Shown here one piece after another: positions 1 through 64,000 of a stretch of 64,000 nt of DNA. A program made the position numbers and the translations under genes. The first letter of the stretch is position 1. Each line of letters opens with the position of its first letter. This stretch comes from an uncultured Gammaproteobacteria bacterium (GTDB lineage: Bacteria; Patescibacteriota; Patescibacteriia; Magasanikbacterales; GWA2-37-8). The notes under the pieces are model-generated. The model was not told where the DNA came from and did no database searches. It saw nothing but the letters and a program-made list of their open reading frames with translations. Location: contig CAZINT010000001.1 in NCBI GenBank assembly GCA_964540825.1, positions 219,396 through 283,395 on the forward strand, read 5' to 3'.

Positions 1-27
1 TATCTATTTCTAATCCTTAAACTTTGT

Positions 28-621
28 ATGCTTGCTATTCTTTTAAAGCAGAGCAGACTTATTATCATGTGGGGAATTTTGATCGCCCTTATTTCGGTGG
101 GAGTAAGTTTCATTTTCCCCAAACAATATAGCGCGGTGAGCCGGGTAATTATTATTTCGCGTGACAAAACTGGTGTCGACCCATATACCCAGGCCAAAGC
201 TGCCGAACGCGTGGGTCAAGACTTGGCCCAGATTATGAAAACCACGGATTTTTATGGCAAAGTAGCGAGTGAGAGTCCGGATGTGTTCAGCGGTTCCGAA
301 TGGAAAAATTTAAGCGATCGTGACAGCCGTAAAAAATGGCAAAAAGACGTGCAGGCCCAGATGGTCTACGGAGCAAGCTTACTTGAGGTTACGGCTTACG
401 CTCTCGGTCAGGAAAAAGCACTCGCGCTATCTGCGGCAGTAACCAAAACGCTCGTTGCACATGGTTGGGAGTATAGCGGCGGGGATGTAGCAATTAAACA
501 GGTAGACAGCTCGCTCGTTTCACGCTTGCCAGCTCGGCCTAATTTTATTGTTAATGCAGGGATCGGTTTCTTGGTTGGAGGGTTTTTGGCAGCACTTTGG
601 GTGGTTCGGTATCGGAAATAA
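28..621 (+). CDS. Wzz/PCP-like polysaccharide chain-length determinant membrane protein (putative)
   Basis: 197 aa. N-terminal and C-terminal TM helices flank a soluble domain; C-terminal GxxxG-type helix and RYRK tail as in Wzz/YveK co-polymerases. Backbone GC. Confidence 0.4.
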   Translation: MLAILLKQSRLIIMWGILIALISVGVSFIFPKQYSAVSRVIIISRDKTGVDPYTQAKAAERVGQDLAQIMKTTDFYGKVASESPDVFSGSEWKNLSDRDSRKKWQKDVQAQMVYGASLLEVTAYALGQEKALALSAAVTKTLVAHGWEYSGGDVAIKQVDSSLVSRLPARPNFIVNAGIGFLVGGFLAALWVVRYRK

Positions 622-633
622 AAATTCACTACT

Positions 634-1965
634 ATGCATCCCGAATCTGCTCCTTATTATCCGCCGTCACTCGATAAAAAACCGCCAGCACCAACTCTTG
701 TTGGTCAGGAGGCGCTTAAATTCGCTGAGTTGCAACAAAGTTTGCTGGACGGTGTCGGAAATGCAGATAATTCTTTTGTTACGGAAGAGCGTGAGTATAA
801 AAAAATGACTGCTGAAATTAGCAGACAATTAAAAGAGCTTGAGAGGGATCGGGAAAGTCACGGGGCAGAAGCTGAATATCACGAGCGTATTAAAGAATGC
901 CAGAATAAAATCGCAGAACTAAAAGTTTTTATAGATAAAAAGTTGTCCCCCAAGTATGGGTACGATCGTCGCAGTAGGGCTGAACAAAATAAAAAGGAGA
1001 AAATGTATGCATTTACTCCTAACGATCGAGGTATCGTGCTGAAAGGCGAAACGCTTTCGCTTATCCATCTTAATCTAGCTGATGTACCCGTTGTCCACCA
1101 TAACTTGGCAAGTGATGATATTTTATACGGTAAAGAGGGGGAGGGGGTAAAGATAACTATCATGCCGCTGAATCAAAAATTAGATATTTTGGTTTCTGTT
1201 GGCAAAAATGTATATAGTTCGCATACCATTGAACCAACTCCAGAAGCTTTCAGAGAGGTGTTCGATAACTTGTTCAACTTGGTGCAAGATGATGAATACT
1301 CTGATTTTGCGAACGGTCCATCGCCAAGTCCTGTAGAACCAGCCCCTCAGTCTGCCGATGCGGCAAAATCTACTGTGGAGTTCAGAAATGGAATTCTTTA
1401 TTCCTCTGAAGAAGATTCTAAAGAATCATCAGGTGTTGTTGAAAAACCCAATGTTTTAAATCGATTCATGCGCCGTCTTAAGCGTCCATTGCTTGCTTTT
1501 GGAATTACCGGTGCACTTTTTGCTGTTCCTGAAAATAAGCAGCACTCAGAAGAAAATCCAGCGGTTGTGGCAGTGCAAAAAAATAATGACGCGCTAAATG
1601 CGCTGCGCGAAAAAGATCTCAAAGAAGCGCTGGGAATGCCTCTGGCACCTAACCAGTTGCTGCGGTTGGCCGAATCGTCCTTCGTATCTGACAAAGATTT
1701 GCAAAAACACGATCGTCGCGGTAAGCCAAAGTATGATCGCTCGGTTATTGAGGCCGAGATACGCGGTGCGCTAAAGCAATTACAACAAGGACACGATGCC
1801 GTGATTCATGGTACAATAGTGCTTACGCATGATGCGGTTGCTAAGCTTTTAGAAGGTGGTCAAACGGATGAATCCGCGCTTAACAAAAAACGATATACTA
1901 AAATTATCAAGCCCCTGCTTAAAGCGGCCAAGAAAAGACCGTCTACGCAGCGGCATCATTCTTAA
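634..1965 (+). CDS. large hypothetical protein, 443 aa, charged and coiled-coil-rich N-terminus
   Basis: Long ORF in backbone composition. Stop at 1963-1965 directly abuts the next ORF. No recognisable catalytic motif. Confidence 0.5.
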   Translation: MHPESAPYYPPSLDKKPPAPTLVGQEALKFAELQQSLLDGVGNADNSFVTEEREYKKMTAEISRQLKELERDRESHGAEAEYHERIKECQNKIAELKVFIDKKLSPKYGYDRRSRAEQNKKEKMYAFTPNDRGIVLKGETLSLIHLNLADVPVVHHNLASDDILYGKEGEGVKITIMPLNQKLDILVSVGKNVYSSHTIEPTPEAFREVFDNLFNLVQDDEYSDFANGPSPSPVEPAPQSADAAKSTVEFRNGILYSSEEDSKESSGVVEKPNVLNRFMRRLKRPLLAFGITGALFAVPENKQHSEENPAVVAVQKNNDALNALREKDLKEALGMPLAPNQLLRLAESSFVSDKDLQKHDRRGKPKYDRSVIEAEIRGALKQLQQGHDAVIHGTIVLTHDAVAKLLEGGQTDESALNKKRYTKIIKPLLKAAKKRPSTQRHHS

Positions 1966-4137
1966 GTGAATGTGAATATGGAAAAAAGTACTAGCGCTTC
2001 GCACGAAAACGATCCGCGTTTTAAATTGCCAGTTGAGCCTGAAACAGATATTTCTCTCAAGTCTGAGCAGGCTAAAAGCAACCTTCGGTTAGTAACTGAT
2101 TTTGAGGAAGGGCCGGCTAAAAAACGGTCGAATAAATTTTTTTTGAAACGGTCGGATAACACCCTTTTTCTTGGTAAAAAAGAAATTGATCTTTCAATTG
2201 ATGGGCGCGAACCGTCCTATCCTGCTCGAGGTAAAAATGTTTTTGTTTTTGGTTTTGGCAATAGTGTCTATAAAATATTTAAAGAAAAAGGAAAGCTGTA
2301 TGGCCAGGCAATACTTTTCGGCAAGGAACGCCCTCGAGTGCAGCTTGAATCGGACTGGAGTATTGTTAATGAGATCAATGTTTTTAAAGGAAATGTAAAA
2401 TTTAATTCTCGCTTGGAAACTGCCGAAGATGCTCCGGCGACCGGTGATGTTCAGCTTGATGAGGTGCCTGACAAACCGAACGCTGAAACGGCTGGTGCCG
2501 AGGAGCAGGCGGGATTGGTAGTGCCGCTCAGGGAATCGACTGAGCCTGCATATCTGCGTGATGATACGCGCGGATCTTCAGTAGAAAAAATTGAAATGAG
2601 GGTGCATAAAGATTTTGACGATCTTATCTCTAGTCCTCCCCGCGGGGTTGAAACTGTAGCACCTGCCGATGAATCCGTTACTCCAGAACAAAAAGTATTC
2701 ATCAGCGAAACTATTGCCGACGCTCGGGCTACATCAGTTGAATTACTGCAGTCATTAGCAGACGAGGGTAAAGATGAAGACTACTATGCATCGCTGAGTA
2801 TCGAGTATTCAACCGAGGATAAAGAAGCAGTTGCTCGGGGTGTAGCCGCCCGAACGTATGGGACCAGTTCAACGGGTGGTGACGGGTCAAGATATGCGGT
2901 TCCAGAAACGCTGCCGGTTCAGCATGAAAACAGAACCGCTCTCGTAGGAGTAGTCACGGAAGCAGGGCGTCTTGGAGCTGCGGTTATTGAAGCTACAACA
3001 CCACGCGCGCTCGAAGGTGCTCGGGGCATAGTAGCTCACGGCCTCGCTCAAGAACGATTTTCACTTACAACGGTTTTTGATGCTGCCCGCCGACTGCTAT
3101 CAAAAAAAGCTAAAACTGCCGAAAAGCTTTCGGCAGCAGCAATTACCGTAAGTCCTCAGGGTGAAGTTATTATGGCTTCTATGGGTGACACGGCTGTTCT
3201 TATGGTCCGCGAAGGAAAAAAAGTAGAGCTTGTTGATCAAAAAGAACCTGTTCCGACTAAAGACTTTCCGGCAAAGGGTGAAGCAGACGCTAAAGGTATG
3301 TCGGAGCTGCTTGAAACAAAAATGGCTCATGGTAAAGATCATGATCAGGTTATTGCCGCCACGAAACGTTTTTGGGATTTAGTGAGTGAGTATGAGGTAG
3401 AAAAATATGCCAAGCGCTATCGCGGCGAAGCTTTGCAAAAAGTTTTGTTTAATTTAGCGTACGACCGAAATAACGCGGTGGTGCCATTCGTAATTGAGAC
3501 AAGTCCGAACGAAAAGAAGTATGAGCAGCCTGCTAAGGGTGAGGGGGAGTCAATCGCTCTTCAGGTAACCCATGTGGAATTGCCAGAGCAGCGCGGTTTT
3601 CTTTCTAAACTCGGGCGCAGTAAAGCAGGTACGTGGTTACGCAGCGCCGCGCTCGTTGCCTTTGGTTTTTCAGCCCAGGGCAAATTGGACACTCGGTCGT
3701 ACACTCCGGACGAGATTGCTGCCATCCAAAAAGCGCCGGAAAAAATGCAGCCAAGTACAAAGCAGGCGGTTGAAAAAATTACGGTTGAAAATCGGCGTGG
3801 AAATGAGCATGAGTTGGTTCGGTTGGTAGATGCTGTAACTACAAAAATAAAATTACTTGGCAGTTCACCAGAAGATAACGGCCGCAAAGTTTTGATCGCA
3901 GCCTGGATGAAAAAACTATTACGCGGTGAAGACGCTGGCGGATTTAAAGCGGCTGATTTTAATAGAAATATACAGCACACTCGGGATGGGAAATTTAGCT
4001 TAAGTGCACCAGGGCTTGAACTGTTTATTGCGGATGCTGCGGGTGCAGCCAAAGAAAAAAAACATATTTCTACCGCTATAAAGTATGCGGAGACGACGTA
4101 TAAACTTGACTTTGGCAGTACTAAAAGTACACCTTAA
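1966..4137 (+). CDS. large hypothetical protein with degenerate PP2C-like region
   Basis: 723 aa. Segment AAAITVSPQGEVIMASMGDTAVLMVREGKKVELV resembles PP2C phosphatase motifs (GS/TA...vANvGDSRAvL.r.G), but the metal-ligand DGHGG is replaced by TEAGRLG. The true start may be the ATG at 1978. Confidence 0.5.
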   Translation: MNVNMEKSTSASHENDPRFKLPVEPETDISLKSEQAKSNLRLVTDFEEGPAKKRSNKFFLKRSDNTLFLGKKEIDLSIDGREPSYPARGKNVFVFGFGNSVYKIFKEKGKLYGQAILFGKERPRVQLESDWSIVNEINVFKGNVKFNSRLETAEDAPATGDVQLDEVPDKPNAETAGAEEQAGLVVPLRESTEPAYLRDDTRGSSVEKIEMRVHKDFDDLISSPPRGVETVAPADESVTPEQKVFISETIADARATSVELLQSLADEGKDEDYYASLSIEYSTEDKEAVARGVAARTYGTSSTGGDGSRYAVPETLPVQHENRTALVGVVTEAGRLGAAVIEATTPRALEGARGIVAHGLAQERFSLTTVFDAARRLLSKKAKTAEKLSAAAITVSPQGEVIMASMGDTAVLMVREGKKVELVDQKEPVPTKDFPAKGEADAKGMSELLETKMAHGKDHDQVIAATKRFWDLVSEYEVEKYAKRYRGEALQKVLFNLAYDRNNAVVPFVIETSPNEKKYEQPAKGEGESIALQVTHVELPEQRGFLSKLGRSKAGTWLRSAALVAFGFSAQGKLDTRSYTPDEIAAIQKAPEKMQPSTKQAVEKITVENRRGNEHELVRLVDAVTTKIKLLGSSPEDNGRKVLIAAWMKKLLRGEDAGGFKAADFNRNIQHTRDGKFSLSAPGLELFIADAAGAAKEKKHISTAIKYAETTYKLDFGSTKSTP

Positions 4138-4148
4138 ATTTTATTTAT

Positions 4149-7100
4149 ATGGGTAAAGGAGGTCGGGAGGCAGGGGCTGGCAAAGAGGTTGCGCCTGATA
4201 AAGCTAAAATCGATGAGCTGCTAAAACGCTGGGAAGCTGTTCTTCGGGCTAACCCGGGAATCGAAGCGGAAGCAGTCACCCGCATGAATTTGGAGTTTAC
4301 ACTGATTGGCAAAATAAAAAATGATAAGAAACGGACAAAGAAAATAGCCGAACTTGAAGCCGAAATTGCTCAATTTGAAGGCGTGCCATCGTCCAAGGTA
4401 CCAGCGGTCGATAATCAAGATACTTTGACAGTAAACACGTCTCTGCAAACACCGCATGCACAAAGTCAGCAATTGCCCGAGGATGTTGATGCGGACTTGG
4501 TATCGGGAACGGCCATTGATGATTACGAAGAATTCTCAGAAGATGCGGACGAGCCTCCACCCGAGGAAAAAAAGGATTGGGGGCAACCAGACCTCCGGAC
4601 TATTACGTTAGAGGACGCTGAGAAAGAAATTGACTGGGCAAAAAAATATCCAGAACTTGAGACGGCGATTAAGGGTGATTTGAATCAAGAAAATGAGCGT
4701 GTCTTTTATGGGGCGTATTTTCGCGCGTACCATGAAAAAGGCGTCACTGTTTTCGAGGATGGGTTAGATGGTATCGCTTCTGCTGAGGCGGTGTGGGCAG
4801 AAAATGAATATGAGTCTCAAGTGTCTGAGAAAAAATACACTGACCTCAAAAAATATGCACTCGACAATAATATTAATCTCGCTGTTGATTTTCCGGATGT
4901 TTTTGCAAGGTTAGAGGCGGCACGGGATGCGCTTGCGGATGCTATCGAACTGTCAACTGGTGAATTTCGTGCTGCAAACGATGTCTTTTTGGAAATTTTG
5001 AATGAATTGAATGCTAGTGTTGATTTGTTTATCACAGAAAAAATACGTATAGCTGAGGCCGAAGCTGAAGAGCAAGAAAAACGTAAAAATTTTTATGACA
5101 CTGTACAACAGGCACGTGCAGAGTTTCGGTCGAATTTTGAACGGTATGATATTGATCCGCAAGAATTTTTTCCCGTTGAGGATGAGCGTGCCGTTAATGC
5201 AATCCAGCATTTCGAACACGTAAAAGATGACGAAATTTCTATTGTTGAGGCCGCCTATACTGCGTGCCTTCTGGCTTTTAGTGAATTGCATAGTGCGCTC
5301 CAAGAATATATTCAATCACCCAATGCTGCGTCGGCAGATCTGGAAAAACCAATCACATTTGCCGAGGCTGAACAGGCGATTCAGTGGGCCAAAGATGAAT
5401 TCGCTCGAACCAAAGGAAAATTTGGTTTGCCGCCGCAACGAGAACCAAAAAGTGCTAAAGATACATTTGAGTGGGGTGCTTATTGGCGAACACAGCGGGA
5501 AGGCAAAGGTCAGATGAGTCAAAAAGAGTTGGATGAGGCCGCAGAACGCAACGGTGAATGCGCCCGGCGTGTATTTGTCGAACGACAATTTAATGTTTGG
5601 TTTGAAGCGCTGTGTAAAAAAGCCGAGCGCGCGGGTGTTTTAAATACTCTTTTTGATCGCTACGTAAAAAACGATCCGGCTGCAGGAAAAGTAGCGTGCA
5701 AGGAAAAAATGCTTGGCCCGCTTGAAACGATTGAACGAATCGCGGCTTACGATGAAGCGCACAAAAATGATGCAAACGCTAAGCCTTTTGACCTCCTCAG
5801 TCCGGCTGCTCAAAAAGAGTATCGAAACAGAGTCCTGCGTGCTGAGGGAGAGCTAACGAAACTTGATCGTGAAATTGGTAGCCTCATTAAAGAAAAAATG
5901 TGGGCTGACCCGAATAACCCCGACCGCGCCCAGCTTATCGCAGCGCTTGCTCCTGAGATCGCTCAGCATGATGCAGAAAATGCTTTGCCGCTTTCCCAAA
6001 TGGCAACAGCGGCTGATACCTATGGATTTTCACCAGAGGCACGCTTAGCTATTCAAAACGTCCTCACTGCCTGGGAAGGCGAGCATGCAGCTATTATAAA
6101 AAAATTAGCCAAACTCGAAGAGATGCAAAGCGACCCACGCATCCCCCCGGCCAAGGTCAAAAGTATGTGCGAGGCAATTGTTCGGCAATCAGCAGCTTTG
6201 AGTGAAAAAATTCAAAAGGGGATGGAGGAATATGTTGTGCCAGAACTTACCAAACAAACACAGGCTGAAATTGCCGCACTACTGGCGCTTGAAACTGTTC
6301 AGGCTGGGATTGGTTCTCAAAAAATAATCCAGGAAGAGCAGCGGGTGTCTGCTGAGCTTAGCAAGGCTCGGATCGCCCTTGAAACCGCACTCGCTGATTT
6401 CTTAACTGTGCCCGATGCGCGCGGTCAGTTTTTGGCGGCGCACCAAAAATATCATGAAGCTGCTACACGCGTCCGTTATTTTCAAGAGTCTGTACAGCCG
6501 ATCCGTGATGCTGCCAAAATCTCCGAACAGTATCGTGCCGTGAGTGATACGTATAGTTCTGCGCAACAATACTTGCACTATTTTTCAAACGAACTTAAGA
6601 TGCAGTTACCCAATCTATCTGCTGAATGTAATGATCTTGAGCGTAGATTGGAGGTGCTTGCCAAAAAGCCGGAGGCCTTAGCACTGGGCGAAATTGCCCC
6701 AGCAAAAGATTCGGTGGAGTTGTTTAAGCAGAAGGTTGTGGCGTTTAAAAAAATGCTTGAACAGGCTACGGCAGAAATTCCGGCTGCGGAAAAATTACGC
6801 CAAGAGAAAAAAGATACTGCTTTTAAAGATGAAATGAGAGAGGAATTTATACGCTTTCAAGATTTGCGTCGCAGGTATGAATCTTTAAAACAGGATATAG
6901 ATCCGAAAAATAATGCCGACCTGCTGAGGTTGTTCAGGTCGGAAATAGCTTTGCGTGATGAGTTTAGTGCCAAACTCAAAGCGGCCGGAAATACTAACGG
7001 GCTTGAACAATATAAGATTGCGTATAAAAATGAAGCAGACCGCATGGATGCAGCCTTGAACTATTTTAGCCATAGCCGTCTTTGGAAAATTGTTCAATCT

Positions 7101-7334
7101 CATCATGATGTTCCGCAAAGTGCTCGTGAACGCATCGAATACAATTTGGATTTACTGCACTCATTTTATATCAGCGGCAGTACCAGTAGAAATGATTTAT
7201 CCGAAAAAGCCCGGCTTATTTTTGATGAAATAAATGAGCTCGAGATAAAGCTCCCCCCTAAGAAGTCGCCGACACTTCGGGAAGTCGTTCGGGGAATCGG
7301 AAAAAAATTATTCGATAAAATAAAGCGTCCATAA
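4149..7334 (+). CDS. very large coiled-coil hypothetical protein (1061 aa, E/A/K-rich)
   Basis: Uninterrupted 3.2-kb ORF in backbone composition. Third member of a co-directional, tightly spaced trio. Followed by an intrinsic terminator. Confidence 0.5.
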   Translation: MGKGGREAGAGKEVAPDKAKIDELLKRWEAVLRANPGIEAEAVTRMNLEFTLIGKIKNDKKRTKKIAELEAEIAQFEGVPSSKVPAVDNQDTLTVNTSLQTPHAQSQQLPEDVDADLVSGTAIDDYEEFSEDADEPPPEEKKDWGQPDLRTITLEDAEKEIDWAKKYPELETAIKGDLNQENERVFYGAYFRAYHEKGVTVFEDGLDGIASAEAVWAENEYESQVSEKKYTDLKKYALDNNINLAVDFPDVFARLEAARDALADAIELSTGEFRAANDVFLEILNELNASVDLFITEKIRIAEAEAEEQEKRKNFYDTVQQARAEFRSNFERYDIDPQEFFPVEDERAVNAIQHFEHVKDDEISIVEAAYTACLLAFSELHSALQEYIQSPNAASADLEKPITFAEAEQAIQWAKDEFARTKGKFGLPPQREPKSAKDTFEWGAYWRTQREGKGQMSQKELDEAAERNGECARRVFVERQFNVWFEALCKKAERAGVLNTLFDRYVKNDPAAGKVACKEKMLGPLETIERIAAYDEAHKNDANAKPFDLLSPAAQKEYRNRVLRAEGELTKLDREIGSLIKEKMWADPNNPDRAQLIAALAPEIAQHDAENALPLSQMATAADTYGFSPEARLAIQNVLTAWEGEHAAIIKKLAKLEEMQSDPRIPPAKVKSMCEAIVRQSAALSEKIQKGMEEYVVPELTKQTQAEIAALLALETVQAGIGSQKIIQEEQRVSAELSKARIALETALADFLTVPDARGQFLAAHQKYHEAATRVRYFQESVQPIRDAAKISEQYRAVSDTYSSAQQYLHYFSNELKMQLPNLSAECNDLERRLEVLAKKPEALALGEIAPAKDSVELFKQKVVAFKKMLEQATAEIPAAEKLRQEKKDTAFKDEMREEFIRFQDLRRRYESLKQDIDPKNNADLLRLFRSEIALRDEFSAKLKAAGNTNGLEQYKIAYKNEADRMDAALNYFSHSRLWKIVQSHHDVPQSARERIEYNLDLLHSFYISGSTSRNDLSEKARLIFDEINELEIKLPPKKSPTLREVVRGIGKKLFDKIKRP

Positions 7335-7340
7335 TAAAAA

Positions 7341-7368
7341 AATCCCCAGCAAATTGGGGATTTTTTTA
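7341..7368 (+). terminator. rho-independent terminator
   Basis: Hairpin atcccca-gcaaat-tggggat followed by tttttttat. Confidence 0.7.
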
Positions 7369-7379
7369 TCCCTCAAGGA

Positions 7380-7408
7380 TTGACAAAAAATATTTTTTAT
7401 GCTTAGAT
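7380..7408 (+). promoter_or_regulatory. sigma70-like promoter for high-GC cassette A
   Basis: TTGACA (7380-7385), 17-nt spacer, TTAGAT (7403-7408). AGGAGG at 7441-7446 with GTG 6 nt downstream. Confidence 0.5.
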
Positions 7409-7452
7409 AAGGGCATCAACAATTCATGCGGCTTTGCCGCAGGAGGTCCAAA

Positions 7453-8205
7453 GTGGCGACGCACAATGCTCTCGGTGACCCCGATGGTCCAACCCCTCCC
7501 TATGAGGACACAGCGGAGCTTAAAATTCCGCCTTCGCTTCGTGTTCGAATCAAGCAGGGGTTGGGGTGGACCTACGAGGTCGTGCTCGTTCCGGTCTGGA
7601 ACCGTGGGTTGAAGCCGCTGACGTCACCCATCATCGTTCGGGTGCCCAGTGCCGTCTCGTTCATGCGGCAGCAGCGGTGGAACATCGCACTCTTCGCTGC
7701 TCTGCTCCTGGCTATCGTGCTTGCATACGTAGGTTACAAGTACGAGACTGCCCGCATGCGGGCTGCCTTCGTTCCGGCCGATCAGGGCGAGCACAGCACG
7801 GCGACACCTGTTGACCGTGATAGCGACGGTGTGGCGGACGAGACGGATCAGTGTCCCGATGTAGCGTCCGGCCCCACGCCGGATGCGAAGCGGCCCGGTT
7901 GCCCAGCGCCCGAGCAACCTGCTGCTCCGGTCCCGGTCTACCCTGACCTGTCGATCCCTGCGCCTGCCGCGTTGCCCGAAGAACCGCAAGCCGCTCCGCC
8001 CGCTGATGTGGATGGTGATCACGATGGGGAAGCGGCCGTCCCGTCCCGTCGACGTCACGTGCCGCATCGTAGGTTCAAGGCTGCGGTCGAGACGCCGCGG
8101 GCCTTCTGCCTGCGTATGCAGCGGGACCAGCGCTGGAGCCCCTGCTGCCAAGACGGCATCCCGGTCGCATGTTCGCCCGCTTCCTCAGCGCCCCATCGGC
8201 GCTAA
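7453..8205 (+). CDS. high-GC membrane/exported protein with thrombospondin-type-3-like Ca-binding motif (cassette A)
   Basis: GTG start 6 nt after AGGAGG, in frame with the track ORF at 7426. Internal TM helix WNIALFAALLLAIVLAYVGY. Motif DRDSDGVADETDQCPDV...KRPGCP matches the DxDxDGxxDxxDxCP...GCP TSP3/OmpA-linker repeat. Pro-rich. Near-saturated GC3. The C-terminal ~60 aa is Arg-rich and may be frameshifted. Confidence 0.4.
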   Translation: MATHNALGDPDGPTPPYEDTAELKIPPSLRVRIKQGLGWTYEVVLVPVWNRGLKPLTSPIIVRVPSAVSFMRQQRWNIALFAALLLAIVLAYVGYKYETARMRAAFVPADQGEHSTATPVDRDSDGVADETDQCPDVASGPTPDAKRPGCPAPEQPAAPVPVYPDLSIPAPAALPEEPQAAPPADVDGDHDGEAAVPSRRRHVPHRRFKAAVETPRAFCLRMQRDQRWSPCCQDGIPVACSPASSAPHRR

Positions 8206-8286
8206 CCCACGATAGCGTGGAAGAGTCGCGTGTGTTGGAGCTTTTCCGACCGCGCGACTTGCTTTGTTTTTAGCCCCACGAGGCCC

Positions 8287-8315
8287 TTGACAAAACCTTA
8301 AAAATGTGCTATACT
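8287..8315 (+). promoter_or_regulatory. consensus sigma70 promoter for cassette B
   Basis: TTGACA, 17 nt, TGTGC TATACT (extended -10). Followed by an AT-rich leader of about 345 nt before the ATG at 8668. Confidence 0.6.
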
Positions 8316-8667
8316 GATTTGTTACGTAAATAGAAAACCACACAACTAGCCAAGAAGCTCGAGAGAGGCTTCAAAGGTTAGCCAAAAGACCTTGTTTTAG
8401 CCAATTCTCTCACCCCAGGGAGTTTTTTTAGCTAAGAATGAACTAAGGTAAGCGGATTTAGATCCTTTTACCTTAGATCCATTCTAGGGTCTAACGCTCT
8501 TTACAATATAACCCTAGTTAAAAACCTACCCACCAATAATCGGTGAAGTATGGCGCAGAGAATGAGTTACCCAATATTGAGTCATTCATTCTCTGTTCCA
8601 GCTTCATTGTGAAGTTGGGGGAGCTGGAACGCTCAGAAACGTCAACCTTTTCGCTGGAGAAAAGATC

Positions 8668-9834
8668 ATGAACAGCAAGCTCGCCTTTGTCATCGCCATC
8701 CTCGCCGGCCTCTCGTCCACCTCCACCGCCCACGCCTTGAGCAGCGCCCACGACTTCGGTCTGGTCGTCCTGGGTCCCACGGACGAGCCCATCCCGTCGT
8801 GGGACGGGAACCCGGGGTCGATGACCCCGGCGAACGTCTGCAAGGCCGAGGGCAAGATCATGGCCCTTCAGGAGCCGACCGACAAGATCCGTGGTGGCGC
8901 CGTCGCTCAGGATGACCTGACGGCCCGGCGCGGCACGGTGTCGTCGCCCCAGAAGTCGATCGGGATCGTCGCGAACCGCAGCCAGATCGCCGGCAAGCAC
9001 GCCGGCGCCGCCTACTGCGTCGCGAAGTCCCGTGTCCTCTTCGCCGAGGACGTCGAGCAGCTGAACAAGCTCCTCAAGATCCTCCACAGCTTCAACGGCC
9101 CCGACGGCATGACGCGCCTCCGCGCCCTGCTCGGCGACCTGCCGCAGGGCAAGGAGACGATCCGCGAGTGGGTCACCGCCGCCATCACGGCGGGCGATCA
9201 GGGCACTAGCCTCGACTCGGCCAACCCCTTCAGCCCCCTCGCGATCAAGATCGCCCAGCTCATCGCCGAGATCAATCAGATCAAGGTCGAGCTCGAGGCG
9301 CTCAAGGCCCGCGTCGGCCAGCTCGAGACCGCGGTCGCAGAGCACTCGGCTCAGATCGCCAAGCTCCAGCAGACGGGCCCTGTGACCGGTCGGACCTTCG
9401 ATCTTCAGCTCCAGGGCATCGCGAGTGGCAGCCGGTTCATGATCGGTCTCGGCGGTGGTGCGAACCTCGTGTTCCACCTTCCTGTGCCGCGCCTCAGCGT
9501 CAAGTTCGGTGGCGACCTCATGGCCGCCTTCGAGACGGTCGGGTCCAATCGTATGGGCCTCGGCTGGGACGCGCGTGCGTTCGTCCAGTATCAGCTGCGT
9601 GAGTGGCTGACCATTGGCGGCGGGCTCTACATCGTCGGTGATGCTGGTACGATCAACGGTACCCGGTCGTTCGACGTTGGCCCTGCGCTGGACGCCGAGT
9701 TCTGGGTTCACCCGTTCGTCGCCGTCAACGCCTTCGCCTTCATCGGTGGTGGCAAGCACAGCGCCAGCTGGGCCATGTCGCAGCTGGGCGGTGGTGGCGG
9801 TCTCGGGGTCGTCCTGCGTCCCTTCCGCAAGTAG
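8668..9834 (+). CDS. high-GC secreted protein: signal peptide, central coiled coil, Gly-rich beta-rich C-terminal domain (cassette B)
   Basis: SD GGAGAAAAG 5-6 nt upstream. Signal peptide MNSKLAFVIAILAGLSSTSTAHA. Heptad-like IAQLIAEINQIKVELEALKARVGQLETAV. C-terminal alternating hydrophobic beta pattern. GC3 about 90% by eye. Confidence 0.5.
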   Translation: MNSKLAFVIAILAGLSSTSTAHALSSAHDFGLVVLGPTDEPIPSWDGNPGSMTPANVCKAEGKIMALQEPTDKIRGGAVAQDDLTARRGTVSSPQKSIGIVANRSQIAGKHAGAAYCVAKSRVLFAEDVEQLNKLLKILHSFNGPDGMTRLRALLGDLPQGKETIREWVTAAITAGDQGTSLDSANPFSPLAIKIAQLIAEINQIKVELEALKARVGQLETAVAEHSAQIAKLQQTGPVTGRTFDLQLQGIASGSRFMIGLGGGANLVFHLPVPRLSVKFGGDLMAAFETVGSNRMGLGWDARAFVQYQLREWLTIGGGLYIVGDAGTINGTRSFDVGPALDAEFWVHPFVAVNAFAFIGGGKHSASWAMSQLGGGGGLGVVLRPFRK

Positions 9835-9852
9835 CGGATAAACTAGGGTTCG

Positions 9853-9890
9853 GAGGGGAGCGGTGGACAGTAATGTCTGCCGCCCCCTCC
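9853..9890 (+). terminator. GC hairpin after cassette B (putative terminator)
   Basis: ggagggg...cccctcc inverted repeat immediately after the stop. No clear U-run. Confidence 0.35.
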
Positions 9891-9958
9891 AAAACCACAT
9901 TCTGTTTCTGAACAAATGTTCGGCAACAGAAAATGGTTCAGTTAGCCAAAAAAACCTA

Positions 9959-9987
9959 TTGACAAAACCTCAAAAATATGGTATAGT
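9959..9987 (+). promoter_or_regulatory. consensus sigma70 promoter for cassette C
   Basis: TTGACA, 17 nt, TATAGT. About 230-nt AT-rich leader with a long imperfect hairpin (ggtttcgcggtt...aaccgcgaaccc) at 10112-10170. Confidence 0.6.
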
Positions 9988-10224
9988 ATGTCGTTATTAA
10001 ATACAGCAGGTGCTTAGGAGTAGCCCATTAAAAATGGTCTTCTCCTAGACACTTGGCTCTGCCAAAAGTCTACGTTCTTTACAATCACATTGCTACTACT
10101 CAAAATGTTCTCCTGAAGGTTTCGCGGTTATCAGTACTTACTAATTATTTGGTAAGGTACTGGAAACCGCGAACCCGCTGCGTGTCTTAGGACACGCAGC
10201 ACCCACGACCACCAGGAGATGAAC

Positions 10225-10938
10225 ATGAACACGAACCACGTCCGCGCCCTGCTCACCGCCGCCCTGCTCACGCTCGCCCCGACCTTCGTCGTGGGCTGTG
10301 CCCCCGAGCCGATGGACGGCACGCCGTCCACGGTCATCGGCGACCGCGACGGCGACGGCACCAAGGACAACGTCGACAAGTGCCCCGACCTCGCCGGGCC
10401 CGGCAGCAACAACGGCTGCCCGGTCACCAACATGAGCGGGGGCGAGCCCGTGCCCGCCACCCTCACCGACGCGATCTGCTACGATCGGGACCACCACTAC
10501 CCCCACGCCTGCGCGGGGGAGTGCGTGACCAAGGTCCAGGACTCGCTGAACTGCGGCGCCTGCGGCCGCCGGTGCAAGCCGACGGTCGAGGCCTGCGAGA
10601 ACAGCGTCTGCATCCCGGCCGGCTCCGCCAAGTGGGGCGCCTGGGTCCAGAACGCCACCAACCGCACCCTGAACCTCACGGTCGGCCACACCGAGCTCGG
10701 CATCAGCGCCGTCGAGGAGCAGATCACGCTCGCCCCCGGCGCCTGGTGGGGCAACGGCAACTGGACCGGCGTCTACGCCTCCGAGAACCCCTGGAAGGAG
10801 AACGTGATGCAGGAGTCCCTCGCGGACTGCCAGCTCAAGTTCAACGGCAAGGGCCGCCGCGAGGTCGTCTTCAAGACGAACAACCGCACCGGCGTCGGCC
10901 GCTGCGAGTTCAAGACCGACGCGGAGGGTAACCTCTAG
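10225..10938 (+). CDS. high-GC Cys-rich lipoprotein with TSP3-like Ca-binding motif (cassette C)
   Basis: AGGAG 6 nt upstream of the second ATG (10225). Lipobox-like FVVGC. IGDRDGDGTKDNVDKCPDLAGPGSNNGCP is a TSP3-type repeat. Multiple Cys pairs. Five N-x-T sequons. Confidence 0.5.
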   Translation: MNTNHVRALLTAALLTLAPTFVVGCAPEPMDGTPSTVIGDRDGDGTKDNVDKCPDLAGPGSNNGCPVTNMSGGEPVPATLTDAICYDRDHHYPHACAGECVTKVQDSLNCGACGRRCKPTVEACENSVCIPAGSAKWGAWVQNATNRTLNLTVGHTELGISAVEEQITLAPGAWWGNGNWTGVYASENPWKENVMQESLADCQLKFNGKGRREVVFKTNNRTGVGRCEFKTDAEGNL

Positions 10939-11143
10939 CCGGTCCGGTGCGACGAGTAGTAACAAGTGATTACCTACCCTGGTGGGCCCCGCACGACGAC
11001 TCGAAAGAGACGTCTACGCGGGGCCTGCCTTCTACTTCATACTCATAATCTCACCAGATTGTGGAGATACAGTAGAAATAAAATCCTACCAAAACATCCA
11101 CCCTTTCTCTCAAGGCTGGATGTTTTGTTTTTACTCCGACTGT

Positions 11144-11592
11144 AAGCAGGTTAGGCAGAGTAAGTACTAAGCAGAATAAGTTTTTATGTTAGATAATTTC
11201 TTTGGCTTTGTATCCAGCGGGTTAACAGCTTACCAACTTCTTCACACTGACTTCTTGCCTGATTATATTCTGATTCTTTTAGATAGTGTAAGTCGTGGGC
11301 GAGAATGAAGTGATATTTAGTTTCTTCGAGCGAAGCGTCAGCAATATTGTAAAATTTAATACTGTCTCGTAATTCTTTTCTTCTAAATCCTTCAACGATG
11401 TTAGTAGGTACTGAAGCAGCAGATCTTCGTATTTGGCTCGTTAAACCAAAGAGTTCGCTTTTTGGAAATTGGTTGGTAACTTTATAAACAAAAAGCACGA
11501 GCGTATGTGCCTTTTGCCAAACCTGTAATTCTGTAAAAACTTTTATTGTCGTCATGCTTATTCTGCTTAGGACTTACTCTGCCTAATCTGCT
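11144..11592. repeat. 37-bp inverted repeats (2 mismatches) bracketing the four-helix-bundle protein gene
   Basis: Left arm 11144-11180 aagcaggttaggcagagtaagtactaagcagaataag. Right arm 11556-11592 is its reverse complement apart from two mismatches. The arms abut the gene stop and start codons. Confidence 0.7.
11184..11555 (-). CDS. four-helix-bundle protein (23S rRNA intervening-sequence protein family, TIGR02436-like)
   Basis: 123 aa. LTSQIRRSAASVPTNIVEG and overall helical pattern typical of the family. Confidence 0.75.
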   Translation of the reverse strand: MTTIKVFTELQVWQKAHTLVLFVYKVTNQFPKSELFGLTSQIRRSAASVPTNIVEGFRRKELRDSIKFYNIADASLEETKYHFILAHDLHYLKESEYNQARSQCEEVGKLLTRWIQSQRNYLT

Positions 11593-11596
11593 TCGT

Positions 11597-13087
11597 CTAC
11601 GCCTCTCTCGGTTTTTTCGCCGCCCAGTATCCCCAGACCGCCCACATCCACCAGATAACCGGTGTATGATGCAGCATATTGTCTGATAAACTCATTACCA
11701 GGTATACAAGGATGCACAGTAAAAAAGAAAAATGAATCCAGCGGCCACGCAGCAGATCGCGGAATTCGTGGTACATGAGCGTAAAGAAAATACTTAGGTA
11801 TAAAAATAAGCCAATCACGCCGCTTTCAAAGGCGACCTTAAGGTAATCATTGTGGGCTTCGGAAGTGTTATCAAATAAATTTTCGACGCCTTTGTTGTAA
11901 TCCCAGACCTTGCTAAACGAACCGTAGCCATACCCCAGATACGGGCGGGCCTGGAAAAGGGGAATAATTTTGTTGGCAATATCAGCACGCCATTGAATGG
12001 AGTCGGCGTCTTCGTTGCGGCTGGTCAGGCGCGAGATAATACTGTTGCTTTGAAGATTGATATTATACGTATGACCGAGCCAGTTATTGAGCGGGTAAAA
12101 GAGCGTAAAAAAGGCAACACTGCCAACCACAACCCACAAAAAGATTTTTTCGTAATAAAAAAAACAAATAGCCAGAATGAAAGCGGCAAGCCCAATCCAA
12201 GCGACGCGCGTATACGTAAAAGCAATAATCAGGAGTAAAAAAGCAAAAGCAAACGGCGTAAAATCGTGCACATGGTGAATGGTGCGGGCGTTAAAGCGGC
12301 GGAAAAATTGTTTGACTGGCGAAATGAATTGATCGATGAGGTTCTTTTTTTCAAAACGCAGTTGAAAACGGTAGGTATAGTCGGCGAGGACTATAAACAG
12401 GAGTACTGTATAGGTAGCTAAAAGATTAGGGTGGGCAAAGGTGCCAAAAATACGGTTAGATACACCGTCGATGGTCATGCCTGTTCGGGTGACAAGTTGG
12501 TAGGCGGCAAGGAGGAGGGGAAAGCACGAAGCGATAATAAGGCTAAGGTAAAACGGCCAAACAAAGGCTTCGCCTTCTTTGCGGCGCAAAATATTACAGA
12601 CACCAAAAAGCGCAAACAAGTTAGCGGCCTTAAGTGTTTCCGTTATAGTTGATGATTGATCGAAACTGTAAAAAAAAGTGATGGCGCACCAAGCGATAAA
12701 AATAAGCCACGGGTATTTTGCTGGAATTTCTTTCCAATATTCCCGATTTTTAATAAAGAAATAAGCTGCCCAGCCAGCCAACAGCATGGAGATGGCGGCG
12801 TTGATATTGAAGGTAACACTGCCGAGTGAAAAGAAGGAATAGTCACGCAAGCCGTCAATGGTAGGGCGAAAAGCTAAGAAAAGTAAGATCGCTCGTTCGC
12901 CAAAGAGTTTGTGAAGGACGATAAGGGCAATAAGGAGAAACGCCATAATATCCCCCGCGCTCGTGGGGTTAATAATAGTGAAACCAATAAGTCCGATGAT
13001 CAGCCAGGCCCACAAGGCAAAGGTATCGCGCATAGGTAAAATCAAGGTTTTAAGTGTGTTATTCCTGCACGGGAATAACTCGTTCAC
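11597..13087 (-). CDS. O-antigen ligase/Wzy-like polytopic membrane protein (putative)
   Basis: 496 aa, about 12 TM segments with a large loop. Confidence 0.45.
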   Translation of the reverse strand: MNELFPCRNNTLKTLILPMRDTFALWAWLIIGLIGFTIINPTSAGDIMAFLLIALIVLHKLFGERAILLFLAFRPTIDGLRDYSFFSLGSVTFNINAAISMLLAGWAAYFFIKNREYWKEIPAKYPWLIFIAWCAITFFYSFDQSSTITETLKAANLFALFGVCNILRRKEGEAFVWPFYLSLIIASCFPLLLAAYQLVTRTGMTIDGVSNRIFGTFAHPNLLATYTVLLFIVLADYTYRFQLRFEKKNLIDQFISPVKQFFRRFNARTIHHVHDFTPFAFAFLLLIIAFTYTRVAWIGLAAFILAICFFYYEKIFLWVVVGSVAFFTLFYPLNNWLGHTYNINLQSNSIISRLTSRNEDADSIQWRADIANKIIPLFQARPYLGYGYGSFSKVWDYNKGVENLFDNTSEAHNDYLKVAFESGVIGLFLYLSIFFTLMYHEFRDLLRGRWIHFSFLLCILVYLVMSLSDNMLHHTPVIWWMWAVWGYWAAKKPREA

Positions 13088-13091
13088 TTCG

Positions 13092-13120
13092 TTGACAAAG
13101 ACAGGTTTTTATGGTATACT
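13092..13120 (+). promoter_or_regulatory. consensus sigma70 promoter
   Basis: TTGACA, 17 nt, TATACT, 35 nt before the ATG at 13156. Confidence 0.6.
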
Positions 13121-13155
13121 CAGACGTTAACGAATGACTTAAGTATAGCATAAAA

Positions 13156-15231
13156 ATGTGGTATACTACAGTAAAACCTATGAAGCGACTTACTAAACGT
13201 ACCGCCAAAAAAGCCATAGCCCCCAAAAATCATGCACTTGCGTGGTATCGGGGTGTGGTCGGCGTCGCCATCGGCCTTGTGGCCCTGGTTTTTTGTTTTC
13301 GGGCAACAACTATTTCCGCGCCGCTCTTGGCTAATTATTACTTAGGCACACTTCCGCAGGATGATGCGACGATTAGCTTACTGGCGCGTAATGATGTTTT
13401 GGTCTTGAGCAGCGAACAAGGGGTGATTCGTAAAGATGTTATTCAAAAAATCAAACAGAAAAATCCTAAGATTATTTTGCTGGCGTACGTTATCAGTAAA
13501 AGCTACGACTCAAACTGGAAGAATTATCCGGCTAATACCGTCTATAATGATTTCCAGGTTGACGACAGCTGCTGGCTCCGCGACAGTAAGGGTAATATTT
13601 TATCTGACTGGCCAGGACAAAAAAGCTTGAATATGAAAGAGCAGTGTACTGATTATTTGATCCAGTACACTAAGAACCATATTTTGTCGCAGGGTCTTTG
13701 GGATGGTGTTTTTTGGGATGTGGTGAATGGGAATATTGCTTGGACCAACCGGGGTGATATCGATCTCAATGGCGACGGGCAGATTGACAATCCGGCTGCT
13801 GCTGATGCTGAATGGTTGCGTCGGACAAACTACCTGCTCAGTCAGAGCCGTAAAGAGCTGCCGGTAAAATATTTTGTTATTAATGGAACTTCAATTCCGG
13901 CTGTGCAGCCGTATGTGAACGGCCGCATGTTTGAAAACTATCCAACTCCTTGGGAAGCAAATGGTTCGTGGGGAGGCCTCATGACCACGCTCGCCGCCAA
14001 CCAAAAAACAAACGTTGCGCCGCAGTTGTATATTTTTAATGCTAATACCAATAATACCGGTAACCAGTCAGACTACCGTAATATGCGTTTTGGTCTGACG
14101 AGCAGTCTTCTGACCAACAATACTTATTTTGCTTTTGACTATGGAACCAACGACCACAGTCAGACTTGGCAGTATGATGAATACAATGTAAAGCTCGGTG
14201 ATCCGGTTGCTCCGGCGGTATCGCGAAATAACGAAACGCAATTTAAAGAAACGGACGTGTGGAAACGTGAATACACCAACGGCATCGCGCTTGTAAATCC
14301 GACCGGGCAGTCGCAAACGGTAGACCTCGGGGCAGAATACGAAAAAATTATTGGTACGCAAGACAAACGCGTAAACGATGGCGCGATCACAGATCGTGTA
14401 ACGCTCGGCGCGAAAGACGGCATCGTGATGATGAAAACTTTGGAAGGTATCAGCAGTATTAAAAAAACGACTTTTAAAAATGGTTCGTTCTTACGCTTTT
14501 TTGACCTCAAGGGTAATCGTGCGCGTAACGGTTTCTTTGCGTTTGACAGCGCCTACCAAGGCAGTGCGACTATTTATCAGGGCGACCTGGACGGCGACGG
14601 CACGGAAGAAAAAGTAGTGGCAACGGGCGCTAAACTCGAAATTTTTAACAGCAGCGGCGAGCGCTGGTTTAATGATTATCCGTACGGTGGTAATTTTAAA
14701 GGAACGATTCAAATTGCAGTTGGTAAATTCTTCGGGTCCGCGACTAATCAGATTGTAGTTGCTCCTTCTAAAGGCGGAAAGGTATTAATTTATGATTATC
14801 ACGGCACGCTAATTAAGGATGATTTTTATCCGCTTGGTAAAAAATATCAAAACGGTTTTACCGTGGCAGTCGGCAGTCCGACCCCTAAGGATGCCGGCGA
14901 ACTTGTCGTTGGTGTTGGAAAGGGGAGTCCGACCGAAGTGTTGGTTTATGCAAGCGGTTTTGATAAAATCACCAAACGCTTTTTCCCCTATGACAAAAAG
15001 TTTACGGGTGGCGTTGCAATGGCGGTGGGTGATATCAACAATGACGGCGTAAATGAGATTGTAACCTTGCCGACAAAGGGTACCCCAACCGCTCGCGTGT
15101 ATACGACTGCAGGTAAAAAAGTATCTGAATTTAAAATACCATCGCTGTTCGGTTCTGTGCCGGTAGACATTACCATTGCGGATATTAACTTTGACGGCCG
15201 ATCCGAAATCGCTGTCATGAATGGACAATAG
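13156..15231 (+). CDS. secreted protein: N-terminal TM anchor, putative glycan-hydrolase-like domain, C-terminal FG-GAP/VCBS-type repeats
   Basis: 691 aa. Repeats DLDGDGTEEKVV / DINNDGVNEIV / DINFDGRSEIAV. N-terminal family assignment is uncertain. Confidence 0.45.
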   Translation: MWYTTVKPMKRLTKRTAKKAIAPKNHALAWYRGVVGVAIGLVALVFCFRATTISAPLLANYYLGTLPQDDATISLLARNDVLVLSSEQGVIRKDVIQKIKQKNPKIILLAYVISKSYDSNWKNYPANTVYNDFQVDDSCWLRDSKGNILSDWPGQKSLNMKEQCTDYLIQYTKNHILSQGLWDGVFWDVVNGNIAWTNRGDIDLNGDGQIDNPAAADAEWLRRTNYLLSQSRKELPVKYFVINGTSIPAVQPYVNGRMFENYPTPWEANGSWGGLMTTLAANQKTNVAPQLYIFNANTNNTGNQSDYRNMRFGLTSSLLTNNTYFAFDYGTNDHSQTWQYDEYNVKLGDPVAPAVSRNNETQFKETDVWKREYTNGIALVNPTGQSQTVDLGAEYEKIIGTQDKRVNDGAITDRVTLGAKDGIVMMKTLEGISSIKKTTFKNGSFLRFFDLKGNRARNGFFAFDSAYQGSATIYQGDLDGDGTEEKVVATGAKLEIFNSSGERWFNDYPYGGNFKGTIQIAVGKFFGSATNQIVVAPSKGGKVLIYDYHGTLIKDDFYPLGKKYQNGFTVAVGSPTPKDAGELVVGVGKGSPTEVLVYASGFDKITKRFFPYDKKFTGGVAMAVGDINNDGVNEIVTLPTKGTPTARVYTTAGKKVSEFKIPSLFGSVPVDITIADINFDGRSEIAVMNGQ

Positions 15232-15243
15232 GAAGTGTAGGTG

Positions 15244-15310
15244 TAAGCAGAGTAAGTACTAAGCAAAGTAAGTTTTGTGCTTACCTTGCTTACTCTGCCT
15301 AATCTGCTTA
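15244..15310. repeat. solo copy of the palindromic element seen at 11144-11592, between convergent genes
   Basis: taagcagagtaagtactaagcaaagtaag - ttttgtg - cttaccttgcttactctgcctaatctgctta. The arms are shortened versions of the 11144 and 11556 arms with no cargo gene. Confidence 0.6.
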
Positions 15311-15322
15311 CGTTGCTTTAAT

Positions 15323-16210
15323 CTAGTCGCCTGTAATCAAACAGACCACTGGGCCACTAAATGCTTGGTGTTTTTTTATTGCCTGCGTAAGAGCGGCAAC
15401 TGAAAGTGCGCTGGTTGGCGAAATGGCGATATCTTTTGTTTTTTTAACTAAAGCAATTGCTCCGTTTATCTCGTCGTTGGTGATGATCCATCCTGCACCT
15501 CCGCTTGTTTTTACCTGTTCCGCAACGCGATCTTTACGCAGACCAACTTTGTCGACGATAGCGGTAGCAAGAGATGCTTCGGTGCTTGGCGGAGTCACGC
15601 TGCCGTTGATAGCGTCTACAAACGGGTGGCAACTCTGCGTTTGAGCGATATGCATTTGGGGGTTCAGTCCAAGTTTTTGAAAGCCGAGGGCGAGTCCTTC
15701 GGCAGTAGTGCCGCTCGATGTTGGTATAAAAACAGCAGACAAATTTTCTATTTTAGAAAGTTCTTGGGCAAGATCCATGTAGCCGCGCAAGGCGATTTCG
15801 CTGGTAGCCTGGCGCAAGAGGCAGCACCCTTCGGTTTTTTCAAACTGAAAAGCGCTTTGGCGGGGGTTAGGGACTTGAGAAATTTTGATATAAGCATCTG
15901 CAGCTGCCGTAAGTTTAGCTTGTTTTTTTAGGTCAATGTTTGGGCCGATAAAAATCTCTAAACTAAACGGGTCAGACGGTTTACTTTTGTTATGATTTTG
16001 AACACTGATAATTGCCGAAAGGGCAGCGTTGCCCGAAGAAGAAATGACGAATTTACGAATGCCCGTCCGTGCTGCTTCGTCGATCATAAGCGGGATCGAT
16101 CGGCCCTTGTGCGACCCGTGGCGATGCAGGTCTTCACGCTTCAGCCAGATCTCTTGGGTTAGGCCAAGAGCGGTTGAAAGTTCGGGAACAGGGACTTGCT
16201 GGGTTTTCAT
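15323..16210 (-). CDS. PLP-dependent enzyme, fold type II (threonine synthase / Trp-synthase-beta superfamily)
   Basis: 295 aa. Lys-containing SHKGRS motif near the N-terminus and a Gly-rich loop typical of the family. Confidence 0.5.
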   Translation of the reverse strand: MKTQQVPVPELSTALGLTQEIWLKREDLHRHGSHKGRSIPLMIDEAARTGIRKFVISSSGNAALSAIISVQNHNKSKPSDPFSLEIFIGPNIDLKKQAKLTAAADAYIKISQVPNPRQSAFQFEKTEGCCLLRQATSEIALRGYMDLAQELSKIENLSAVFIPTSSGTTAEGLALGFQKLGLNPQMHIAQTQSCHPFVDAINGSVTPPSTEASLATAIVDKVGLRKDRVAEQVKTSGGAGWIITNDEINGAIALVKKTKDIAISPTSALSVAALTQAIKKHQAFSGPVVCLITGD

Positions 16211-16278
16211 AGGTAGCTTGATTAGTTAGGGGAAAACGTATATACTGTTTTTACTCTTTGTTTCTAAAGTATATTCAT

Positions 16279-16446
16279 ATGAATCTTACTTGTCCAGAAT
16301 GTAAAAATGCTGTTGATATGGCTCAGTATGCGAATCTTGATGTGGGGCATGTCGTCGAGTGTAACAGTTGTGGAATGACCCTTATGGTGAAAGATATTGA
16401 TGAGGCCAAGAATGTGCAGGTCGAGATCGTTGACGAAGGAAAATAG
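16279..16446 (+). CDS. small zinc-ribbon protein
   Basis: CPEC...CNSC pairs. Track ORF starts at 16258; the ATG at 16279 is preferred. Confidence 0.35.
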   Translation: MNLTCPECKNAVDMAQYANLDVGHVVECNSCGMTLMVKDIDEAKNVQVEIVDEGK

Positions 16447-16461
16447 TGTATAGTGAAACAC

Positions 16462-16500
16462 GAAACACAAAGTACAAATATACTTTGTGTTTTTTATTTT
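16462..16500. terminator. bidirectional intrinsic terminator
   Basis: acacaaagt-acaaatat-actttgtgt then tttttatttt, between convergent genes. Confidence 0.6.
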
Positions 16501-17882
16501 GTGTTTTGTAATTTTTTGACCAGCGATTCAATCATGCCGCGAAAGCCGTGGCTCCCGAGAAATACCACAATACTTCCTGCGGGCGATTTTTCTAAATAAG
16601 CAACCAGCTGTTCGTCATCATCGATATGTACTACCTTGGTGTGGCTGCGTTTAATGATTTCGGTAAGCTCCGGTCCTTCAAAAAGCTGCTCGTCGCTGCT
16701 GACACTTTTTTTGACTTTGGTGAGGCGGGGGATAATGACTTCATCAGCCGCATCGAAGGCATCGGTGTACCAATCGGTGGCAGCCGCGCTGCGATTACCG
16801 GTGTTCGGTTCGAAAATAGCGATCAATTTTTTGTCGCTGTAAATCTTTTTGAGCGATTGCAACACTGACTTTGCTTTTTCGGGTGAGTGGGCAATGTCGT
16901 CAAAAATAAGCAGGTCGCCGTTAAAGCGTTTTTCCAGGCGGCGTTTAAGGCCCGGGAAGTTGGCAATGGCTTCGGTAATTTTACTTGGTTTGATACCAAT
17001 GTGGTCCGCCAGCGCGAAACAAGCGGTGAGGTTATCGGCCATATATTCCCCGAGTAGTTTGCTTTCAACGCCGTGAATTTCGCTTCCGACCATAATATCA
17101 AAACGACTCCCTTCGGTGCTCGGTCGGTAGTTAGTCATTCGATAGGTAGCAAACGGAGAGGTTCCGTAGGTAACTATTTTTAAATTTTGCTCGGCCTTGA
17201 ATTTAATCTTGGCGACTACTTTGTCAGAGATAACGATGAGTCCGTTGTGAGGCAGTCCGTCGACCAATTTTTGAAACGCTTCTAAGTAGCTCGCTTCGGT
17301 GGGGTACACATCGGCATGATCCCAAATAATTGAAGTCAGGAGTAAATGCGTTGGTGCGTAGTAGGCAAACTTGGGGCTGTTGTCCCAGCGTGAGGCTTTG
17401 TATTCGTCGCCTTCGACAATACTCCAGTTACTGTTGGCAAGGCTCGCGGCTGGAAAGTCGCCCTCAGCGAGGCCGCCAAACATGTAACTGGGGTGGTAGC
17501 CGCAACTGGTGAGAATCCAGCTCAAAAGCGTCGCGGTCGTGGTTTTGCCATAGGTGCCCGCACAAACAATCGAATTTGGTTTAATAAAAAAATCACGGAT
17601 TACTTCGGGGTAGGATTTGTAGGGTAAATTTTTTTCCTGCACCGCAAGCCATTCAGGATTGTTTGAGCTGGCAACATTGCCAACAATTACCAAATCCGGT
17701 GTGCCCATTTTTTCCGGGTGCCAGCCGGGGTAGAAGTCGATGCCAGCATCTTTGAGATGCGTCGAAACGGGCGGATAAAAACCTGCGTCCGAGCCGGTGA
17801 CCGTGTGTCCTTCGCGTTTAAAGGCGAGGGCAAGCGCGCTCATCGCGACGCCGCAGATGCCGATGAAGTGAATGTGTTTCAT
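16494..17882 (-). CDS. Mur ligase, MurC/Mpl family
   Basis: MKHIHFIGICGVAMSALA N-terminal motif. ATGA start/stop overlap with the upstream methyltransferase gene. Confidence 0.7.
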   Translation of the reverse strand: MKHIHFIGICGVAMSALALAFKREGHTVTGSDAGFYPPVSTHLKDAGIDFYPGWHPEKMGTPDLVIVGNVASSNNPEWLAVQEKNLPYKSYPEVIRDFFIKPNSIVCAGTYGKTTTATLLSWILTSCGYHPSYMFGGLAEGDFPAASLANSNWSIVEGDEYKASRWDNSPKFAYYAPTHLLLTSIIWDHADVYPTEASYLEAFQKLVDGLPHNGLIVISDKVVAKIKFKAEQNLKIVTYGTSPFATYRMTNYRPSTEGSRFDIMVGSEIHGVESKLLGEYMADNLTACFALADHIGIKPSKITEAIANFPGLKRRLEKRFNGDLLIFDDIAHSPEKAKSVLQSLKKIYSDKKLIAIFEPNTGNRSAAATDWYTDAFDAADEVIIPRLTKVKKSVSSDEQLFEGPELTEIIKRSHTKVVHIDDDEQLVAYLEKSPAGSIVVFLGSHGFRGMIESLVKKLQNTK

Positions 17883-18568
17883 ACAGTTTTCTGAAAATAA
17901 CCTAACCAAAAATGTCGTTTGTAACTGCGGTTATTCATCTTGGAGTAACTTTCTTTTTTATCTAAACTGAGGAGTTTAAAATACTGACCGTACATATGGG
18001 TAAAATCTTCGCGGTCAAAGACACGTTCCGTTAACCCGAGTTCTTTCATGTAGTAGGTATCTTTTTCGCGGCCAGGGCTTTTTTTAATTAACTCCTTAGC
18101 ATTTTTATCGCCTTCTTTGCAAAGCGCTTTCACAAAGAGGTAACCACCCGGTTTGAGCGTGCGATTCATTTCGCTGAGGTATACTTCGCGCTCCGCTTCA
18201 TTTAAGGAGTTTGACGACGTTACGTCAATAATGAGGTCAAAGGTGTTATCCGGAAAGGGAAACGCTTCCCCAAAACTTTTAACCAAATAATTAACCTTGA
18301 CGCGCATTTTTTGGGCATCGGCTTTGGCGATGGCTACCGCAGTTGGCGAAATTTCGATACCCGATACATCGGCACCTTCTTTAGCTATATGATTGGCATT
18401 GCGTCCGGTACCGCTGCCAAGGTCAAGCACGCGTTTGCCTTCGAGGTCAAATTCACATTTGCGGCGCAGGAACTTCAAAAACCGCAAAGTATCTTTTTGC
18501 GGTTCGGGGTTGAAGTGAAGGAGTTTACTTTGGCGGTACTCCTGTTCCCAGACTTTTCCTTGGGGCAT
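17879..18568 (-). CDS. class I SAM-dependent methyltransferase
   Basis: VLDLGSGTGRNANHIA motif I. Confidence 0.7.
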   Translation of the reverse strand: MPQGKVWEQEYRQSKLLHFNPEPQKDTLRFLKFLRRKCEFDLEGKRVLDLGSGTGRNANHIAKEGADVSGIEISPTAVAIAKADAQKMRVKVNYLVKSFGEAFPFPDNTFDLIIDVTSSNSLNEAEREVYLSEMNRTLKPGGYLFVKALCKEGDKNAKELIKKSPGREKDTYYMKELGLTERVFDREDFTHMYGQYFKLLSLDKKESYSKMNNRSYKRHFWLGYFQKTV

Positions 18569-18572
18569 AGTG

Positions 18573-19223
18573 TTAGGGTAGGAGTTTTTTTAATTCGTCC
18601 TGATCTGTTTTCCAGGCAGTGCCGTCAAACCATTCTAAACCCTCAAACTGCAATTTGTAGGTATCACTTGGACGCTGCGCTGAACCAAGATAGATATACT
18701 TTTTACCCTGGTCTTTGGCGTACATTATTGCCTTCAGCATCATGCCGAGGCCGAGATTTGGATGGGATTCTTCCAAAGTGTAAAACGGGTAACAGTAATG
18801 AATGAGTTCGTTGGTTTCGAGCGCGATGCAGTAGCCAACCGTAGCCACGTCGGCGGTGTAAACAAATAGTTTATTAAAATTACTTTTATTTTCATCCGTT
18901 AAAAGCTCTTTAATTTTATTGGCGCTAAACGTTCCGTCGCCGAATTTGGTGGTGTAAAAATCTTTGCCCAGCTTTCCGATGGTCCAGTCGTACGCGGCGT
19001 AGGGGAGTGGATGCTTTTTTAAAAGTACATTTTCGGTCTTGCGCAGGATGCGGCGGTTTTCACTGGAGGGTTCGAATTTTGAGAGGTCAACGCGGAGGCT
19101 GCGTGTTTGATAAAGTAGATTTTTTTCATTACGGCCAAAAAGAAAGCCCTGACTATAGAGTGAGTTCAGGGTGGCATTATCGGAGGTAGTTACTTTTTTT
19201 TCAGCCCATTTTAAATAACTCAT
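18573..19223 (-). CDS. aminoacyl-tRNA-protein transferase-like (ATE_C/Bpt-like, GNAT fold), putative
   Basis: 216 aa. KYIYLGSAQRPSDTYKLQF resembles the arginyl/leucyl-transferase C-terminal motif. Confidence 0.4.
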   Translation of the reverse strand: MSYLKWAEKKVTTSDNATLNSLYSQGFLFGRNEKNLLYQTRSLRVDLSKFEPSSENRRILRKTENVLLKKHPLPYAAYDWTIGKLGKDFYTTKFGDGTFSANKIKELLTDENKSNFNKLFVYTADVATVGYCIALETNELIHYCYPFYTLEESHPNLGLGMMLKAIMYAKDQGKKYIYLGSAQRPSDTYKLQFEGLEWFDGTAWKTDQDELKKLLP

Positions 19224-19229
19224 ACAATC

Positions 19230-20360
19230 TTAGTGCAAACTAATCCAGAGTGCTAAAAGTACAAACCCGGCATGGATCATCCAAAAACGCATCACGGTTT
19301 TTTCTTCGCTCCAGCCGCGAATTTCGAAGTGGTGGTGAATTGGTGCCATTTTAAAAATGCGGCGGCCGAGGAGGTGACGGCCGAGGATTTGGATGATAAC
19401 ACTGCCGAGTTCGGCGTAGAAAATAAAACCAAACAGGGGAATGAGAATAAGCCGGTTAATGACAATGCAGTTGATAGCCAGGAGCGCACCCAAGCCCAGC
19501 GACCCGACGTCGCCCATCTGAAAGCGTGCCGGTTTAATATTGAAATAGGTATAGGTCATGAGCGCGCCAACCACGGTGGCGTTTACGATAGCGATCGAAG
19601 CATACCCTTCGATCCACGAAAGCAGCGTGAGGGTTGAAAAGGTGAGAATGAGTGATCCGCCGGCGAGGCCATCCATGCCATCCGAAATATTAACGGCATT
19701 GGAACTGAGAAAAACAAAAATAATAATAAGTGGAATAATGAGCCAGCCGATCGACACAAAACCGTGAAAGGGCAGGTAGACGTCACGCCACTGCTCGCCG
19801 AGCTTAAAATAAATCCACCAGGCCGTAATCGCACCTGCTGCAAGCTGGAAAAGCATGCGTTCGTGGACATGTAAACCTTTGCCCGGGTGCGACCCTAGCC
19901 AGAGGCCAACGCGTTTAAAGAGTGACCAGGGGAAAGTGATGATGAGCCAGAGGCGTTGCTTCCAATCTTTGTGAACACGAATCAGGGTTAAGATGTGTCT
20001 GATTTTTTTAGTGCGCCGTTCATGGCCCATGATGTTGAGAACGTCATCAATACCACCAAGGAGTGCGGAAAGAAGCATGACGCCGATAGGCACCCAGGTA
20101 TACTGGCGGTTCCAGTTAAACAACATGGTAATGACCGCGGTAGTAATAATGACTAAGAGGCCGCCCATAACCGGCACCCCGGCTTTACTGCGACGGGCGC
20201 CCATAGCGAGTGTGGCGTCGTATTCCGGGTTACGGACAATTTTGTATTTATAGAGAAAAGAAATGAGCAGTGGCGCCCATAGAAAGGCAATAAAAGCAGA
20301 AAGTAGACCAAAAAAAATGGCAGTCGTTAGCGAATTGAGGACTTCGGGAGTAAGTGGCAT
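19230..20360 (-). CDS. mraY: phospho-N-acetylmuramoyl-pentapeptide transferase
   Basis: DGMDGLAGG and MAPIHHHFE hallmark motifs, 10 TM segments. Confidence 0.9.
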   Translation of the reverse strand: MPLTPEVLNSLTTAIFFGLLSAFIAFLWAPLLISFLYKYKIVRNPEYDATLAMGARRSKAGVPVMGGLLVIITTAVITMLFNWNRQYTWVPIGVMLLSALLGGIDDVLNIMGHERRTKKIRHILTLIRVHKDWKQRLWLIITFPWSLFKRVGLWLGSHPGKGLHVHERMLFQLAAGAITAWWIYFKLGEQWRDVYLPFHGFVSIGWLIIPLIIIFVFLSSNAVNISDGMDGLAGGSLILTFSTLTLLSWIEGYASIAIVNATVVGALMTYTYFNIKPARFQMGDVGSLGLGALLAINCIVINRLILIPLFGFIFYAELGSVIIQILGRHLLGRRIFKMAPIHHHFEIRGWSEEKTVMRFWMIHAGFVLLALWISLH

Positions 20361-20455
20361 ATAAGGCTTAGTTTAGCACTAAATTAGCAGGCAAGCAAGT
20401 TGTATGCTGGTCGGGGGTATGTTATAGTATTTTGGCTTAATACTACCATTTTACT

Positions 20456-21709
20456 ATGGAAACGTACGATATCGCGATTGTAGGGGCTAGTTTTGCAGGT
20501 CTAACGATGGGGTGCCATCTGCCATCTGGAAATAAGGCGATCATTCTTGACCGAAAAACGCGCCTTGATACGGCGATTGAAACAACGGGCCTGGTTACCG
20601 AGGCAACCCGCGGTCTCCTGAAAGAGTTTTGTGATGTTGACCGGTTTATTCCAAACCATATTACAACTATTGGGGTTGTTTCGCCGGATTATAATAAATA
20701 TTTTTTTTCACACACGGATAAGCCGTGGATTTATTCCACCGATACCCCGGCGCTCGTGGGGCACTTGGCCGAAAAGTTACCAGCGCAGACTGAGCTTCGT
20801 TTGGGCGCCGGACTTGTGGGATATGAATATGAAGAAAGCGAACAATATCCGGTAGTGGTTACGTATCTGCATGAAGGCACCAAAAAACAACTGCGCGCTA
20901 AATTTATTATCGGGGCCGACGGTTCGCACTCGACGGTGGCGAAACTTAATCCGCATTTGTCAAAGAATAAAAAGTTTTTGGCTGGGTTCGAAAAAGTATT
21001 TTACGGTGATATTTTATTTGGTGACCATACGGAAAATACGATTTATCATTTTTGGTTCGGAGAATTTTCAATTGGGTATGGCGGCTGGCTCTCACCAACG
21101 ATTATTAATGGTAAGAAAGCGTTTCGTCTGGGCCTGGCGAAGCTCGAAAAAGATTTGAAAGATATTAAAAAGATTGATGAATTTATTGCTATTTTACAGG
21201 CTAAAAAAATTATTCGGATTGATGGTGATCCAACGAAGCCGGTGGTTGGTTTTGGGCACCTAATTCCGATTGGTGGCACGCTGACGTTTGTACACGACAT
21301 ACACGCGCTTCTGATTGGTGATGCGGCGGGGTTCTGCGGCGCGTTTGCGGCGGATGGTATTAAGGGTGCAATTGTGTCGGGCAAAATTGCCGCTGACATT
21401 GTGCCAAAGTATCTGGCAGGAGACCGCGCAATTTTAAAAACGTATAAAAATAAAATACAGTCCGAAAGCGGGCTGATGCACTATTATCGCAAACAAGTAC
21501 TCTACAGGTTTTTGTGGGATCGCATGAAGTCAAACCGAACATTTCATGCCTTATTTGATTTGGTCGCTCGGCAGAAAGATACATTTGTGTACCAATTTTG
21601 CGAGAGCAAAGATCGGCGCAAAAGTTTGCTCACAATCGTCCTGAAACCGCAGAATACACGGCTGCTTATAAAGTATGGGTTTCTGGTGGTGCTTGATTTA
21701 TTTCGCTAG
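20456..21709 (+). CDS. FAD-dependent oxidoreductase (geranylgeranyl-reductase-like)
   Basis: DIAIVGASFAGL dinucleotide-binding motif, GDAAGF motif. Confidence 0.55.
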   Translation: METYDIAIVGASFAGLTMGCHLPSGNKAIILDRKTRLDTAIETTGLVTEATRGLLKEFCDVDRFIPNHITTIGVVSPDYNKYFFSHTDKPWIYSTDTPALVGHLAEKLPAQTELRLGAGLVGYEYEESEQYPVVVTYLHEGTKKQLRAKFIIGADGSHSTVAKLNPHLSKNKKFLAGFEKVFYGDILFGDHTENTIYHFWFGEFSIGYGGWLSPTIINGKKAFRLGLAKLEKDLKDIKKIDEFIAILQAKKIIRIDGDPTKPVVGFGHLIPIGGTLTFVHDIHALLIGDAAGFCGAFAADGIKGAIVSGKIAADIVPKYLAGDRAILKTYKNKIQSESGLMHYYRKQVLYRFLWDRMKSNRTFHALFDLVARQKDTFVYQFCESKDRRKSLLTIVLKPQNTRLLIKYGFLVVLDLFR

Positions 21710-22468
21710 AGCCTTTAAACGACGAAGTTCGAGTGTTTGCGCTTCCCGTGCACGTTGGTACGTTTCATTGTGATCGCCGGTACAGTTTTGTTCGGTCCAG
21801 GCAGCTTCGGTAAGCGGGGCATCAGGGTAATTTATAATAATCATACCTCGGCGAACCCCATGGTTGTATTTTCCATCAGCCGCCCATTGCAAGGCGTGGG
21901 TGTAGGTAAGCACGGTGATATTTTTTTCTTTTTTGACATCGGTTATGACTACCACATGATCATAATCATGTTGAGGGTTAGTGCCCAGCATGATTATGAA
22001 GTCGCCAGGCCTCGCTTCGCTAACGGGGACAACAGTGCTATTGCGGTCGTGGGCTAATACTTTGACGCCAGCATTTTCCGCGGGGCGCATTTTGATAATG
22101 AGTTTGCGGAAAATATTTTTAGCTTGCGGAAAATATAATGCGTCGCCTAATTTTTTTTTGTGCAGGGCGCAGAGTTCGGCATTAAGTACATGATACGCAA
22201 AGCCCGAACAATCAACGCCGAGTTTGTGGTCAACTAGAAATTTTTGTAAAGTTTCGTTATCAAGCCTTTCTAAATCGATCTTGTCCTTGAGCGAAATAAT
22301 CAGCGCTTCCTCGGCAATATCTTCGGGTGATCCTTTCCCGATGAGGACGCGCAAGCCGCCACGCATACCGCTCCGGCGATTGTTATAGTACGGGCAGGCC
22401 ACCTGACGGTTAGGAAAGGGGAGGGTGAGGTAGTCGTTGATGACTGTTTCGGCCTGGGGAGAAAGCAT
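21698..22468 (-). CDS. papain-fold cysteine peptidase-like protein (NlpC/P60-CHAP superfamily), putative
   Basis: GVDCSGFAYHV catalytic-Cys-like motif plus a downstream His. Confidence 0.35.
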   Translation of the reverse strand: MLSPQAETVINDYLTLPFPNRQVACPYYNNRRSGMRGGLRVLIGKGSPEDIAEEALIISLKDKIDLERLDNETLQKFLVDHKLGVDCSGFAYHVLNAELCALHKKKLGDALYFPQAKNIFRKLIIKMRPAENAGVKVLAHDRNSTVVPVSEARPGDFIIMLGTNPQHDYDHVVVITDVKKEKNITVLTYTHALQWAADGKYNHGVRRGMIIINYPDAPLTEAAWTEQNCTGDHNETYQRAREAQTLELRRLKALAK

Positions 22469-22476
22469 AGGGTAAG

Positions 22477-23730
22477 CTATTTGAGACTTTTTAAATAGGT
22501 CGCTTGAGCGGCGCGACTTTTTTGTTGCGCAGCTTCAAGTTCTGCCAAATCGTTAAAGATGCCCTGCTGCGCTGATTGAATTCGTAAAAAATCTGTTTCA
22601 AGTTCGGTGTTTACATAGGGGATTACAGTGTGGTTGGCTTCATGGGCACTTTTGATGATCGCTTTTTGTTGTTTTTTAAGGAGGGGATAGAGCGAAGTGA
22701 CTTTATAAACAATCTGTCCGCCGGTCCAAAGGTCAATAAGTGTATTCCGAGTATTTTTTAAACCGAGCAGGCTCGAGAGGTGTGCCTCAAAAATAGTGTG
22801 GGCACTTTTATTTTTTTGCAGCATTTGAAGTTGTGACTCGTACGTCGTACTGGCCGGCTGTCGCGCATTAATTTCAATGAGATAAAACTTTCTGTTTTTT
22901 TGATCAAAGACAACGTCGATCCCAAAGAGGCCCTTCCAACCGGCGGCGGCCATTTTTTTGCCGATCGCGCCGGCGAGGGCGCAATATTTGTTGTACAAAG
23001 TTTCGGTTAATAAGTCGTAAGGAAGCCCCCAATCATTGCCGATTGTAGCGAAGGGTCGTTCGGTAAATGGCCAGAGCCCGGTTATTTGGTAGCTAATGTT
23101 GCCGATAAAAGTTGTTTTGTCCCATTCGACGTTGTTGCTGGTGAGCATCGGCCCCTCAATATATTGTGTGACACGCGTTGGGCGATCAGGAAATTGTTTT
23201 TGAATTTCTTGAAGTTGTTTTTTGGATTCAATAAGTATGGTCCCGCTACCGGTATGAGCGCGGTTAAATTGCAAGATAAACTTTTCACCGGTGAATTTAA
23301 TTTTTTTACACGGTAAGATTTGGTGCGGTGGCAGATATTTAGCGAGTTTGCCAAGCCATTCCACCTGAGTGATCTTTTCTTCAATTTTACTGGCGAGTTC
23401 CGCGGGCGGGTTCAGGAGGGGCCAGTTGTTTTCCTGGCAGGCTTGTTCGATAGCTGAAGTATTTTTAAAAACGACAATATGCGGATTTTTAATTTTTTTG
23501 ATGAACTTTATAGTTAGAGGATGGGTGAGGAGTTCGCGGGTATCAAGCAGGGTTTTATTTTTGATCAAAAGTACCCCTGGGCGGGTTTTGGCAATCTGCT
23601 TCCCAAAGGGGGTATTGTTTGTTACTATGAAGTAGTTTTTAGTCTTCGGAGGTAACCCTAAAGCCCGCTCGATATCGCGGGTTACATAGACGACGGGTTG
23701 TTTCTTTAAGGCTAATTCTAGGGCTTTCAT
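22477..23730 (-). CDS. hypothetical protein, possibly ATP-grasp-type ligase
   Basis: 417 aa; weak resemblance only. Confidence 0.3.
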   Translation of the reverse strand: MKALELALKKQPVVYVTRDIERALGLPPKTKNYFIVTNNTPFGKQIAKTRPGVLLIKNKTLLDTRELLTHPLTIKFIKKIKNPHIVVFKNTSAIEQACQENNWPLLNPPAELASKIEEKITQVEWLGKLAKYLPPHQILPCKKIKFTGEKFILQFNRAHTGSGTILIESKKQLQEIQKQFPDRPTRVTQYIEGPMLTSNNVEWDKTTFIGNISYQITGLWPFTERPFATIGNDWGLPYDLLTETLYNKYCALAGAIGKKMAAAGWKGLFGIDVVFDQKNRKFYLIEINARQPASTTYESQLQMLQKNKSAHTIFEAHLSSLLGLKNTRNTLIDLWTGGQIVYKVTSLYPLLKKQQKAIIKSAHEANHTVIPYVNTELETDFLRIQSAQQGIFNDLAELEAAQQKSRAAQATYLKSLK

Positions 23731-23773
23731 AAGGTGGTAGTCTACTAAAAAAGAAGGTTTTTGACAACATGGT

Positions 23774-24709
23774 ATGCAGGAACTCTATAAACAGCTTAAA
23801 GAATACGGTCATGTTCGCCCTGGCGCACTTATGGCCAGATACACCACGTTCCATATTGGCGGGCCGGTGCAATTTATGGTTGAAGTACAAGAAACTGAAA
23901 AATTGGTAGCGCTTTTGAATTACTTGATGGGGGAAGGCGTGCCGTATTTCGTTTTAGGCGGCGGATCCAATCTCTTGTGGCAGGACGATGAATGGGAGGG
24001 TGTGGTTATAAAAATAGAAACTCGAAAAATGCAATTGGAAGGTCAAGAAATTATGGCTGAGGCCGGTGCTGCATTTGCCGCGATGGTGATGCTGGCAGTA
24101 CAAAATAATTTAGCCGGACTTGAATGGGCGGCGGGAATGCCGGGATCGGTCGGCGGCGCAGTGCGCGGGAATGCTGGCGCAATGGACAGCGACACGAGTC
24201 GATCGCTTGAAAAAATTGAAGTGTGGCGCGATGGTGAAATTATAATTTTAAAACCTGAGGATTGTGAATATGGGTATCGCGACAGCGCGTTTAAGCGCAA
24301 CACTGATGTTGTGCTCCGGGCCTGGTTCAAAACTACTCCGGGAGACAAGATTGCTTTGATGCAAACCATGCAGGCGACGATTAAAGGCAGAAACGGTAAA
24401 TATCCGGCTTCGCCGTCAGCCGGGAGCTTCTTTAAAAATATCGATGTTAGTGCCTGGACTGGTGACAAGACAAAACTCCCTGAACAGTTTTTGAAGAGTG
24501 GTAAAATCCCCGCTGGTTGGATTAATGAACAAAACGGGCTTAAAGGTTTTGCTGTAGGCGGGGCAAAAGTATCGGACGAACATGGTAATTTTTTGATTAA
24601 TTACGATAAGGCTACCCAAAGCGATGTTTTGGGGGTTGTTGAGGAAGTACAAAAACGGGTGTATGATACCTTTAAGACCGAGCTGGAGCCGGAAGTCGTT
24701 ATTAAATAA
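23774..24709 (+). CDS. murB: UDP-N-acetylenolpyruvoylglucosamine reductase
   Basis: FAD-binding N-terminus, GGGSNLL, C-terminal MurB domain. Confidence 0.85.
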   Translation: MQELYKQLKEYGHVRPGALMARYTTFHIGGPVQFMVEVQETEKLVALLNYLMGEGVPYFVLGGGSNLLWQDDEWEGVVIKIETRKMQLEGQEIMAEAGAAFAAMVMLAVQNNLAGLEWAAGMPGSVGGAVRGNAGAMDSDTSRSLEKIEVWRDGEIIILKPEDCEYGYRDSAFKRNTDVVLRAWFKTTPGDKIALMQTMQATIKGRNGKYPASPSAGSFFKNIDVSAWTGDKTKLPEQFLKSGKIPAGWINEQNGLKGFAVGGAKVSDEHGNFLINYDKATQSDVLGVVEEVQKRVYDTFKTELEPEVVIK

Positions 24710-24735
24710 TAGGATTTATTCTTAATTCTACGCAT

Positions 24736-25095
24736 ATGCAGATCACCACTACGGGGAGAGGTATTGAGCTTACGGAGGCCATTAAGGAATATGTTGAAAA
24801 GAAACTGGGGGTACTTGAGAAATTTTTTGATCGCATCGAACGGGTGGAAGTTACGGTTGGCATGGAAACGCACCATCATGCTAAAGGCGACATTTTCTTT
24901 GCCGAAGCAAAACTTTTGGTGCCGGGCAACGATCTGTTCGTTAAAGAAGTTAATAGTACGCTTTACACCGCGATTGATGCAATTCGTGATCGTTTGGAAA
25001 ACGATCTTAAAAAACACAAAATTACCCTTGCCGGGAATGTAAAAAAACAAAAAGCCGAAGGCAGGGCCGTGAAGGAATACGTTCCTGAAGAATAA
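24736..25095 (+). CDS. hpf: ribosome hibernation promoting factor / RaiA
   Basis: 119 aa; MQITTTGRGIELTEAIKEYVEKKL typical of HPF/YfiA. Confidence 0.85.
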   Translation: MQITTTGRGIELTEAIKEYVEKKLGVLEKFFDRIERVEVTVGMETHHHAKGDIFFAEAKLLVPGNDLFVKEVNSTLYTAIDAIRDRLENDLKKHKITLAGNVKKQKAEGRAVKEYVPEE

Positions 25096-25101
25096 AGGTG
25101 T

Positions 25102-27375
25102 ATGCAGCAACTTAAAAAAGTATTCATGTTTTTTTGGGCCAGAGTGTATTCTCTGGCTGCTGCGTTTATAATCGCCGGCGGGTGGATGTGGTACCACGGT
25201 AACAAGCACTACCATCTGAGGCTGGTTATCATCACGTTTCTCCTGGCGGTCGGTATTTTTATCGCTTATCAGCTAGGGGAATGGCTGTATGGATATTTAG
25301 TTAGACGTTTTGATCGACATCCGTTCTGGCAACAAGAATTCCGGGGATTTTTGGACAGAATTTTTTTTATTCTTTCCCTTTTGTTTGTAGTATTTTTGTC
25401 GCGCAGTGAACTTGTGAGCCTCATCTACGTGTCGCTGGTACTTTTGGTTTTATTTTGGAGACTGCATACCTATATTGCCAAACACCCGGCGCCGGAACTC
25501 TGGCTCATCGTAAACAAACAGGTTTTTGCTTTGGCGTATTTTATTTTTATTGTTCAGGCGGTTTGCCAATACGCTGCGTATCACTATTATATTCTCGATT
25601 CGAATATTAAATTTTTTAATATTGTCTTGTTCCGCTCGGCCGCTATGACCGGGTTTTGGCTCCTGGGGTTTGCGGTCGCGAGCACACTCTATTGGCGGCT
25701 CAAAGGCCTAGTGCGCTACGCGGCAGTAGCCCTGTGGGGAACGCTTTTTTCCATTGTAATGGCAGTCTGGACGGTGAATATCGGTATTTTGTATTACTCC
25801 GGATTATATTTTAGCCCGGTAGTTATCGATCATGTGGAGGGGGCCGGAAGTGTGGCTGAAAATAATCTGACCTATATATTGGCTGCCGTATTTTTGGCAA
25901 CACTGGTGGCGTTTATTTGGCTTCTGCGCTCGGTCTACCAGGCGCATGCGCGAACAGCGGGAAAATATTGGCATTATTATAATGCGGTGATTGTGCTTAT
26001 GGCTTTGGGCGCGATATTCGGCTTATCGTCGTTTAAAAATACCCCCGAACACAAGATTGTGGAATCGTTTTACGACCGCTATTTTGGTACCGAAGTGCAT
26101 GTCGATTTGCCGCCTGCCTTGCAGCAAAAGCTGGAACGATTCGGGCTTTTTTATGACCTGAATAATTTTAAAGTCAGTCACCACGAAACTGTATTTAGCG
26201 CTTCGTCTACGCAGCAGTTTTTGCCTGATCGGCTTGTTGCCAATAAACCCAATATTGTTATTTTTTACCTCGAAGGCTATTCGGCCAGACTTACGGATGT
26301 ATACGACCCGAATAAATTTCCAGGGCTTACCCCCGGGCTCGATGCTTTTGCAGCCGATCCGCACACGACGGTTTTTAGTAATTATTACAACGCTTCTACG
26401 CCGACGATTACCGGTACGCTCTCGCAGATGTGTTCGTTCTTGCCGCCAACGGGGCATAATGAAATCCAAAATGATCGCAAACTGCAGAACCATCACTTGC
26501 TGTGTTTTCCGGATATCCTCAAAAAAGATGGTGGGTATAAATATGCAGCGTACGTAACGGCGGTAGATAAAGAGTACGCCAATAAAGAAGGTATTTTTAC
26601 GAGCGCTGGAGTAGATAAGGTATTTGGTACGAGTGAATTAAAGAAATATATTTCGGGCGAACCGTTATCCTGGGGGTATTCGGATCACCAGCTTTTTCCG
26701 GCCGTCTGGAATTTTATGCAAACTGCTCCGCAGCCGTTCCTGATGATGCTCGCGACCGTTGATACCCATCCGCCGTTTAATCTGTCTCAGGATATTGTGC
26801 CGTATGGCAACGGTAAAGATGATGTGCTGAATTCATTCCGCACAACTGATGATGCTTTCCAAAAGTTTTGGGAAGAATTCAAAACTAGCCCGTTCTATCA
26901 AAACACGATTGTTGTCGCGGTGGCTGATCATGCTATTTTCCCGGCAGCCCTGACTAAAGATTTATTCCCCGCGGAAGCCAAGACCCTCAGTTACTATGAC
27001 CAGAATACCTTCCTCATGTATGTGCCGGATGGAAAACTCCCGAAAAAGGTTGATACGTATTCATCGGGGATTGACGTCACGCCGACACTCTTGCAGATCC
27101 TTAATTTGAATGTGCCCAATTCGTTTGAAGGTCACTCGATTTTTGACGACCGCAGCAAATACCCTAACCTGGTGGGTATGCATGAACTGGGACTCTTTAT
27201 TAATCAGCAGGTCCCGGGTGACAAACGCAAAACTGATTACGATATTCCCGACGACCTTGATTGTCCGGCTGAATTGAATGTGTCATCAACTGCACCTTTG
27301 ACGCTGTGTGAGTTTGCTCAGTTTTATAAATGGAAGCGGCAAATGTTCGAAGAAGGCCGACTTTGGGAAAAATAA
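25102..27375 (+). CDS. LtaS-like sulfatase-family membrane protein
   Basis: N-terminal multi-TM block plus C-terminal alkaline-phosphatase-superfamily domain. Confidence 0.65.
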   Translation: MQQLKKVFMFFWARVYSLAAAFIIAGGWMWYHGNKHYHLRLVIITFLLAVGIFIAYQLGEWLYGYLVRRFDRHPFWQQEFRGFLDRIFFILSLLFVVFLSRSELVSLIYVSLVLLVLFWRLHTYIAKHPAPELWLIVNKQVFALAYFIFIVQAVCQYAAYHYYILDSNIKFFNIVLFRSAAMTGFWLLGFAVASTLYWRLKGLVRYAAVALWGTLFSIVMAVWTVNIGILYYSGLYFSPVVIDHVEGAGSVAENNLTYILAAVFLATLVAFIWLLRSVYQAHARTAGKYWHYYNAVIVLMALGAIFGLSSFKNTPEHKIVESFYDRYFGTEVHVDLPPALQQKLERFGLFYDLNNFKVSHHETVFSASSTQQFLPDRLVANKPNIVIFYLEGYSARLTDVYDPNKFPGLTPGLDAFAADPHTTVFSNYYNASTPTITGTLSQMCSFLPPTGHNEIQNDRKLQNHHLLCFPDILKKDGGYKYAAYVTAVDKEYANKEGIFTSAGVDKVFGTSELKKYISGEPLSWGYSDHQLFPAVWNFMQTAPQPFLMMLATVDTHPPFNLSQDIVPYGNGKDDVLNSFRTTDDAFQKFWEEFKTSPFYQNTIVVAVADHAIFPAALTKDLFPAEAKTLSYYDQNTFLMYVPDGKLPKKVDTYSSGIDVTPTLLQILNLNVPNSFEGHSIFDDRSKYPNLVGMHELGLFINQQVPGDKRKTDYDIPDDLDCPAELNVSSTAPLTLCEFAQFYKWKRQMFEEGRLWEK

Positions 27376-27384
27376 TTTTGTTGT

Positions 27385-29883
27385 ATGGAGCTTGAAGAAT
27401 TAAAAAAGATTGTGCAAAGCAAGGGGGCGTACCGCGGACTTAGTGCCGAAGCGGCACAGAAGCGCCTGGCCCAGTATGGCCCCAATGCGCGGCCACTGAA
27501 GCGTCCGGCAGGCTGGTACGTTCGCTTGTGGCGGATTATTTCCGAACCCATGACCCTCCTCTTGCTCGTTACGGCGGTGGTGTACTTTTTCGTGGGTACC
27601 CTGTTTGAAACAGTAATCTTGGCCTTATCGGTAATTCCACTTATTATTATTCAGTTTTTTCAGGAACAAAAAACTGATGAGGCGCTCCGGGCTTTGGATC
27701 GCCTGCTCACCGAAAACTGCCAGGTTTTTCGGGATGGTGCTGTCAGTACGCTGGATATTCGTTTACTCGTGCCGGGAGATTATGTCTATCTAACCGCCGG
27801 AGACAAAATTCCAGCCGATGGGTATCTGCTCGCATCGCCGGGGGCATTGATTGATGAATCGATTTTGACCGGTGAATCTGTTCCTGTTGCCAAGGCGGTG
27901 GTGCCAAGTTCGTTAAAAACTAAAGAAAGCGAACATCTTTTGCTGCAGGGCACGCTGCTCGTGCAGGGTGAAGGGTACATGCTCGTAACGGCAACCGGTG
28001 CGGCGACTACTTATGGAAAACTGGGGTCACTTTTAGAAAATATTGCTCTGGTAGAAACACCGCTGCAGAAAAAAATTCATTCGCTGGTAAAAATATTAGC
28101 AGTTGTAGCTGTGCTTACGGCAATATTTTTTGGCATTATTTTAAGCGTGCGGCACGGGTTTGTTTCCGGCCTTCTTGGTGCACTCACGATTTCGATCGCC
28201 ATTATCCCTGAAGAATTTCCCATTGTATTTAGTGTTTTTTTGATCATGGGTGTGTGGCGCATGAGTAAACGTCAGGCCTTGGTGCGCCAGATGGCCATGG
28301 TTGAGACGCTCGGCTCAGCGACGGTTATTTGTACTGATAAGACCGGAACCCTGACCGAAGGAACGATGTCGCTTGAAGTTGTATATTACAATAAAAAGTT
28401 AGTACCCATTGCTAAAAAGAAAACCGGTGATGATTATGAACCGCTTATTCGGGCGGCAACGTTAGCACTGGAGCAAGTGGCGGTTGACCCGATCGAACAC
28501 GAAGTGCAGCGTTTCGCGACTGCAATAGGGTTGTCAAAAGTCGTGCTGCGCGACCAGTATCAGCTTCTTAAAGATTCGTCGTTTGAAGCGTCAACCAAAA
28601 CGGTCAGCCATATTTGGCAAAATCCGGCAGGCGAGATTTGCCAATATACCGCCGGAGCGCCGGAATCAATTTTACAAAAGTCCGATCTCTCGGTAAAAGA
28701 GCGTGACGAATTGACAGCGGTGTACGAGAAAATGGCCGCACAAGGGTACAGAATTATTGGGGTGGCTACGAAACCGCTCAAGAATGCTCAAAAATTTGTG
28801 AATGACAAGATGTTGTTTGCCGGATTTTTGTTTATGAGCGATCCCGTTCGAAACGGCGTGCCCGAAGCGATTGCGGTGTGTCAAAAAGCCGGGGTGCGGG
28901 TAATTATGATTACCGGTGACAGTCCGCTAACAGCGCTCGCGATTGGCAAAAAAATTGGCCTCGTAACCGAGCGCGCGGTACTGGGCGACGAGATTGAAAC
29001 TACTACCGTAGAAAGTTTGTCGGCGCTCGTACAAGACAATTCAATTTTTGCACGGGTTAGACCGGAGCAAAAATATCGGCTTGTAGAAGCGCTCCAAAAA
29101 CAGGGGCAGATTGTGGCTATGACAGGCGACGGGGTAAACGATGCGCCGGCGCTTAAAAAAGCGCAAATTGGCATCGCGATGGGAAAAAAGGGAACTGAGG
29201 TCGCGCGTGCTGCCGCTGGTATCGTGCTTCTTGATGATACGTTTCCGACGATCGTGAGCGCCGTTGAAGAAGGCCGCCGTATTTATGATAATCTTCGCCA
29301 GGCGTTTGTCTTCTTGTTTTCATTTCATATTCCGATTATTTTCCTGTCTTTTTTCCCGATTGTAATTGGTCAGAATTTATTTTTCCTTCCAATTCATATT
29401 GTGTTTCTCGAATTGTTTTGTGATCCGGCGTCGGTCTTAGGTTTTGAGCGTGATAAGGCCAGAAGACATGTAATGACCGAGCCGCCGCGAAAGGCAAGCG
29501 AGCCGCTTTTGCCGCCCAAATTATTGCTCAGGGTGGCTGTCCAAGGTATCGGGATTACCGCGGTTACTGTAGGGCTGTATTATTTTGGTATTCAAAGCGG
29601 TTCACCCGAAGTGGGTCGTACGCTTGGTATGAGTGCGCTCGTGATGACGCAGGTGTTTTTAATCTTGTTTACGCGCGAATGGCAACAGGTAAAAAGTAAT
29701 TGGCTCCTTTTGGTAATCAGTGCGCTGACGCTTGGCATGGTGGTGCTCTGGACGGTTGTGCCGGTTATCCAAGAAGCGTTCCGATTTGTACCGGTGTCTG
29801 GTGTGGTGTTTGGTGAAGTCGCACTACTTTCAATAGCGGCTGCCCTGGTTATGTCGCTGGTGACCAGACTCTTGAAAAAGTAA
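27385..29883 (+). CDS. cation-transporting P-type ATPase (P2-like)
   Basis: ICTDKTGTLT phosphorylation motif, TGES, MTGDGVNDAPALKKA. Confidence 0.9.
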   Translation: MELEELKKIVQSKGAYRGLSAEAAQKRLAQYGPNARPLKRPAGWYVRLWRIISEPMTLLLLVTAVVYFFVGTLFETVILALSVIPLIIIQFFQEQKTDEALRALDRLLTENCQVFRDGAVSTLDIRLLVPGDYVYLTAGDKIPADGYLLASPGALIDESILTGESVPVAKAVVPSSLKTKESEHLLLQGTLLVQGEGYMLVTATGAATTYGKLGSLLENIALVETPLQKKIHSLVKILAVVAVLTAIFFGIILSVRHGFVSGLLGALTISIAIIPEEFPIVFSVFLIMGVWRMSKRQALVRQMAMVETLGSATVICTDKTGTLTEGTMSLEVVYYNKKLVPIAKKKTGDDYEPLIRAATLALEQVAVDPIEHEVQRFATAIGLSKVVLRDQYQLLKDSSFEASTKTVSHIWQNPAGEICQYTAGAPESILQKSDLSVKERDELTAVYEKMAAQGYRIIGVATKPLKNAQKFVNDKMLFAGFLFMSDPVRNGVPEAIAVCQKAGVRVIMITGDSPLTALAIGKKIGLVTERAVLGDEIETTTVESLSALVQDNSIFARVRPEQKYRLVEALQKQGQIVAMTGDGVNDAPALKKAQIGIAMGKKGTEVARAAAGIVLLDDTFPTIVSAVEEGRRIYDNLRQAFVFLFSFHIPIIFLSFFPIVIGQNLFFLPIHIVFLELFCDPASVLGFERDKARRHVMTEPPRKASEPLLPPKLLLRVAVQGIGITAVTVGLYYFGIQSGSPEVGRTLGMSALVMTQVFLILFTREWQQVKSNWLLLVISALTLGMVVLWTVVPVIQEAFRFVPVSGVVFGEVALLSIAAALVMSLVTRLLKK

Positions 29884-29943
29884 ATTGTTATATTCTAGTG
29901 GTGTGATATAGTTATTTTAATTTTATTCATCTAATTTTCTTCT

Positions 29944-30255
29944 ATGCACATGGAAGCTGGGTATGTTCCACAAGAAGCATCTGCGAACAAGTCTCGAGAA
30001 GCAAAAAAGCTCGTTCAAGAAAACCTTTCTGTTGATTTAATTGTAAATAAATTAATTTATAGCGGCCTCGGTTCGCTGACTAACGAAGTTTCAACTGAAC
30101 AGACGGGGAAAATACTCAAAAGTAAACTTCTTGCTTTAGAAGTTAATGGAAAGCCAATGAAAACATTTGCGGAAGGTAAACAGATTACCGTCGAACGTAC
30201 AGGAGAAAATGATTTTACTTTTATTAGTGAACAGGCTGAACAAGAATTGAATTAA
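29944..30255 (+). CDS. hypothetical protein
   Basis: 103 aa ORF followed by a terminator. Confidence 0.3.
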   Translation: MHMEAGYVPQEASANKSREAKKLVQENLSVDLIVNKLIYSGLGSLTNEVSTEQTGKILKSKLLALEVNGKPMKTFAEGKQITVERTGENDFTFISEQAEQELN

Positions 30256-30272
30256 ATACTGGTATAATTAAA

Positions 30273-30303
30273 AAACCGACCCTCAGTTGAGGTCGGTTTT
30301 TTA
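30273..30303. terminator. bidirectional intrinsic terminator
   Basis: aaaaaccgaccctcagttgaggtcggtttttt. Confidence 0.65.
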
Positions 30304-30304
30304 A

Positions 30305-30679
30305 TTATTCTTCCGGAAAGATTTGTTTACCCTGTTCATCGTAGAGAAGTATCGCCAGTACCGGGCATGACTGCGCAGACATAAGGAGCGTGTCGTCGTC
30401 GGCTGCGTCGGGGTCGACAATGTACGCCAGGTTTTCGTCATCCATCTGAAAGACACCAGGCGTAACGGCGACACACGAACGGGCCCCAATACACTTGGCC
30501 CGGTCAACAACAATGTGACGTATTTTCCCGGTGGCGCGAGCTCGATAATCATTTTTTTCAGGGAGTGGGAAGGGGAGTGGTGCGGTTGGCTCCATAGGAC
30601 GATTTGGTAAAGCTGTAAGCGGATTAGGCAGAATAGGCAAAGTAAGTATAATTTTAGCTTTGCTGAGGGTTATTGTCAA
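30305..30679 (-). CDS. ferredoxin-like protein
   Basis: CIGARSC...CP cluster-binding pattern. Confidence 0.45.
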   Translation of the reverse strand: MTITLSKAKIILTLPILPNPLTALPNRPMEPTAPLPFPLPEKNDYRARATGKIRHIVVDRAKCIGARSCVAVTPGVFQMDDENLAYIVDPDAADDDTLLMSAQSCPVLAILLYDEQGKQIFPEE

Positions 30680-31092
30680 CGTTTCAGATATGCTTCAAAC
30701 ACGGGGTACAGGTTTGGAATTACATTGGCCTGCATGTATTCTTTGGGGTCTATCCAGGCGTAGGCCGAGTGGTCGGTGCTAAGTGTTACGTGATCAGCTT
30801 CGGCTGTGCATTCAAAGAAAATACCAACAATTTGCCACGGTTCATCTTTAACCGTAGGCCGCCATTCGTTGACGAAGAACGGTTTGCCGATCGTTATCGC
30901 AAGCCCAGTTTCTTCCAGGACTTCACGCCGTAATGCATCGTCAAAGCGTTCGCCGGGCTGGATTCTGCCACCTACCACATCGTATTTGCTCGCATTGGTG
31001 CCATCTGCGTATTTATTGGATTCTTGCAGGACTAATATTTTGCCTTGGTAGGTAATAAAGGCCTTGGTAGCCACAAATAATTTTGGTTCCAT
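30676..31092 (-). CDS. NUDIX hydrolase
   Basis: Nudix box GGRIQPGERFDDALRREVLEETGL. Confidence 0.8.
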   Translation of the reverse strand: MEPKLFVATKAFITYQGKILVLQESNKYADGTNASKYDVVGGRIQPGERFDDALRREVLEETGLAITIGKPFFVNEWRPTVKDEPWQIVGIFFECTAEADHVTLSTDHSAYAWIDPKEYMQANVIPNLYPVFEAYLKR

Positions 31093-31096
31093 ACGT

Positions 31097-31423
31097 TTAA
31101 AAAATATCTCCTAAAAAATCGTCCTTGGCAATAGTGTCGAGTGTTGGGTGCACCAGTTTTTGCACTTCATTCTTGTCAATTTTTTCGGCAATCGTTTTGG
31201 TGTTGGCTTCGTGAATAATATATTCGTCATTAATCACCACGTTAGGGCCTTGTTCGCAGTAATCCACACATTCGGTAAAATCCAAATCAACTCGTTCGTT
31301 TTTTAAACCAAACGCCAGCCCAAAATGCTCTTCAAGCCGATTCATAATAGATTGTGAATTGCGCGCCGAGCATTTGTTGCCGCAGCAGACGCGAATTTGT
31401 TTAGGGGGCATACTGTTAAACAC
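31097..31423 (-). CDS. thioredoxin-like [2Fe-2S] ferredoxin (NuoE-like)
   Basis: CCGNKC ... CVDYC Cys pattern. Confidence 0.5.
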   Translation of the reverse strand: MFNSMPPKQIRVCCGNKCSARNSQSIMNRLEEHFGLAFGLKNERVDLDFTECVDYCEQGPNVVINDEYIIHEANTKTIAEKIDKNEVQKLVHPTLDTIAKDDFLGDIF

Positions 31424-31697
31424 CCATCATAACCCGAACTTCATCGGGTATTTTGTACGGCGGGTCAAAGGTAAGCTCTATGCTTACTTCCTGCCCGCTG
31501 CCGTCCAAAGCTTTTTTAATTTCCTCGTTAATTTGGGGGCCCCAGGGGCAAAAGGGGGTAGTATAGGTCATAAGAATATCGATTTTTTGGTCGGTAACGG
31601 TGAGTTTATAAATCAGGCCCATAGTCCAAATATCCAAAGCAATTTCAGGGTCTTTGACGGTTTTGAGTTTTTCGATTATCTGATCACGAGTAAACAT
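31416..31697 (-). CDS. Fe-S cluster assembly factor, DUF59/SufT-like
   Basis: DPEIALDIWTMGLIY and TPFCP motifs. Confidence 0.7.
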   Translation of the reverse strand: MFTRDQIIEKLKTVKDPEIALDIWTMGLIYKLTVTDQKIDILMTYTTPFCPWGPQINEEIKKALDGSGQEVSIELTFDPPYKIPDEVRVMMGV

Positions 31698-31701
31698 ACA
31701 G

Positions 31702-32430
31702 TTATTTATATTGTTCGTAGCCTTTGATTTCTATCTCCTTTGCCAACTCTTTCCCGCCAGATTTTACAATCTTTCCCTTTACCATAACATGTACAAAATC
31801 AGGCACGATGTATTCAAGAATGCGGTTGTAGTGGGTGATAAGTAACAATCCCTTTTCAGCTGTTCGGAATTTGTTGATGCCATCGGCGACAATGCGGAGT
31901 GCGTCGACATCGAGGCCGGAGTCGGTTTCGTCGAGGACAGCGTACGTGGGGTTAAGAAGAGCGAGTTGTAATACTTCAAGGCGTTTTTTTTCGCCGCCGG
32001 AAAAACCGATTCCGAGTGAGCGTTTGATAAACGCCAGGTCGATACTGAGACTGTTCATGGTTTCGGTTAGTTTTTTATGAAAGTCGAGCGGATTTTGCGG
32101 CTCGCCGCTAATTGCCTGCACCGCTGTACGTAGAAAATGCCCAACAGTAACACCTGCAAGCTCTGGTGGGTATTGCATGGATAAAAAGAGGCCGGCTTTG
32201 GCGCGTTTGTCGGGGGAGAGGGTGGTAAGGTCTTCACCCTTCAAGAGTATTTTACCGCTCGTAACGGTGTATTTAGGATGCCCGGCGAGCGTGTTGGCGA
32301 GCGTGGATTTGCCCGAGCCGTTGGGGCCCATAATGGCATGTACTTCGCCGGGGTTGATGACGAGACTTAGGTTTTCAATAATGATTTTATTGTCGGTAGT
32401 GATGGATAATTGTTGTAATTTAAGGGCCAT
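31702..32430 (-). CDS. sufC: Fe-S cluster assembly ATPase SufC
   Basis: Walker A GPNGSGKSTL and ABC signature. ATG at 32430 is preferred over the track TTG at 32454. Confidence 0.85.
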   Translation of the reverse strand: MALKLQQLSITTDNKIIIENLSLVINPGEVHAIMGPNGSGKSTLANTLAGHPKYTVTSGKILLKGEDLTTLSPDKRAKAGLFLSMQYPPELAGVTVGHFLRTAVQAISGEPQNPLDFHKKLTETMNSLSIDLAFIKRSLGIGFSGGEKKRLEVLQLALLNPTYAVLDETDSGLDVDALRIVADGINKFRTAEKGLLLITHYNRILEYIVPDFVHVMVKGKIVKSGGKELAKEIEIKGYEQYK

Positions 32431-32447
32431 AACGGAGGTGGATAAGA

Positions 32448-32476
32448 TTGACAAAATGCTTAAAATGTGCTATACA
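32448..32476 (+). promoter_or_regulatory. consensus sigma70 promoter for cassette D (antisense to suf operon)
   Basis: TTGACA, 17 nt, TGTGC TATACA. The -35 element overlaps the sufC 5' end. Confidence 0.55.
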
Positions 32477-32567
32477 TAGGGGTAACTTGTGTAAACTATA
32501 GAACTTTAGTTTTGGCTAAAATGCTGTGGTTTCCGGACGTTATGTCCTTGATTTCGGAGGAAACACC

Positions 32568-32816
32568 ATGTGGCTCTTTGATCGTTGGGGCGATTTGTTC
32601 CAGGTCAGCATACTGGCAGGAATTGCCGTCCTCCCGGTCGTGCTGGTTGCCTTTCTGGTTGTGATCCAGGTTGCGATCTTGATCGTTCGTCGCAGCTTCG
32701 GCACGTTGGAGTACGGTCTCCTCTTGGGGGCTGCTCTCGCCTTCATCTTCCCCAAGAGGTCGATCGCCGCGCTCATCGTAGCGGCGCTGCTTGTTGCCCT
32801 CACCCTCCATCACTAA
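32568..32816 (+). CDS. high-GC small membrane protein, 82 aa (cassette D)
   Basis: GGAGG 7 nt upstream of the ATG. Two to three TM helices. GC-rich codons. Confidence 0.4.
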   Translation: MWLFDRWGDLFQVSILAGIAVLPVVLVAFLVVIQVAILIVRRSFGTLEYGLLLGAALAFIFPKRSIAALIVAALLVALTLHH

Positions 32817-32834
32817 GCCTGGGCATGCCTTCGC

Positions 32835-33242
32835 TTAGTTCGACCCGGTCTTCGTGACCGGGTTCGCTGTTTTTAAGCTATGCTGCAACGCCTTGAGACC
32901 CAGTAGGGCACAGCGCATGCGGGTTGGGTTTAGGTTTTTTAGGCCAAGTAAATCTAAAAGTGTTTCACCAGTTAGTTGCTCGATTTCTTGTTTGGTTTTA
33001 CCTTTGACATGTTCAGTAAGTAAGGAAGTGGCGGCTTGTGAAATGGCGCAGCCGTCGCCTTGGTAACCAATATCTTCCAGCCTATCACCGGCATCAAATT
33101 TAAGAAAGAGCTCGACTTTGTCGCCGCAGAGTGGATTGAATTCGACAAAACTGATATCAAAAACAGCCGGTCTTTTTTTGTTTAGCGGATGGCGATACAA
33201 ATCAAGGAGTAGTTCGGAATAAAGTTCTTGGTCAGTGTCCAT
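32835..33242 (-). CDS. sufU: SufU/IscU-type Fe-S scaffold
   Basis: NPLCGDKVEL ... GDGCAISQA motifs. Confidence 0.8.
   Translation of the reverse strand: MDTDQELYSELLLDLYRHPLNKKRPAVFDISFVEFNPLCGDKVELFLKFDAGDRLEDIGYQGDGCAISQAATSLLTEHVKGKTKQEIEQLTGETLLDLLGLKNLNPTRMRCALLGLKALQHSLKTANPVTKTGSN
32842..32875 (+). terminator. intrinsic terminator of cassette D
   Basis: gacccggtc-ttcgt-gaccgggtt then gctgttttt. Lies within the 3' coding end of sufU on the opposite strand. Confidence 0.55.
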
Positions 33243-33245
33243 ATA

Positions 33246-33644
33246 TTATCTGTTTGCAAGCTGGCCTAAGCCACAGAGGAGCAATAACAATGGTGGTACA
33301 GCAGCGGCAAGCACGCGAACAAACTGGTGACGACAATGTATTTTTTCGTAGATGTATCCCGAAACAAAGGCGGTGAATGACCAAAGTATAATCGTGCACA
33401 AAGTAAACAGGCTTAAAGACATTGTATATGTTTGCGTATCAATAAGAGCTGATAGGCCAATGAGATTGCAAAGTCCAATGCAGGAAAGCCAAAAAATTGA
33501 GCCAATGGAAGCGAGGAGTGCAACTGGAATATTCCACAAGCTCGGGTCTGATTTCACAAACAAAAAATCATTAATAATGATCCAACCAAAAATGCCAATG
33601 AGTCCAAGGGCGGTGTAGAGGGTTGCCTCAAAGCGGGGTTTCAT
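33246..33644 (-). CDS. small membrane protein
   Basis: 132 aa, 4 TM helices. Confidence 0.4.
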   Translation of the reverse strand: MKPRFEATLYTALGLIGIFGWIIINDFLFVKSDPSLWNIPVALLASIGSIFWLSCIGLCNLIGLSALIDTQTYTMSLSLFTLCTIILWSFTAFVSGYIYEKIHCRHQFVRVLAAAVPPLLLLLCGLGQLANR

Positions 33645-33646
33645 AG

Positions 33647-34840
33647 TTAGTTAAAAATTTTCTTAACGTCCTTAATGCCGATAACGAGTTTATCAATATC
33701 TTCAGTAGTATTGTAGACCCCAAACGAAACGCGAGTCGTACCGCCGAGTTCTAAATAATCCATAAGCGGCATGGTGCAGTGGTGGCCGGCACGAACAGCG
33801 ATGTGGTGGCGATTGAGCACTTCGGCAATATCGTGCGGGTGAATGTCGGGAATGACAAAAGAAATAATTCCTTTGTGCGTGGCAATATTTTTGGTTCCGA
33901 TAATACTTACTTCGGGCGCTAATTTTTCGAGTGCGTAGCTGAGCAGCTGATTGTCGTGCGTCTGAATTGCGTCCCAGCTGATAGCGGAAACAAAATCGAT
34001 CGCTGCACCAAGCCCGATCGCTCCGGCGATGTTCGGTGTGCCGGCCTCAAATTTGTTTGGTGCTTCGGCCCAGGTGGCAGAGGTATAGGTAACGCTCTCA
34101 ATCATATCGCCGCCATAGAAAAATGGTTCCAGCGTTTCGAGGTTTTTCTTTTTGCCATAGACAATGCCGATGCCGGTCGGTCCGTAGATCTTATGCCCGG
34201 AGAAAACGAGGTAATCGCAATCAAGTTCGCGAACATTTATTGGGGTATGGGCAATTGCTTGGGCGGCATCAATAATCGTAGTTGCCCCGCGCACTTTGGC
34301 AAGATCAATGATTTTTTGGATTGGTACGAGCGTGCCAAGCGTGTTTGATAGTGCAGTGACACTAACGATTTTTGTTTTACTGTCGATAAGTTCGGCGGCC
34401 GAAGCAAGGTCGATTTCGGTGCTTTCAGAAAGTTCAATAAACCTGAGTTCAAAATCAAATTCCTTGGCCATTTCTTGCCAAGGGATAATATTGGCATGGT
34501 GTTCGAGGCGGGTGAGAACAACGTTGTCGCCTGACCCAAGATTTTTACAAAGACTTTGGGCAAGCAAATTCAGTCCGTGTGTTGTACCGGACGTAAAAAT
34601 AATTTCATCTGCGTCTGCGCCGATGAAGCGGGCAACTTTTTCTTTAGCAGCTTCATAAGCGGTGCTCGCTTGTTCGCTGAGTGCATACACGCCACGGTGA
34701 ATGTTGGCGCGATAGTTGGTGTAATACTCGTTCATGGCATCAAGCACAACCCGGGGTGTCTGTGTGCTAGAGGCGTTATCAAGATAGGCCAAGTCGGGTT
34801 GGTTTTGGAAAATAGGAAAATTGTTTTTATTGGTATTCAT
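33647..34840 (-). CDS. sufS: cysteine desulfurase SufS
   Basis: Class V aminotransferase fold, SGHKIYGP PLP-lysine region, catalytic Cys region. Confidence 0.85.
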   Translation of the reverse strand: MNTNKNNFPIFQNQPDLAYLDNASSTQTPRVVLDAMNEYYTNYRANIHRGVYALSEQASTAYEAAKEKVARFIGADADEIIFTSGTTHGLNLLAQSLCKNLGSGDNVVLTRLEHHANIIPWQEMAKEFDFELRFIELSESTEIDLASAAELIDSKTKIVSVTALSNTLGTLVPIQKIIDLAKVRGATTIIDAAQAIAHTPINVRELDCDYLVFSGHKIYGPTGIGIVYGKKKNLETLEPFFYGGDMIESVTYTSATWAEAPNKFEAGTPNIAGAIGLGAAIDFVSAISWDAIQTHDNQLLSYALEKLAPEVSIIGTKNIATHKGIISFVIPDIHPHDIAEVLNRHHIAVRAGHHCTMPLMDYLELGGTTRVSFGVYNTTEDIDKLVIGIKDVKKIFN

Positions 34841-34852
34841 AGGAGTTTCAGC

Positions 34853-35437
34853 TTAATCTTCAAGTAACCAGCTCACCACCAGGAAGCTTACCGCTTCGAG
34901 CCCGATTATGCCAGCGATATAGCGGACATTTTCAAAAAAGATCCCGATGATAATGAACACGCTGCAGCCCAGTATGCCCACGATGCGTGCGCAGCCGCTG
35001 GCGGTTTTGAGCGATTTGACTTTGGTAAGAGCTAAAAAATACGAAACACCAAGACAGAAAATATTGAAAAGAAGTGGTGCCCACCAGGTTGTTTCAGTTC
35101 GTTCAAAAGGGAAGTGGCCAAGTGCCAGCCAGATATTTACCCCAAGCAGCGCGAGGGTAATACTAATTTTACATACTTCGCTAAATGTTTTTGGAACAAT
35201 TGATTTTGCTACTCGATTGGGATCGTTCAAGAAAGTTTTGATACGACCGAAAAAAGCGCGTTCAATGCTAAAGAAAACAAAAAACCAGACAAGAAGGGGG
35301 ATGATAACACTGCTCGTGATATTCTCGACAAAACTTTGAAAAATAAAAAAACCAACGGCATTAAAAACCAAGAGGCTGCCCAGCGCCCCCCAATAGGAAA
35401 GCGGGTATACTTCGTGCATGTGTTGTTGGTGCTGCAT
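34853..35437 (-). CDS. membrane protein (suf-operon associated)
   Basis: 194 aa, multiple TM helices. Confidence 0.4.
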   Translation of the reverse strand: MQHQQHMHEVYPLSYWGALGSLLVFNAVGFFIFQSFVENITSSVIIPLLVWFFVFFSIERAFFGRIKTFLNDPNRVAKSIVPKTFSEVCKISITLALLGVNIWLALGHFPFERTETTWWAPLLFNIFCLGVSYFLALTKVKSLKTASGCARIVGILGCSVFIIIGIFFENVRYIAGIIGLEAVSFLVVSWLLED

Positions 35438-35445
35438 AGTATGTA

Positions 35446-36864
35446 TTAACCAACCGCACCTTCCATCTCAAGTTCAATCAGTTTATTCAGTTCAAGGGCA
35501 TATTCAACTGGAAGTGCTTTTACAATGGGTTCGATGAAGCCAGAAACTACTAAACGAATCGCTTCTTGCTCGCTGAGACCTCGGGATTGCAAAAAGAAAA
35601 TTTCTTCTTCACCGATTTTACCGACGCGGGCTTCGTGTGACACGGTGACTTGTTCGTTTTTAATTTTTAATTCCGGAATCGTATTCGCGATCGCGTTTTT
35701 CCCAATAAGAAGTGCATCACAGACCATGGAGGCGTTCACGTGTTCGGCTACCGGGGTAATATGAATGAGGCCGCGGAACGTATTGATGCCGCCGTTGACG
35801 GAAATAGATTTGGAAACAATTGTCGAACTGGTGTTGGGTGCGGCGTGAATCGCTTTGGCACCCGTATCCTGGTTTTGGCCAGGGCCGGCAAAGGCGATGC
35901 CGAGACTGTCCGAATGTGCGCCCCGACCGCGGAGGATCGACGATGGGTAGAGCATAGTTACACCCGAACCCATATTGCCATTAACCCATTCAATAACGCC
36001 GTCTTCGTCAACCAGGGCGCGTTTTGTATTCAGGTTATAGGTATCTTTGGACCAGTTTTCAATGGATGAGTAACGAACGCGTGCCCCGGCATGAACAAAA
36101 ATTTCCACGCACCCGGCATGGAGCGAGCTTGCGCCATAGCGCGGTGCACTGCAACCCTCGATATAGTGGAGCTGGGAACCTTCGTCGGCAATAATAAGAG
36201 TGTGTTCAAATTGGCCGCCTTGTTTCGCGTTCATGCGGAAGTAGGCTTGCAAAGGTAAATCAATGGTAACATTTTTTGGTACATAAATAAATGTGCCGCC
36301 ACTCCAAACAGCGCCATGGAGCATGGTAAATTTATGATCATGTGCCGGTACACACTGCGTCATGAAATATTTTTTCACCAGGTCAGGATATTTTTGGACA
36401 GCCGTATCCATGTTTTCAAAAATAACACCTTGTTCGGTCCATTGTTTTTTGAGATTGTGATAGACGATGTCGGAATCGTATTGTGCGCCAACGCCAGCGA
36501 GGGCCTTTTTTTCAGCTTCGGGAATGCCCAGGCGATCGAAGGTTTTTTTAATATTTTCGGGCACGTCTTCCCAGCTTGTACTTTCGCCCGTGTCAGGACG
36601 GACAAAATAGGTGATGGCGTCGAGATCAAGTTTGGTTAAATCTGGGCCCCAGGGAGGAAGGGGTTTGTTTTTAAATAATTCTAAAGCATGGAGGCGTTTT
36701 TGAAGCATCCAATCTGGTTCATTTTTTTGTTTGGCAATCTCGCGAACCAAGGCTTCGCTGAGGCCCGCAGTAGCCCGGTATTGATTATCTTCCGGGTTGG
36801 CGTCGTCGTAGAGTGAGCGATCTTGGCCAAGTTCCGCAGCGTTGTCTTTGCTAATTTTGGACAT
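35446..36864 (-). CDS. sufB: Fe-S cluster assembly protein SufB
   Basis: 472 aa. SufB/SufD beta-helix C-terminal region. Confidence 0.85.
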   Translation of the reverse strand: MSKISKDNAAELGQDRSLYDDANPEDNQYRATAGLSEALVREIAKQKNEPDWMLQKRLHALELFKNKPLPPWGPDLTKLDLDAITYFVRPDTGESTSWEDVPENIKKTFDRLGIPEAEKKALAGVGAQYDSDIVYHNLKKQWTEQGVIFENMDTAVQKYPDLVKKYFMTQCVPAHDHKFTMLHGAVWSGGTFIYVPKNVTIDLPLQAYFRMNAKQGGQFEHTLIIADEGSQLHYIEGCSAPRYGASSLHAGCVEIFVHAGARVRYSSIENWSKDTYNLNTKRALVDEDGVIEWVNGNMGSGVTMLYPSSILRGRGAHSDSLGIAFAGPGQNQDTGAKAIHAAPNTSSTIVSKSISVNGGINTFRGLIHITPVAEHVNASMVCDALLIGKNAIANTIPELKIKNEQVTVSHEARVGKIGEEEIFFLQSRGLSEQEAIRLVVSGFIEPIVKALPVEYALELNKLIELEMEGAVG

Positions 36865-36903
36865 TGGTATAGAATAAGGGTGTTACCAGGTTGTAACTGG
36901 TTA

Positions 36904-36932
36904 ATCTTAGCTAATTTTAGCGATTTTGTCAA
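36904..36932 (-). promoter_or_regulatory. consensus sigma70 promoter of suf operon
   Basis: Reverse strand reads TTGACA, 17 nt, TAAGAT. Confidence 0.5.
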
Positions 36933-36935
36933 TCT

Positions 36936-37640
36936 ATGACGGCTCCGGTACCTGAATATACGCTTACCCTCGTCAAGAAGACGGTTATTGCCCGCGATGT
37001 CTTGGAATTTCGGTTTACGAAACCTGCCGGTTTTGTCTTTAAAGCCGGGCAATTTTTGCAATTCCACATTCCGGTTGAAACGGGTATGGTGCTGCGGAGT
37101 TATTCCATAGCTTCGGCGCCCAAGGACGACTACATTGAAATTTGTCTTAAAGTTTTGCCCAACGGCAAAGCATCGGTGTTTTTATCGGCGCTTGAGGTGG
37201 GGGGGAGTGCTGTGGTGCAGGGGCCGGAAGGGCATTTTGTGTGTAAAGACGAACATGCCCCGCATAAAATTTTTATTGCGACCGGCACGGGTCTTGCGCC
37301 TATAATGAGTATGATACCTGAACAGCTTGCTGTGATACGAGAAGGGGCTCAGGTGCATGTGTTGTTTGGTGTTCGAAATGAAGCGGATCTTTTTTGGGCG
37401 GATCGTTTGATACGCTTTGAAAAAGAATATTCCCATTTTTCGCACCACGTGACTTTGTCGCAGCCCGATCAACCAACGGGTTGGCAGGGTTTGGTTGGAC
37501 GCGTTACATCGCATGTTCCACATCATCATTTGGAAGCAGAATATTATTTATGCGGCAGTTTAGAAATGGTGAAAGATGTGCGTAAAATACTGCTTGATAA
37601 AGGTGTCCCAATGAAACAAATTCATTTTGAAATTTTTTAA
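36936..37640 (+). CDS. FNR-like FAD/NAD(P)-binding oxidoreductase
   Basis: RSYSIAS FAD-binding motif, GTGLAPIMS NAD(P)-binding motif. Confidence 0.7.
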   Translation: MTAPVPEYTLTLVKKTVIARDVLEFRFTKPAGFVFKAGQFLQFHIPVETGMVLRSYSIASAPKDDYIEICLKVLPNGKASVFLSALEVGGSAVVQGPEGHFVCKDEHAPHKIFIATGTGLAPIMSMIPEQLAVIREGAQVHVLFGVRNEADLFWADRLIRFEKEYSHFSHHVTLSQPDQPTGWQGLVGRVTSHVPHHHLEAEYYLCGSLEMVKDVRKILLDKGVPMKQIHFEIF

Positions 37641-37651
37641 TTAATTATTTT

Positions 37652-37960
37652 ATGAAATCACCAGAAGGAATTATTGAAGAGTTAATGTCCATGTCGGACA
37701 GCGCCAGAAACAAAGAAAATCAAAAAAAGGTTGAGGATATGATGTCTGCAATTATGGCTGATCCTAAGTTTTCTGGACGAGAAATATTTCAGACTGATGA
37801 TGGTAGGGTGGTCACTCGAGAAGGTGAAGAGTTTAGAGAAGTAACTCTTTCCGACGAAGGTAAGGTTGTGGTAGGCGATGTGGCCGTACCATTTGAACCT
37901 AGGAAGTTTGAACCACGCCCGCCACGAAAAGTTAGACAGCCGCACCCTGATGCAAAATAG
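37652..37960 (+). CDS. hypothetical protein
   Basis: 102 aa acidic ORF. Confidence 0.3.
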   Translation: MKSPEGIIEELMSMSDSARNKENQKKVEDMMSAIMADPKFSGREIFQTDDGRVVTREGEEFREVTLSDEGKVVVGDVAVPFEPRKFEPRPPRKVRQPHPDAK

Positions 37961-37982
37961 TTCATTGGAAGCCTTAAAGACC

Positions 37983-38011
37983 TTGACAAAAGGTCTTTTT
38001 TGTGCTACACT
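37983..38011 (+). promoter_or_regulatory. consensus sigma70 promoter for cassette E
   Basis: TTGACA, 17 nt, TGTGC TACACT. About 200-nt AT-rich leader containing CGTTCTTTACAA. Confidence 0.55.
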
Positions 38012-38219
38012 ATTTGCGTCCTAGAATATAGGATAATCGTTCTTTACAAAGGAAATGATGAAGCAGGGCTCCCTGTTTGTGAGCGTTCCTGGTTACGAAG
38101 AAAGCTAATCTTAGCGGTTATTTTTCTCTGTAACGGGAGCTCCCCGGAGCTTAAAGTCTGGAATTCAGACTTTCCCTACTTCTCTTTCCTCAAAACTACA
38201 CACAGGAGTGTACGGTACA

Positions 38220-38804
38220 ATGTTCACCAAAAGTCTCCTCGCCGTGGTTCTGTTCACGCTTCTCGGTCTCTTGTCCTCGGCTCGTGCTGAATGTCACGCA
38301 GCGTCGGCAGGGCCCCACCACAGCATGGAAGTTGCTGTTAGCCTCGGATCTACGATTTGGGTCACTCACCCCGTAGAAGCCACCTTTGGTGCCGTACTCG
38401 GCATGCCGGTCAGCCACGATGGCTGCTGGTGGGTGCGCGGTGCCATCGAGCTCTACAAGCCGATCGGCAACCAGCCGCCTGGTTTCGCCGGCATTCTTTC
38501 GCTCACGCGGCGTATCAACCCCCGTTTGGAGCTTGGTGTTGCCGCCAGTGCCTTGTTGCCGTTTACGGAAGAGGCATACCACCACCCCGAAGAGGGGGCT
38601 GGGCTGCCGCCTCGTGAAGGTGTCATCCTTGTAGCTGGTCCGCAACTTCGCCTTCAGCCGACCGCGGCCTTTCCGACCATCGTCGTTACCCCCATGGGTG
38701 GTTACGAAATGAACGTCGGCAACGTGCTTGGTCTTTCGGTGGAGTTCGAGGCTGACCTCACTGGGGCCGTCTTCGACCTCGTGCACCGCCTGCGTCGCCA
38801 CTGA
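38220..38804 (+). CDS. high-GC secreted beta-rich protein (cassette E)
   Basis: Signal peptide MFTKSLLAVVLFTLLGLLSSARA. Alternating hydrophobic pattern suggests a beta fold. GC-rich. Confidence 0.45.
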   Translation: MFTKSLLAVVLFTLLGLLSSARAECHAASAGPHHSMEVAVSLGSTIWVTHPVEATFGAVLGMPVSHDGCWWVRGAIELYKPIGNQPPGFAGILSLTRRINPRLELGVAASALLPFTEEAYHHPEEGAGLPPREGVILVAGPQLRLQPTAAFPTIVVTPMGGYEMNVGNVLGLSVEFEADLTGAVFDLVHRLRRH

Positions 38805-38910
38805 CGCCACTTACTTTGTGTAGTTACTATCCAACGGGAGCTTCGGCTCCCCGGTTTCCAGAGTACAGAATTGACCTATTGTGTGTGCTGGCCGACCGTG
38901 CGCAAAAAGC

Positions 38911-38939
38911 TTGATTTATTTAGCTCTTTGTGCTAGACT
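38911..38939 (+). promoter_or_regulatory. sigma70-like promoter upstream of typA
   Basis: TTGATT, 17 nt, TGTGC TAGACT. Followed at 38963-38985 by the hairpin ctgct-ggaa-gcag plus ttttttt, 15 nt before the ATG. Confidence 0.45.
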
Positions 38940-39000
38940 TGCGCTGTACCCACGTAACCTTAATTTTACTGCTGGAAGCAGTTTTTTTGTTTAACATCGT

Positions 39001-40827
39001 ATGAAAATCCGTAACGTCGCGATTATTGCTCACGTTGACCATGGTAAAACAACACTGGTTGATGCCCTGCTTCGCCAATCTAAAACCAAACTTGATAAGG
39101 AATACGCCGAAGTGACCACCATCATGGATAACAACGATCTTGAAAAAGAGCGTGGTATTACGATTTTTTCTAAAAATGCATCAGTTGTTTGGGGAGACCC
39201 AACCAAGCCGGAAGATTTAACCAAAATTAATATTATTGATACCCCCGGCCATGCTGACTTCGGTGGGGAAGTGGAACGTGTTTTGAAAATGGCTGACGGT
39301 TGTCTCTTATTGGTTGATGCCAAGGAAGGCCCGATGCCGCAAACCCGTTTTGTTTTGAAAAAAGCACTGCAGCTTGGTCATCGCGTAATTGTGGTCGTCA
39401 ACAAGATTGATAAACCGGATGCTCGTATTCAGTACGTGCTTGATAAAACACTTGAATTATTTTTGGAACTGGGCGCGAGCGATGAAATCGCTGAATTCCC
39501 GGTGGTTTTTGCTTCGGCCAAAAATGGTAAAGCTGGTTTTGAACCCGATCTTGCGACCATGACCGACATCTCACCGATTTTTGAAAGTATTTTAAAAAAT
39601 GTTCCGACGCCAACCGGTGACCCAAGTGCACCACTCCAGATGCTGGCTGTTTCGACGATCCCTGATAATTATAAAGGACGAATCGCGATTGGCCGCATCT
39701 ATAACGGCACCATTAAAGCCAACCAGGACGTGATGCATATCGCCCGGGACGGCGCGATGAAAAAATTCCGCCTGACTGCGCTTATGACTTTTGAAGGAAT
39801 GAACCGCGTGGAAGCCAAAGAAGCGTTTGCCGGTGACATTGTGGCTGTGGCGGGTATCCCGGAAATTACGATCGGTGAAACGCTGGCTCAGGTAGACAAT
39901 CCAATTGCGCTGCCGACACTCACGATTGATGAACCAACCGTTAAAATGACGTTTGAAGTTAATGATTCGCCATTTGCCGGTAAAGAGGGTGACTACAGTA
40001 CGTCACGTCAGATTCGTGAACGCCTGTTCAAAGAAGTCGAAAATGATGTGGCGCTCAAAGTAGAAGATGGTCCGGAAGGTAATTGGATCGTGTCGGGCCG
40101 CGGTGAACTCCATCTCGCGATTTTGATTGAACGCATGCGCCGTGAAGGTTTCGAGTTCCAAGTGTCGCGTCCGCAGGTGATTATCAAAGAAATTGACGGT
40201 AAAAAAATGTGTCCGTATGACCAGGTATATATTGAAATTCCGGAAATGTATTCTGGCGTGGTGATGCAGAAAATGGGCGAACGCAATGGCCGTATGAATG
40301 ATATGCGCAGCGAGAACGGCATTATTTTTTATGAATTTATTATTCCAACTCGCGGCCTCTTTGGTTACCGCACGGAATTTCTGACCGATACCAAAGGCCT
40401 GGGCATCATGAATACTGTTTTCTTTGGGTATGAAGCAGATCCGGGTAACTGGAAAGAACGCAACCAAGGTTCGCTCGTCGCTCATGAGACAGGTGAAAGT
40501 AATTTGTATGGACTTTTGAATGTTCAGGATCGTGGACAGTTATTTATTGGCCCTAATGTGGAGGTGTACGAAGGTCAAGTGGTCGGTCAGAATGCCCGCG
40601 GCGGTGATCTGCGCGTCAATGTCTGTAAGATGAAGCAGCTTTCCAATATGCGCTCGAAGGGTGACGGGAGTGCTGAACATTTTAACACACCGCATATCAT
40701 GGACCTCGAAGAATCGCTTGAGTATATTGGGGACGATGAGCTCGTCGAAATTACTCCAAAAAATATTCGCATCCGCAAGATGATTTTGAATGAAAATGAA
40801 GCGCGAAAAAAGGCTAAGAGTATGTAA
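39001..40827 (+). CDS. typA: translational GTPase TypA/BipA
   Basis: AHVDHGKTTL, DTPGH, NKID G-motifs; 608 aa. Confidence 0.9.
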   Translation: MKIRNVAIIAHVDHGKTTLVDALLRQSKTKLDKEYAEVTTIMDNNDLEKERGITIFSKNASVVWGDPTKPEDLTKINIIDTPGHADFGGEVERVLKMADGCLLLVDAKEGPMPQTRFVLKKALQLGHRVIVVVNKIDKPDARIQYVLDKTLELFLELGASDEIAEFPVVFASAKNGKAGFEPDLATMTDISPIFESILKNVPTPTGDPSAPLQMLAVSTIPDNYKGRIAIGRIYNGTIKANQDVMHIARDGAMKKFRLTALMTFEGMNRVEAKEAFAGDIVAVAGIPEITIGETLAQVDNPIALPTLTIDEPTVKMTFEVNDSPFAGKEGDYSTSRQIRERLFKEVENDVALKVEDGPEGNWIVSGRGELHLAILIERMRREGFEFQVSRPQVIIKEIDGKKMCPYDQVYIEIPEMYSGVVMQKMGERNGRMNDMRSENGIIFYEFIIPTRGLFGYRTEFLTDTKGLGIMNTVFFGYEADPGNWKERNQGSLVAHETGESNLYGLLNVQDRGQLFIGPNVEVYEGQVVGQNARGGDLRVNVCKMKQLSNMRSKGDGSAEHFNTPHIMDLEESLEYIGDDELVEITPKNIRIRKMILNENEARKKAKSM

Positions 40828-40923
40828 AATTGGTCTCGAAACAAAAAACTGCTGTACAAGGCGGTTTTTTGTTGTCCGATTTTTAAAAAAAAGCTATACT
40901 AAGGTACTATTACTTAAAAACGT

Positions 40924-41940
40924 ATGAAAGCCAAAGTTACAATTTTGGGGGCAGGGAATATGGGTACGGCCTTGGCGCGGGTGCTGGGGGACAATGGGCA
41001 TGATATAGTCGTCTGGAATTATGCGGGCGACCCGGATCCGCTCCATCAAATTGCGGAATACCATGAAAATAGAAAATATTTACCCGGAATTATTTTGGCC
41101 AAGAACGTTCGAGCCGAACATGATCTAGAAAAAGCACTTCAATCGTCAGCACTCGTGATCCTGGCAGTGCCAAGCACGTTTGTCGAGCGGCAGCTGGAGG
41201 GCGCTGTACCCTTTTTGCCGTCCAAAGCAGTTTTACTCGATGTGAGCAAAGGTTTTACCGGAGTTTTTGCTCAAGAAAAATCAGCACTCAGCAGTGCGGC
41301 GCAAAAATGGTGGAATAAGCGGATTATTATTTCCGGTCCGGCTATTGCGCTTGATATCGCTAAGGGTGGTTTTACGACTATGGCCATAGCCGGAAAAAAT
41401 ATTCGTGACGTTGCGATGGCCCAAAAAATTCTAACCAATGATCATCTGCATTTTCTGCCGACGAACGATGTGCTGGGAATCAAGCTCGCTGGATCGCTTA
41501 AAAATGTGTATGCGATTCTCCTGGGTATGGCCGATGGCTTGGGTGTGCCGCTTAATACTAAAGCGTTTTTGGTAGTCAGAGCCCTCGAAGAAATGGCGCT
41601 CCTTATTAAAAAATGCGGCGGTAAAGCCGAGACCGCGTATGCGCTCGCCGGGCTTGGCGACTTGGTGGCCACAGGTTTGTCGCCGATTAGCCGCAATCGC
41701 CGCTTTGGGCAATTTTTGGGCGAAGGGCTCGACACTGCTGCCGCCGCAACTGCCGTGGGTCAGGTGGTAGAGGGTGTGCCGGCGTGTGCTGGGGCACTGG
41801 GGCTTGCTCGGCGTTATCGTGTTAGTCTTCCTTTGGTCGAAGCGGTGTATAGCGCAACGGCTAAAAAAATAAAACCGGCCGTCGTATTCGAAAAAATTCT
41901 TTCTAAAAAGTATGTTCAGAAAAAAGGCAGTTCCCGATAA
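40924..41940 (+). CDS. gpsA: NAD(P)H-dependent glycerol-3-phosphate dehydrogenase
   Basis: KVTILGAGNMGTALA Rossmann motif. Confidence 0.85.
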   Translation: MKAKVTILGAGNMGTALARVLGDNGHDIVVWNYAGDPDPLHQIAEYHENRKYLPGIILAKNVRAEHDLEKALQSSALVILAVPSTFVERQLEGAVPFLPSKAVLLDVSKGFTGVFAQEKSALSSAAQKWWNKRIIISGPAIALDIAKGGFTTMAIAGKNIRDVAMAQKILTNDHLHFLPTNDVLGIKLAGSLKNVYAILLGMADGLGVPLNTKAFLVVRALEEMALLIKKCGGKAETAYALAGLGDLVATGLSPISRNRRFGQFLGEGLDTAAAATAVGQVVEGVPACAGALGLARRYRVSLPLVEAVYSATAKKIKPAVVFEKILSKKYVQKKGSSR

Positions 41941-43639
41941 TCAGCTGCGCATTATTTCAATTATTTTTTTAGTCATAGCTCTGTGGATTATTGGGCGGCT
42001 TTTCTTTTTACAAATCATTCAACATGATTATTATAGTTTGTTTGCTTTAAATACTCATGAGATTTATCAAACGCTGCACCCGCACCGCGGCACCATATAT
42101 ATACAGGATAAAAATAAACAAGAATATCCGGTGGCAGTCAACAAGGAATTTGACCAAGTATATGCAGTGCCCAAAGAATTTGACCCGGGCACAGCAACCA
42201 CCACTGCCGAGCAGCTCATGACTATTTTAAACATTACTGATGACGAGAAAAAAAATCGTTTGCTCACTCGTTTTTCTAAAATAAATGATTTATACGAAGC
42301 GGTACAGCGCAAGGTGCCGCAAGAAATTTCGGCTGAGGCAACAAAATTAAAAGGCGTGTACGCTACGCCTGAAGAATATCGGTATTATCCCGAGCAGAAT
42401 TTAGGAGCGGCGGTGCTTGGGTTTTGCAGTTTGAATGATCAGGGTAACAATGAAGGAAAATACGGGCTTGAATCGTATTGGGATGATAAATTGGCGGGCA
42501 AGCCCGGGTTTCGCGTGGGCGAACAGGGAGCGTTTGGCAGCTGGATCACTATGGCGGGTATGACGCTTAACCCCTCGCAAAATGGGGCGGATTTACTCCT
42601 GACCATCGATCGAACCCTGGAATACACTGCTTGCAAACGCCTGCAGGAAGGTATGGCGGAGTATGGCGCCAAGCGCGCTGCGCTGGTGATGATGGATCCG
42701 AAAACGGGCGCGATACTTGCCATGTGCAGTTTGCCGGATTTTGATCCGAATAATTATTCCGCCACTGAAGACATTGACGCGTTTAATAATCAGGCCGTGT
42801 TTACTGCCTACGAGCCGGGTTCGGTGTTCAAACCAATTACCATGGCTATTGCCGTGAATGCCGGACTCGTACAGCCTGATACTACGTTTACCGACCCTTG
42901 CGAGCGCAAAATTGACCGCTTTACGATCCGCAATGCGCTGCGCAAATGTTACGGGCTGCAAACCATGACCCAGGTATTGGAAAATTCGATTAATACCGGT
43001 ATGATTTGGGTAGAAGAAAAATTGGGCCGGGCTGCTTTTCAAGCCGGAGTTGAAAAATTCGGTTTTGGACAAAAAACCGGCATTGACCTTGGCGCCGAAG
43101 GAGCGGGGGATATTTCGTCGCTTGATAAGAAAAATTCACCCATTTATGGAGCGGTCGGGTCGTTTGGCCAAGGTTTGACGGCGACGCCGATTCAGCTGGC
43201 GGCGGCATATTCAGCGATTGTAAACAATGGTAAACTGCCAAAGCCCTATGTAGTTCAGGAAGTGCGGTACCCTGATGGACGCGTTGACAAAACGATTCCC
43301 AAGGTTGCCGACACGGTAATTTCCGATCGGGCATCACAACTTATGCGCGGCATGCTGGCGTCGGTGGTTGAAAATGGTGCAAGTTACAAAAAAACAAAAC
43401 TGCCTGATTATTACATGGGCGGAAAAACGGGTACGGCTCAGATACCGGGTAAAGGCGGCTATACCGAAGATACGAACCACACCTTCGTTGGCTTTGCTAC
43501 AGTCAAAGATCCTAAATTTGTTTTGGTGGTAAAATACGAGAAGCCTGCCCGCCAATGGGCCGAGTCGACTGCGGCACCGGTATTTAAAGATATTATGCAT
43601 TTTGCTCTCCAGTATTACGGTATTCCGCCGGAGCGCTAA
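41912..43639 (+). CDS. penicillin-binding protein 2 / FtsI-type transpeptidase
   Basis: SVFK (SxxK), SxN and KTGT motifs; N-terminal TM anchor. Confidence 0.85.
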   Translation: MFRKKAVPDNQLRIISIIFLVIALWIIGRLFFLQIIQHDYYSLFALNTHEIYQTLHPHRGTIYIQDKNKQEYPVAVNKEFDQVYAVPKEFDPGTATTTAEQLMTILNITDDEKKNRLLTRFSKINDLYEAVQRKVPQEISAEATKLKGVYATPEEYRYYPEQNLGAAVLGFCSLNDQGNNEGKYGLESYWDDKLAGKPGFRVGEQGAFGSWITMAGMTLNPSQNGADLLLTIDRTLEYTACKRLQEGMAEYGAKRAALVMMDPKTGAILAMCSLPDFDPNNYSATEDIDAFNNQAVFTAYEPGSVFKPITMAIAVNAGLVQPDTTFTDPCERKIDRFTIRNALRKCYGLQTMTQVLENSINTGMIWVEEKLGRAAFQAGVEKFGFGQKTGIDLGAEGAGDISSLDKKNSPIYGAVGSFGQGLTATPIQLAAAYSAIVNNGKLPKPYVVQEVRYPDGRVDKTIPKVADTVISDRASQLMRGMLASVVENGASYKKTKLPDYYMGGKTGTAQIPGKGGYTEDTNHTFVGFATVKDPKFVLVVKYEKPARQWAESTAAPVFKDIMHFALQYYGIPPER

Positions 43640-43654
43640 GCACCTTACTTTTTA

Positions 43655-44947
43655 TTGCGTATGAAAAATTTCCTTCAAAAAATTCTCGCCACCCTCGCTC
43701 AAAAAATTCTCGCCAAATATAAACCAAAAATAGTCGGTATTACCGGCTCGGTTGGCAAAACAACAGCCAAGGAAATGACTGCGGCAGTCTTGGGCGCTCG
43801 TTTTCGCGTGGGGCAAACAAGTAAAAATAATAACAATGAGATCGGTGTACCGCTTGCGATACTCGGTGTTGATGAAGCGCCGGGGTCGTCGGTTGTTGCT
43901 TGGGCTGGGGCACTTCTGAAAGGAATTGGGTTATTAGTGTCTGCGAAAAAAAACTATCCGGAAGTTTTGGTTTTAGAAATGGGTGCCGACAAACCCGGCG
44001 ACATTCGCTATCTTGTTGGCTTGGCGCCCTGCACTGTCGGCGTGCTCACCTGGATTTCGCATGCGCATACGGAATTTTTTAAAACCCTGAAACAAATTGC
44101 CGAAGAAAAAAGAAAAATTATTTCACATCTCGAAAAAACCGGTACGGCAGTTTTAAATTACGATAACGAACTTGTTCGAGATTCGGCGGCGGCAGCTAAA
44201 GGAACTGTTATTACCTATGGATTTAAAGATGGTGCAGATTTACGCGCCACAGACATGAAAATTTTATACGATCCGATCACTAGTTGGCCGGCCGGCATTA
44301 CGTGTAAAATTAATTTTAAAGGGCATAGTGTGCCGTTGTTTTTCCCCGGCGTCATTGCAGAGCATATTGTCGGCTCGAGCCTGGCTGCACTGGCAGTCGG
44401 CGATGCCTTTGGTATTAATTTAGTCGAGGCCGCTGGGGCGCTAACCGGGGCAGAGCCGCCAAAGGGCCGGATGCGTTTATTAAAAGGCGTTAAAAATACC
44501 CTGCTTATTGACGACACGTATAACTCGAGTCCGGATGCCGCCAAGTCGGCTCTTAAAACTTTGGGCTCGCTTGAAAACAAGTCGGGCGGCAAGCGTTATG
44601 CAGTCCTCGGGGACATGCTTGAGCTGGGCAGTGAAACCGAGTCAGCGCATCGCGAAGTAGGCTTTACCGTAGCTGAAGTAGGGGTAGATTTTCTCATTAC
44701 CGTTGGCGAAGCCAGTAAAATTACCTGCCACGCTGCCGAGGAAGCGGGCCTTTCGGAAAATCAGATTGCGGCGTTTGCAGACAGTACTGCTGCCGGAAGA
44801 TTTTTGCAGGAAAAAATAAAAGAAGGGGATATGATCTTGGTAAAAGGTTCGCAGGGTGTGCGGATGGAGCGGGTGGTAAAAGAAGTCATGGATGACCCAA
44901 TTATGGCCGAAAAGCTGCTCGTGCGCCAAGAGGCGAAGTGGCTGTAA
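43655..44947 (+). CDS. murF: UDP-MurNAc-pentapeptide synthetase
   Basis: ITGSVGKTTAKEM P-loop, Mur ligase middle and C-terminal domains. Confidence 0.75.
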   Translation: MRMKNFLQKILATLAQKILAKYKPKIVGITGSVGKTTAKEMTAAVLGARFRVGQTSKNNNNEIGVPLAILGVDEAPGSSVVAWAGALLKGIGLLVSAKKNYPEVLVLEMGADKPGDIRYLVGLAPCTVGVLTWISHAHTEFFKTLKQIAEEKRKIISHLEKTGTAVLNYDNELVRDSAAAAKGTVITYGFKDGADLRATDMKILYDPITSWPAGITCKINFKGHSVPLFFPGVIAEHIVGSSLAALAVGDAFGINLVEAAGALTGAEPPKGRMRLLKGVKNTLLIDDTYNSSPDAAKSALKTLGSLENKSGGKRYAVLGDMLELGSETESAHREVGFTVAEVGVDFLITVGEASKITCHAAEEAGLSENQIAAFADSTAAGRFLQEKIKEGDMILVKGSQGVRMERVVKEVMDDPIMAEKLLVRQEAKWL

Positions 44948-44951
44948 AGAA

Positions 44952-44980
44952 TTGACACACGGGCCAAAATAGGCTATACT
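44952..44980 (+). promoter_or_regulatory. consensus sigma70 promoter driving the tRNA-like gene
   Basis: TTGACA (44952-44957), 17 nt, TATACT (44975-44980). Confidence 0.6.
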
Positions 44981-45002
44981 CCTCGTTGTCGAACACCTAC
45001 GT

Positions 45003-45074
45003 GGCCCGTTCGTCTATCAGTTAGGACAGTGCCCTCTCACGGCGCAAAGACGGGTGCGATTCCCGTACGGGCTA
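45003..45074 (+). tRNA. atypical tRNA-like gene, anticodon CUC (Glu-like)
   Basis: Hand-folded cloverleaf. Acceptor ggcccgt/acgggct with G1.U72; D-stem gtct/ggac; anticodon stem gtgcc/ggcgc; loop cuCUCac; T-arm acggg-tgcgatt-cccgt. Deviations are G at position 55 and U at position 19. CCA is not encoded. Confidence 0.45.
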
Positions 45075-45089
45075 CAGAGAATTGAAAAA

Positions 45090-45109
45090 CAGAGCAAGCT
45101 CTGTTTTTT
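45090..45109 (+). terminator. intrinsic terminator after the tRNA-like gene
   Basis: cagagc-aa-gctctg then tttttt. Confidence 0.7.
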
Positions 45110-45250
45110 GTTATTATAGTGTTTTGAGTTGGTAGTGTTTGGTTTGGAGTGGTCATTTATTAACTGGCGTAATTATTGAAAATAAAATTCAATAGTGATA
45201 CTATGAGGGCAGTGAATTTGCTTAAATTAAGGAGTTTTAGGTAAAATATT

Positions 45251-47221
45251 TTGATAAAATGCGGTATGCAAAACTTGTTAAATGATGTACTAAAACTACT
45301 AGAAAGTGATGATGGGTTTTTTGCGGAAAACAAGATGTTAAAAAATGTTGTAACCGAAGCAGCTCTAAAATTGGATACGGCGCTTTTGGAATTACTACAA
45401 AAAAACAATCAAATAAAAAAGCATTTTTTCGTGCAGGCCGCGGGAGTGTGGTTTTTTGATCAAGACAAGTTTATTAAGTTTATCAACAGCAAAGATTTTC
45501 TGCCTGATTCGTTTACCATTTTTAAGAACCATATAGGTCTTACGGACGGTGACGAGTATCTAAAAGATAGTGGAAAAGTGGTTTTGGCGTGGCCGTATAA
45601 AGATTGTGTTTTGGAGGGAGGACAGGACAAAGAAGATGTAAAACAGAGCGAAATTTTTTATAACGAGACCCTTGCGCCGGATGAAATTGACCGGCTGTTC
45701 GAGCCTAAGGTCTTAACCAATCTTAAAAAGATAGATAAAGACGGTGAACACAAGGTCGAGCAAATAAATGAACAGGATAATTTGATAATCAAAGGTAATA
45801 ATCTTTTAGCCCTCCATTCGTTAAAGAAAAAATATCGCGGCAAGGTTAAGCTGATTTACATTGATCCGCCGTATAACACCGGCAGCGATGGTTTTAACTA
45901 TAACGACAGTTTTAACCATTCAACGTGGCTGACTTTTATGAAAAATCGGCTCGAAGTAGCTAAACAGCTGTTGAGTGAGGAGGGTTCAATTTATATTTCA
46001 ATTGATAACAATGAATTGCCATATCTACAGATTTTAATGGATGAAATTTTTGGAAATGAAAATAAGAAAAATATTATTACTGTAAAAAGAAGTGCTGTTT
46101 CAGGTGCAAAAGTTATCAATCCGGGCGTTGTTAATGTTTCGGAATTTATTATTGTATATTCAAAAGATTTTAAGAAGTGGCAAGCTAATAAAGTTTTTAG
46201 AAAAAAAGGTAGGGATGAGAGGTATAACAACTATATAACAAACTTCGAAAGTGAGCCTGAAAAATGGAAATTTTCTTCAGTATTAGACGGTTGGGCTGAG
46301 TCGCTTGGAATAGAGAAAACAAAATTAAAAAAGTATTTTGGCGATAATTATGATGAGGAATTAGAAAAGTTTTATCTGCTTAATGCTCACAGAATAATGC
46401 AGTTCGTAACACTGGATGAGAATGCGGTTTCAGATGAAGTGATAAAAATAAAAAATAAATCTAAAAATGATTCATCCAGAGTACATCGGTTGAAAAGAGA
46501 AAATGGAAAATTAGATTACTTTATATTTAAAGGAAAAGCGATTTTATTTTTAGTAAACAGATTAATGGAAATTGACGGTGAAAAGGTTTTTGCAGAGCCA
46601 TTAACTGATATTTGGGAGGATGTTCTGCCTAACGACTTACATAACGAAGGTGGAGTATCTTTAAAAAAAGGGAAAAAGCCGGAAAAATTAATTCAAAGAA
46701 TAATTGAGCTCAGCAGTAAGTCTGGTGATTTAATTTTAGATTACCATTTAGGAAGCGGGACAACGGCAGCTGTAGCACATAAAATGGGTAGGCGGTATAT
46801 TTGTGTTGAACAGCTGGATTACGGCAACAATGATAGTGTCGTAAGGTTACAAAATACTATAAAAGGTGAGCAAAGCGGAATTTCAAAAGCTGTAAATTGG
46901 AAAGGCGGGGGCTCTTTTGTGTATGCCGAATTAAAGCAATGGAATGAGGAGTATATGCAGGCTATACAGGAGGCCAAAACTGCAAAGGAAATAGCCGCTA
47001 TTTATAAAAAAATGCGTGCTGAAGCATTTTTCCGGTACGAGGTTGATTTAAGCAGGTTTGAACAGAAGCAATTTGACCAATTGACTTTAGACGAGCAGAA
47101 AAAAGTTTTGCTTCTATGTTTGGACAAAAATCATCTGTATGTAAATTACAGTGAAATGGAAGATGCAACCTATAAAATACTTACCGAAGAAAAGAAAATT
47201 AACAAGCAATTTTACAGCTAA
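45251..47221 (+). CDS. mod: type III restriction-modification methyltransferase (Mod)
   Basis: IYIDPPYNTG (DPPY N6-adenine MTase motif). Very AT-rich. Confidence 0.85.
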   Translation: MIKCGMQNLLNDVLKLLESDDGFFAENKMLKNVVTEAALKLDTALLELLQKNNQIKKHFFVQAAGVWFFDQDKFIKFINSKDFLPDSFTIFKNHIGLTDGDEYLKDSGKVVLAWPYKDCVLEGGQDKEDVKQSEIFYNETLAPDEIDRLFEPKVLTNLKKIDKDGEHKVEQINEQDNLIIKGNNLLALHSLKKKYRGKVKLIYIDPPYNTGSDGFNYNDSFNHSTWLTFMKNRLEVAKQLLSEEGSIYISIDNNELPYLQILMDEIFGNENKKNIITVKRSAVSGAKVINPGVVNVSEFIIVYSKDFKKWQANKVFRKKGRDERYNNYITNFESEPEKWKFSSVLDGWAESLGIEKTKLKKYFGDNYDEELEKFYLLNAHRIMQFVTLDENAVSDEVIKIKNKSKNDSSRVHRLKRENGKLDYFIFKGKAILFLVNRLMEIDGEKVFAEPLTDIWEDVLPNDLHNEGGVSLKKGKKPEKLIQRIIELSSKSGDLILDYHLGSGTTAAVAHKMGRRYICVEQLDYGNNDSVVRLQNTIKGEQSGISKAVNWKGGGSFVYAELKQWNEEYMQAIQEAKTAKEIAAIYKKMRAEAFFRYEVDLSRFEQKQFDQLTLDEQKKVLLLCLDKNHLYVNYSEMEDATYKILTEEKKINKQFYS

Positions 47222-47229
47222 AAATTTTT

Positions 47230-49842
47230 ATGGAAATGGAATTTGAGGAAACGCTTGTTAGAAAATTTAATACGCTGTCTGAAGACGATCATTTAGACAA
47301 GGATATCCCCGATTTTGTAACAAAGAACTTAAACCAAAAGTTTGCTATTCGTAAATATCAAAAAGAAGCTTTTGTGCGTTTTTTGTATTATCTAAATCGC
47401 TATAAAAAGGCTGCCCGGCCCGTGCATTTGCTTTTTCATATGGCTACGGGGAGTGGAAAGACGCTATTAATGGCTGCTGACATCCTGTATTTATATTCCT
47501 TGGGCTACCGCAATTTTATATTTTTTGTAAACAGCACAAACATCATTAAAAAAACTCAAAACAATTTTTTGAATAAGTCAGCTGGCAAATATTTGTTTGC
47601 GGAAAAAATTGTATTCAATAATAGGGAAGTTGAAGTTAAGGAAGTGGAAAATTTTGAAGCCACAAATTCCGACAACATCAACATCCTGTTTACAACTATT
47701 CAGGGCCTGCATAGCCGCCTTAGTACTCCATCGGAAAACGCTATTACCTACACGGATTTTGAAAATACCAAGGTGGCTTTTTTGTCCGATGAAGCACACC
47801 ATATAAGTACACTTACAAAGTCAAAATTAGATAAAGAAGAACAAGAAGAAACTAGAAGTTGGGAATATACCGTAAACAGAATTTTTAAATCCAATGAGCA
47901 AAATGTAATGATAGAGTACACTGCTACGGTTGAGCTAAAGCACGAAGCTGTGGCTCGTAAATATGCTGATAAAATCATTTACCAATACACGCTTAAAAAT
48001 TTCCGTGAAGATGGTTTTTCTAAAGATGTGCAACTACTACAGTCGGATTGGGGTGTTAAAACGAGAGCGTTACAGGCTGTAATTTTAAGTCAATACCGCC
48101 GCAAGGTTGCCGAAAAACATAAAATCCAGTTAAAGCCGGTAATGCTTTTTAAGTCCAAACAAATTAAAGAGTCCGAAGAATTTGAGCAATTTTTTTATAA
48201 AATTATTAAAGGTTTGACAGTTGCTGATATTGCTAAGGTTGAAAGCGCTAGTACAGATGGCATACTAAATCAGGCGTTTAATTATTTTACGGCTAATAAA
48301 ATTATTGCTACTCATTTAGTTAAGGAGATACAGGAAGATTTTGCGCCGGAAAAATGTTTAATTATAAATAGCAAGGCTGATAGCGAAGAAAAACAGATTA
48401 AAGTAAATAGTCTTGAGGACTATAATAATGAAATACGGGTTATTTTTACTACAAATATGCTTAATGAGGGTTGGGATACCCTTAATCTTTTTGATATTGT
48501 AAGATTATACGAAACCAGAGACGCCAAGGCTGGAAAGGGAGGTAGCACGACTATATCGGAAGCGCAATTAATCGGTCGTGGCGCAAGATATTATCCATTT
48601 ACAACGGGCTTGGATCAGGAAAAAGACAGACGCAAGTATGACGGCGCATTAGATAATGAATTGCGAATTTTGGAAGAGCTGCACTATCACAGTTTGACAG
48701 ACAGCCGGTATATTGCCGAATTACGCAACGAACTTGTGAATATCGGTATAACGCCTGATAATCGGGTAGTTAGGAAAGTAAAGATAAAGGATAGTATAAA
48801 GAAGACGCCGTTTTGGAACAGCGGGCTGATTTTTACTAATAAGCTGCAAAAAAATGATTTTGGCAAGGTAAAAACCTTGAGTGATATTGTTCAAAATTCT
48901 TTATTCCAATATAGAATTAAAACCGGCCATTCGTCTGAAACAGGAATTTTTGATAGCGCACAGCCGTTGCCGGCGGAAGAATTACGTAAGAAAATTTTTA
49001 AGCTGAGTGATTTTGAAAAAAATGTTTTAAGGAAAGCATTGGATAAAATTGATTTTTATCATTTTAATAATTTATCTGTATTTTTCCCGAATCTAAAATC
49101 CATTGACGAATTTATAACATCAAAGGATTATTGCGGTCTTGTACAGGTTGAAATTTCGGCTAAAAATGGTAGGCTGGATAATTTGACCATTGCTGATAAA
49201 TACGGTGCAGCCCTGGACGCCTTTAAAGCCTTAGCGGGTAAAATTTCTGTCGGTAACAGTGAATATATTGGCACCAAGGAGTTTTATGCTCAAAGTATTA
49301 AGACCGTGGTACAGGATAAGACTTTAGAAATTTTGATTGGCGGGGATGAAAAAGAGTTTGGCATTGCGATGAGCGAAACCACGAATGACAATTTACGAAT
49401 GGATCTCAGCACGCAGGACTGGTATTTGTATAATGAAAATTATGGCACTTCAGAAGAAAAATATTTTATCCAGTTTATCCGGCAGGCAATGGATGACCTG
49501 AAGAAAAAATATGACGACGTTTATCTACTGAGGAATGAGCGGCTCTTCAAGATTTACCGCTTCAGCGACGGGCAGGCGATAGAGCCAGATTTTGTGCTCT
49601 TTGCCAAAACAAAAAACAGCAAAAATGCAATTTCGTTTCAACTTTTTGTCGAGCCAAAAGGCGGTAACCGACTTTTGGAAGACGGGTGGAAAGAAGAATT
49701 TCTGCAAGAAATAGAAACAGAATTTAGAGTTGAAACTCTGTTTGAAAAGGGTAGATACAAACTTATCGGCCTGCCTTTTTATAATGAGCAAAAAACTAAA
49801 CAGGAATTTTTTAAGATTTTTAGCGAGAAATTAAGTTTATAG
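47230..49842 (+). CDS. res: type III restriction endonuclease (Res), SF2 helicase-like
   Basis: Walker A ATGSGKT, DEAH-box LSDEAHHI, helicase C motifs. 9 nt after mod. Confidence 0.85.
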   Translation: MEMEFEETLVRKFNTLSEDDHLDKDIPDFVTKNLNQKFAIRKYQKEAFVRFLYYLNRYKKAARPVHLLFHMATGSGKTLLMAADILYLYSLGYRNFIFFVNSTNIIKKTQNNFLNKSAGKYLFAEKIVFNNREVEVKEVENFEATNSDNINILFTTIQGLHSRLSTPSENAITYTDFENTKVAFLSDEAHHISTLTKSKLDKEEQEETRSWEYTVNRIFKSNEQNVMIEYTATVELKHEAVARKYADKIIYQYTLKNFREDGFSKDVQLLQSDWGVKTRALQAVILSQYRRKVAEKHKIQLKPVMLFKSKQIKESEEFEQFFYKIIKGLTVADIAKVESASTDGILNQAFNYFTANKIIATHLVKEIQEDFAPEKCLIINSKADSEEKQIKVNSLEDYNNEIRVIFTTNMLNEGWDTLNLFDIVRLYETRDAKAGKGGSTTISEAQLIGRGARYYPFTTGLDQEKDRRKYDGALDNELRILEELHYHSLTDSRYIAELRNELVNIGITPDNRVVRKVKIKDSIKKTPFWNSGLIFTNKLQKNDFGKVKTLSDIVQNSLFQYRIKTGHSSETGIFDSAQPLPAEELRKKIFKLSDFEKNVLRKALDKIDFYHFNNLSVFFPNLKSIDEFITSKDYCGLVQVEISAKNGRLDNLTIADKYGAALDAFKALAGKISVGNSEYIGTKEFYAQSIKTVVQDKTLEILIGGDEKEFGIAMSETTNDNLRMDLSTQDWYLYNENYGTSEEKYFIQFIRQAMDDLKKKYDDVYLLRNERLFKIYRFSDGQAIEPDFVLFAKTKNSKNAISFQLFVEPKGGNRLLEDGWKEEFLQEIETEFRVETLFEKGRYKLIGLPFYNEQKTKQEFFKIFSEKLSL

Positions 49843-49851
49843 TTTTAATTT

Positions 49852-50760
49852 GTGTCCCTCTTCAAAATCACCAATCAAAAAACCAAGAAAATTCTTCCTG
49901 CTAAAGTTCTTAAAGAACAATACATACATTCTTTATTTGAAGCTAACCTTGAGGAATTACTCGGTATATACTTTTTGGCACACGAATATAGCACCTCGGC
50001 AGGCGGTAGAATCGATACGCTTGGAGTAGATAAAAACGGTTCACCGTGCGTGATTGAATATAAAAAAGGCCAAAACGACAATGTTATTAATCAAGGATTG
50101 TCGTATTTACGCTGGCTTTTGGATCACAAAGCCGATTTTGAAAGGCTGTGCCAAAACAAAAATTTTAAAGTGAGTATTGATTGGACTTCGCCTCGAGTTA
50201 TTTGTATCGCTGAAAACTATAATAAGTTTGATATCGATACCGTAGAAATATTGCCCATAAAAATTGAATTGTTAAAATACGGCTTGTATGATGGCGGGTT
50301 GTTGCAGTTGGAACACGAGAAACACGACAATATAAAAGTAAGTACAGGTGAAATATATAAAAATTCCAAGAAAGACAATAAGGTAGTGGGCGAAAAGCTT
50401 CAAAAAGAATATAGCGTTGATCATCATTTGCAAGGCAAAAAAGAAGAAATCAAAAAAATCTTTTTTGATATTAGGGAATGGGTCACTAACCTTGATAAGG
50501 ATATTGTTGAGGAACCGAAAAAGTTATATGTCGCCTATAAGTTAGCCACCAATTTTGTTGATGTCGAAATTCGGAGTAAAGATATAAAACTATTTTTGAA
50601 TATACCAAAGGGGAAATTAAATGATCCTCTGGGGTTGGCTCGAGATGTTTCGAGCGTTGGGCATTGGGGAAATGGCGATTATGAGGTAAAAATAACTACT
50701 AAGAGCGATTTAGAGCCTGTGTATGGCCTGGTGCGGCAGAGTTATGAATTTAATAAATAA
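49852..50760 (+). CDS. PD-(D/E)xK nuclease-like protein (DUF91/NucS-like N-terminus plus C-terminal domain of unknown function)
   Basis: GGRIDTLGVDKNGSPCVIEYKKGQ (D...ExK). 9 nt after res. Same AT-rich composition. Confidence 0.45.
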   Translation: MSLFKITNQKTKKILPAKVLKEQYIHSLFEANLEELLGIYFLAHEYSTSAGGRIDTLGVDKNGSPCVIEYKKGQNDNVINQGLSYLRWLLDHKADFERLCQNKNFKVSIDWTSPRVICIAENYNKFDIDTVEILPIKIELLKYGLYDGGLLQLEHEKHDNIKVSTGEIYKNSKKDNKVVGEKLQKEYSVDHHLQGKKEEIKKIFFDIREWVTNLDKDIVEEPKKLYVAYKLATNFVDVEIRSKDIKLFLNIPKGKLNDPLGLARDVSSVGHWGNGDYEVKITTKSDLEPVYGLVRQSYEFNK

Positions 50761-50797
50761 GCATGCCTAGTAATAGGTGTTTTAGAAGTTCAAGTAT

Positions 50798-51364
50798 ATG
50801 AGTAGAGAATTCTCAGAAAGAAGACAAGAAGTAGTAACCTCGCAGCGTTTTGAAATAGTGCTTAGTTCCGAAAAGGATTGTGCAATGCTTGAAACGTGGT
50901 TAAGTACTCTTATTGGTACTGAAGCGGCAGAGCAATGTGTTTTTGCTATGCGCAGTACGGTGCAAAAGGACTTTACGAATCACTGCAAAGACGCAACGCA
51001 AGAATTGGGTAAGGCCTTGGCTGAGCGATTTGGCGGCGAAGAATCTTTTTTTGATGTAGTCCCGGGGGCATCTTTTAGCGATGTTAGGAGCTATGCTCCC
51101 TTAGACAAGACGAGGTATCGCGGAGATTATCATAGTGTTGGTCTTTTAGAATTAGTTTCACAGCACAAAGAGTCTTTTTGTCTTATAGTGGATCTTACCT
51201 TTTATACAGTTTCGCCTGATGTAAAAAAGAATGGAGTGTTAGTTGCTTCCACTCCAGGTGGGCACGGCGAGGCTCTGAAGATGCTTGAAAATGAGTATGG
51301 TGGTTCATGGAAAGTGGAATTTAAATTTAATCCTCAAAAAAATAATTTTGAATTTGAAGGGTAG
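50798..51364 (+). CDS. hypothetical protein
   Basis: 188 aa. Last gene of the island before a terminator. Confidence 0.35.
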   Translation: MSREFSERRQEVVTSQRFEIVLSSEKDCAMLETWLSTLIGTEAAEQCVFAMRSTVQKDFTNHCKDATQELGKALAERFGGEESFFDVVPGASFSDVRSYAPLDKTRYRGDYHSVGLLELVSQHKESFCLIVDLTFYTVSPDVKKNGVLVASTPGGHGEALKMLENEYGGSWKVEFKFNPQKNNFEFEG

Positions 51365-51388
51365 GGAATATTTTGGATGAATAAAAAA

Positions 51389-51414
51389 GACAAACTCTAA
51401 GTTTGCCTTTTTTA
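51389..51414 (+). terminator. intrinsic terminator
   Basis: gacaaact-ctaa-gtttgcc then ttttttat. Confidence 0.6.
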
Positions 51415-51525
51415 TATAGATGAATTATTGAAGGGGCAATTACTTATCGCCTCAATAGTACCCCCGAAATGGTTTTGATTAACGTTGTCAGAATGTCGGG
51501 GTTGCATTCTGAGGTGGCTGTGCGC

Positions 51526-52872
51526 TCAGCGCCGGGTCAGGATGACGCGGAGGTTCTTGGGGGAAAGGCCGGTCGAGGCGTGCATACGAACACTCGCGGG
51601 GTCGATTACGCGGATGTTGAAGAGCGCGAGGGCCAGGCCGATGATGTAGCTTCCTTCAAGAAGGGCGAGCCGTTCGCCGAGGCAGTTCTGGGTGTCGTGC
51701 CAGAAGGGGTAGTAGTTCCACTTGGCCGGTTCGCCGCTATCAAACCGCTCCGGGGCGAATTGCTCGGGCCTATTCCAGTAGCGCGGGTCGCGGTGGGAGA
51801 GGAAGCTCGAGAAGAGCACGTTCGTCTTGGGCGGCAGGAGGTACGGGCCGAGCTCGGTCCAGTCCGCCGTGCTCCGCATGTTGAGCCAATTGGGCGGATA
51901 GAGGCGGAGCGACTCTTTGAGGACGAGCTTGAGGTCGCGGAAGCGGCTATCCTTGGCGAGGTTGGCCGAAGCGCCGCTCGTCAGGAGGTAGTTGCCGCAC
52001 TCCCGCGTGCGTGCCAGCCACTCAGCGTTGCCACTGAGCAACCAGAACGTTGAGGCGGCCATGCTGGCGGTGGTGACGTGGCCAGCGAAGACCGTGCTGA
52101 GCGCCAGGCTCTCGATGAGATTATCAGGCAGCTCCTGACCGTTTTGGCGGTCTTTGAGGAGGGCGCCGACGAGTCCGCTCGCGGATATGTCGCCGTGCTT
52201 GATGAGCGACTGAACGAGATCGTGGAGCCGCCGCTCTTCGTAGATGTATCGCCGGGACCGCTCGGTGAGCGGGAAGTTCCGGAGGAACAGGTGACTGAGG
52301 GGGTTCTGAAACCCGCGGGCCGACTCCTCAAACAGGAAGTTGAGTCCGTCGAGAAGATCCGCGTCGAGACCGCGCAGGCCCGAACTCCCGAACACGACGA
52401 CATCGAGGATGTCGAGCACGAGGAAGTTGCAGAGCTCCAAGAGGTCCACGGGCTTCCCGGTCGGCCACTTGTTGATCGTGGCGAGGATGCGTGTGTAGAT
52501 GTTGTCCATCATCGCCTTGAGGTTCGTACCGCCGAGCTGGGGGCCGAGTTTGCGGCGCTGGACAAGGTGGTTCGGTCCGTCGGTTGTGAAGATGGATTCA
52601 TTGCCGAGAATCGGCTTCATGATGCGGCGCACGAGGCTGGGGCGCACGAAGTTCTGGCTGGTCGAGATCTCGCTGAGGTCGTCGGGGCAGAGGGTGAGCA
52701 CCATCCGCATTGGCCAGTGAGCGAGGGTGACTCGCTCGCGAAGGACGGTGTTCCCGACCATGCCCGTGGCCCCGCGCAGATAGCGAAGCGGGTCGCGCTG
52801 CATTTCGCGCTGAAACGTGAGCAGCGGCACCAATCCGCCGTAGGCAGGTGGAAGGCGTTTTTTTCTCCCCAT
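51526..52872 (-). CDS. cytochrome P450 (atypical), high-GC cassette F
   Basis: 448 aa. I-helix FAGHVTTAS, K-helix ESLRLYPP (ExxR), FAPERF (PERF), Cys-pocket PFWHDTQNCLG (FxxGxRxCxG with the G and R substituted). AGGAGA upstream. GC3 near-saturated. Confidence 0.7.
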   Translation of the reverse strand: MGRKKRLPPAYGGLVPLLTFQREMQRDPLRYLRGATGMVGNTVLRERVTLAHWPMRMVLTLCPDDLSEISTSQNFVRPSLVRRIMKPILGNESIFTTDGPNHLVQRRKLGPQLGGTNLKAMMDNIYTRILATINKWPTGKPVDLLELCNFLVLDILDVVVFGSSGLRGLDADLLDGLNFLFEESARGFQNPLSHLFLRNFPLTERSRRYIYEERRLHDLVQSLIKHGDISASGLVGALLKDRQNGQELPDNLIESLALSTVFAGHVTTASMAASTFWLLSGNAEWLARTRECGNYLLTSGASANLAKDSRFRDLKLVLKESLRLYPPNWLNMRSTADWTELGPYLLPPKTNVLFSSFLSHRDPRYWNRPEQFAPERFDSGEPAKWNYYPFWHDTQNCLGERLALLEGSYIIGLALALFNIRVIDPASVRMHASTGLSPKNLRVILTRR

Positions 52873-52983
52873 GGGCTTGTTTCTCCTTGTCCGTATATAG
52901 CACTAACCGACCATAGCATAAGGCGAATATGGCCGCAACTGCCCCAGTTGCCCTCCTAAAACTGCTGTGCTATAGTCAAAAAC

Positions 52984-54093
52984 ATGAAACTGATTGATTC
53001 ACCCGTATCGCACCGATTCCATACGACCACCCAAAATGCCTGGGAAGCTATGTACCAGGCCATGCTTAAGGCTGAAAAATCTATTTTTTGGGAAGTGTAT
53101 ATTTTAAATGGCGGAGGGCCGGGTAAGCGATTTATCGACGTCCTTTCTGAAAAGGCTGAGGCCGGTGTGGAAGTAAAAATTATTGTTGATGGGCTCGGCA
53201 GCGTTTCGCTTGGCGGTCAAGCCGAAGCAAAACTGAGGGCGTCCGGTGTTTCGATCGTATGGTACAACAGTCTGAGCTTTAAACCGAATCCGTGGCAGTG
53301 GATTCGTAATTTGTGGATCCGCAATCATCGGAAAATTTTAATCATTGATCAAAAAACGGCTTTTATTGGCGGGGTGAATGTCGATGAATCGGCAACGACG
53401 TGGGACGATTTATTTTTGGAGATGCAAGGGCCGGTAGTACATTCACTTGTTAGGGCATTTGCTAAAAGCTATATTCGATCGGGCGGCAGCAGGCAAAAAA
53501 TTCGCCATCTTTTGAAACACCATGTACGTCTTGACTTAAAACAATTACGGCAAAAAATAACCGTCTTAATTCATACTCCAAAATCACTGCGGGCAGTTTC
53601 ATCGCTGTGGTATTTTTATCGTTTTGCGATGAATAGGGCAAAAAAAACTGTTACCCTACTGACGCCGTATTATGTGCCGGATAGACGTTTTTTGCAGCTG
53701 ATTCGTGAAACACACAAGCGGGGTGTACGAGTAAATATTTTAATACCGGCACGCAGCGATCATCGGTTTATGGAGTATATAGCTGAATCATTTTATGAGC
53801 TGACGGCGGAAGCCGGTGCTAATTTGTATTTACTTGAGAGAATGAATCATGGCAAAGCAATGAGCGTTGACGGTAAGCTTGGTTTTGTGGGGAGCGCTAA
53901 TATTACGCCGCGCAGCTTTTCTTTGAATGAAGAGGCGGGGGTTTATTTTACTGATACGGCAATGGTGCGTGATTTAGAAAGTGTTTTAGAAAATTGGCGC
54001 CTGAAAGCAGAGCGGGTGGTGGCAGCAAAAAATCGCAAGTGGTATGATCGCTTGTTGCGTCCGGTAGTTGCTTGGTTTAAAAATTATGTCTAA
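52984..54093 (+). CDS. cls: cardiolipin synthase / phospholipase-D family (two HKD motifs)
   Basis: HRKILIID and NHGKAMSVDG...GSANI. Promoter TTGCCC, 17 nt, TGTGC TATAGT ending 11 nt before the ATG, so essentially leaderless. Confidence 0.8.
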   Translation: MKLIDSPVSHRFHTTTQNAWEAMYQAMLKAEKSIFWEVYILNGGGPGKRFIDVLSEKAEAGVEVKIIVDGLGSVSLGGQAEAKLRASGVSIVWYNSLSFKPNPWQWIRNLWIRNHRKILIIDQKTAFIGGVNVDESATTWDDLFLEMQGPVVHSLVRAFAKSYIRSGGSRQKIRHLLKHHVRLDLKQLRQKITVLIHTPKSLRAVSSLWYFYRFAMNRAKKTVTLLTPYYVPDRRFLQLIRETHKRGVRVNILIPARSDHRFMEYIAESFYELTAEAGANLYLLERMNHGKAMSVDGKLGFVGSANITPRSFSLNEEAGVYFTDTAMVRDLESVLENWRLKAERVVAAKNRKWYDRLLRPVVAWFKNYV

Positions 54094-54141
54094 AAAAGTA
54101 TTCTACCAATCATAACTGGACCCGCACCCTTAGCGGAACGC

Positions 54142-55338
54142 ATGCGGCCGCGGACGTTTAGTGAATTTGTAGGGCAGCAAAAAGTGGCAGGTCCAAAAAC
54201 AGTATTGCGACGCCTTATTGAGCAGCACGAATTGACGTCGCTTATTTTTTGGGGACCGCCGGGAGTGGGGAAGACAACGCTCGCGCAGCTAATCGCCGCT
54301 GAAAGTAAGGCTGTATTCGTGAGCGTGTCGGCGGTGATGAGCGGTAAAGACGAACTGCGTCGCTGTCTCGCGGATGCGGCGGAACGTCTGGAGAAAAATG
54401 GCGAACGGACTATTTTGTTTATTGACGAAATTCATCGTTGGAATAAAGCGCAGCAGGATGGGCTCTTGCCCGCAGTCGAGCGGGGAATTGTAACCCTCAT
54501 TGGCGCCACTACCGAAAATCCGTCGTTTGAAATTGTGGGCGCGCTTCTTTCGCGCTCGCGGGTTATTATTTTGGAACCACTGGCCAGTAGCGATATCGTG
54601 CATATTTTAGAAGAGGCGTTGAAAGATGCAGAGCGAGGACTGGGTAGTTTTGCAGTGGAAGCTTCAACCGAAACACTGGAAGTGTTGGCTGATCTCGCTA
54701 GTGGTGACGCGCGCACTGCACTCAATGCGCTTGAGATTGCTGTAAAAAGTAGTGCCAAAGGAGCTAATCAAAAAATTCAAGTAACGAATGAGATCATCAA
54801 AGAGGCCCTGCAGCGAACACATTTAATTTTTGATAAGCAAGGAGAAGAATTTTACAATGCCATTTCCGCGCTCCATAAATCGATGCGCGGATCTGATGCT
54901 GATGCCTCGCTGTATTGGCTGGCGCGCATGCTCGAAGGCGGGGCAGATCCGTTGTATATCGCCCGGCGCGTGCTTCGGTTCGCGAGTGAAGATATAGGCA
55001 TGGCTAACAGTGAAGCTATGATCCAGGCGAATGCTGCCTACGATGCCTGTCACAAGATTGGTTATCCGGAGTGCAGTGTGCATTTGGCGCAGGCCGTGGT
55101 GTACTGCGCAAAATCAGCCAAATCTAATCTGCTCTACAAAGCCTACGCCGCCGCAGCGGAAGATGCGCGCGCGACGTCACGCCTGGGTGTGCCGATTCAT
55201 TTGCGTAATGCACCGACGAAGTTCATGAAAAATATTGGCTACGGTAAAGACTATAAGTATAACCCGGATTATGAGGGGCCGGTAGAGCAGGAATATTTTC
55301 CGAGGGAATTAAAAGGAAGAAAGTACTTAAAAAAATAA
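54142..55338 (+). CDS. rarA: replication-associated recombination protein A (AAA+ ATPase)
   Basis: GPPGVGKTTLA Walker A, MgsA-type C-terminal domain. Confidence 0.9.
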   Translation: MRPRTFSEFVGQQKVAGPKTVLRRLIEQHELTSLIFWGPPGVGKTTLAQLIAAESKAVFVSVSAVMSGKDELRRCLADAAERLEKNGERTILFIDEIHRWNKAQQDGLLPAVERGIVTLIGATTENPSFEIVGALLSRSRVIILEPLASSDIVHILEEALKDAERGLGSFAVEASTETLEVLADLASGDARTALNALEIAVKSSAKGANQKIQVTNEIIKEALQRTHLIFDKQGEEFYNAISALHKSMRGSDADASLYWLARMLEGGADPLYIARRVLRFASEDIGMANSEAMIQANAAYDACHKIGYPECSVHLAQAVVYCAKSAKSNLLYKAYAAAAEDARATSRLGVPIHLRNAPTKFMKNIGYGKDYKYNPDYEGPVEQEYFPRELKGRKYLKK

Positions 55339-55366
55339 TCCCGTGTTCGCGGGATTATTTTTTTAT
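55337..55366 (+). terminator. intrinsic terminator
   Basis: aatcccg-tgtt-cgcgggatt then attttttta. Confidence 0.7.
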
Positions 55367-55680
55367 TTGCCATTGGTGTCGTTTTTCGAATTCCCCTGCT
55401 CGGTCATTCCCGCGCAGGCCTGTCAGGTAGGCAGGCGGGAATCGAGGGCTCCTGACACATAGCCTGCTTGTTACCTTTTTGACAGCAAAAAGGTAACCGA
55501 AAAACTGTCCGAGCTATTGTTCGCTTCCTCGTACTGCCACAGCTCGTTTTCACTGCGACACTAAAACTCGTTTCACTCAAACATTAGTGTCGCTGCAAAG
55601 CACCGTTCAAACTCGCTGGGCCAGTACGGGTCGCGCCCAAGTGCTCGGAGTAGTGAAGTGAGTAAGGTGTTTGGTTTTTA

Positions 55681-56121
55681 TTAAATTTTTATTTTTCGTT
55701 CGTCACCGCTCAGGTGTTCGAGGGTGATAGTAACAATTTTTTTATCTTTTAAAAGTCCGGCAATTTTTTCGGGCCATTCGATTATTGTTACGATGCCTGG
55801 CTCCCCAAGATAATCTTCAACGCCGATATCAAGGAGTTCCTGTTCGCTTTTGAGGCGGTAGGTGTCAATATGGACTAAGTTTTTAATAGTTGGATGATTT
55901 TTAACGTTGTAGATATTCATGAGCGTAAACGTCGGGCTGGTTATTTCATCAGCTATACCCAGTCCTTCGGCAATGCCTTTGACCAGGGTCGTTTTGCCCG
56001 CTCCCAGTTCACCTTGCAGACAATAAATCGCACCACTCGTAAGTGTGGAAGCGATATCGCGGCCCATAGTTCCTGTTTCTTCGTTTGAATGAGAAATTTT
56101 TTCCATAGAATATAATTCCAA
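55681..56121 (-). CDS. tsaE: tRNA threonylcarbamoyladenosine biosynthesis protein TsaE
   Basis: IYCLQGELGAGKTTLVKGI P-loop; 146 aa. Confidence 0.8.
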   Translation of the reverse strand: MELYSMEKISHSNEETGTMGRDIASTLTSGAIYCLQGELGAGKTTLVKGIAEGLGIADEITSPTFTLMNIYNVKNHPTIKNLVHIDTYRLKSEQELLDIGVEDYLGEPGIVTIIEWPEKIAGLLKDKKIVTITLEHLSGDERKIKI

Positions 56122-56143
56122 AAAAGTATAGCATTCTCGTTTT

Positions 56144-56178
56144 AAAAACGAAAGCCCCTAGGTCCGTAGACCTAGGGG
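56144..56178 (-). terminator. intrinsic terminator of cassette G
   Basis: Minus strand: cccctaggtc-tacg-gacctagggg then ctttcgttttt. Confidence 0.65.
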
Positions 56179-56199
56179 TTGTGGGGGGGGGTGCGGCCC

Positions 56200-56670
56200 C
56201 TAACGCAAGCCCGGCGCCTCGCACTGGAGGTAGCCGTCGTGCGGGACGACGACGAGCCCCCTTTGGCAGGATTGCCTGCACTCGTAGCTGCCGCCGACCA
56301 AGTCGACGACCCACGGGGGACGGCAGGCCTTGTCCGCGTTCGGGTCGGCGTACAGGCCGGATGGGATCGGCGGGGTCTGGTGGTTGTTCCGGCATTCCAT
56401 GGCGTTCATGGCGCCGGTTCCAGGGATTGGCAGCTCGATGTAGCCCGGCGGACAGCTCATGAGCGGCTGACCCTGCTCATCGGTCATGAGCTGGTAGGCC
56501 TGGGTCGCTGGGTGCGCCAGGTAGCGACCCGGCGCGGACACCCACTTGTACAGGGTCTGCCGCGGGTTGGGCGATGGCGGCCGGGTGAAATCGCTGCCGC
56601 TGCTGTACGTCTCCGCACAGCCGGCCATCATCATGGCGCACAAAAGAACGGTGTAAAGAGCGTATCGCAT
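56200..56670 (-). CDS. high-GC Cys-rich lipoprotein (cassette G)
   Basis: Lipobox MMAGC. 156 aa, 10 Cys. GGAAGGAAG SD upstream. Confidence 0.45.
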   Translation of the reverse strand: MRYALYTVLLCAMMMAGCAETYSSGSDFTRPPSPNPRQTLYKWVSAPGRYLAHPATQAYQLMTDEQGQPLMSCPPGYIELPIPGTGAMNAMECRNNHQTPPIPSGLYADPNADKACRPPWVVDLVGGSYECRQSCQRGLVVVPHDGYLQCEAPGLR

Positions 56671-56756
56671 AGGTTTCTTCCTTCCTTTTTTGCAGGTCTG
56701 TTGCTTCTTTTAGGTTTAGCTATAGTAAGCCTAAAAGAAGCAGCAAACCACCCATC

Positions 56757-56785
56757 AGCATAGCATATTTTTGCACTTTTGTCAA
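56757..56785 (-). promoter_or_regulatory. consensus sigma70 promoter for cassette G
   Basis: Minus strand: TTGACA, 17 nt, TATGCT, with upstream sequence aaaatatgc. Confidence 0.55.
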
Positions 56786-56867
56786 TGGTATTTTTGGGCT
56801 AAGCTGCTCGGTTTTAACCATTTTAACTATTTGCACTGTTATTGGGTTTTTAGTATACTAGCGGTCT

Positions 56868-57155
56868 ATGAGCCTTACACCTGAAGAAATTACCAAAGTA
56901 GCTACCCTCGCGCGTTTAAGCGTAACGCCTGAGGAAGCCGTTCGCTATGCTGAAACAATCTCGGCTGTTTTAGAGTACATGACCATTTTAAACGAAGTTG
57001 ATACCTCGGCTGTTGAGCCGACGTTTCAAGTAACCGGGCTTGCCGATGTGCTCCGAGATGATGTTGCTGCCGCGTCCCAAGTGGGAGAAAAATTGATCGA
57101 ACAATTTCCTCAAGCAGAAAAAAATTCTTTGGTTGTGCCGGCTGTTTTTGAATAA
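56868..57155 (+). CDS. gatC: Asp-tRNA(Asn)/Glu-tRNA(Gln) amidotransferase subunit C
   Basis: 95 aa; LARLSVTPEE. Confidence 0.8.
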   Translation: MSLTPEEITKVATLARLSVTPEEAVRYAETISAVLEYMTILNEVDTSAVEPTFQVTGLADVLRDDVAAASQVGEKLIEQFPQAEKNSLVVPAVFE

Positions 57156-57164
57156 GTATATTTT

Positions 57165-58595
57165 ATGAATCTTAATGAACTTAGCCTGGTTGAGTCTCGG
57201 GAAGGGTTACAAAATAAAAAGTTTACTTCTCTTGAATTAACAAAGGCGTGTCTTAATCGTATTGCCGAGCGCAATGATGAAATCAATGCATTTATTACTG
57301 TTTGCGAAGCCGAGGCACTTGAAGCTGCCAAACAGGCTGATGCAATGATTGCTCGAGGAGAAGGCGGGCCGCTGACTGGTATTCCGTTTGCTGTGAAGGA
57401 TGCTATTTGTACCGCTGGTGTTTGCTCTACCGGAGCGGGTAAAATCTTGGATAATTATATTCCGCCGTACGACGCAACGGTAATTAAAAAAATCCGCGAT
57501 GCAGGCGGAGTGCTTTTAGGTAAAAATAATTGTGATACGTTTGGCCACGGGGCAAGCAACGAAAACAGTATGTACGGAGCGGTAAAAAATCCGCATGACC
57601 TTACCAAAGTTGCGGGCGGTTCGTCGGGCGGCAGCGCGGCAGCAGTGGCTGATCATATGTGTATCTATAGTATTGCGGAAGACACGGGCGGCTCAATTCG
57701 TCAGCCGGCCAGTTTTTGTGGTGTGGTTGGCCTTCGGCCTAGTTACGGACGCAATTCGCGCTACGGCATTATGCCAATGGCGTCGTCCTTAGATACCGTC
57801 GGTCCAATTGCCAAAACCGTGGAAGACGCGGCCATTATTATGGAAGTAATTGCGGGAATGGATAGTAAAGACACCACCACGATACCGGACGCAGTACCAA
57901 AATATTCGGAAGAATTAGCGGTTGATTTAAAAAAAGTACGCATCGGATTACCGAAGGAATATTTTGAAATTGAAGGAATTGACCCGGAAGTAAAAGCGGC
58001 CACTGAAAAAAAGATTGCCTGGCTTAAAGAGCAAGGGGCTACGATTGTTGACGTAAGTTTGCCATACACCAAGTACGCTATTGCTGTCTATTATATTTTG
58101 GTGCCCAGCGAAGACAGTTCGAATTTGGCTCGCCTTGACGGTATTCGCTATGGCCTGCGCGCACCGGAGGCAACGCTCTATGACACCTATGCTGTTTCGC
58201 GCTCCCAAGGCTTCCCCGAAGAAGTAAAACGCCGTATTTTGATTGGCACGTACGCGCTTTCAGCAGGCTACTATGATGCGTATTATAAAAAAGCGCAGGC
58301 CGTTCGTACGCTGATTATTCAGGATTTTGAAAAAGTTTTTAAAGACGTCGATGTACTCCTTACCCCAACATCGCCATTCCCGGCGTTTGGCATTGGCGAA
58401 AAAGCAGCTGATCCGCTCGCACTCTATTTGGCGGATATTATGGTAAGCCCGGGAGCGATCGCTGGAATTCCTGGTGTATCTATTCCGGCAGGAAAAACAC
58501 AGGCAGGCTTGCCGATTGGTATTCAACTGATGGGCCCGCGTTTGCACGAGTCTCGCATTTTTGCGGTTGGTGCTGCTTTAGAAAAATCTAATTAA
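57165..58595 (+). CDS. gatA: Asp-tRNA(Asn)/Glu-tRNA(Gln) amidotransferase subunit A
   Basis: Amidase signature GGSSGGSAAAVA, Ser-cisSer-Lys triad region. Confidence 0.9.
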   Translation: MNLNELSLVESREGLQNKKFTSLELTKACLNRIAERNDEINAFITVCEAEALEAAKQADAMIARGEGGPLTGIPFAVKDAICTAGVCSTGAGKILDNYIPPYDATVIKKIRDAGGVLLGKNNCDTFGHGASNENSMYGAVKNPHDLTKVAGGSSGGSAAAVADHMCIYSIAEDTGGSIRQPASFCGVVGLRPSYGRNSRYGIMPMASSLDTVGPIAKTVEDAAIIMEVIAGMDSKDTTTIPDAVPKYSEELAVDLKKVRIGLPKEYFEIEGIDPEVKAATEKKIAWLKEQGATIVDVSLPYTKYAIAVYYILVPSEDSSNLARLDGIRYGLRAPEATLYDTYAVSRSQGFPEEVKRRILIGTYALSAGYYDAYYKKAQAVRTLIIQDFEKVFKDVDVLLTPTSPFPAFGIGEKAADPLALYLADIMVSPGAIAGIPGVSIPAGKTQAGLPIGIQLMGPRLHESRIFAVGAALEKSN

Positions 58596-58603
58596 TATTT
58601 TGT

Positions 58604-59956
58604 ATGGCTCGTACTACTGCCACACCTATTCCTGACAAAGAAATTACGCCTATCAATCCGACGCATACCGCCGGTAAAGCAGTTAACTACCGTGACAGCT
58701 GGCGTATTTTTAAAATCATTGCGGAGTTTGTCGAAGGGTATCAGTTTTTGAGCAAACTGGAGCGTGAAGTAACTATTTTGGGTTCTGCCAGGCTTAACTC
58801 GAATAATAAATATTACAAAATTGCCGAGCGCCTGGGTAAGTTACTGGCAAAGGCAGGCTTTACGGTGATTACCGGTGGAGGCCCGGGTATAATGGAAGCA
58901 GCCAACCGCGGGGCTTTTGAAGCAGGCGGCGAAAGCATTGGTTTGAATATTGAATTGCCGTTTGAGCAGCGTATTAACCCATATGTAAAAAAAGCGATCG
59001 CTTTTGAATATTTTTTTACGCGCAAAGTAATGCTCACGTCGCCAGCAAATGCCTTTGTGTATTTCCCGGGCGGCTTTGGAACGATGGATGAATTGTTTGA
59101 AGTCATGGACTACATGGAGCAGGGATATATGGTGCGTTCACCAATTGTGCTGGTGGGGCGAGAGTTTTGGCAGCCGTTGGTAAAATTTTTACGCCATCAA
59201 GCCGCGGAGACAATTCATTCAGCCGAAATAACGGATATTGATTTTTTATTTTTAGTCGACACTGCCGAAGAAGCTTTTGATTTAATTAAAAATGCCGGAG
59301 ACAGGCCGAATGTCGGCGAGGTTCACGAAGAAGGCGGGCCGTTTTATAACGATGGTACGGGTTGGCGCGTGTTTCGTATGATGGCCGAACTGGTTGATGG
59401 CTTTGAATTTTTGACGCAGATCGATCGCGATGTAACTATTTTTGGAACGAAAAGTATTGCCCCCGGTTCTACTTATTACGAAGCAGCCTATACCGTCGGC
59501 AAAAAATTAGCTGAAAATGGCTTTAGTGTTATTACCGGGGGCGGCCCGGGTATTATGGAGGCGGCCAACAAAGGCGCGTACGAAGCAGGAGGGGAAAGCG
59601 TTGGTGTCGGTATGCAGCTCAACGGTAAAGACCGGATTAATAGCTATGTAACAAAATCAAAAAGTTTTTATTTTCCATTCATCCGAAAACTCATCATCAC
59701 CTCACCATCGGATGAATTTATTTTTTTCCCCGGCGGGTTTGGTACGCTGCACCAGCTGTTTGAATTATTGACCCTGCAAGAAACCAAAAAAATTGAACCA
59801 ATTTCAACGCTTTTGTACGGCAAAGAATATTGGCAGCCGCTGATGGATTTTATTCATTCACTTTATAATGTCTACGGTACGATTAGTGAGATGGATGAAG
59901 ATTTTATCAAAGTCATCAGTTCTCCGGAAGAAGTGCTCAGGTACATGGGAAGCTAA
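58604..59956 (+). CDS. tandem LOG-family (TIGR00730) protein, two fused LOG domains
   Basis: ITGGGPGIMEAAN and PGGFGT occur twice, about 225 aa apart. Confidence 0.8.
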   Translation: MARTTATPIPDKEITPINPTHTAGKAVNYRDSWRIFKIIAEFVEGYQFLSKLEREVTILGSARLNSNNKYYKIAERLGKLLAKAGFTVITGGGPGIMEAANRGAFEAGGESIGLNIELPFEQRINPYVKKAIAFEYFFTRKVMLTSPANAFVYFPGGFGTMDELFEVMDYMEQGYMVRSPIVLVGREFWQPLVKFLRHQAAETIHSAEITDIDFLFLVDTAEEAFDLIKNAGDRPNVGEVHEEGGPFYNDGTGWRVFRMMAELVDGFEFLTQIDRDVTIFGTKSIAPGSTYYEAAYTVGKKLAENGFSVITGGGPGIMEAANKGAYEAGGESVGVGMQLNGKDRINSYVTKSKSFYFPFIRKLIITSPSDEFIFFPGGFGTLHQLFELLTLQETKKIEPISTLLYGKEYWQPLMDFIHSLYNVYGTISEMDEDFIKVISSPEEVLRYMGS

Positions 59957-59958
59957 CT

Positions 59959-60720
59959 ATGATTCCGTTTTTTCAGTTTACACAAATTCACCTCGGCCCC
60001 ATTACTATCCAAGTGTGGGGCTTGTTGGTTGCGCTTGGTATGCTTGCCGGCCTCTGGTTTTTTTACGTGCAGGCAAAAAAACGCGGACTTGAGGGAAATC
60101 TGGTTTTGGATTTGGGTTTGTACGCCATTATTGGCGGTGTTCTGATGGCGCGATTGTTTCACATTTTTTTGTACGAACCGGCGTATTATGTAGCCAACCC
60201 GGCCGAGATGATTGCTTTTTGGCACGGCGGGTCATCGTCATTGGGTGGTTTCGTCGGGGCGGCAGTAGCAGCGGTTATTTTTTGTAAAAAAAGAAAAATT
60301 ACCTGGGGTTTGTTTGTACCGTATTTTGATATTGGCATCCTGGGTTTATGGCTGGGGTGGGGAATAGGGCGAATTGGCTGTTTCTTGATTCATGATCACC
60401 CGGGGACGCTCAGCAGCTTCGTTTTGGCCGTACGCTACCCTGGCGGAGCGCGCCACGATTTAGGGCTCTATGATTCGCTTTTGGCCTTTGGTATTTTTAT
60501 TATTTTTTCACTACTTTTTAAAAAACTGATTAAAAAAGGATCGGGACTCGTGGCACTATATTCAATCATCGCCTACGCTACGGTCCGTTTCTTTTTCGAT
60601 TTTTTGCGTATTGCTGATGTGAAGTATTGGTACTTTACGCCGGCCCAGTGGGGGATGCTGGCAGTAGTTATTACCTTGACTTTGGTGCTTCGGAAGAGTA
60701 CAGTAAGGCAACCAAAATAA
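59959..60720 (+). CDS. lgt: prolipoprotein diacylglyceryl transferase
   Basis: Polytopic; GWGIGRIGCFLIHDHPG resembles the Lgt signature. Confidence 0.75.
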   Translation: MIPFFQFTQIHLGPITIQVWGLLVALGMLAGLWFFYVQAKKRGLEGNLVLDLGLYAIIGGVLMARLFHIFLYEPAYYVANPAEMIAFWHGGSSSLGGFVGAAVAAVIFCKKRKITWGLFVPYFDIGILGLWLGWGIGRIGCFLIHDHPGTLSSFVLAVRYPGGARHDLGLYDSLLAFGIFIIFSLLFKKLIKKGSGLVALYSIIAYATVRFFFDFLRIADVKYWYFTPAQWGMLAVVITLTLVLRKSTVRQPK

Positions 60721-60723
60721 ATT

Positions 60724-60808
60724 GGAGAGTTCGCATATCCCAAAGGGATCCCTTGGGAGTTGGTCTAGTGCGCACGTCCCGAAGGGACCCCTTCGGGGCT
60801 TGGAAATA
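60724..60808 (+). pseudogene. degenerate duplicate of tRNA-Ser 5' half interrupted by two GC palindromes
   Basis: ggagagttcgcat + [atcccaaagggatcccttggg] + agttggtctagtgcgcacg + [tcccgaagggaccccttcgggg] + cttggaaa. Without the bracketed inserts this equals the first 45 nt of the tRNA at 61065. Confidence 0.6.
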
Positions 60809-60815
60809 GAAAAGT

Positions 60816-61079
60816 ATGACTTGGTACATATATATACTTTTAAGTCAATCCAAACTCCATTGGTATATTGGTTCATCTGGCAATCTGCCGGATAGACTTC
60901 GTCGTCATAATGGTGGAATGAGTAAAAGCACCAAACCGTATAGACCGTGGAATATGGTATACACAGAATCCTTCAATACTTTGTCTGAAGCGGTACGAAG
61001 GGAGCGGTATTTAAAATCACCTCAAGGGTATAAGGAGTATCAACAAATAAAAAATAACATTCTTGGAGAGTTCGCATAG
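60816..61079 (+). CDS. small GIY-YIG nuclease-family protein (YhbQ/UPF0213-like)
   Basis: YIYILLSQSKLHWYIGSSGNLPDRLRRHNGG. The last 5 codons are encoded by the 5' end of tRNA-Ser. Confidence 0.7.
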   Translation: MTWYIYILLSQSKLHWYIGSSGNLPDRLRRHNGGMSKSTKPYRPWNMVYTESFNTLSEAVRRERYLKSPQGYKEYQQIKNNILGEFA

Positions 61080-61150
61080 TTGGTCTAGTGCGCACGCTTG
61101 GAAAGCGTGTATACCGAAAGGTATCGAGGGTTCGAATCCCTCACTCTCCG
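61065..61150 (+). tRNA. tRNA-Ser (anticodon GGA)
   Basis: Acceptor ggagagt/actctcc; anticodon stem cacgc/gcgtg; loop ttGGAaa; long variable arm tatacc-gaaa-ggtata; T-arm gaggg-ttcgaat-ccctc; discriminator G. Confidence 0.8.
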
Positions 61151-61224
61151 CATCTTGAAAATCGTAGTTGAAAGCGTGTTGCAAATGGGCGCATAATGGA
61201 CACTATTTATTTTGTAAAAATAAA

Positions 61225-61656
61225 ATGTTCAGCTCTATCTATCAATTAGGCGACAAACTGGAAGATAAGGTGCGGGGCTGGTGCAGTCATCGCCCGATTA
61301 CGTATGCGTTTATCGGCGGCTTTGGCGTGGTAGTTTTTTGGCGAGGAGCATGGAATACGGTCGATTTTCTTATGAGCCATTTTTTCGGTTCTGGCGGCGG
61401 TGAAACGTTGCTTTGGTGGGATGGGCCGCTTTCCCTCGCAGTGGGTTCGGCTATTACGCTTGCGACCGGTTTATTTGTGTCCAATTTTATCGGTAACGAA
61501 ATTATTATTTCCGGGCTGCGCGGACAAAAGAAATTAGTGGAAAAAACTGAGGCGGAAATTATTTCGGAAGTAGAAACAATTGAAGAAATTCATACGGATG
61601 TTCATGCGATGGCCAAACAAGTGCAGCATATTGAAAAAACAGTTGCAAAGGAGTAG
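61225..61656 (+). CDS. hypothetical membrane protein
   Basis: Two TM helices and a coiled C-terminus. The track start at 61168 is too close to the tRNA, so the internal ATG is preferred. Confidence 0.35.
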   Translation: MFSSIYQLGDKLEDKVRGWCSHRPITYAFIGGFGVVVFWRGAWNTVDFLMSHFFGSGGGETLLWWDGPLSLAVGSAITLATGLFVSNFIGNEIIISGLRGQKKLVEKTEAEIISEVETIEEIHTDVHAMAKQVQHIEKTVAKE

Positions 61657-61777
61657 TTCTGGTACTAGTTAAAAATAAAATTCAGCTGCGCTACCGCGAC
61701 TACCTCATTTCGAGTGAGGTAGTTTGAATATGTGGTATAGTATGAAAAATTCATACAAGGTGATTGATTAAAATGAT

Positions 61778-62026
61778 ATGACTAAAAAAGAATCCGGCCG
61801 ATTGCCGCATGTGCTGCCTGCGGATTTTAAAAAGGCTATTGCTACAACCCCCTCTGTCCAGGCGCTGTGGGACGATATTAGCCCGCTCGCGCGTAACGAG
61901 TGGATTTGTTGGGTAACGTCCGGCAAAAAAGCGGAGACGCGCGATATTCGTATTGAGAAAGGTATCTCAAAGATGAAAGGTGGCATGCGGAGGCCGTGCT
62001 GTTGGCCAGGGTGTCCGCATCGGTAA
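61778..62026 (+). CDS. YdeI/OmpD-associated family protein
   Basis: LARNEWICWVTSGKK...RRPCCWPGC C-terminal signature. Confidence 0.55.
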   Translation: MTKKESGRLPHVLPADFKKAIATTPSVQALWDDISPLARNEWICWVTSGKKAETRDIRIEKGISKMKGGMRRPCCWPGCPHR

Positions 62027-62050
62027 GTTGTTTGAAAATATATCGTACTA

Positions 62051-62080
62051 AAAATTTCCTTAGCGGAAATTTTTTTATTT
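62051..62080 (+). terminator. intrinsic terminator
   Basis: aaatttcc-ttagc-ggaaattt then tttttatttt. Confidence 0.55.
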
Positions 62081-62082
62081 TA

Positions 62083-62136
62083 AAAAATAGTTTAAAAAAG
62101 AAGAAGCCCCCGACACGACGAAGCGTGTCGGGGGCT
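62083..62136 (-). terminator. intrinsic terminator of cassette H
   Basis: Minus strand: agcccccgacac-gcttcgtc-gtgtcgggggct then tcttcttttttaaactatttttt. Confidence 0.65.
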
Positions 62137-62166
62137 GAGGAGGAAAGAGCGGGGGTAGGCGGGGAG

Positions 62167-63315
62167 CTAGCCGCCGTAGGAGTAGACGATCGGCCTGAGC
62201 GGGAGGGTCTGGCCCGAGGCGGTCAGACCCGCGAGAACTCCGTCACTCCAGCTGATGCCGTTGTTCGGCACGCTGACCTCGAGGCTCTGTGCCCCGCCGG
62301 TCCCGAAGTCGGTGGTGTCGAACGTGCACGTGATGGTCTTGCTCTGACCAGAGGAGATGGTGGAGGCGATGGGGAGGTTCAGGTTCCCGTTGATGGGGTC
62401 GCCCTTCCTGTAGAGGTGGCTACCGATCAGCGAGCCGTTCGAGTAGCACGCCAGCAGCCGGTCGTTGTTGACATTCTCGATGCTCGACTTCAGCGCGAGC
62501 TTCAGCGAGCTGACCGGGGTCGTGTAGTTGCCGTTGTTCAGGACGTTGGTGACGACGACCTTCACGATCGTCTGGGTCGCAGAGGGCGACGACGGACCTT
62601 TGGGGCTGTCGCTGGCCCACTCGACCCCGATCTTGGCGCGGTAGGTGGTGGCCGTGGCCGCGTGTGCCCCGAGCGCTGGGGACCCGGTCTTGTTGTCCTT
62701 GACGACCACCTTCAGCGTCTGCGCGGTCTTGACGTTCACCGCGGTGATTGGGGTGAAGTTCTCGAGCGGGGCGAGGATGGCCGGGGTGGCCTGCTGTCCG
62801 GTGGTGGTGAACCCCTCGTTGTAGTCGGCGATGTCGACCAGCTGGCTGATGTAGCGGCAGCTGTTGTTGGGCACGAACAGGTTGAGGTTGGGGTTGATCG
62901 CGTGGCTGTAGCCCGCCGCGATCTCCTGGCCGTTCACGTACTGCTCGAAGTTGGCCGCGGTCGCGCCGATGGGCGCCCCGTTCTCGTCGATGTACCGCGC
63001 GTTGCGGAAGATGGGCGGCTGCATGCCGTTGTAGCGCAGCGAGCTGATCACCTTCTCGAGGCGTCCACCGGCCTCCGGCGTGCCCGTCACGCAGATGGTG
63101 TAGGTGGCGACCTTGACGCCGATGGCGCCCATGACGTAGTTGGTGGGGCCGGGCGTGCTCTGATCGATCGCGACCGTGAGCGTGCCCGGGTTCTCGTAGT
63201 CGGGCAGGTTGAGGGTCGGGACCGGCTTGTCCGGCTCGTCGCCGGTCACCATCCCGCCGCAGCCGAAGGCGGCGGTGAGGGCCAGGATCATGAGGTGCTT
63301 GTGCATCTGCTTCAC
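62167..63315 (-). CDS. high-GC beta-rich lipoprotein, 382 aa (cassette H)
   Basis: Lipobox AAFGCGG. GAAGGAG SD 8 nt upstream. Thr/Asn/Gly-rich beta pattern. GC3 near-saturated. Confidence 0.5.
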   Translation of the reverse strand: MKQMHKHLMILALTAAFGCGGMVTGDEPDKPVPTLNLPDYENPGTLTVAIDQSTPGPTNYVMGAIGVKVATYTICVTGTPEAGGRLEKVISSLRYNGMQPPIFRNARYIDENGAPIGATAANFEQYVNGQEIAAGYSHAINPNLNLFVPNNSCRYISQLVDIADYNEGFTTTGQQATPAILAPLENFTPITAVNVKTAQTLKVVVKDNKTGSPALGAHAATATTYRAKIGVEWASDSPKGPSSPSATQTIVKVVVTNVLNNGNYTTPVSSLKLALKSSIENVNNDRLLACYSNGSLIGSHLYRKGDPINGNLNLPIASTISSGQSKTITCTFDTTDFGTGGAQSLEVSVPNNGISWSDGVLAGLTASGQTLPLRPIVYSYGG

Positions 63316-63445
63316 TCCTTCTTCGAAGTTGGACTAGGACATTCTCCAAAGCTGTTGCCAGCCTGGAAAAAAAGGCTTAGGCAGCATTTTTTTCAAAGCT
63401 CGAACAATTTCTAAAGTTGAACGACATTGTTTTAGGCGAAAATTA

Positions 63446-63474
63446 TTTCTAGCACAAAATTGCCGATGTGTCAA
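63446..63474 (-). promoter_or_regulatory. sigma70-like promoter for cassette H
   Basis: Minus strand: TTGACA, 17 nt, TGTGC TAGAAA. About 150-nt AT-rich leader. Confidence 0.45.
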
Positions 63475-63596
63475 GGGTAATCGTTGCTTTTTGTTTAAGA
63501 TAAGCAAAAATATTTTTCCGGATACTTGCAATTTTTGTATAAATTACATTAAAAAAATGATATACTTACCAACTGCTTATTCATTCTTAATAAACT

Positions 63597-63833
63597 ATGA
63601 AATTTTCAAAATACACAGCGATAGGCGCCCTTGTCGTCGCTGGTTTTTTAGTTACGCTAACGGTTGCTTGCGCACATGTCGCCTCGGCTGCTCCTGAGCG
63701 CCAGGCAGATGTGCGCGGCAAGGCAGCGAGCTCAACATTTAAAGCGCGTTTTGAGCAGTATCAAAAAAACTCTTTGAGCAGTACTGGGCGGGTTATGGGA
63801 GTTACAAAAATTCTTGAATGGCCGCGGGTATAG
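63597..63833 (+). CDS. secreted protein; a peptidoglycan-binding-like domain continues in a different frame to the window end
   Basis: Signal peptide MKFSKYTAIGALVVAGFLVTLTVACA. After the TAG at 63834, another frame reads ...FGPATTRALIKFQEVNAAVILKPFGLTKGTGVFGEATRK, which is PG_binding_1-like. Confidence 0.3.
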   Translation: MKFSKYTAIGALVVAGFLVTLTVACAHVASAAPERQADVRGKAASSTFKARFEQYQKNSLSSTGRVMGVTKILEWPRV

Positions 63834-64000
63834 TGTGGCAGCGAGTGGCCCTGGATCAAAAGGTAATGAAAGCACGAGCTTTGGACCGGCGACTACCCGG
63901 GCGCTGATTAAGTTTCAAGAAGTGAATGCGGCCGTGATTTTGAAACCTTTTGGGTTGACGAAGGGGACGGGTGTGTTTGGCGAGGCGACGAGGAAAGTAA

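Follow-up and report, generated by a model that had tools for sequence, protein, structure and literature searches.

The middle protein of a group of three large genes in an uncultured Gammaproteobacteria bacterium is, as judged from its sequence, a degenerate PP2C-type phosphatase, i.e., a pseudophosphatase. The corresponding gene (B) is located between two orphan genes (A and C) within a stretch of 64,000 nucleotides, referred to here as the window. For A, B and a variable third protein, a function as non-catalytic, membrane-proximal scaffold tied to surface-polymer machinery is tentatively proposed, with a rough probability of 40%.

Locus layout, conservation and genomic context

The first-pass annotation had described three co-directional ORFs of 443, 723 and 1061 aa, separated by 0 and 11 nt. 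These coordinates and sizes were borne out (Table 1), and for B the in-frame ATG, which leaves 12 nt between A and B, is more probably the start, as it is also used by the orthologues and by the Logan gene call. The Wzz-like gene reported directly upstream was likewise recovered, 12 nt ahead of A. Its product matches the Pfam Wzz profile (E 5e-8, 33.6 bits, cut-off 25.5), features TM segments at residues 11-29 and 174-192, and shows a weak NCBIfam CpsC-family match (3.4e-5, far under the cut-off). A terminator had been postulated at the end of the trio, and a hairpin composed of the stem TCCCCA/TGGGGA and the 6-nt loop GCAAAT, followed by a T7 tract, was indeed found there; due to an A-run 5' of the hairpin, it could work bidirectionally. 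It is absent from the list obtained by a consensus terminator scan, for which the other terminator-like matches were at chance level (10 found vs. 10.2 expected). The Rfam 'rimP leader' family gave sub-threshold matches (7301-7399, both strands) that represent this hairpin only.

Table 1. Genes, protein regions and terminator of the analyzed locus (positions within the window)
Feature	Position	Strand	Description
Wzz-like gene	28..621	+	197 aa, CpsC/PCP-2b-like, two TM; most upstream gene of the unit inside the window
gene A	634..1965	+	443 aa ORF, orphan
A residues 43-71	760..846	+	only clear heptad segment of A
A residues 277-299, RFMRRLKRPLLAFGITGALFAVP	1462..1530	+	conserved basic stretch, then 13-15-residue Gly/Ala/Phe hydrophobic segment, proline-bounded
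gene B	1966..4137	+	723 aa from GTG 1966; 719 aa from ATG 1978
B residues 56-148	2131..2409	+	N-terminal beta domain, helix cap with invariant FKGNV motif
B residues about 295-540	2848..3585	+	predicted PP2C-fold domain, catalytic metal ligands lost
B residues 541-570, QRGFLSKLGRSKAGTWLRSAALVAFGFSAQG	3586..3675	+	conserved basic-hydrophobic motif analogous to that of A
B residues 612-716	3799..4113	+	C-terminal alpha/beta domain; motifs RxNE, GRxV...LRG...GF, KHISTA..YAE conserved
gene C	4149..7334	+	1061 aa ORF, orphan
intrinsic terminator	7343..7367	+	read directly from the sequence

The arrangement of A, B and C looks like an operon, as had been suggested, but the transcription unit is probably larger than these three genes and includes the Wzz-like gene as well as two upstream membrane protein genes outside the window. 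This extension is deduced from synteny in relatives, in which a 264-aa polytopic membrane protein, a 355-aa membrane-anchored protein with a PDZ-like end, the Wzz-like protein, A, B and a variable large protein are encoded in this order. Wzz precedes A directly in 4/4 genomes, and synteny holds down to 35% identity. Three other genomes contain intact orthologues in syntenic arrangement. Based on these gene orders, the conserved unit is composed of the two membrane proteins, Wzz, A and B and not of the A-B-C trio, since C is without a detectable homologue in two more distant genomes.

Family matches for A, B or C were obtained neither from Pfam and NCBIfam nor from PADLOC and PHROG profiles, and tblastn detected neither B nor C in phages and no B in plasmids. 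A search of 5.8 billion clusters and 1.84 billion representatives gave four orthologues and one paralogue-like fragment of B. A and C yielded fewer, their detectable relatives being confined to one to three genomes, which agrees with the earlier description of the proteins as lineage-specific. Intact syntenic orthologues and pN values far under saturated pS indicate that the three genes are real and are all under purifying selection: compared to the relative L001, pN amounts to 0.21 for A, 0.23 for B and 0.21-0.29 across A, B and C, at a pS of 0.63-0.74. The Wzz-like gene is highly conserved (pN 0.04). Change that is 5-7 times faster than in Wzz is unusual for a core envelope machine and counts against a scaffold.

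Also in accordance with the first-pass annotation, no signal peptide is apparent, an N-terminal hydrophobic segment being absent from A, B and C (maximum 19-residue Kyte-Doolittle value 1.0-1.3). Lacking signal peptides and classical TM helices, the three proteins are predicted to be cytoplasmic. Envelope genes around the locus encode Wzz, Wzy_C, GHL15, LtaS-like, MraY and Mur ligase proteins. No kinase (Ser/Thr, Tyr), FHA or Walker A motif was detected in A, B, C or the other scanned ORFs of the window; a phospho-signalling context is thus not apparent in this neighbourhood, which again counts against a scaffold.

A hypervariable GC-rich island encoding secreted proteins or lipoproteins adjoins the operon in 4/4 genomes. 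This island and the fast evolution relative to Wzz would fit a module for interaction with host or partner cells, in which A, B and C are exported non-classically and the dead PP2C mimics or sequesters host signalling proteins. The presence of unrelated large proteins in the third slot of related genomes, long acidic disordered linkers, the lack of recognizable enzymatic motifs in the proteins, an organism that looks small-genome, deep-branching and possibly epibiotic, and the occurrence of the same PP2C subfamily within giant proteins (maximum 3180 aa) point in the same direction. Nevertheless, such a module is considered unlikely, since none of the three proteins carries a signal peptide, secretion-system genes were not seen among the scanned window ORFs, and the genes to which the locus stays closely linked encode integral membrane proteins and Wzz and not a secretion apparatus. 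Moreover, the strongly conserved internal motifs of A and B suit a fixed interaction inside the cell better than an arms race.

PP2C ancestry and loss of metal ligands in protein B

The PP2C-like peptide initially noticed in B, ITVSPQGEVIMASMGDTAVLMVREGKK, corresponds to residues 392-418. It had led to the proposal of a degenerate PP2C without the DGHGG motif, which is upheld here and extends to the other metal ligands. Curated PP2C profiles (PF00481, PF13672) left B unmatched even at E<=1 in Pfam and NCBIfam searches. A profile of the B orthologues retrieved 61 proteins at E<=1e-3, among them 57 outside the family, with E-values down to 4.9e-18. Nearly all of these matches contain DGxGG, SDGxW and DNxT, and L006, P0007, P0008, P0012 and P0020 are above the Pfam PP2C/PP2C_2 cut-offs. 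By means of hmmalign, B residues 304-310, 322-324, 340-346, 407-408, 464-471 and 527-532 were placed under the GGxxSKY, NED, DGAGG, GD, SDGFWD and GDNIT columns, the motif positions being collinear. Rice PP2C50 is the best PDB-profile match (sub-threshold, two collinear segments), and the best Foldseek matches to the B model are PP2C proteins, also sub-threshold, with RssB-type structures among the matches. AF2 pLDDT values below 50 over most of residues 295-540 render this structural support weak if taken alone.

Ligands of the metals M1 and M2 were evaluated at the positions of PPM1A D38, D60, D239 and D282 including their DG/DN context. In 60 relatives these Asp residues are about 95% conserved (55/56, 57/58, 59/60 and 57/57). 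B features T324, E342, K467 (A/K/K/Q across four orthologues) and E528 (G/E/E/G) instead, accompanied by the context changes GG to TT, DG to KR (R468) and DN to ES (S529). In every orthologue, three of the four metal-binding Asp residues are replaced, the fourth is represented by Glu, and the neighbouring Gly/Asn residues are substituted. Since PPM enzymes require both metals (PMC12002173), B should be unable to dephosphorylate. PP2C ancestry combined with ligand loss, by which PP2C pseudophosphatases are defined (PMC6546054, PMC12002173), is found in B. P0005 possesses the whole architecture of B, yet retains GDS, SDGLW and GDNIT, indicating that B descends from an active enzyme built in the same way.

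As E342 (4/4 orthologues), D408 (3/4) and a basic residue at 309 (3/4) are retained, B may still have one metal site or bind phosphate, and some chemistry may persist with it. Together with conserved flanking scaffold residues and purifying selection on the domain, this retention would also be compatible with B still being an enzyme, whose remodelled pocket (E342, D408, E528, R309, K467) hydrolyses a phosphate ester or another substrate with a different metal stoichiometry. The prospects of this explanation are poor, given that the chemistry at 467 and 528 varies among orthologues, that the metal cradle has lost its Gly-Gly and Asn, that M1 and M2 are needed by all known PPM enzymes (PMC12002173) and that similar losses define the pseudophosphatases RssB, TAB1 and PHLPP2 (PMC6546054, PMC12002173).

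Besides its PP2C-derived domain, the putative pseudophosphatase, whose orthologues share 62%, 38% and 35% identity with it, comprises a beta domain in its N-terminal part, an acidic linker spanning 140 residues, a hydrophobic motif and, towards the C-terminus, an additional domain. The N-terminal domain (AF2 pLDDT 66-84) was modelled as seven strands followed by a helix at 130-148. It carries FKGNV/FKLNV in 5/5 family members, and no convincing fold match was obtained for residues 56-148. The C-terminal domain (pLDDT 65-84) also occurs in the active-looking relative P0005. Residues 541-570 constitute the best conserved stretch of B, with G, L, S, G, W, R, A, L, V, G and S unchanged across five sequences. 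This motif holds only about 11-14 apolar residues and includes Arg; the 19-residue hydropathy maximum of B (1.29, threshold 1.6) indicates that it does not form a classical TM helix.

Features of proteins A and C

Protein A, always encoded immediately 5' of B, shares 63% identity with its orthologue in L001, about 30% in L005 and about 23% in L002. Its N-terminal region is short and heptad/helical, the middle part is beta-rich, and a Pro/acidic linker then leads to a conserved basic-hydrophobic motif and to a C-terminus that is basic and helical. Within the motif, R277, R281, K283, P285, L286, G290 and P299 are invariant in four orthologues. Its 15-residue hydropathy reaches 1.76, but the 19-residue maximum of 1.02 argues against a classical TM helix. 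The motifs of A and B, each basic at first, then hydrophobic with Gly/Ala/Phe and too short for a normal TM helix, represent the best-conserved parts of the two proteins. Their failure to pass the standard TM criterion is a further point against a scaffold.

Protein C is acidic (net charge -42). A unit of three helices at its N-terminus is followed by an acidic, disordered linker (about 79-150) and by about 900 residues forming helices of 25-50 residues. Its AF2 model is all-alpha, without strands (pLDDT 55.7 overall, 65-78 for 600-1035), and a Foldseek search with this model returned nothing at E<=1e-3, only generic helical-bundle proteins. An internal duplication (about 160-230 vs. about 400-480) is likely, the Smith-Waterman score being 47 vs. 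28.1 +/- 5.1 in shuffles (maximum 46 of 300). The sole homologue is located in L001 (51% identity). In two of the four genomes, the more distant L002 and L005, the slot of C is occupied by large, unrelated proteins, for which no similarity to C was found.

A and C had been characterized as charged and coiled-coil-rich. The former applies (K+R 14-15%, D+E 15-18% across A, B and C), whereas the latter was overstated: a crude heptad scan identified heptads only at residues 43-71 of A (7% of A vs. 2% in shuffles) and in about 14% of C. A cytoskeletal or structural assembly, in which A and C form filaments or lattices in a DivIVA/EzrA-like role and B is accessory, would draw on this segment of A, on the long helices of C with its rod-like best Foldseek matches (alpha-catenin, vinculin, talin), and on a weak NCBIfam DivIVA-related match of A (E 0.13, 12.5 bits, cut-off 55). 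It appears quite improbable, as none of these similarities is significant, heptad periodicity is sparse, C is unconserved even inside this small clade, unlike core cytoskeletal proteins, and actin, tubulin, bactofilin or DivIVA domains were not detected by Pfam and NCBIfam. A DivIVA-like coiled-coil protein was rejected as a candidate on the same score and heptad values. Decaying or spurious, functionless ORFs, as absent family matches and a very narrow distribution might imply, are highly improbable and already contradicted by the conservation data. ORFs of 443-1061 aa persist without interruption in two to four genomes (23-64% identity), pN is well under saturated pS, motifs are conserved, and an independent assembly is identical.

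Proposed role and comparison with known systems

Nothing found favours the cytoskeletal or the host-interaction reading over the membrane-proximal scaffold. In such a scaffold, B would act as a non-catalytic binding module, like other PP2C pseudophosphatases, holding a partner or phosphorylated protein without hydrolysis. The hydrophobic motifs would position A and B at the cytoplasmic face of the membrane, where the two may pair with one another or with the membrane proteins encoded alongside. They would recruit a fast-evolving, lineage-variable helical rod protein, here C. The assembly might organize or regulate the neighbouring surface-polymer machinery (Wzz, Wzy_C-type protein, GHL15 hydrolase). 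The link to polysaccharide synthesis is drawn from gene order.

With respect to position, A and B may occupy the place of the cytoplasmic regulatory partner that accompanies CpsC-type Wzz proteins in Gram-positive capsule loci. In the CpsC/CpsD system, consisting of a co-polymerase and a cytoplasmic tyrosine kinase, a short two-TM Wzz-like protein is likewise followed directly by a cytoplasmic partner gene. However, A lacks Walker A and BY-kinase motifs ([AG]x4GK[ST] is absent from A, B and C), the Wzz-like protein is without a cytoplasmic activating tail, and a PHP-type CpsB was not found, so the analogy is one of position only.

PstP of Mycobacterium tuberculosis (PDB 1TXO) is a membrane-anchored active PP2C with a bona fide TM helix, encoded in an operon with FHA, kinase, RodA and PBP genes. 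In contrast, B is, judging by its sequence, inactive; its hydrophobic segment does not reach the TM criterion, and its neighbours are Wzz, two membrane proteins, A and C, with no kinase or FHA in the scanned window ORFs.

The closest relatives of B belong to a 'SEYE' PP2C subfamily (e.g., L006, 323 aa; L007, 347 aa, from a Saccharibacteria MAG; P0005, 654 aa), with which it shares GGxxSKY, ...FWDLVSEYE... and YRG..LQ..L..LA..RNN. Unlike B, these proteins retain NED, DGAGG, GDS, SDGFW and GDNIT, score above the Pfam PP2C thresholds and are thus presumably active. They are mostly stand-alone or within giant proteins, and none adjoins Wzz or A.

The eukaryotic pseudophosphatases TAB1 and PHLPP2 carry other substitutions than B and keep one metal in M2. 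In bacteria, the C-terminal domain of E. coli RssB has a PP2C fold without the catalytic aspartates and is a pseudophosphatase serving as protein-binding module (PMC6546054). RssB, an adaptor delivering sigma-S to ClpXP, resembles B in its PP2C-type domain devoid of catalytic Asp, but is a response regulator of 337 aa that contains a receiver domain, which B does not have, and the sequence relationship found between the two does not go beyond the general PP2C fold. To these known PP2C pseudophosphatases, B would add one that is accompanied by two orphan neighbours, for which the role suggested here is a guess.

Gene models, boundaries and selection

The ORFs encoding proteins A, B and C were found exactly at the positions and with the lengths assigned by the first-pass annotation, which had also described gaps of 0 and 11 nt, a terminator following C and a Wzz-like gene directly preceding A. 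The terminator, the Wzz-like gene and the B-C gap of 11 nt were found as described, whereas the A-B gap amounts to 0 nt only from the GTG codon and to 12 nt from ATG 1978. The latter start of B (719 aa) is likelier, since the orthologues start at the equivalent methionine and an independent gene call uses the same ATG. The three genes are organised in an operon-like manner. A generic terminator scan missed the hairpin downstream of C, its remaining hits being at chance level, and sub-threshold Rfam matches to the rimP leader (7301-7399) were dismissed as representing this hairpin.

Positions of the features discussed (window coordinates unless a locus is named; L001, L002 and L005 are loci of three related genomes, L001 being closest to the window)
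Feature	Position	Strand	Remarks
264-aa polytopic membrane protein	just upstream of window position 1; L001 2913-3707		~7 TM; no Pfam family
355-aa N-terminally anchored protein	upstream of window; L001 3738-4805		no Pfam family
Wzz-like gene	28-621	+	Pfam Wzz 5e-8, above cut-off; 12 nt between its end and A
A	634-1965	+	ORF, 443 aa
B	1966-4137	+	ORF, 723 aa from GTG
C	4149-7334	+	ORF, 1061 aa
Probable duplication within C	4626-4838, 5346-5588		residues about 160-230 and 400-480
Terminator hairpin	7343-7367	+	TCCCCA-GCAAAT-TGGGGA, then seven T; direct reading, downstream of C
GC-rich islands	7400-11000; L001 12000-16000; L005 from 20000; L002 from 18000
Island ORF	7426-8205	+	TM, TSP3-like
Island ORF	8668-9834	+	signal peptide, coiled coil, Gly-rich end
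Island ORF	10219-10938	+	lipoprotein-like, 13 Cys, Pfam Stig1 3.5e-5
Low-GC promoter element	8286-8339, 9955-10003		also in L001, L002 and L005 islands
Low-GC leaders	8320-8667, 9990-10218		one after each window copy of the element
Terminator-like hairpin	8407-8429		in first leader
23S rRNA-IVP-family protein	11184-11555	-	123 aa, four-helix bundle
Low-GC segment	45003-50760		GC 0.34-0.37
tRNA-Glu	45003-45075
Type III restriction-modification Mod	45251-47221
Type III restriction-modification Res	47230-49842
Second GC-rich stretch	61065-64000		GC 0.56
tRNA-Ser	61065-61151
472-aa ORF	61996-63414		no Pfam family; antisense ORFs overlap
P0005, metagenomic relative of B	L008 421-2385		654 aa

The Logan contig, assembled independently from the same organism, is identical across 13.9 kb, and no SNPs were found over this length. 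Furthermore, disruption of the ORFs in close relatives, a possibility raised by the first-pass annotation, was not observed, the orthologues in three further genomes being intact, collinear and in the same order. Non-synonymous divergence (pN) from the closest relative amounts to 0.21 for A, 0.23 for B and 0.29 for C, at a synonymous divergence (pS) saturated at 0.63-0.74. Based on the identical independent assembly, the intact syntenic orthologues and pN values well below pS, the three genes are judged to be real. The sequence comparisons indicate purifying but relaxed selection: pN of Wzz between the two closest genomes is 0.04, and A, B and C diverge 5-7 times faster.

PP2C ancestry, ligand loss and domain architecture

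Pfam and NCBIfam scans assigned no family to A, B or C, and a phmmer search of PDB sequences with the single B sequence returned noise only. In a PDB search with a profile of three B orthologues, rice PP2C50 ranked first (E 0.08), matching in two collinear segments that carry the GDS and DGLWD motifs. An exhaustive search of 1.84 billion representative proteins with the B-orthologue profile identified 61 proteins at E<=1e-3, 57 of which do not belong to the family (best E 4.9e-18). Nearly all of these 57 have the canonical DGxGG, SDGxW and DNxT motifs, and those tested against Pfam exceeded the PP2C or PP2C_2 gathering scores. These profile matches identify B as PP2C-derived and illustrate that a profile built from very few orthologues can reveal a fold that curated profiles miss. 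The parent PP2C subfamily (hits P0007-P0023 of this search) shows the signature FWDLVSEYE ... YRG..LQ..L..LA..RNN, and its domains often occur inside giant proteins (1000-3180 aa), among them one with MORN repeats.

PPM phosphatases require two metals, which are bound by conserved aspartates (PMC12002173). In an hmmalign alignment of 64 domains, in which 60 relatives were compared with the four B orthologues, the metal-binding positions are ~95% conserved among the relatives and largely replaced in the orthologues.

Metal-binding motifs in the relatives and at the equivalent positions of B (residue numbering of B in brackets)
Motif in relatives	Conservation in relatives	Four B orthologues
N-E/Q-D	D in 55/56	N-R/Y-T (T324)
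D-A-G-G	D in 57/58	E-A/S-T/S-T/D (E342)
G-D	57/59	G-D retained in 3/4
S-D-G	D in 59/60	T-K/A/Q-R/E/Q (K467, R468)
G-D-N-I-T	D and N in 57/57	G/P-E/G-S/P-I/F-A (E528, S529)

An active PPM enzyme was rejected for B, since the alignment shows its defining ligands to be missing; that B is a remodelled yet still active enzyme is considered quite improbable. By its sequence, B qualifies as a PP2C-type pseudophosphatase. The first-pass view of the middle protein as a degenerate PP2C and pseudophosphatase is thus borne out by profile matches and by ligand loss in all four orthologues. The same kind of ligand loss makes Escherichia coli RssB a pseudophosphatase (PMC6546054).

The metagenomic protein P0005 shows the full architecture of B (FKxNV motif, linker, PP2C, docking motif and C-terminal domain) and retains GDS, SDGLW and GDNIT. 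It is located on a 2.7-kb contig with no adjacent A-like gene and looks like an active form of B. Since the full architecture is here combined with intact motifs, the comparison indicates that inactivation arose inside a pre-existing multidomain protein.

In B, a disordered N-terminus is followed by a beta domain and a helix cap with an invariant FKGNV (56-148; pLDDT 66-84), an acidic linker of ~140 residues, the dead PP2C domain (about 295-540) and a C-terminal alpha/beta domain (612-716; pLDDT 65-84); the AF2 model built from three sequences has an overall pLDDT of 42.8. The most conserved stretch, QRGFLSKLGRSKAGKWLRGAALVAFG (541-570), is located after the PP2C domain. A consists of a short heptad region (43-71), a beta-rich middle, a Pro/acidic linker, the conserved motif RFKRPLLxLGIAGALFAVPE (277-299), analogous to B 541-570, and a basic helical C-terminus. 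Both motifs comprise a basic stretch followed by 11-15 small/apolar residues. Ordinary TM helices were rejected for them on account of insufficient length and failing hydropathy; no N-terminal or internal segment of A, B or C passes the standard transmembrane threshold. The motifs may represent membrane-peripheral or protein-docking elements. Profile-profile comparison revealed no paralogy between A and B.

C is acidic (net charge -42) and all alpha-helical in an AF2 model from two sequences (pLDDT 55.7). Its N-terminus forms a confidently modelled three-helix unit, which a disordered linker (79-150) joins to ~900 residues made up of helices 25-50 residues long. Foldseek matched this model to generic helical-bundle rods only, none significant. 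Coiled coils had been described as abundant in A and C, which is an overstatement. C probably contains an internal duplication (Smith-Waterman score 47 vs 28 +/- 5 in shuffles) with the pattern IT(L/F)xxAExxIxWAK ... (F/W)xxGAY(F/W)R; all-against-all BLASTP at E<=1e-2 revealed neither internal repeats nor cross-family similarity. Motifs of the ARYW/GAYW type are also found in the unrelated protein that takes the position of C in L002.

Conserved core, variable third slot and genomic surroundings

Across all collections searched, B is represented by four orthologues and one paralogue-like fragment. Word-indexed searches returned three hits for B and two each for A and C, and two metagenome scans yielded no new trio loci, the first being empty and the second containing two distant PP2C-only fragments. 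Each of the four genomes with B also has a recognisable A (23-63% identity); C is recognisable in the closest relative only. In the other two genomes, one or two small acidic ORFs come after B, together with proteins measuring 1043-1067 and 1199-1345 aa. Neither BLASTP nor profile-profile comparison detected similarity between C and the proteins that take its position in L002 and L005, and by profile-profile comparison C showed no homology to the downstream 1199/1345-aa proteins. The order 264-aa membrane protein, 355-aa anchored protein, Wzz, A, B is kept in four of four genomes; the end of the 355-aa protein weakly resembles HtrA-type PDZ domains (E 0.2). Of the lineage-specific operon trio proposed earlier, the operon-like arrangement and the narrow distribution stand; the trio as a conserved unit does not, and is better replaced by a conserved core of Wzz, A and B followed by a variable third slot.

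Surrounding genes are envelope-related and encode a Wzy_C-type protein, a GHL15 hydrolase with FG-GAP, an LtaS-like sulfatase, MraY, MurB, Mur ligases and PBP2. The trio and the other scanned window ORFs lack kinases, FHA domains and Walker A motifs.

A GC-rich island (0.53-0.70 vs a background of ~0.45) follows the operon in four of four related genomes, with almost no protein similarity between islands. The plus-strand proteins of the window island look secreted or membrane-bound, and automatic minus-strand gene calls resemble GC-rich shadow ORFs. Island spacers contain a low-GC element of ~50 nt with the near-consensus promoter TTGACAAAACCTyAAAAATrTGsTATAsT. The first of the long leaders following its window copies may represent a small RNA or a regulatory leader; Rfam gave no match for the element or the leaders. 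Between island and Wzy_C gene, the 23S rRNA-IVP-family protein is encoded, which also matches, more weakly (46 bits), the diversity-generating retroelement accessory protein bAvd; no reverse transcriptase was seen nearby, and in L001 the gene is missing from this position. Further downstream, the segment 45003-50760 is probably an integrated island, based on its low GC content directly after tRNA-Glu, the Type III restriction-modification pair and a DUF5655 protein. The second GC-rich stretch, after tRNA-Ser, resembles the post-C island in composition.

The label 'Gammaproteobacteria' of related MAGs (L004-L006) was rejected: for L20, Pseudomonas, Bacillus, E. coli and Thermus give equal scores (72-83 bits), BipA shows only moderate similarity to E. 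coli BipA (~605 bits), and for both proteins Firmicutes or Thermus are at least as close as Gammaproteobacteria. The gene content, which is of monoderm type, and a PP2C relative in a Saccharibacteria MAG suggest a deep-branching, CPR-like organism. One source study covered wastewater and river metagenomes (PMC9405806); source samples include wastewater (SRP286056; SRR11567520).

Proposed role and comparison with known systems

For A and B, a role in a membrane-docked assembly with a variable rod, organising or regulating surface-polymer synthesis, is tentatively proposed (probability about 0.4). By analogy with RssB and TAB1, B would serve as a non-catalytic binding module; the basic-hydrophobic motifs would dock A and B on the inner membrane face or on the co-encoded membrane proteins, and both would recruit the variable helical rod protein. 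The resulting assembly would organise or regulate polymer synthesis, A and B occupying the genomic position in which a cytoplasmic regulatory partner is found beside CpsC-type Wzz proteins. A BY-kinase partner of Wzz was rejected for A, since it lacks a Walker A motif.

A host-interaction or effector role, the former suggested by the first-pass annotation, is unlikely. Neither PADLOC nor PHROG profiles matched A, B or C, and no links to phages, plasmids or defence systems were found. There is a small chance that the A-B pair with Wzz and the two membrane proteins forms a fixed platform presenting or exporting interchangeable, diversifying giant helical proteins (C and the unrelated 1040-1350-aa proteins), coupled to the hypervariable GC-rich secreted-protein island; if true, this would be a diversification locus for the cell surface or for host interaction, of a kind not described before, in a CPR-like lineage. 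A structural or cytoskeletal role appears similarly improbable. Non-functional ORFs are contradicted by conservation and can be regarded as extremely improbable.

The locus offers a concrete and testable entry point to envelope organisation or regulation in small-genome, CPR-like bacteria. A and C remain orphans. To our knowledge, no protein combining a beta domain with a dead PP2C domain, a docking motif and a C-terminal domain has been described, nor has the pairing of such a protein with an orphan partner downstream of Wzz, and we know of few bacterial PP2C pseudophosphatases. RssB is the textbook example; TAB1 and PHLPP2 are likewise defined by the kind of ligand loss seen in B. Nor is B a strict PstP counterpart, having neither a true TM helix nor a kinase/FHA operon. 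B itself has an unusual multidomain architecture and a traceable candidate active ancestor form (P0005). Its partner is conserved, its genomic link to a Wzz-type co-polymerase is fixed, and hardly any proteins of its lineage have been characterised.

Follow-up and report, generated by a model that had tools for sequence, protein, structure and literature searches.

Eight GC-rich ORFs, most of them apparently in conserved expression sites, in a Patescibacteria chromosome

We analysed a window of 64,000 nt whose backbone is a Patescibacteria chromosome near Magasanikbacteria, that is, of a tiny bacterium of the candidate phyla radiation, which fits the epibiont-type host guessed at in an earlier note made from the sequence alone. 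The backbone has a moderate GC content of 45%. Ordinary genes of the window show a GC of 0.43–0.50 and a GC3 of 0.35–0.57, and a type III R-M island, together with some small ORFs, falls below this range. The low-GC R-M island adjoins a tRNA, and this genome therefore does take up foreign DNA. All eight GC-rich ORFs (A–H) described earlier were found at or near the positions proposed; their summed length is 6,426 nt, 10% of the window. All of them are compositional outliers, and no window gene falls between the GC-rich and ordinary classes.

Table 1 Positions, composition and predicted properties of the GC-rich ORFs and their flanking elements.
Feature	Position	Strand	GC	GC3	Remarks
Promoter of A	7380..7408	+			TTGACA, 17 nt, TTAGAT; read from sequence
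ORF A	7453..8205	+	0.65	0.69	One TM helix, TSP3-like Ca-binding motif, Arg/Pro-rich tail
Terminator of A	8225..8271	+			Hairpin plus T-run
Promoter of B	8287..8315	+			TTGACAAAA...TGTGCTATACT; conserved in L093
Leader of B	8316..8667	+			Structured, AT-rich; fold z-score -6.2
ORF B	8668..9834	+	0.67	0.88	Signal peptide, coiled coil, Gly-rich beta-rich C-terminal domain; ORFan
Hairpin after B	9852..9890	+			GC-rich, no clean U-tract
Promoter of C	9959..9987	+
Leader of C	9988..10224	+			Structured; fold z-score -8.6
ORF C	10225..10938	+	0.70	0.99	Lipoprotein, TSP3 repeat, Cys-rich module; ORFan
Terminator hairpin of C	10981..11029	+			Conserved in L093
Promoter of D	32448..32476	+
ORF D	32568..32816	+	0.58	0.74	82-aa hydrophobic membrane protein
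Terminator of D	32842..32874	+
Promoter of E	37983..38011	+
Leader of E	38012..38219	+			Structured, conserved; fold z-score -3.6; YTCTTTACAA motif at 38038-38049
ORF E	38220..38804	+	0.61	0.67	Signal peptide; beta-rich small protein
Hairpin after E	38836..38852	+			Short, GC
Hairpin after F	51488..51512	-			Conserved in L090
ORF F	51526..52872	-	0.63	0.84	Cytochrome P450 (Pfam PF00067, E=2e-31); EXXR and Cys-ligand motifs
Candidate promoter of F	52910..52938	-			TTGCGG, 17 nt, TATGCTATGGT; conserved in L090
Terminator of G	56144..56178	-
ORF G	56200..56670	-	0.66	0.86	Cys-containing lipoprotein
Promoter of G	56757..56785	-			Conserved in L090
Terminator of H	62094..62136	-
ORF H	62167..63306	-	0.66	0.95	379-aa lipoprotein; ORFan
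Candidate promoter of H	63445..63474	-

The compositional contrast is real but had been overstated in strength. Near-saturated GC3 holds for C and H, not for the other six ORFs, and the flanks and leaders (GC 0.41–0.45) are poorer in GC, as claimed, but belong to a host of moderate rather than AT-rich composition. A, D, and E barely exceed the backbone at 4-fold sites (GC4 0.63–0.71 against 0.55–0.62); D, which lies antisense within the suf gene cluster, is a weak outlier with a GC4 of 0.71. The codon-position GC signal of A switches near 7966–8055, and this ORF looks partly degenerate and is possibly decaying. The long ORFs antisense to the GC-rich genes, marked by a GC1 of 0.80–0.94, are artefacts, as had been supposed. 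In the 4-fold boxes of 17 of 18 GC-rich ORFs from different loci and genomes, codons ending in C are more numerous than those ending in G, whereas the backbone shows the opposite preference, and the coding strand of the GC-rich ORFs is C-rich (skew -0.03 to -0.16). Amino-acid usage is shifted to GC-encoded residues in most of the proteins. In both codon and amino-acid usage, the GC-rich ORFs resemble genes of genuine high-GC bacteria and are qualitatively unlike the backbone.

Likelihood change-points placed the 5′ GC step from 52 nt upstream to 57 nt inside the ORF and the 3′ step 4–112 nt beyond the stop codon, with the terminator hairpin included, so that the GC boundaries match start and stop codons only approximately, not exactly as first described. 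The promoters belong to a general host consensus, which was also found upstream of backbone genes and a tRNA (13092, 36932, and 44952); the versions at F and H are weaker than this consensus. An SD, AGGAGG, precedes the GTG at 7453 of ORF A. Of the intrinsic terminators attributed to every ORF, those of A, D, G, and H have a hairpin plus a T-run, those of B and C are strong hairpins but lack a clean U-tract, and those of E and F are weak. An exported or membrane product had likewise been claimed for each ORF, but F is a cytochrome P450 without a signal peptide. The motif YTCTTTACAA occurs 12 times (0.65 expected), and 11 of these occurrences sit in the leaders of 11 GC-rich ORFs, including CGCTCTTTACAA at 8495–8506 in the leader of B and CGTTCTTTACAA at 10073–10084 in that of C, which may reflect common regulation of these ORFs. 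In the predicted fold of the C leader, the SD and start codon are masked by a helix. The leader of E had no match in Rfam; it shows 93% identity to relative L001 and shares conserved blocks and compensatory changes with relative L002.

Logan contigs were 100% identical to the window at 51090–52901, 61123–63478, and 55604–59407, the last coming from a different sequencing run than the other two, and thereby reproduced the junctions of F, G, and H. The same architecture was also present in two other MAG assemblies (one with two contigs), JGI metagenome contigs, and the L002 MAG. An assembly chimera or engineered construct, for which the sharp compositional boundaries are the sole supporting point, is excluded because the assemblies of two runs match across the F, G, and H junctions, and three other MAGs or metagenomes share the architecture; its likelihood is negligible and the sequence is authentic.

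GC-rich ORFs occupy the same loci in four related genomes. Promoter, structured leader, SD, start codon, and the C terminator are 83–93% identical to those of relatives, whereas the ORFs framed by them, F excepted, are unalignable or 25–38% identical to their counterparts. L093 is 83% identical over window 8251–8614, and in pairwise alignment the homology extends through the ATG of B; the leader of C is 83–87% identical to that of L093 as far as ATGAA. Overall, 83–87% identity to L093 spans the B and C intergenic regions, taking in the SD, the ATG, and the terminator of C, and divergence sets in no more than a few nt from the start codon. Beyond it the B and C ORFs are unalignable with those of L093, although B retains 25% identity and a collinear architecture with its positional ortholog. 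Between the C-type ORFs of three genomes, a Cys-rich motif and a CAPEP stretch are all that is shared. At the position of A, L093 carries GC-rich ORFs of similar architecture, and in L092 three GC-rich ORFs occupy the A–B–C locus. In both the window and L092, a bAvd-like 23S-rRNA-IVP gene adjoins the A–B–C array.

At the E locus, flanking genes are 85–87% identical to L001 but the ORF shows only 27% amino acid identity; L002 carries a GC-rich ORF of the same family there. The positional homolog of G in sibling L090 shows 38% amino acid identity between flanks 79–85% identical. In contrast, the L090 ortholog of F is intact at 92% amino acid identity, and by sequence comparison F is an ordinary vertical ortholog. 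H, which lies 1 kb from tRNA-Ser, was not found at this position in L090, the only relative compared, and looks like an ordinary recent acquisition. Positional counterparts showed no cross-frame similarity. The idea of native promoter and leader modules with exchangeable ORFs thus fits very well, as siblings keep the promoter, leader, SD, and start codon while the ORF differs. The B, C, E, F, and G loci, on the other hand, contradict a very recent transfer, because relatives diverged at 50–60% of neutral sites have GC-rich ORFs there.

Since divergence and GC excess both coincide with the ORFs, GC-biased hypermutation targeted in situ to coding regions, DGR-like or polymerase-driven, might be considered, also in view of the bAvd-like gene beside the array. 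However, in strain L091, 97% identical overall, E is 98.1% identical (11 of 585 nt differ); 8 of its codon changes are synonymous and 3 nonsynonymous, a lower rate per codon than that of the flanking genes. E thus undergoes no hypermutation in situ, which largely refutes this explanation. The conservation of F and the lack of cross-frame similarity also speak against it, no template/variable repeat pair was found in the window, and no reverse-transcriptase domain was found among the ORFs scanned. We regard it as very improbable.

The best explanation is that the eight ORFs are genuine resident genes, most of them in fixed expression sites whose frame is conserved among related species. We tentatively propose (probability roughly 0.45) that ORFs are exchanged among relatives at these resident sites and that their GC-rich, C-ending codons are actively maintained. 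High-GC bacteria probably supplied the ORFs, or ancestors of them, to the lineage long ago. Divergent alleles would then be swapped among relatives, we infer, via homologous recombination in the conserved flanks, and the exported, host- or phage-facing proteins are probably under diversifying selection. A putative force limited to the coding sequence would uphold the high G+C, specifically the C-ending codons; selection on synonymous sites is one candidate and biased gene conversion a less likely one. If so, the GC-rich ORFs form a class of genes under maintenance rather than products of recent foreign insertion or of assembly error.

The ultimate origin of these ORFs is probably foreign, to judge from codon and amino-acid usage, P450 affinities, and sub-threshold matches of modules to Myxococcus-named families. 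The best-matching families, all below threshold, were the MXAN_6577 Cys-rich family and the TraA/TraB TSP3 families. The nearest relatives of F are 27–31% identical and lie in contigs uniformly of 63–70% GC. These observations would also suit recurrent, ORF-precise capture from a high-GC partner (host or prey, perhaps a Myxococcota-like diderm), with the ORFs young and unameliorated: GC3 is 0.95–0.99 in C, H, and the L092/L093 counterparts, as for fresh DNA of ~70% GC, codon and amino-acid usage resembles that of high-GC bacteria, the sub-threshold TSP3/OmpA-type, MXAN-like Cys-rich, and beta-rich C-terminal domains are typical diderm envelope features, P450 relatives are confined to high-GC contigs, divergence starts a few nt from the start codon, and H is missing from the sibling compared. 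However, no donor was identified, since no homologs of B, C, or H were found in 1.8–5.8 billion representative proteins or plasmids, a collection that took in assemblies of the same sequencing runs. Counterparts also keep architecture or family (B collinear at 25%, E-family members at 31%, and G at 38% identity), and F is a plain vertical ortholog. We found neither a common motif at the boundaries that would mark a recruitment system nor any attC-like site, integrase, or repeat. Repeated capture behind native modules, as suggested earlier, agrees with conserved modules holding different ORFs, yet it is not the best-supported reading, and we consider it possible but rather unlikely.

Resident sites with actively maintained codons are favoured over passive decay by the persistence of high GC at the loci compared. 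The C-type ORFs have a GC4 of 0.96–0.99 in three genomes whose backbone 4-fold identity is 0.41–0.43, whereas under the backbone substitution process GC4 would not exceed 0.77 even if the ancestor had been 100% GC (P<1e-11 for each C-type ORF), assuming a single ancestral occupant of the locus for all three ORFs. Active upkeep is proposed because neutral decay would have erased the excess. For F, the orthologs have a GC3 of 0.84 and 0.81 and a GC4 of 0.83–0.87 against the 0.765 predicted even for a starting GC of 100%. The two orthologs agree at a fraction of 0.736 of 4-fold sites, compared with 0.482 over 1,869 backbone sites and a neutral prediction of 0.46 (P=5e-18), and synonymous divergence amounts to roughly half the backbone value; F stands at the top of the per-gene backbone range (0.36–0.73), not beyond it. 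This low divergence would also be expected if the two lineages had exchanged F later.

Ordinary ancient transfers, ameliorating passively, would turn the GC3 series from 0.99 to 0.67 into a series of ages, with neither maintenance nor exchange. The graded GC3, with A, D, and E near the backbone at 4-fold sites, and the uptake of foreign DNA attested by the R-M island agree with this, and rough decay arithmetic would fit E in the window and L001. Plain amelioration is compatible with A, D, and E. Nevertheless, passive decay of an old transfer is rejected for the C-type ORFs, if orthologous, which remain GC-saturated across near-saturated neutral divergence, and is disfavoured for F; it also leaves unexplained why divergence is confined to ORFs beside conserved flanks. 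It could be saved for the C-type ORFs only if they were independent recent arrivals, which is again recurrent capture. Overall, we consider it improbable.

In the amelioration model, horizontally acquired genes or islets are recognised by atypical composition. The ORFs here are likewise atypical in GC, GC3, codon usage, and amino-acid composition, H is strain-specific near a tRNA, and the P450 has its nearest relatives in high-GC genomes. Unlike acquired islets, however, the anomaly ends at the ORF and terminator between native, conserved flanks, the B, C, E, F, and G loci are occupied in relatives across near-saturated synonymous divergence, the GC excess lacks the predicted decay, and donors and mobility genes were not found. 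In Neisseria minimal mobile elements, capsule/O-antigen loci, and surface-antigen genes, cassettes are exchanged by homologous recombination in conserved flanks. Conserved flanks, non-homologous or saturated content, sharp boundaries, and exported or surface products are shared with these systems. The unit here, in contrast, is a single ORF from 1–2 codons past the start codon, the frame consists of elements of the gene itself (promoter, structured leader, SD, ATG, and terminator), and the codon usage of all alleles is foreign to the genome. Single-ORF units in tandem (A–B–C) with a hairpin 3′ of each recall integron gene cassettes, but the window has no attC-like conserved motif or integrase, every ORF has its own promoter and long leader, and the hairpins are ordinary terminators, one of them belonging to the conserved frame.

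In Borrelia vls, hypervariable surface-protein coding sequence is likewise far richer in GC than the genome (49% vs 28.6%), an excess that must be actively maintained according to the authors (PMC11499132). There, arrays of promoterless silent cassettes are ~90% identical to one expression site, and the coding strand is strongly G-rich (skew +0.52) (PMC11499132); here every ORF is preceded by a promoter of its own, the window contains no silent copies, and the coding strand is C-rich. GC-biased gene conversion raises the GC3 of recombining bacterial genes, most strongly at synonymous sites, with small mean shifts between gene classes (PMC4450053). Elevated GC3 at synonymous sites is common to both, but here GC3 reaches 0.85–0.99 beside flanks of 0.45 and the effect stops at the start codon. 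Biased conversion fits less well because it should neither favour C over G, as is seen in the GC-rich ORFs, nor end at the start codon.

Gene composition in the window was bimodal in a mechanical gene call. The ordinary genes, referred to here as the backbone, had a GC content of 0.43-0.50 and a GC3 of 0.35-0.57, and eight ORFs (A-H; 6,426 nt in total, 10% of the window) had a GC content of 0.58-0.70 and a GC3 of 0.67-0.99. The sliding-window composition check proposed in the earlier note likewise set these ORFs apart as eight GC peaks of 0.57-0.71 above a background of ca. 0.45, and their codon usage and composition were atypical for the genome, as expected of a horizontally acquired island. 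GC3 was saturated in C (0.99) and H (0.95), 0.84-0.88 in B, F, and G, and 0.67-0.74 in A, D, and E, whose GC content at 4-fold sites (GC4; 0.63-0.71) hardly exceeded that of the backbone (0.55-0.62). Near-saturated GC3, previously ascribed to all eight, therefore applies to C and H only. By a likelihood change-point, the position of the 5' GC step ranged from 52 nt ahead of the ORF to 57 nt within it, and that of the 3' step from 4 to 112 nt beyond the stop codon, terminator stem included. The boundaries are therefore ORF-scale and, contrary to the earlier note, not exact. The long antisense ORFs showed a GC1 of 0.80-0.94, in agreement with the view that they are artefacts.

Features of the window and their counterparts in related contigs.
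Feature	Position (strand)	Description
A	7453-8205 (+)	one TM helix, TSP3-type motif, low-complexity tail; frame signal wavers
B	8668-9834 (+)	signal peptide, coiled coil, Gly-rich beta-rich C-terminal domain
C	10225-10938 (+)	lipoprotein, TSP3 motif, Cys-rich module
D	32568-32816 (+)	82-aa membrane peptide
E	38220-38804 (+)	signal peptide and small beta-rich protein
F	51526-52872 (-)	cytochrome P450 without signal peptide (PF00067, E=2e-31)
G	56200-56670 (-)	lipoprotein
H	62167-63306 (-)	lipoprotein
Tail of A	7966-8205	last third of A, Arg/Pro/Ser-rich, low complexity
E leader	38012-38219; L001 2643-2830; L002 6128-6346	
Motif (CG)YTCTTTACAA, window	8495-8506; 10073-10084; 38038-38049	
Motif (CG)YTCTTTACAA, relatives	L093 5415, 6922; L092 4963, 5758, 6660; L001 2666; L002 6155; L091 970	
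Three large ORFs	634-7334	443, 723, and 1061 aa
bAvd-like gene	11184-11555 (-)	four-helix protein, GC 0.36
Short inverted repeats	11152-11184 / 11573-11593	
Second repeat pair	15244-15309	
Ferredoxin	30305-30679	single-cluster Fer4_13/15
Reductase	36936-37640	FNR-like FAD/NAD reductase
tRNA-Glu(CUC)	45003-45075	
Low-GC island	45251-50760	GC 0.30-0.39; type III R-M
Mod	45251-47221	
Res	47230-49842	
GIY-YIG ORF	60816-61079	nuclease domain
Logan matches, SRR11567528	51090-52901; 61123-63478	100% identical contigs
Logan match, SRR11567520	55604-59407	100% identical contig

Among the backbone gene products are Suf, Mur ligases, PBP2, GpsA, BipA, GatCA, and Lgt. BipA showed 96% identity with that of MAG contig L001 and 82% identity with that of L002, a Candidatus Magasanikiibacteriota MAG, and its nearer relatives were all from Patescibacteria. 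The co-assembly MAGs deposited as TPA entries (L001, L003, L004, L090, and L092) are titled 'uncultured Gammaproteobacteria bacterium' but are plainly Patescibacteria from their gene content and similarity to the window. The window is contained in a 416-kb NCBI contig. Contigs from Logan (assemblies of sequencing runs) for two runs were 100% identical to the window across the junctions of F, H, and G. Therefore, the chimeric or engineered origin considered in the earlier note is excluded.

To compare the loci among relatives, one to three related contigs were used per locus, with none for D. At the E locus, L001 aligned with the window in the upstream genes (87% identity), the promoter-leader region (93%), and bipA (85%), but not in the 0.7 kb separating the leader from bipA. 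The ORF at this site was a different, GC-rich one (GC3 0.69) with 27% protein identity to E. L002 had the same layout with an ORF of GC3 0.84, 31% identical to that of L001; in this set of three sequences, E of L001 was thus nearer to E of L002 than to that of the window, although the window is the closer genome, a weak hint that allele and genome genealogies differ. On L090, a contig from the same MAG as L001, the F ortholog was intact (92% amino acid identity, GC3 0.81), and the G site, whose promoter and leader were conserved, held a 135-aa lipoprotein (38% identity, GC3 0.82). H was missing from L090, in which tRNA-Ser and an MFS gene come immediately after lgt. In the window, a segment of ca. 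340 nt with a small GIY-YIG nuclease-domain ORF separates lgt from tRNA-Ser(GGA); L090 lacks this segment.

L092 and L093, located via the neighboring GHL15 protein, carried three (GC3 0.85-0.96) and four (GC3 0.66-0.97) GC-rich ORFs, respectively, at the A-B-C locus; those at the position of A in L093 were of similar architecture. The promoters and leaders of B and C were 83% identical between the window and L093. In pairwise alignment, this homology extended past the Shine-Dalgarno (SD) sequence, the ATG, and the following 2-4 nt, and returned at the C terminator hairpin ca. 40 nt past the stop codon; the DNA of the ORFs themselves was unalignable. B and its L093 counterpart shared the same architecture and a collinear 25% match (E=3e-4), and the C-type proteins had only a Cys-rich motif in common. 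Both the 52 GC-rich nucleotides that precede C and the GC-rich C terminator are part of the conserved frame (promoter, leader, SD, ATG, and terminator) and are not donor remnants. Conserved flanks enclosing unrelated or saturated sequence were thus seen at E, G, B, and C. Siblings carried GC-rich ORFs at the positions of B, C, E, F, and G, and among the compared loci only H was missing, in the one sibling examined. These comparisons indicate that the GC-rich ORFs are resident, lineage-conserved loci in which the regulatory frame is the conserved unit and the ORF the variable one. Near bipA in more distant Patescibacteria, no comparable island was seen except a modest one in L021.

Directly upstream of the A-B-C array lie three large ORFs of normal GC content in which no Pfam domain was found; L092 and L093 have equally unannotated large counterparts, one of them with a DnaJ domain. 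On its other side, the array adjoins a bAvd-like (23S-rRNA-intervening-sequence) gene that is also present in L092. This gene lies between short inverted repeats, and a second repeat pair is found 4 kb off, after the GHL15 gene.

Every GC-rich ORF had its own promoter. The consensus (TTGACAAA, 17 nt, TRTGSTATACT) also occurred upstream of backbone genes and a tRNA and is the general promoter of the organism, in line with the earlier note. The leaders of B, C, and E were 205-350 nt long with a GC content of 0.41-0.45, and their predicted structure was far stronger than that of shuffled sequences (z = -6.2, -8.6, and -3.6, respectively); in the C leader, a predicted helix covers the SD and start codon. 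The E leader (ca. 200 nt) forms a predicted multi-helix structure and was more conserved (93%) than the adjacent genes, and blocks and several compensatory pairs were kept in distant L002 (three sequences). No Rfam family covered the three leaders at gathering or permissive thresholds; the matches near the GC-rich ORFs were sub-threshold and apparently unrelated. When metagenomes were scanned for the pattern of the E-type leader, the one match was unrelated. The E leader is a candidate new cis-regulatory RNA.

The leaders were alignable with one another only at the promoter and a short motif. This decamer, YTCTTTACAA, occurred 12 times against 0.65 expected in the 341 kb of the window and siblings (both strands counted), and 11 of the 12 sites fell 110-290 nt ahead of the ATG in the leader of a GC-rich ORF; three of these leaders, from L092, had nothing else in common with the window leaders. 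The motif was unpaired in all three predicted folds. A second -35 element was rejected, as judged by reading, because no consistent -10 follows; the motif could be a binding site for a protein or sRNA, or a processing site. The shared motif appears to define a regulatory class comprising, as a minimum, the genes of the A-B-C array and those of the E type.

Several processes that might generate such ORFs in place were considered. E was 98.1% identical to its counterpart in L091, a strain 97.3% identical overall, with eight synonymous and three nonsynonymous codon differences; synonymous differences per codon were 0.041 in E and 0.083 in the flanking genes. In-situ hypermutation was rejected since E changes less than its flanks. 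Frameshift-driven divergence was also rejected because no cross-frame similarity was observed, and the ORFs contained no homopolymer phase-variation tracts. Export alone does not account for the GC excess, since GC3 is normal in backbone genes for membrane or exported products (PBP2, Wzy, a sulfatase-family protein, GHL15, and the three large ORFs preceding A). In 4-fold boxes, C/(C+G) was 0.54-0.78 for 17 of 18 GC-rich ORFs of the window and relatives, indicating a preference for C-ending codons, whereas the backbone prefers G-ending ones (0.45). CTC was mostly more frequent than CTG in these ORFs; P450 homologs of true high-GC genomes favored CTG over CTC. This C-ending signature is common to loci and genomes and is no mere GC-shifted backbone, and it is not predicted by unbiased GC conversion.

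The GC excess was then compared with neutral decay. Between the window and L001/L090, 4-fold identity was 0.482 in the backbone (1,869 sites) and 0.736 in F (239 sites). A reversible substitution model, fitted on the backbone sites, would require an ancestor of F with negative A and T frequencies, which is impossible; even a 100% GC ancestor gives a predicted GC4 of 0.765 and identity of 0.46, against the observed 0.84 and 0.736 (P=5e-18). By our own arithmetic, F has, after correction for composition, roughly half the synonymous divergence of the backbone. However, per-gene backbone identities span 0.36-0.73, and F was therefore possibly exchanged later between lineages. Between the window and L092/L093, backbone identity was 0.41-0.43 (random, 0.28), and a pure-GC ancestor would yield a GC4 of at most 0.77. 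The C-type ORFs had a GC4 of 0.96-0.99 in three genomes (P<1e-11 each against the prediction), and H and the first L092 ORF had 0.93 and 0.95, respectively. Thus, the GC excess has not faded as neutral decay predicts in the C-type ORFs, if these are orthologous, and less clearly in F.

Compositional outliers are usually taken for recent horizontal transfers whose signal weakens over time. In the present case, only coding sequence is anomalous, and the anomaly recurs at the five compared loci in species with nearly saturated neutral divergence. That GC4 has stayed at 0.83-0.99 implies either a maintaining force acting on coding sequence only or repeated fresh import. We tentatively favor maintenance by a coding-restricted force, with a probability of roughly 0.45. 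Recurrent capture would also renew the GC excess but appears less likely, because each site keeps its family and architecture, donors are not visible even in the same runs, and F behaves like a vertically inherited gene whose synonymous sites are constrained. A dedicated system, in which fixed sites marked by YTCTTTACAA take whole coding sequences from a high-GC partner with start-codon precision, is improbable. If true, it would provide an epibiont with renewable host-like envelope proteins and reveal the identity of the host. As to site-specific recruitment, shared end motifs and repeats were absent, and the ORFs scanned included no integrase domain.

The ORF-confined saturated divergence, the ordinary divergence of the frame, and the normal short-term evolution fit deeply diverged alleles that would be swapped via homologous recombination in the flanks, which recombination would homogenize as far as the heterologous sequence begins. 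Diversifying selection acting on the exported products is the likely driver. What is implied is either foreign-looking codon usage maintained in an apparently co-regulated, mostly exported set, or an unrecognized renewal of ORFs at fixed sites. Either reading bears on surface diversification in ultra-small episymbionts with reduced genomes, on the safety of GC-based HGT detectors in them, and possibly on host identification. The leader motif and the conserved structured leaders offer handles for experiments and genome-wide searches.

Among known systems, the pattern would be most like flank-mediated allelic cassette loci of the minimal mobile element or antigen-locus type. The vls cassettes of Borrelia likewise have coding GC far above the genome (49% within 28.6%) and are considered actively maintained (PMC11499132). 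However, the silent vls cassettes are ca. 90% identical to the expression site and have a G-rich coding strand, whereas silent cassettes are lacking here, the window ORFs share no repeats beyond the TSP3 motif, and their coding-strand skew is negative. Biased gene conversion raises the GC3 of recombining bacterial genes (PMC4450053), but reaches neither the degree nor the sharpness seen here. Integron cassettes are promoterless, driven from Pc, and accompanied by IntI; the GC-rich ORFs have their own promoters, the attC core was unmatched, no 8-mer was common to at least three of the 5' or 3' flanks, and the 3' hairpins are dissimilar terminators. DGRs need a reverse transcriptase and a TR/VR pair with adenine-specific differences, and the window had neither an RT domain among the ORFs scanned nor a TR/VR-like repeat, the bAvd-like gene being the only such component. 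A recent genomic island would share the atypical composition, but five of the loci are occupied in siblings. The pattern thus does not fit integrons, DGRs, or a recent genomic island. A literature search turned up no account of such a pattern in CPR.

With respect to mobility, H is situated 1 kb away from tRNA-Ser, and F adjoins an R-M island downstream of tRNA-Glu; no integrase or transposase domain was found among the ORFs scanned, and flanking direct repeats were absent. This low-GC island, which directly follows the tRNA, encodes Mod, Res, and a DUF5655 protein, and the sibling differs downstream of F.

Protein searches identified no donor taxa for B, C, and H, and relatives of F were at most 31% identical, in contrast to a recent island with homologs in a donor lineage. 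Beyond short motifs, a set of 5.8 billion clustered proteins contained no homolog of C or H, an exhaustive search of 1.84 billion representatives gave none for B, and tblastn found none of the three in plasmids. A, D, E, and G were compared with Pfam and NCBIfam. A PDB sequence search gave a single match, between the TSP3 motif of C and a chain of the OmpA family, and C gave a sub-threshold match to MXAN_6577-like proteins. The translations of C, G, and H, read by eye, have signal peptides ending in a lipobox Cys (VVGC, MAGC, and AFGC, respectively). An AlphaFold model of B from its single sequence was unusable (mean pLDDT 37). The ultimate origin of the ORFs is probably foreign, judging from amino acid and codon composition, P450 neighbors, and modules of diderm-envelope type. 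In A, the codon-position GC signal shifts frame around 7966-8055, which suggests a frameshifted or decaying gene.

Export or membrane location, proposed for every ORF, did not hold for F. F scored 109.7 bits against PF00067 (cut-off, 22.8), and its translation contains ESLR (EXXR) and the Cys-ligand loop FWHDTQNCLG. To our knowledge, P450s are uncommon in this bacterial group. The closest relatives were 27-31% identical, and the three inspected were all on contigs of uniformly 63-70% GC. The FNR-like reductase and the ferredoxin encoded in the window could be redox partners of F.

Follow-up and report, generated by a model that had tools for sequence, protein, structure and literature searches.

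Gene content of the locus

The stretch analysed here, referred to as the window, comprises 64,000 nt of contig CAZINT010000001.1 from assembly GCA_964540825.1 (positions 219,396-283,395, forward strand). The chromosome looks like that of a CPR/Patescibacteria genome, from which we infer the lineage. Three plus strand ORFs, named A, B and C (Table 1), have a GC content of 65-70%, compared with about 45% for the window and roughly 45% for the chromosome. The spacers between the three have about 40% GC, and the borders of the high-GC ORFs are sharp.

A sequence-only reading of this DNA had described neighbouring high-GC exported proteins, and export or anchor signals were found in all three. The A protein has a cytoplasmic N-terminal part, one transmembrane helix (WNIALFAALLLAIVLAYVGY), and a degenerate thrombospondin-type-3 (TSP3) repeat, after which a linker rich in Pro and Ala leads to a tail that is basic and Cys-rich. 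The B protein starts with a signal peptide ending in AHA, followed by L, and continues with a helical region, a coiled coil at approximately residues 190-235 and a beta-rich C-terminus. The C protein is marked as a lipoprotein by its lipobox (VVGC); it has a single TSP3 repeat, a STIG1-like stretch rich in Cys and, at the C-terminus, a beta-rich orphan domain. Judged from the Shine-Dalgarno spacing, its translation probably begins at the second ATG (10225). The earlier assignments of A as a transmembrane protein, B as a secreted coiled-coil/beta protein and C as a Cys-rich lipoprotein were therefore right. A gene for Lgt is encoded by the host.

The cassettes have a common plan: a sigma-70 promoter of the host type comes first, next a Shine-Dalgarno sequence ahead of an ORF whose product carries an export signal, and last a hairpin rich in GC. 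In B, C and most cassettes of the sister genomes a long structured leader, opening with a boxA-like element, is present as well. The promoter type of B and C is used elsewhere in the window, and the C promoter is 89% identical to the promoter of the L002 array. The A promoter was missed by the consensus scan because of its weak -10 hexamer; together with the upstream terminator it is 80% identical to the L001 position ahead of cassette L1_c3. The hairpin between promoter and boxA in B has AGGGAGTTTTTTTA in common with the leader of the first L002 cassette. Fold z-scores of the leaders span -2.7 to -9.1, and the cassette mRNAs are C-rich (C/G 1.08-1.76).

Table 1. Positions of cassette features in the window
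Feature	Position	Strand	Remarks
Cassette A promoter-like site	7380..7408	+	TTGACA, 17 nt, TTAGAT, TG in front; read from sequence
Cassette A ORF, 250 aa	7453..8205	+	GTG start 6 nt after AGGAGG; GC3 0.69
TSP3-like repeat of A, 31 aa	7813..7905	+	DRDSDGVADETDQCPDVASGPTPDAKRPGCP; 4-aa insertion relative to 27-aa unit
Hairpin after A	8224..8271	+	GC-rich, plus T-run, terminator-like; read from sequence
Cassette B promoter	8287..8315	+	TTGACA, 17 nt, TATACT, TG extension; 11/12 consensus positions
Hairpin between promoter B and boxA	8407..8429	+	Terminator-like, with T7; possible attenuator
boxA-like element of B	8496..8506	+	GCTCTTTACAA
Structured 5' leader of B	8507..8667	+	Long hairpin 8551-8600, second hairpin, then Shine-Dalgarno GGAG; z-score -4.5; inverted repeat I1
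Cassette B ORF, 388 aa	8668..9834	+	GC3 0.88
Hairpin after B	9852..9890	+	GC-rich, terminator-like, without T-run; read from sequence
Cassette C promoter	9959..9987	+	TTGACA, 17 nt, TATAGT, TG extension; 11/12 consensus positions
boxA-like element of C	10074..10084	+	GTTCTTTACAA
Structured 5' leader of C	10085..10218	+	Long hairpin 10118-10176, hairpin 10177-10200, then Shine-Dalgarno AGGAG; z-score -9.1; inverted repeat I6
Cassette C ORF, 239 aa	10219..10938	+	GC3 0.99
TSP3 repeat of C	10342..10422	+	DRDGDGTKDNVDKCPDLAGPGSNNGCP; full 27-aa unit
Hairpin after C	10985..11025	+	GC-rich, closes high-GC segment; read from sequence
Further cassette outside A-C	37985..38860	+	Promoter 37985, boxA 38039-38049, structured leader, hairpin
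Secreted 194-aa protein of this cassette	38220-38804	+	GC3 0.67

Cassette turnover in sister genomes

Two sister genomes, L001 and L002, both metagenome assemblies like the window, were used for comparison. The slot is bordered by the gene of a coiled-coil protein of about 1,050 aa on one side and by 23S-IVP and O-antigen-ligase genes on the other. The flanks are collinear in all three genomes, with the Wzy protein of the window 94% identical to that of L001 and 83% to that of L002, whereas the high-GC cassettes in the slot differ among all three and occur in mixed orientation. B has no counterpart in either sister genome. A and L1_c3 are positional counterparts, alike in promoter and architecture. 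The C protein (W_C) is homologous to the C-type protein of L001 (L1_c2; 35% identity over 152 aa), which lies in the opposite orientation and lacks the TSP3 repeat; despite the homologous ORFs, the two leaders are unrelated. In the flanking Wzy gene, 56% of the four-fold degenerate sites differ between the window and L001, corresponding to about one substitution per site, so cassettes with a GC3 of 0.96-0.99 must postdate the split of these two genomes.

On these data A, B and C are three independent single-gene expression cassettes in a variable slot, and their coding parts look foreign and derived from high-GC sources. The turnover at the slot and the boxA-like leaders go beyond the sequence-only reading and are the more unusual features.

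The boxA-like element

The principal finding is a box, G[CT]TCTTTACAA, which is invariant in eight leaders of the three genomes, within surrounding sequence that is not conserved, and sits 112-181 nt upstream of the start codons of eight high-GC ORFs. Searching the window plus 84 loci for exact matches gave these eight, all in sense orientation and all ahead of high-GC ORFs. boxA is a signal normally protecting the transcription of ribosomal RNA, and its use ahead of non-rRNA targets is established for CRISPR arrays (PMC7665894), for suhB and for lambda nutL, the last about 200 bp ahead of N. The box agrees at 10 of 11 positions, including the same Y, with the published boxA consensus GYTCTTTAANA (PMC5725501); position 9 is C where the E. 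coli consensus has A, and this consensus may not be that of the host lineage. Where an array has no internal promoter (L001 c1 to c2; L002 c1 to c2 to c3), the box is repeated after each preceding hairpin. Two of the L002 leaders are paralogous though their ORFs differ. No exact box was found for cassette A, nor for four other islands.

We give an even chance to the reading that these are repeatedly imported, moron-like surface-protein genes, with host promoters driving their expression and Nus factors controlling it through boxA. The boxA RNA would be bound by NusB/NusE (S10), whereupon the Nus-factor complex would nucleate on RNA polymerase and keep the enzyme transcribing across the long leader, which is untranslated, and across the C-rich ORF. 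If an array lacks internal promoters, the complex would also read through the hairpins between cassettes. Export of the products would proceed by Sec, with lipidation of the lipoproteins by the host Lgt, and together the products may make a strain-specific surface coat. A rationale based on slow translation is weak as the host codon usage is flat; the cassettes are not enriched in host-rare codons.

Several observations count against the boxA part of this reading, namely the C at position 9, the boxless cassette A and four islands, the precedent for repression by Nus factors, and the terminator-like hairpin of B, which lies upstream of boxA and so could not be overcome by a boxA-loaded Nus complex.

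The box could alternatively bind Nus factors as a brake or as an RNA-folding device instead of an antiterminator, tying expression to the availability of Nus factors and ribosomes; we regard this as unlikely. In the models for suhB and lambda N, boxA leads to translational repression followed by Rho termination. In both, the distance from boxA to the Shine-Dalgarno sequence reaches about 200 nt, which may be set beside the 112-181 nt to the start codon here. The long hairpins after the box recall rRNA leaders, in which RNA folding is aided by Nus factors. Against a brake, the repetition of the box in promoterless array units makes most sense as reloading of the complex for read-through. The precedent of CRISPR arrays also favours antitermination.

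Origin of the cassettes

The GC3 of the cassettes falls into three classes (approximately 0.66, 0.84-0.88 and 0.95-0.99), and in every class GC1 and GC2 are typical of high-GC genes. Such discrete GC3 classes with steady GC1 and GC2 are the expectation for imports of different ages drifting toward host composition, and the unlike values of A, B and C suggest that the three differ in age or source. High GC is not confined to the coding parts but is also seen in untranslated flanks and terminator hairpins. At least seven high-GC islands are present in the window, and none within about 6 kb of BipA in relatives at 65-73% BipA identity.

Some results count against import. No homologue, and hence no donor, was found for B among 5.8 billion proteins or for C outside its repeat in very large databases, the best non-self match of the P450 island has 31% identity, and no integration mechanism is visible. 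As neither a donor nor a close homologue was found, recent import from a sampled lineage is unsupported. The recurrence of a C-type protein at the slot (W_C, L1_c2) could mean a native fast-evolving family.

The cassettes would then be native, fast-evolving surface genes whose extreme GC3 is actively maintained, for example because gene conversion at a recombination hot spot is GC-biased or because selection acts on the mRNA. We consider this improbable, although it accommodates both the failed donor search and the C-type family member in two genomes, as well as the shared promoter and architecture of the positional counterparts A and L1_c3; promoters, boxA and leaders are all host-like. It does not sit well with the high GC of flanks and hairpins or with the GC3 classes, and leaders are not inherited together with their ORFs, as seen for W_C and L1_c2. 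The lack of islands near BipA in the relatives likewise speaks for import, and P450, TSP3 and STIG1-like modules typically belong to large, GC-rich genomes of diderms.

The TSP3 repeat

Across the six reading frames of the 64 kb, exactly two copies of the strict motif D.D.DG..D..D.CP are present, at 7813-7857 (A) and 10342-10386 (C); both sister loci lack it. The alignment of A and C is confined to the repeat stretch, with 45% identity over 42 aa. At the nucleotide level the repeats are about 61% identical (counted by hand) and their synonymous codons differ.

Both motifs had been said to fit the TSP3 repeat. For C the fit is clear, since all five 27-aa repeats of the 'OmpA family protein' in PDB entry 5WTL can be aligned with its repeat (E 4.4e-16). 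With C as the query, exhaustive phmmer produced 1,900 matches, and over all 150 matches listed the best stretch adds little beyond residues 41-70. All nine target proteins scanned, eight of them taken from these matches and one from another search, carry multi-copy TSP_3, five of them together with OmpA. The A repeat is weakly similar only (E 0.074), with an insertion of four residues. Neither copy reaches the gathering cut-off of 25 bits for Pfam TSP_3 (13.5 for A, 16.8 for C), so the proposed profile match did not materialise; C falls short because it is a single copy. The repeat does occur once in each protein, as described, and the profile scan found no OmpA domain in A, B or C. Judged by these comparisons, the C copy is clearly a true bacterial TSP3 repeat and the A copy a degenerate one. 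The repeat of A and C may represent a small module that binds Ca, is stapled by disulfides and descends from the OmpA-type proteins of diderms.

The sequence-only reading joined A, B and C into a single functional surface complex for Ca binding or adhesion, tied by the common repeat, which we find quite improbable. The three genes are adjacent, on the same strand and all provided with export or anchor signals, and the repeats are homologous to those of OmpA-family proteins, a type reported to bind Ca in the 5WTL work. However, each gene has its own promoter and hairpin, the GC3 values differ (0.69, 0.88 and 0.99), and the trio is not conserved, its members being independently present or absent in the two sister genomes, which hold different cassettes. 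B is without a counterpart, the C-type protein of L001 is without the repeat, and the part common to A and C is about 30 aa. The repeat is a small shuffled module and no evidence of joint function; it points to the origin of the genes, not to their cooperation.

Recombination and assembly

Very improbable is an integron-like system, with the box as the core site of site-specific recombination and the units as mobile cassettes exchanged there. The box does stand at the 5' edge of every unit in the multi-cassette arrays, a variable hairpin precedes it, cassette content turns over, and paralogous L002 leaders precede different ORFs. Yet no integrase was found by Pfam/NCBIfam among window ORFs of at least 120 aa not overlapped by a larger ORF, a scan that left out the ORFs at 30305-30679, 30676-31092 and 31359-31727 and the IscU/NifU-type ORFs at 32835-33242 and 33246-33644. 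The attC pattern RYYYAAC...GTTRRRY is absent from all three arrays, and a search of the flanks showed neither direct nor inverted repeats. Moreover, the cassettes have their own promoters and varied orientation, single cassettes elsewhere in the genome are built alike, and the box is part of the transcribed leader and fits the boxA consensus.

Chimeric assembly or contamination is hardly credible: these are metagenome assemblies, with a 100-N gap in L001 and a poly-G/C tract in the array of L002, but islands fused to host-type promoters and leaders occupy the same slot in three genomes, and contigs that Logan assembled from two individual runs cross three GC junctions with 100% identity, so these junctions are real.

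Comparison with known systems

In TSP3 repeats of OmpA-family proteins (PF02412; 5WTL) the complete unit DxDxDGxxDxxDxCP...GCP corresponds to that of C, and A has a degenerate one. The known proteins carry tandem arrays, in contrast to the one copy in A and in C, which also lack the OmpA C-terminal domain and the N-terminal porin barrel; the carrier is, for C, a lipoprotein that also has an orphan domain and, for A, a membrane protein with a single pass.

Integron arrays likewise string together units with one ORF each. Most of these ORFs are orphans bearing export signals, and array content varies between close relatives. Unlike integron cassettes, the present ones show no attC pattern and no integrase in 64 kb (five short ORFs lying outside the scan), have their own promoters and are of mixed orientation.

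Phage morons, in the work of Hendrix and Juhala, are reported to be self-contained units of promoter, gene and terminator that deviate in composition and in many cases encode lipoproteins or proteins of the outer membrane. The cassettes resemble them as single-gene units with their own promoter and hairpin, a composition unlike the flanks and mostly exported proteins or lipoproteins. They differ in lying outside any prophage, with housekeeping neighbours and no PHROG matches, in being clustered in a slot with turnover, and in carrying boxA leaders.

With the boxA systems (rrn, lambda nut, CRISPR leaders, suhB) they share a transcribed leader with the box in sense orientation, often with a hairpin before it, ahead of a long RNA whose 5' part is not translated. 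Here, however, the box precedes protein genes of foreign composition and is repeated per array gene, position 9 is C, Nus binding and its effect are putative, and the host appears to be of CPR type, for which no description of boxA was found in the literature searched.

In RfaH/ops and LoaP-type antitermination, acquired or long operons are spared premature termination (PMC5449661; PMC12691694). The proposed logic is alike in that a leader element would recruit an elongation factor for foreign or long operons, and differs in that the signal would be boxA (NusB/NusE) instead of ops or a specialised NusG paralogue, with single genes as the targets.

Turnover of the slot

The variable interval between the large coiled-coil gene and the genes for the 23S-IVP and Wzy (O-antigen ligase), here called the slot, is, within a small genome of low GC, a fast-turnover site of moron-like high-GC surface-protein genes that have boxA-type leaders. 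In the window it holds three adjacent cassettes, A, B and C, which are listed in the table together with the other features discussed. A genome scan with Wzy returned two relatives, the loci L001 (94% amino acid identity) and L002 (83%) of two sister MAGs; a metagenome scan with the Wzy alignment gave no relatives. The flanks are collinear in all three loci, and the interval from Wzy (or the IVP) to the coiled-coil gene holds differing high-GC cassettes.

The L001 slot has three cassettes. Its third cassette, L1_c3, lies at the position of A with the same promoter and architecture and weak similarity to A (z 3.4), and its second, L1_c2, is homologous to C (35% over 152 amino acids), inverted, and without the thrombospondin type-3 (TSP3) repeat found in C. 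The L002 slot carries three different cassettes with one promoter for all, and B has no counterpart in either locus. The sequence-only reading had suggested that A, B and C may form one surface Ca-binding or adhesion module; the differing slot content, the inverted L1_c2 lacking the repeat and the uniqueness of B argue against a conserved module of this kind.

Assembly chimerism was excluded, since three GC junctions were reproduced at 100% identity in Logan per-run assemblies (two runs) and islands occupy the same slot of three genomes. A long poly-G/C tract was seen at 13700-13800 of L002, inside cassette 2 (a Pro-rich protein), which is probably frameshifted or poorly assembled, and a 100-N scaffold gap lies inside the array at 14138-14237 of L001; for this reason the arrays, as assembled in the sister MAGs, are not fully reliable in structure.

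The 23S-rRNA-IVP (bAvd-like) gene next to the slot has repeats of TAAGCAGAGTAAGTACTAAGCA / CTTACTCTGCCTAATCTGCTT on both sides, and these recur at 15.2 kb. L002 has the gene and L001 lacks it at the corresponding position, which points to a small mobile or indel unit.

Features of the window, with positions, strand and remarks
Feature	Position	Strand	Remarks
rimP-leader match	7301-7399	both	sub-threshold
A	7453-8205	+	GTG start 6 nt past AGGAGG
Reverse ORF within A	7624-8151	-
Strict TSP3 pattern, A	7813-7857
Motif TTAGCCAAAA (or AAGCCAAAA)	8377-8405, 9941-9955		around cassette promoters
Hairpin then T7, AGGGAGTTTTTTTA	8407-8429	+	between promoter and boxA
B	8668-9834	+	ORF
C	10219-10938	+	likelier start at second ATG, 10225, by Shine-Dalgarno spacing
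Strict TSP3 pattern, C	10342-10386
23S-rRNA-IVP gene	11184-11555	-	bracketed by repeats (11152-11593)
Recurring repeats	15244-15309
Island 32.4 kb	32448-32870	+	82-aa membrane protein, promoter-gene-hairpin
Island 38.2 kb	37985-38860	+	194-aa secreted protein, boxA at 38039, promoter-gene-hairpin
Low-GC island	45003-50760		34-37% GC
Island 51.5 kb	51526-52872	-	cytochrome P450, GC 63%, GC3 0.84
Island 56.2 kb	56200-56790	-	156-aa lipoprotein, promoter-gene-hairpin
boxA-like string GCTCTTTACAC	56651-56661	-	10/11, within codons 4-7 of the 56k lipoprotein ORF
Lgt	59959-60720
Island 62.2 kb	62090-63480	-	382-aa lipoprotein, GC3 0.95, promoter-gene-hairpin

Composition and protein features

A, B and C have 65-70% GC against about 45% for the window and about 40% in the spacers. 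GC at the third codon position (GC3) is 0.69 in A, 0.88 in B and 0.99 in C, compared with 0.40-0.52 in the neighbouring host genes. A frame plot favours the forward frame of A, where the high first-position GC (GC1) is due to the Ala/Pro/Asp/Gly-rich linker encoded there. With GC1 thus explained and an Arg-rich product, the reverse-strand ORF within A was rejected as an antisense artefact.

The sequence-only reading had described A as a transmembrane protein, B as a secreted coiled-coil/beta protein and C as a Cys-rich lipoprotein. This agrees with the features found: one transmembrane helix in A; a signal peptide, a coiled coil and a beta-rich C-terminus in B; and a lipobox in C together with a match to the STIG1-like Cys-rich domain (PF04885; 24.6 bits, E 3.5e-5), marginal against the cut-off of 24.1 bits. 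L1_c2 scores 17.9 bits with this domain. Single-sequence AlphaFold models were of very low confidence (pLDDT 37 for B and 33.6 for C).

No homologue of B was found among the 5.8 billion proteins searched. The homologues of C are limited to the TSP3 repeat, and the remainder of the protein matched nothing in the searches. Exact look-ups of B, C, BipA and the 62k lipoprotein gave no record. No Pfam family matched the other cassette proteins, and a PHROGs search with ten cassette proteins gave nothing except a weak match (E 0.0036) for cassette 1 of L001. Rfam at the gathering score returned tRNAs alone; a relaxed search of 7300-11250 added the sub-threshold rimP-leader match, which coincides with the terminator region of the upstream gene, and one match near E = 1.

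The TSP type-3 repeat

One TSP3-type repeat each in A and C, without an OmpA domain, had been proposed from the sequence, and this holds: the strict pattern D.D.DG..D..D.CP occurs only twice in six frames of the window, once in either gene, and OmpA gave no match in A, B or C. The pattern is absent from the L001 and L002 loci. C has the exact 27-amino-acid unit, in which CP ... GCP, with the two Cys of the repeat, comes after the acidic loop DxDxDGxxDxxD; the unit of A has a 4-amino-acid insertion ahead of GCP.

In the profile search with Pfam TSP_3 (PF02412), both copies score below the gathering threshold of 25 bits (A 13.5 bits, E 0.058; C 16.8 bits, E 0.0054), because each is a single copy. 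C is homologous to bona fide repeats. An exhaustive phmmer search with C matched 1,900 proteins, and in all 150 matches listed the best stretch spans little past residues 41-70. Multi-copy TSP_3 (52-144 bits) was present in each of the nine matched proteins scanned, five of which also have OmpA. The solved structure PDB 5WTL, an 'OmpA family protein', has five repeats of 27 residues; C aligns to every one of them (E 4.4e-16), and A shows marginal similarity to this protein (E 0.074). In OmpA-family TSP3 proteins, tandem repeats are followed by a C-terminal OmpA peptidoglycan-binding domain, whereas A and C carry a single repeat and no OmpA.

The similarity between A and C is confined to the repeat stretch (45% over 42 amino acids). 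The nucleotide identity of the two repeats is about 61% (hand count) and their synonymous codons differ, T-ending in A and C-ending in C; therefore neither repeat was copied recently from the other. The observation on TSP3 is right but of minor weight, being one shuffled repeat of a well-known kind, and its occurrence hints that the cassette genes came from diderm bacteria.

Boxed leaders

An 11-nt boxA-like element, G[CT]TCTTTACAA (the box), is present in the leader of every array cassette of L001 and L002 except L1_c3, as well as in B, C and the unit at 38.2 kb. All eight copies are in sense orientation, 112-181 nt ahead of the start codon, and in the alignment of the eight sites only the box positions are invariant. 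No further occurrence of the 11-mer was found in the window or in 84 fetched loci. A and four other high-GC islands have no box, and neither the window nor the fetched loci contain rRNA.

The consensus of boxA differs from phylum to phylum. All eight copies agree at 10 of 11 positions with the published GYTCTTTAANA (PMC5725501), which may not be the consensus of this lineage; the mismatch is at position 9 (C), and the C/T choice at position 2 is the same. Eight nucleotides of boxA are recognised by NusB/NusE (PMC3177189). A reading of the box as a sigma-70 -35 element (TTTACA) was rejected, as no more than one of the eight copies has a -10 at the right spacing, and that a poor one. The boxA-like string GCTCTTTACAC at the start of the 56k lipoprotein ORF, which is not in a leader, may be chance or a displaced element.

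The promoters of B and C lie upstream of the box and have the form TTGACA-17-TATAnT; they carry a TG extension and agree with the consensus at 11 of 12 positions. The box is usually preceded by a variable hairpin. In each leader it is followed by a long hairpin whose tip is AT-rich, then by another hairpin and the Shine-Dalgarno sequence. The post-box leaders are strongly structured (fold z-scores -2.7 to -9.1), and the cassette mRNAs are C-rich (C/G 1.08-1.76). Around the cassette promoters of all three genomes the motif TTAGCCAAAA (or AAGCCAAAA) was observed, also at 11585-11650 of L001 and about 15085-15100 of L002; this motif is possibly an UP-element or the site of a regulator. Between promoter and boxA, a terminator-like hairpin followed by T7 (AGGGAGTTTTTTTA) occurs in the window and at about 14935-14960 (-) of L002; this hairpin may act as an attenuator or mark where a small RNA of about 110 nt ends.

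The leaders of cassettes 1 and 2 of L002 (14753-14925 and 14009-14130, -) are clearly paralogous, sharing the AAGACAGGAC...GCCCTGTCTT stem and the CCCCACGC.GGGGA hairpin, and their ORFs are unrelated. This suggests that leaders and ORFs recombine independently.

Chromosome context and other islands

The housekeeping genes of the window encode MurB, MurC and MurD-type ligases, an MraY-like transferase, PBP2, SufB, SufS, BipA, GpsA, GatA, TsaE, Lgt, Wzy and an LtaS-like protein with a sulfatase domain. Most of the proteins in this list score under the NCBIfam equivalog cut-offs. The nearest relatives of BipA are 65-73% identical and lie on low-GC contigs from groundwater, aquifers and digesters, one of them 1.02 Mb long; a BipA scan gave relatives of at most 73% identity only, which carry neither islands nor the box. 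From the gene content and these relatives we infer that the host is probably a CPR/Patescibacteria-type organism. The sister MAGs, which stem from Polish wastewater and river samples (PMC9405806), carry the NCBI title 'uncultured Gammaproteobacteria bacterium', a classification that may have been misled by the many high-GC genes.

At least five further high-GC single-gene islands are present in the window, most of them behind the same promoter type. The proteins of those at 32k, 38k, 56k and 62k match no Pfam or PHROG family. The best non-self homologue of the cytochrome P450 is 31% identical, in a genome of 64.5% GC, and a Logan contig of SRR11567528 contains 1.8 kb around this gene, GC junction included, with 100% identity. 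Directly past tRNA-Glu(CTC) lies a low-GC island encoding a type III restriction-modification methylase, a Res helicase and a DUF5655 protein, a typical integration beside a tRNA.

Age and origin of the cassettes

At four-fold degenerate sites of Wzy, 56% differ between the window and L001, corresponding to about one substitution per site. In a gene kept since the split of the two, about half of the excess GC3 would be expected to have gone by now. A, L1_c3 and the 38k unit, a class whose GC3 is about 0.66, fit such a half-lost excess, with GC1 and GC2 still 'high-GC-like'. The GC3 of 0.95-0.99 in C, the 62k unit, L1_c1, L1_c2, L2_c1 and L2_c3 indicates genes far younger than the split. We read the cassettes as probable serial imports at differing stages of drift towards the host composition. 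The weak point of the import reading is that the homologue searches found no donor. The rival explanation of a native family with maintained GC3 is regarded as improbable.

Proposed mechanism

In the proposed mechanism, host sigma-70 promoters fire, and the boxA RNA would recruit NusB/NusE and build a Nus complex. This complex would take RNA polymerase through the long untranslated leader and the C-rich ORF and, in the promoter-less arrays, also across the inter-cassette hairpins. The products would then be exported, and the lipoproteins lipidated by the host Lgt. Ahead of CRISPR arrays boxA is also known, and there it acts against Rho (PMC7665894). Ahead of suhB and lambda N, boxA represses, and regulation by the box could likewise be opposite in direction; the terminator-like hairpin ahead of the box of B is a caveat to antitermination. 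An argument from rare codons for Rho sensitivity was dropped, because the host uses its codons evenly and the scores of the cassettes are close to those of host genes.

A wider proposal, which we hold as possible though doubtful, is that a CPR-type lineage has a dedicated platform by which high-GC surface genes of diderm bacteria would be imported repeatedly into a few slots, where each would gain a promoter of the host and a leader with boxA. Nus antitermination would override the silencing of foreign C-rich transcripts, yielding a strain-specific, fast-turnover coat of borrowed parts (TSP3, STIG1-like Cys-rich, beta-rich). The diderm source bacteria would possibly be hosts or prey of this lineage.

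If this is right, surface diversity in an ultra-small, probably symbiotic bacterium arises by adopting foreign high-GC genes and not by mutating its own, in slots that turn over before synonymous sites saturate. Control by boxA and Nus, so far known for rRNA, lambda, CRISPR arrays and some housekeeping mRNAs, would then extend to xenogeneic protein genes. This would parallel RfaH/ops, in a lineage with essentially unstudied transcription control. The 11-nt box together with the jump in GC3 could serve as a marker for such genes and, via composition, for their partner organisms.

Comparison with known systems

Borders of transposon type were rejected, as there are no flanking direct or inverted repeats. 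An integron was rejected as well: integron arrays have attC cores (RYYYAAC ... GTTRRRY), whereas the three arrays have none on either strand, and no IntI-type tyrosine recombinase or integrase was found among the scanned ORFs of the 64 kb window, a scan that left out five short ORFs (30305-30679, 30676-31092, 31359-31727, 32835-33242 and 33246-33644). In the literature searched, no description of a fast-turnover slot with boxA leaders was found; taken singly, boxA, morons and cassette arrays are already known. The cassettes resemble phage morons in having their own promoter and terminator and a composition unlike that of the flanks, and differ from them in lying outside a prophage, with Wzy, Mur ligases, BipA, SufB, GatA and TsaE as neighbours.
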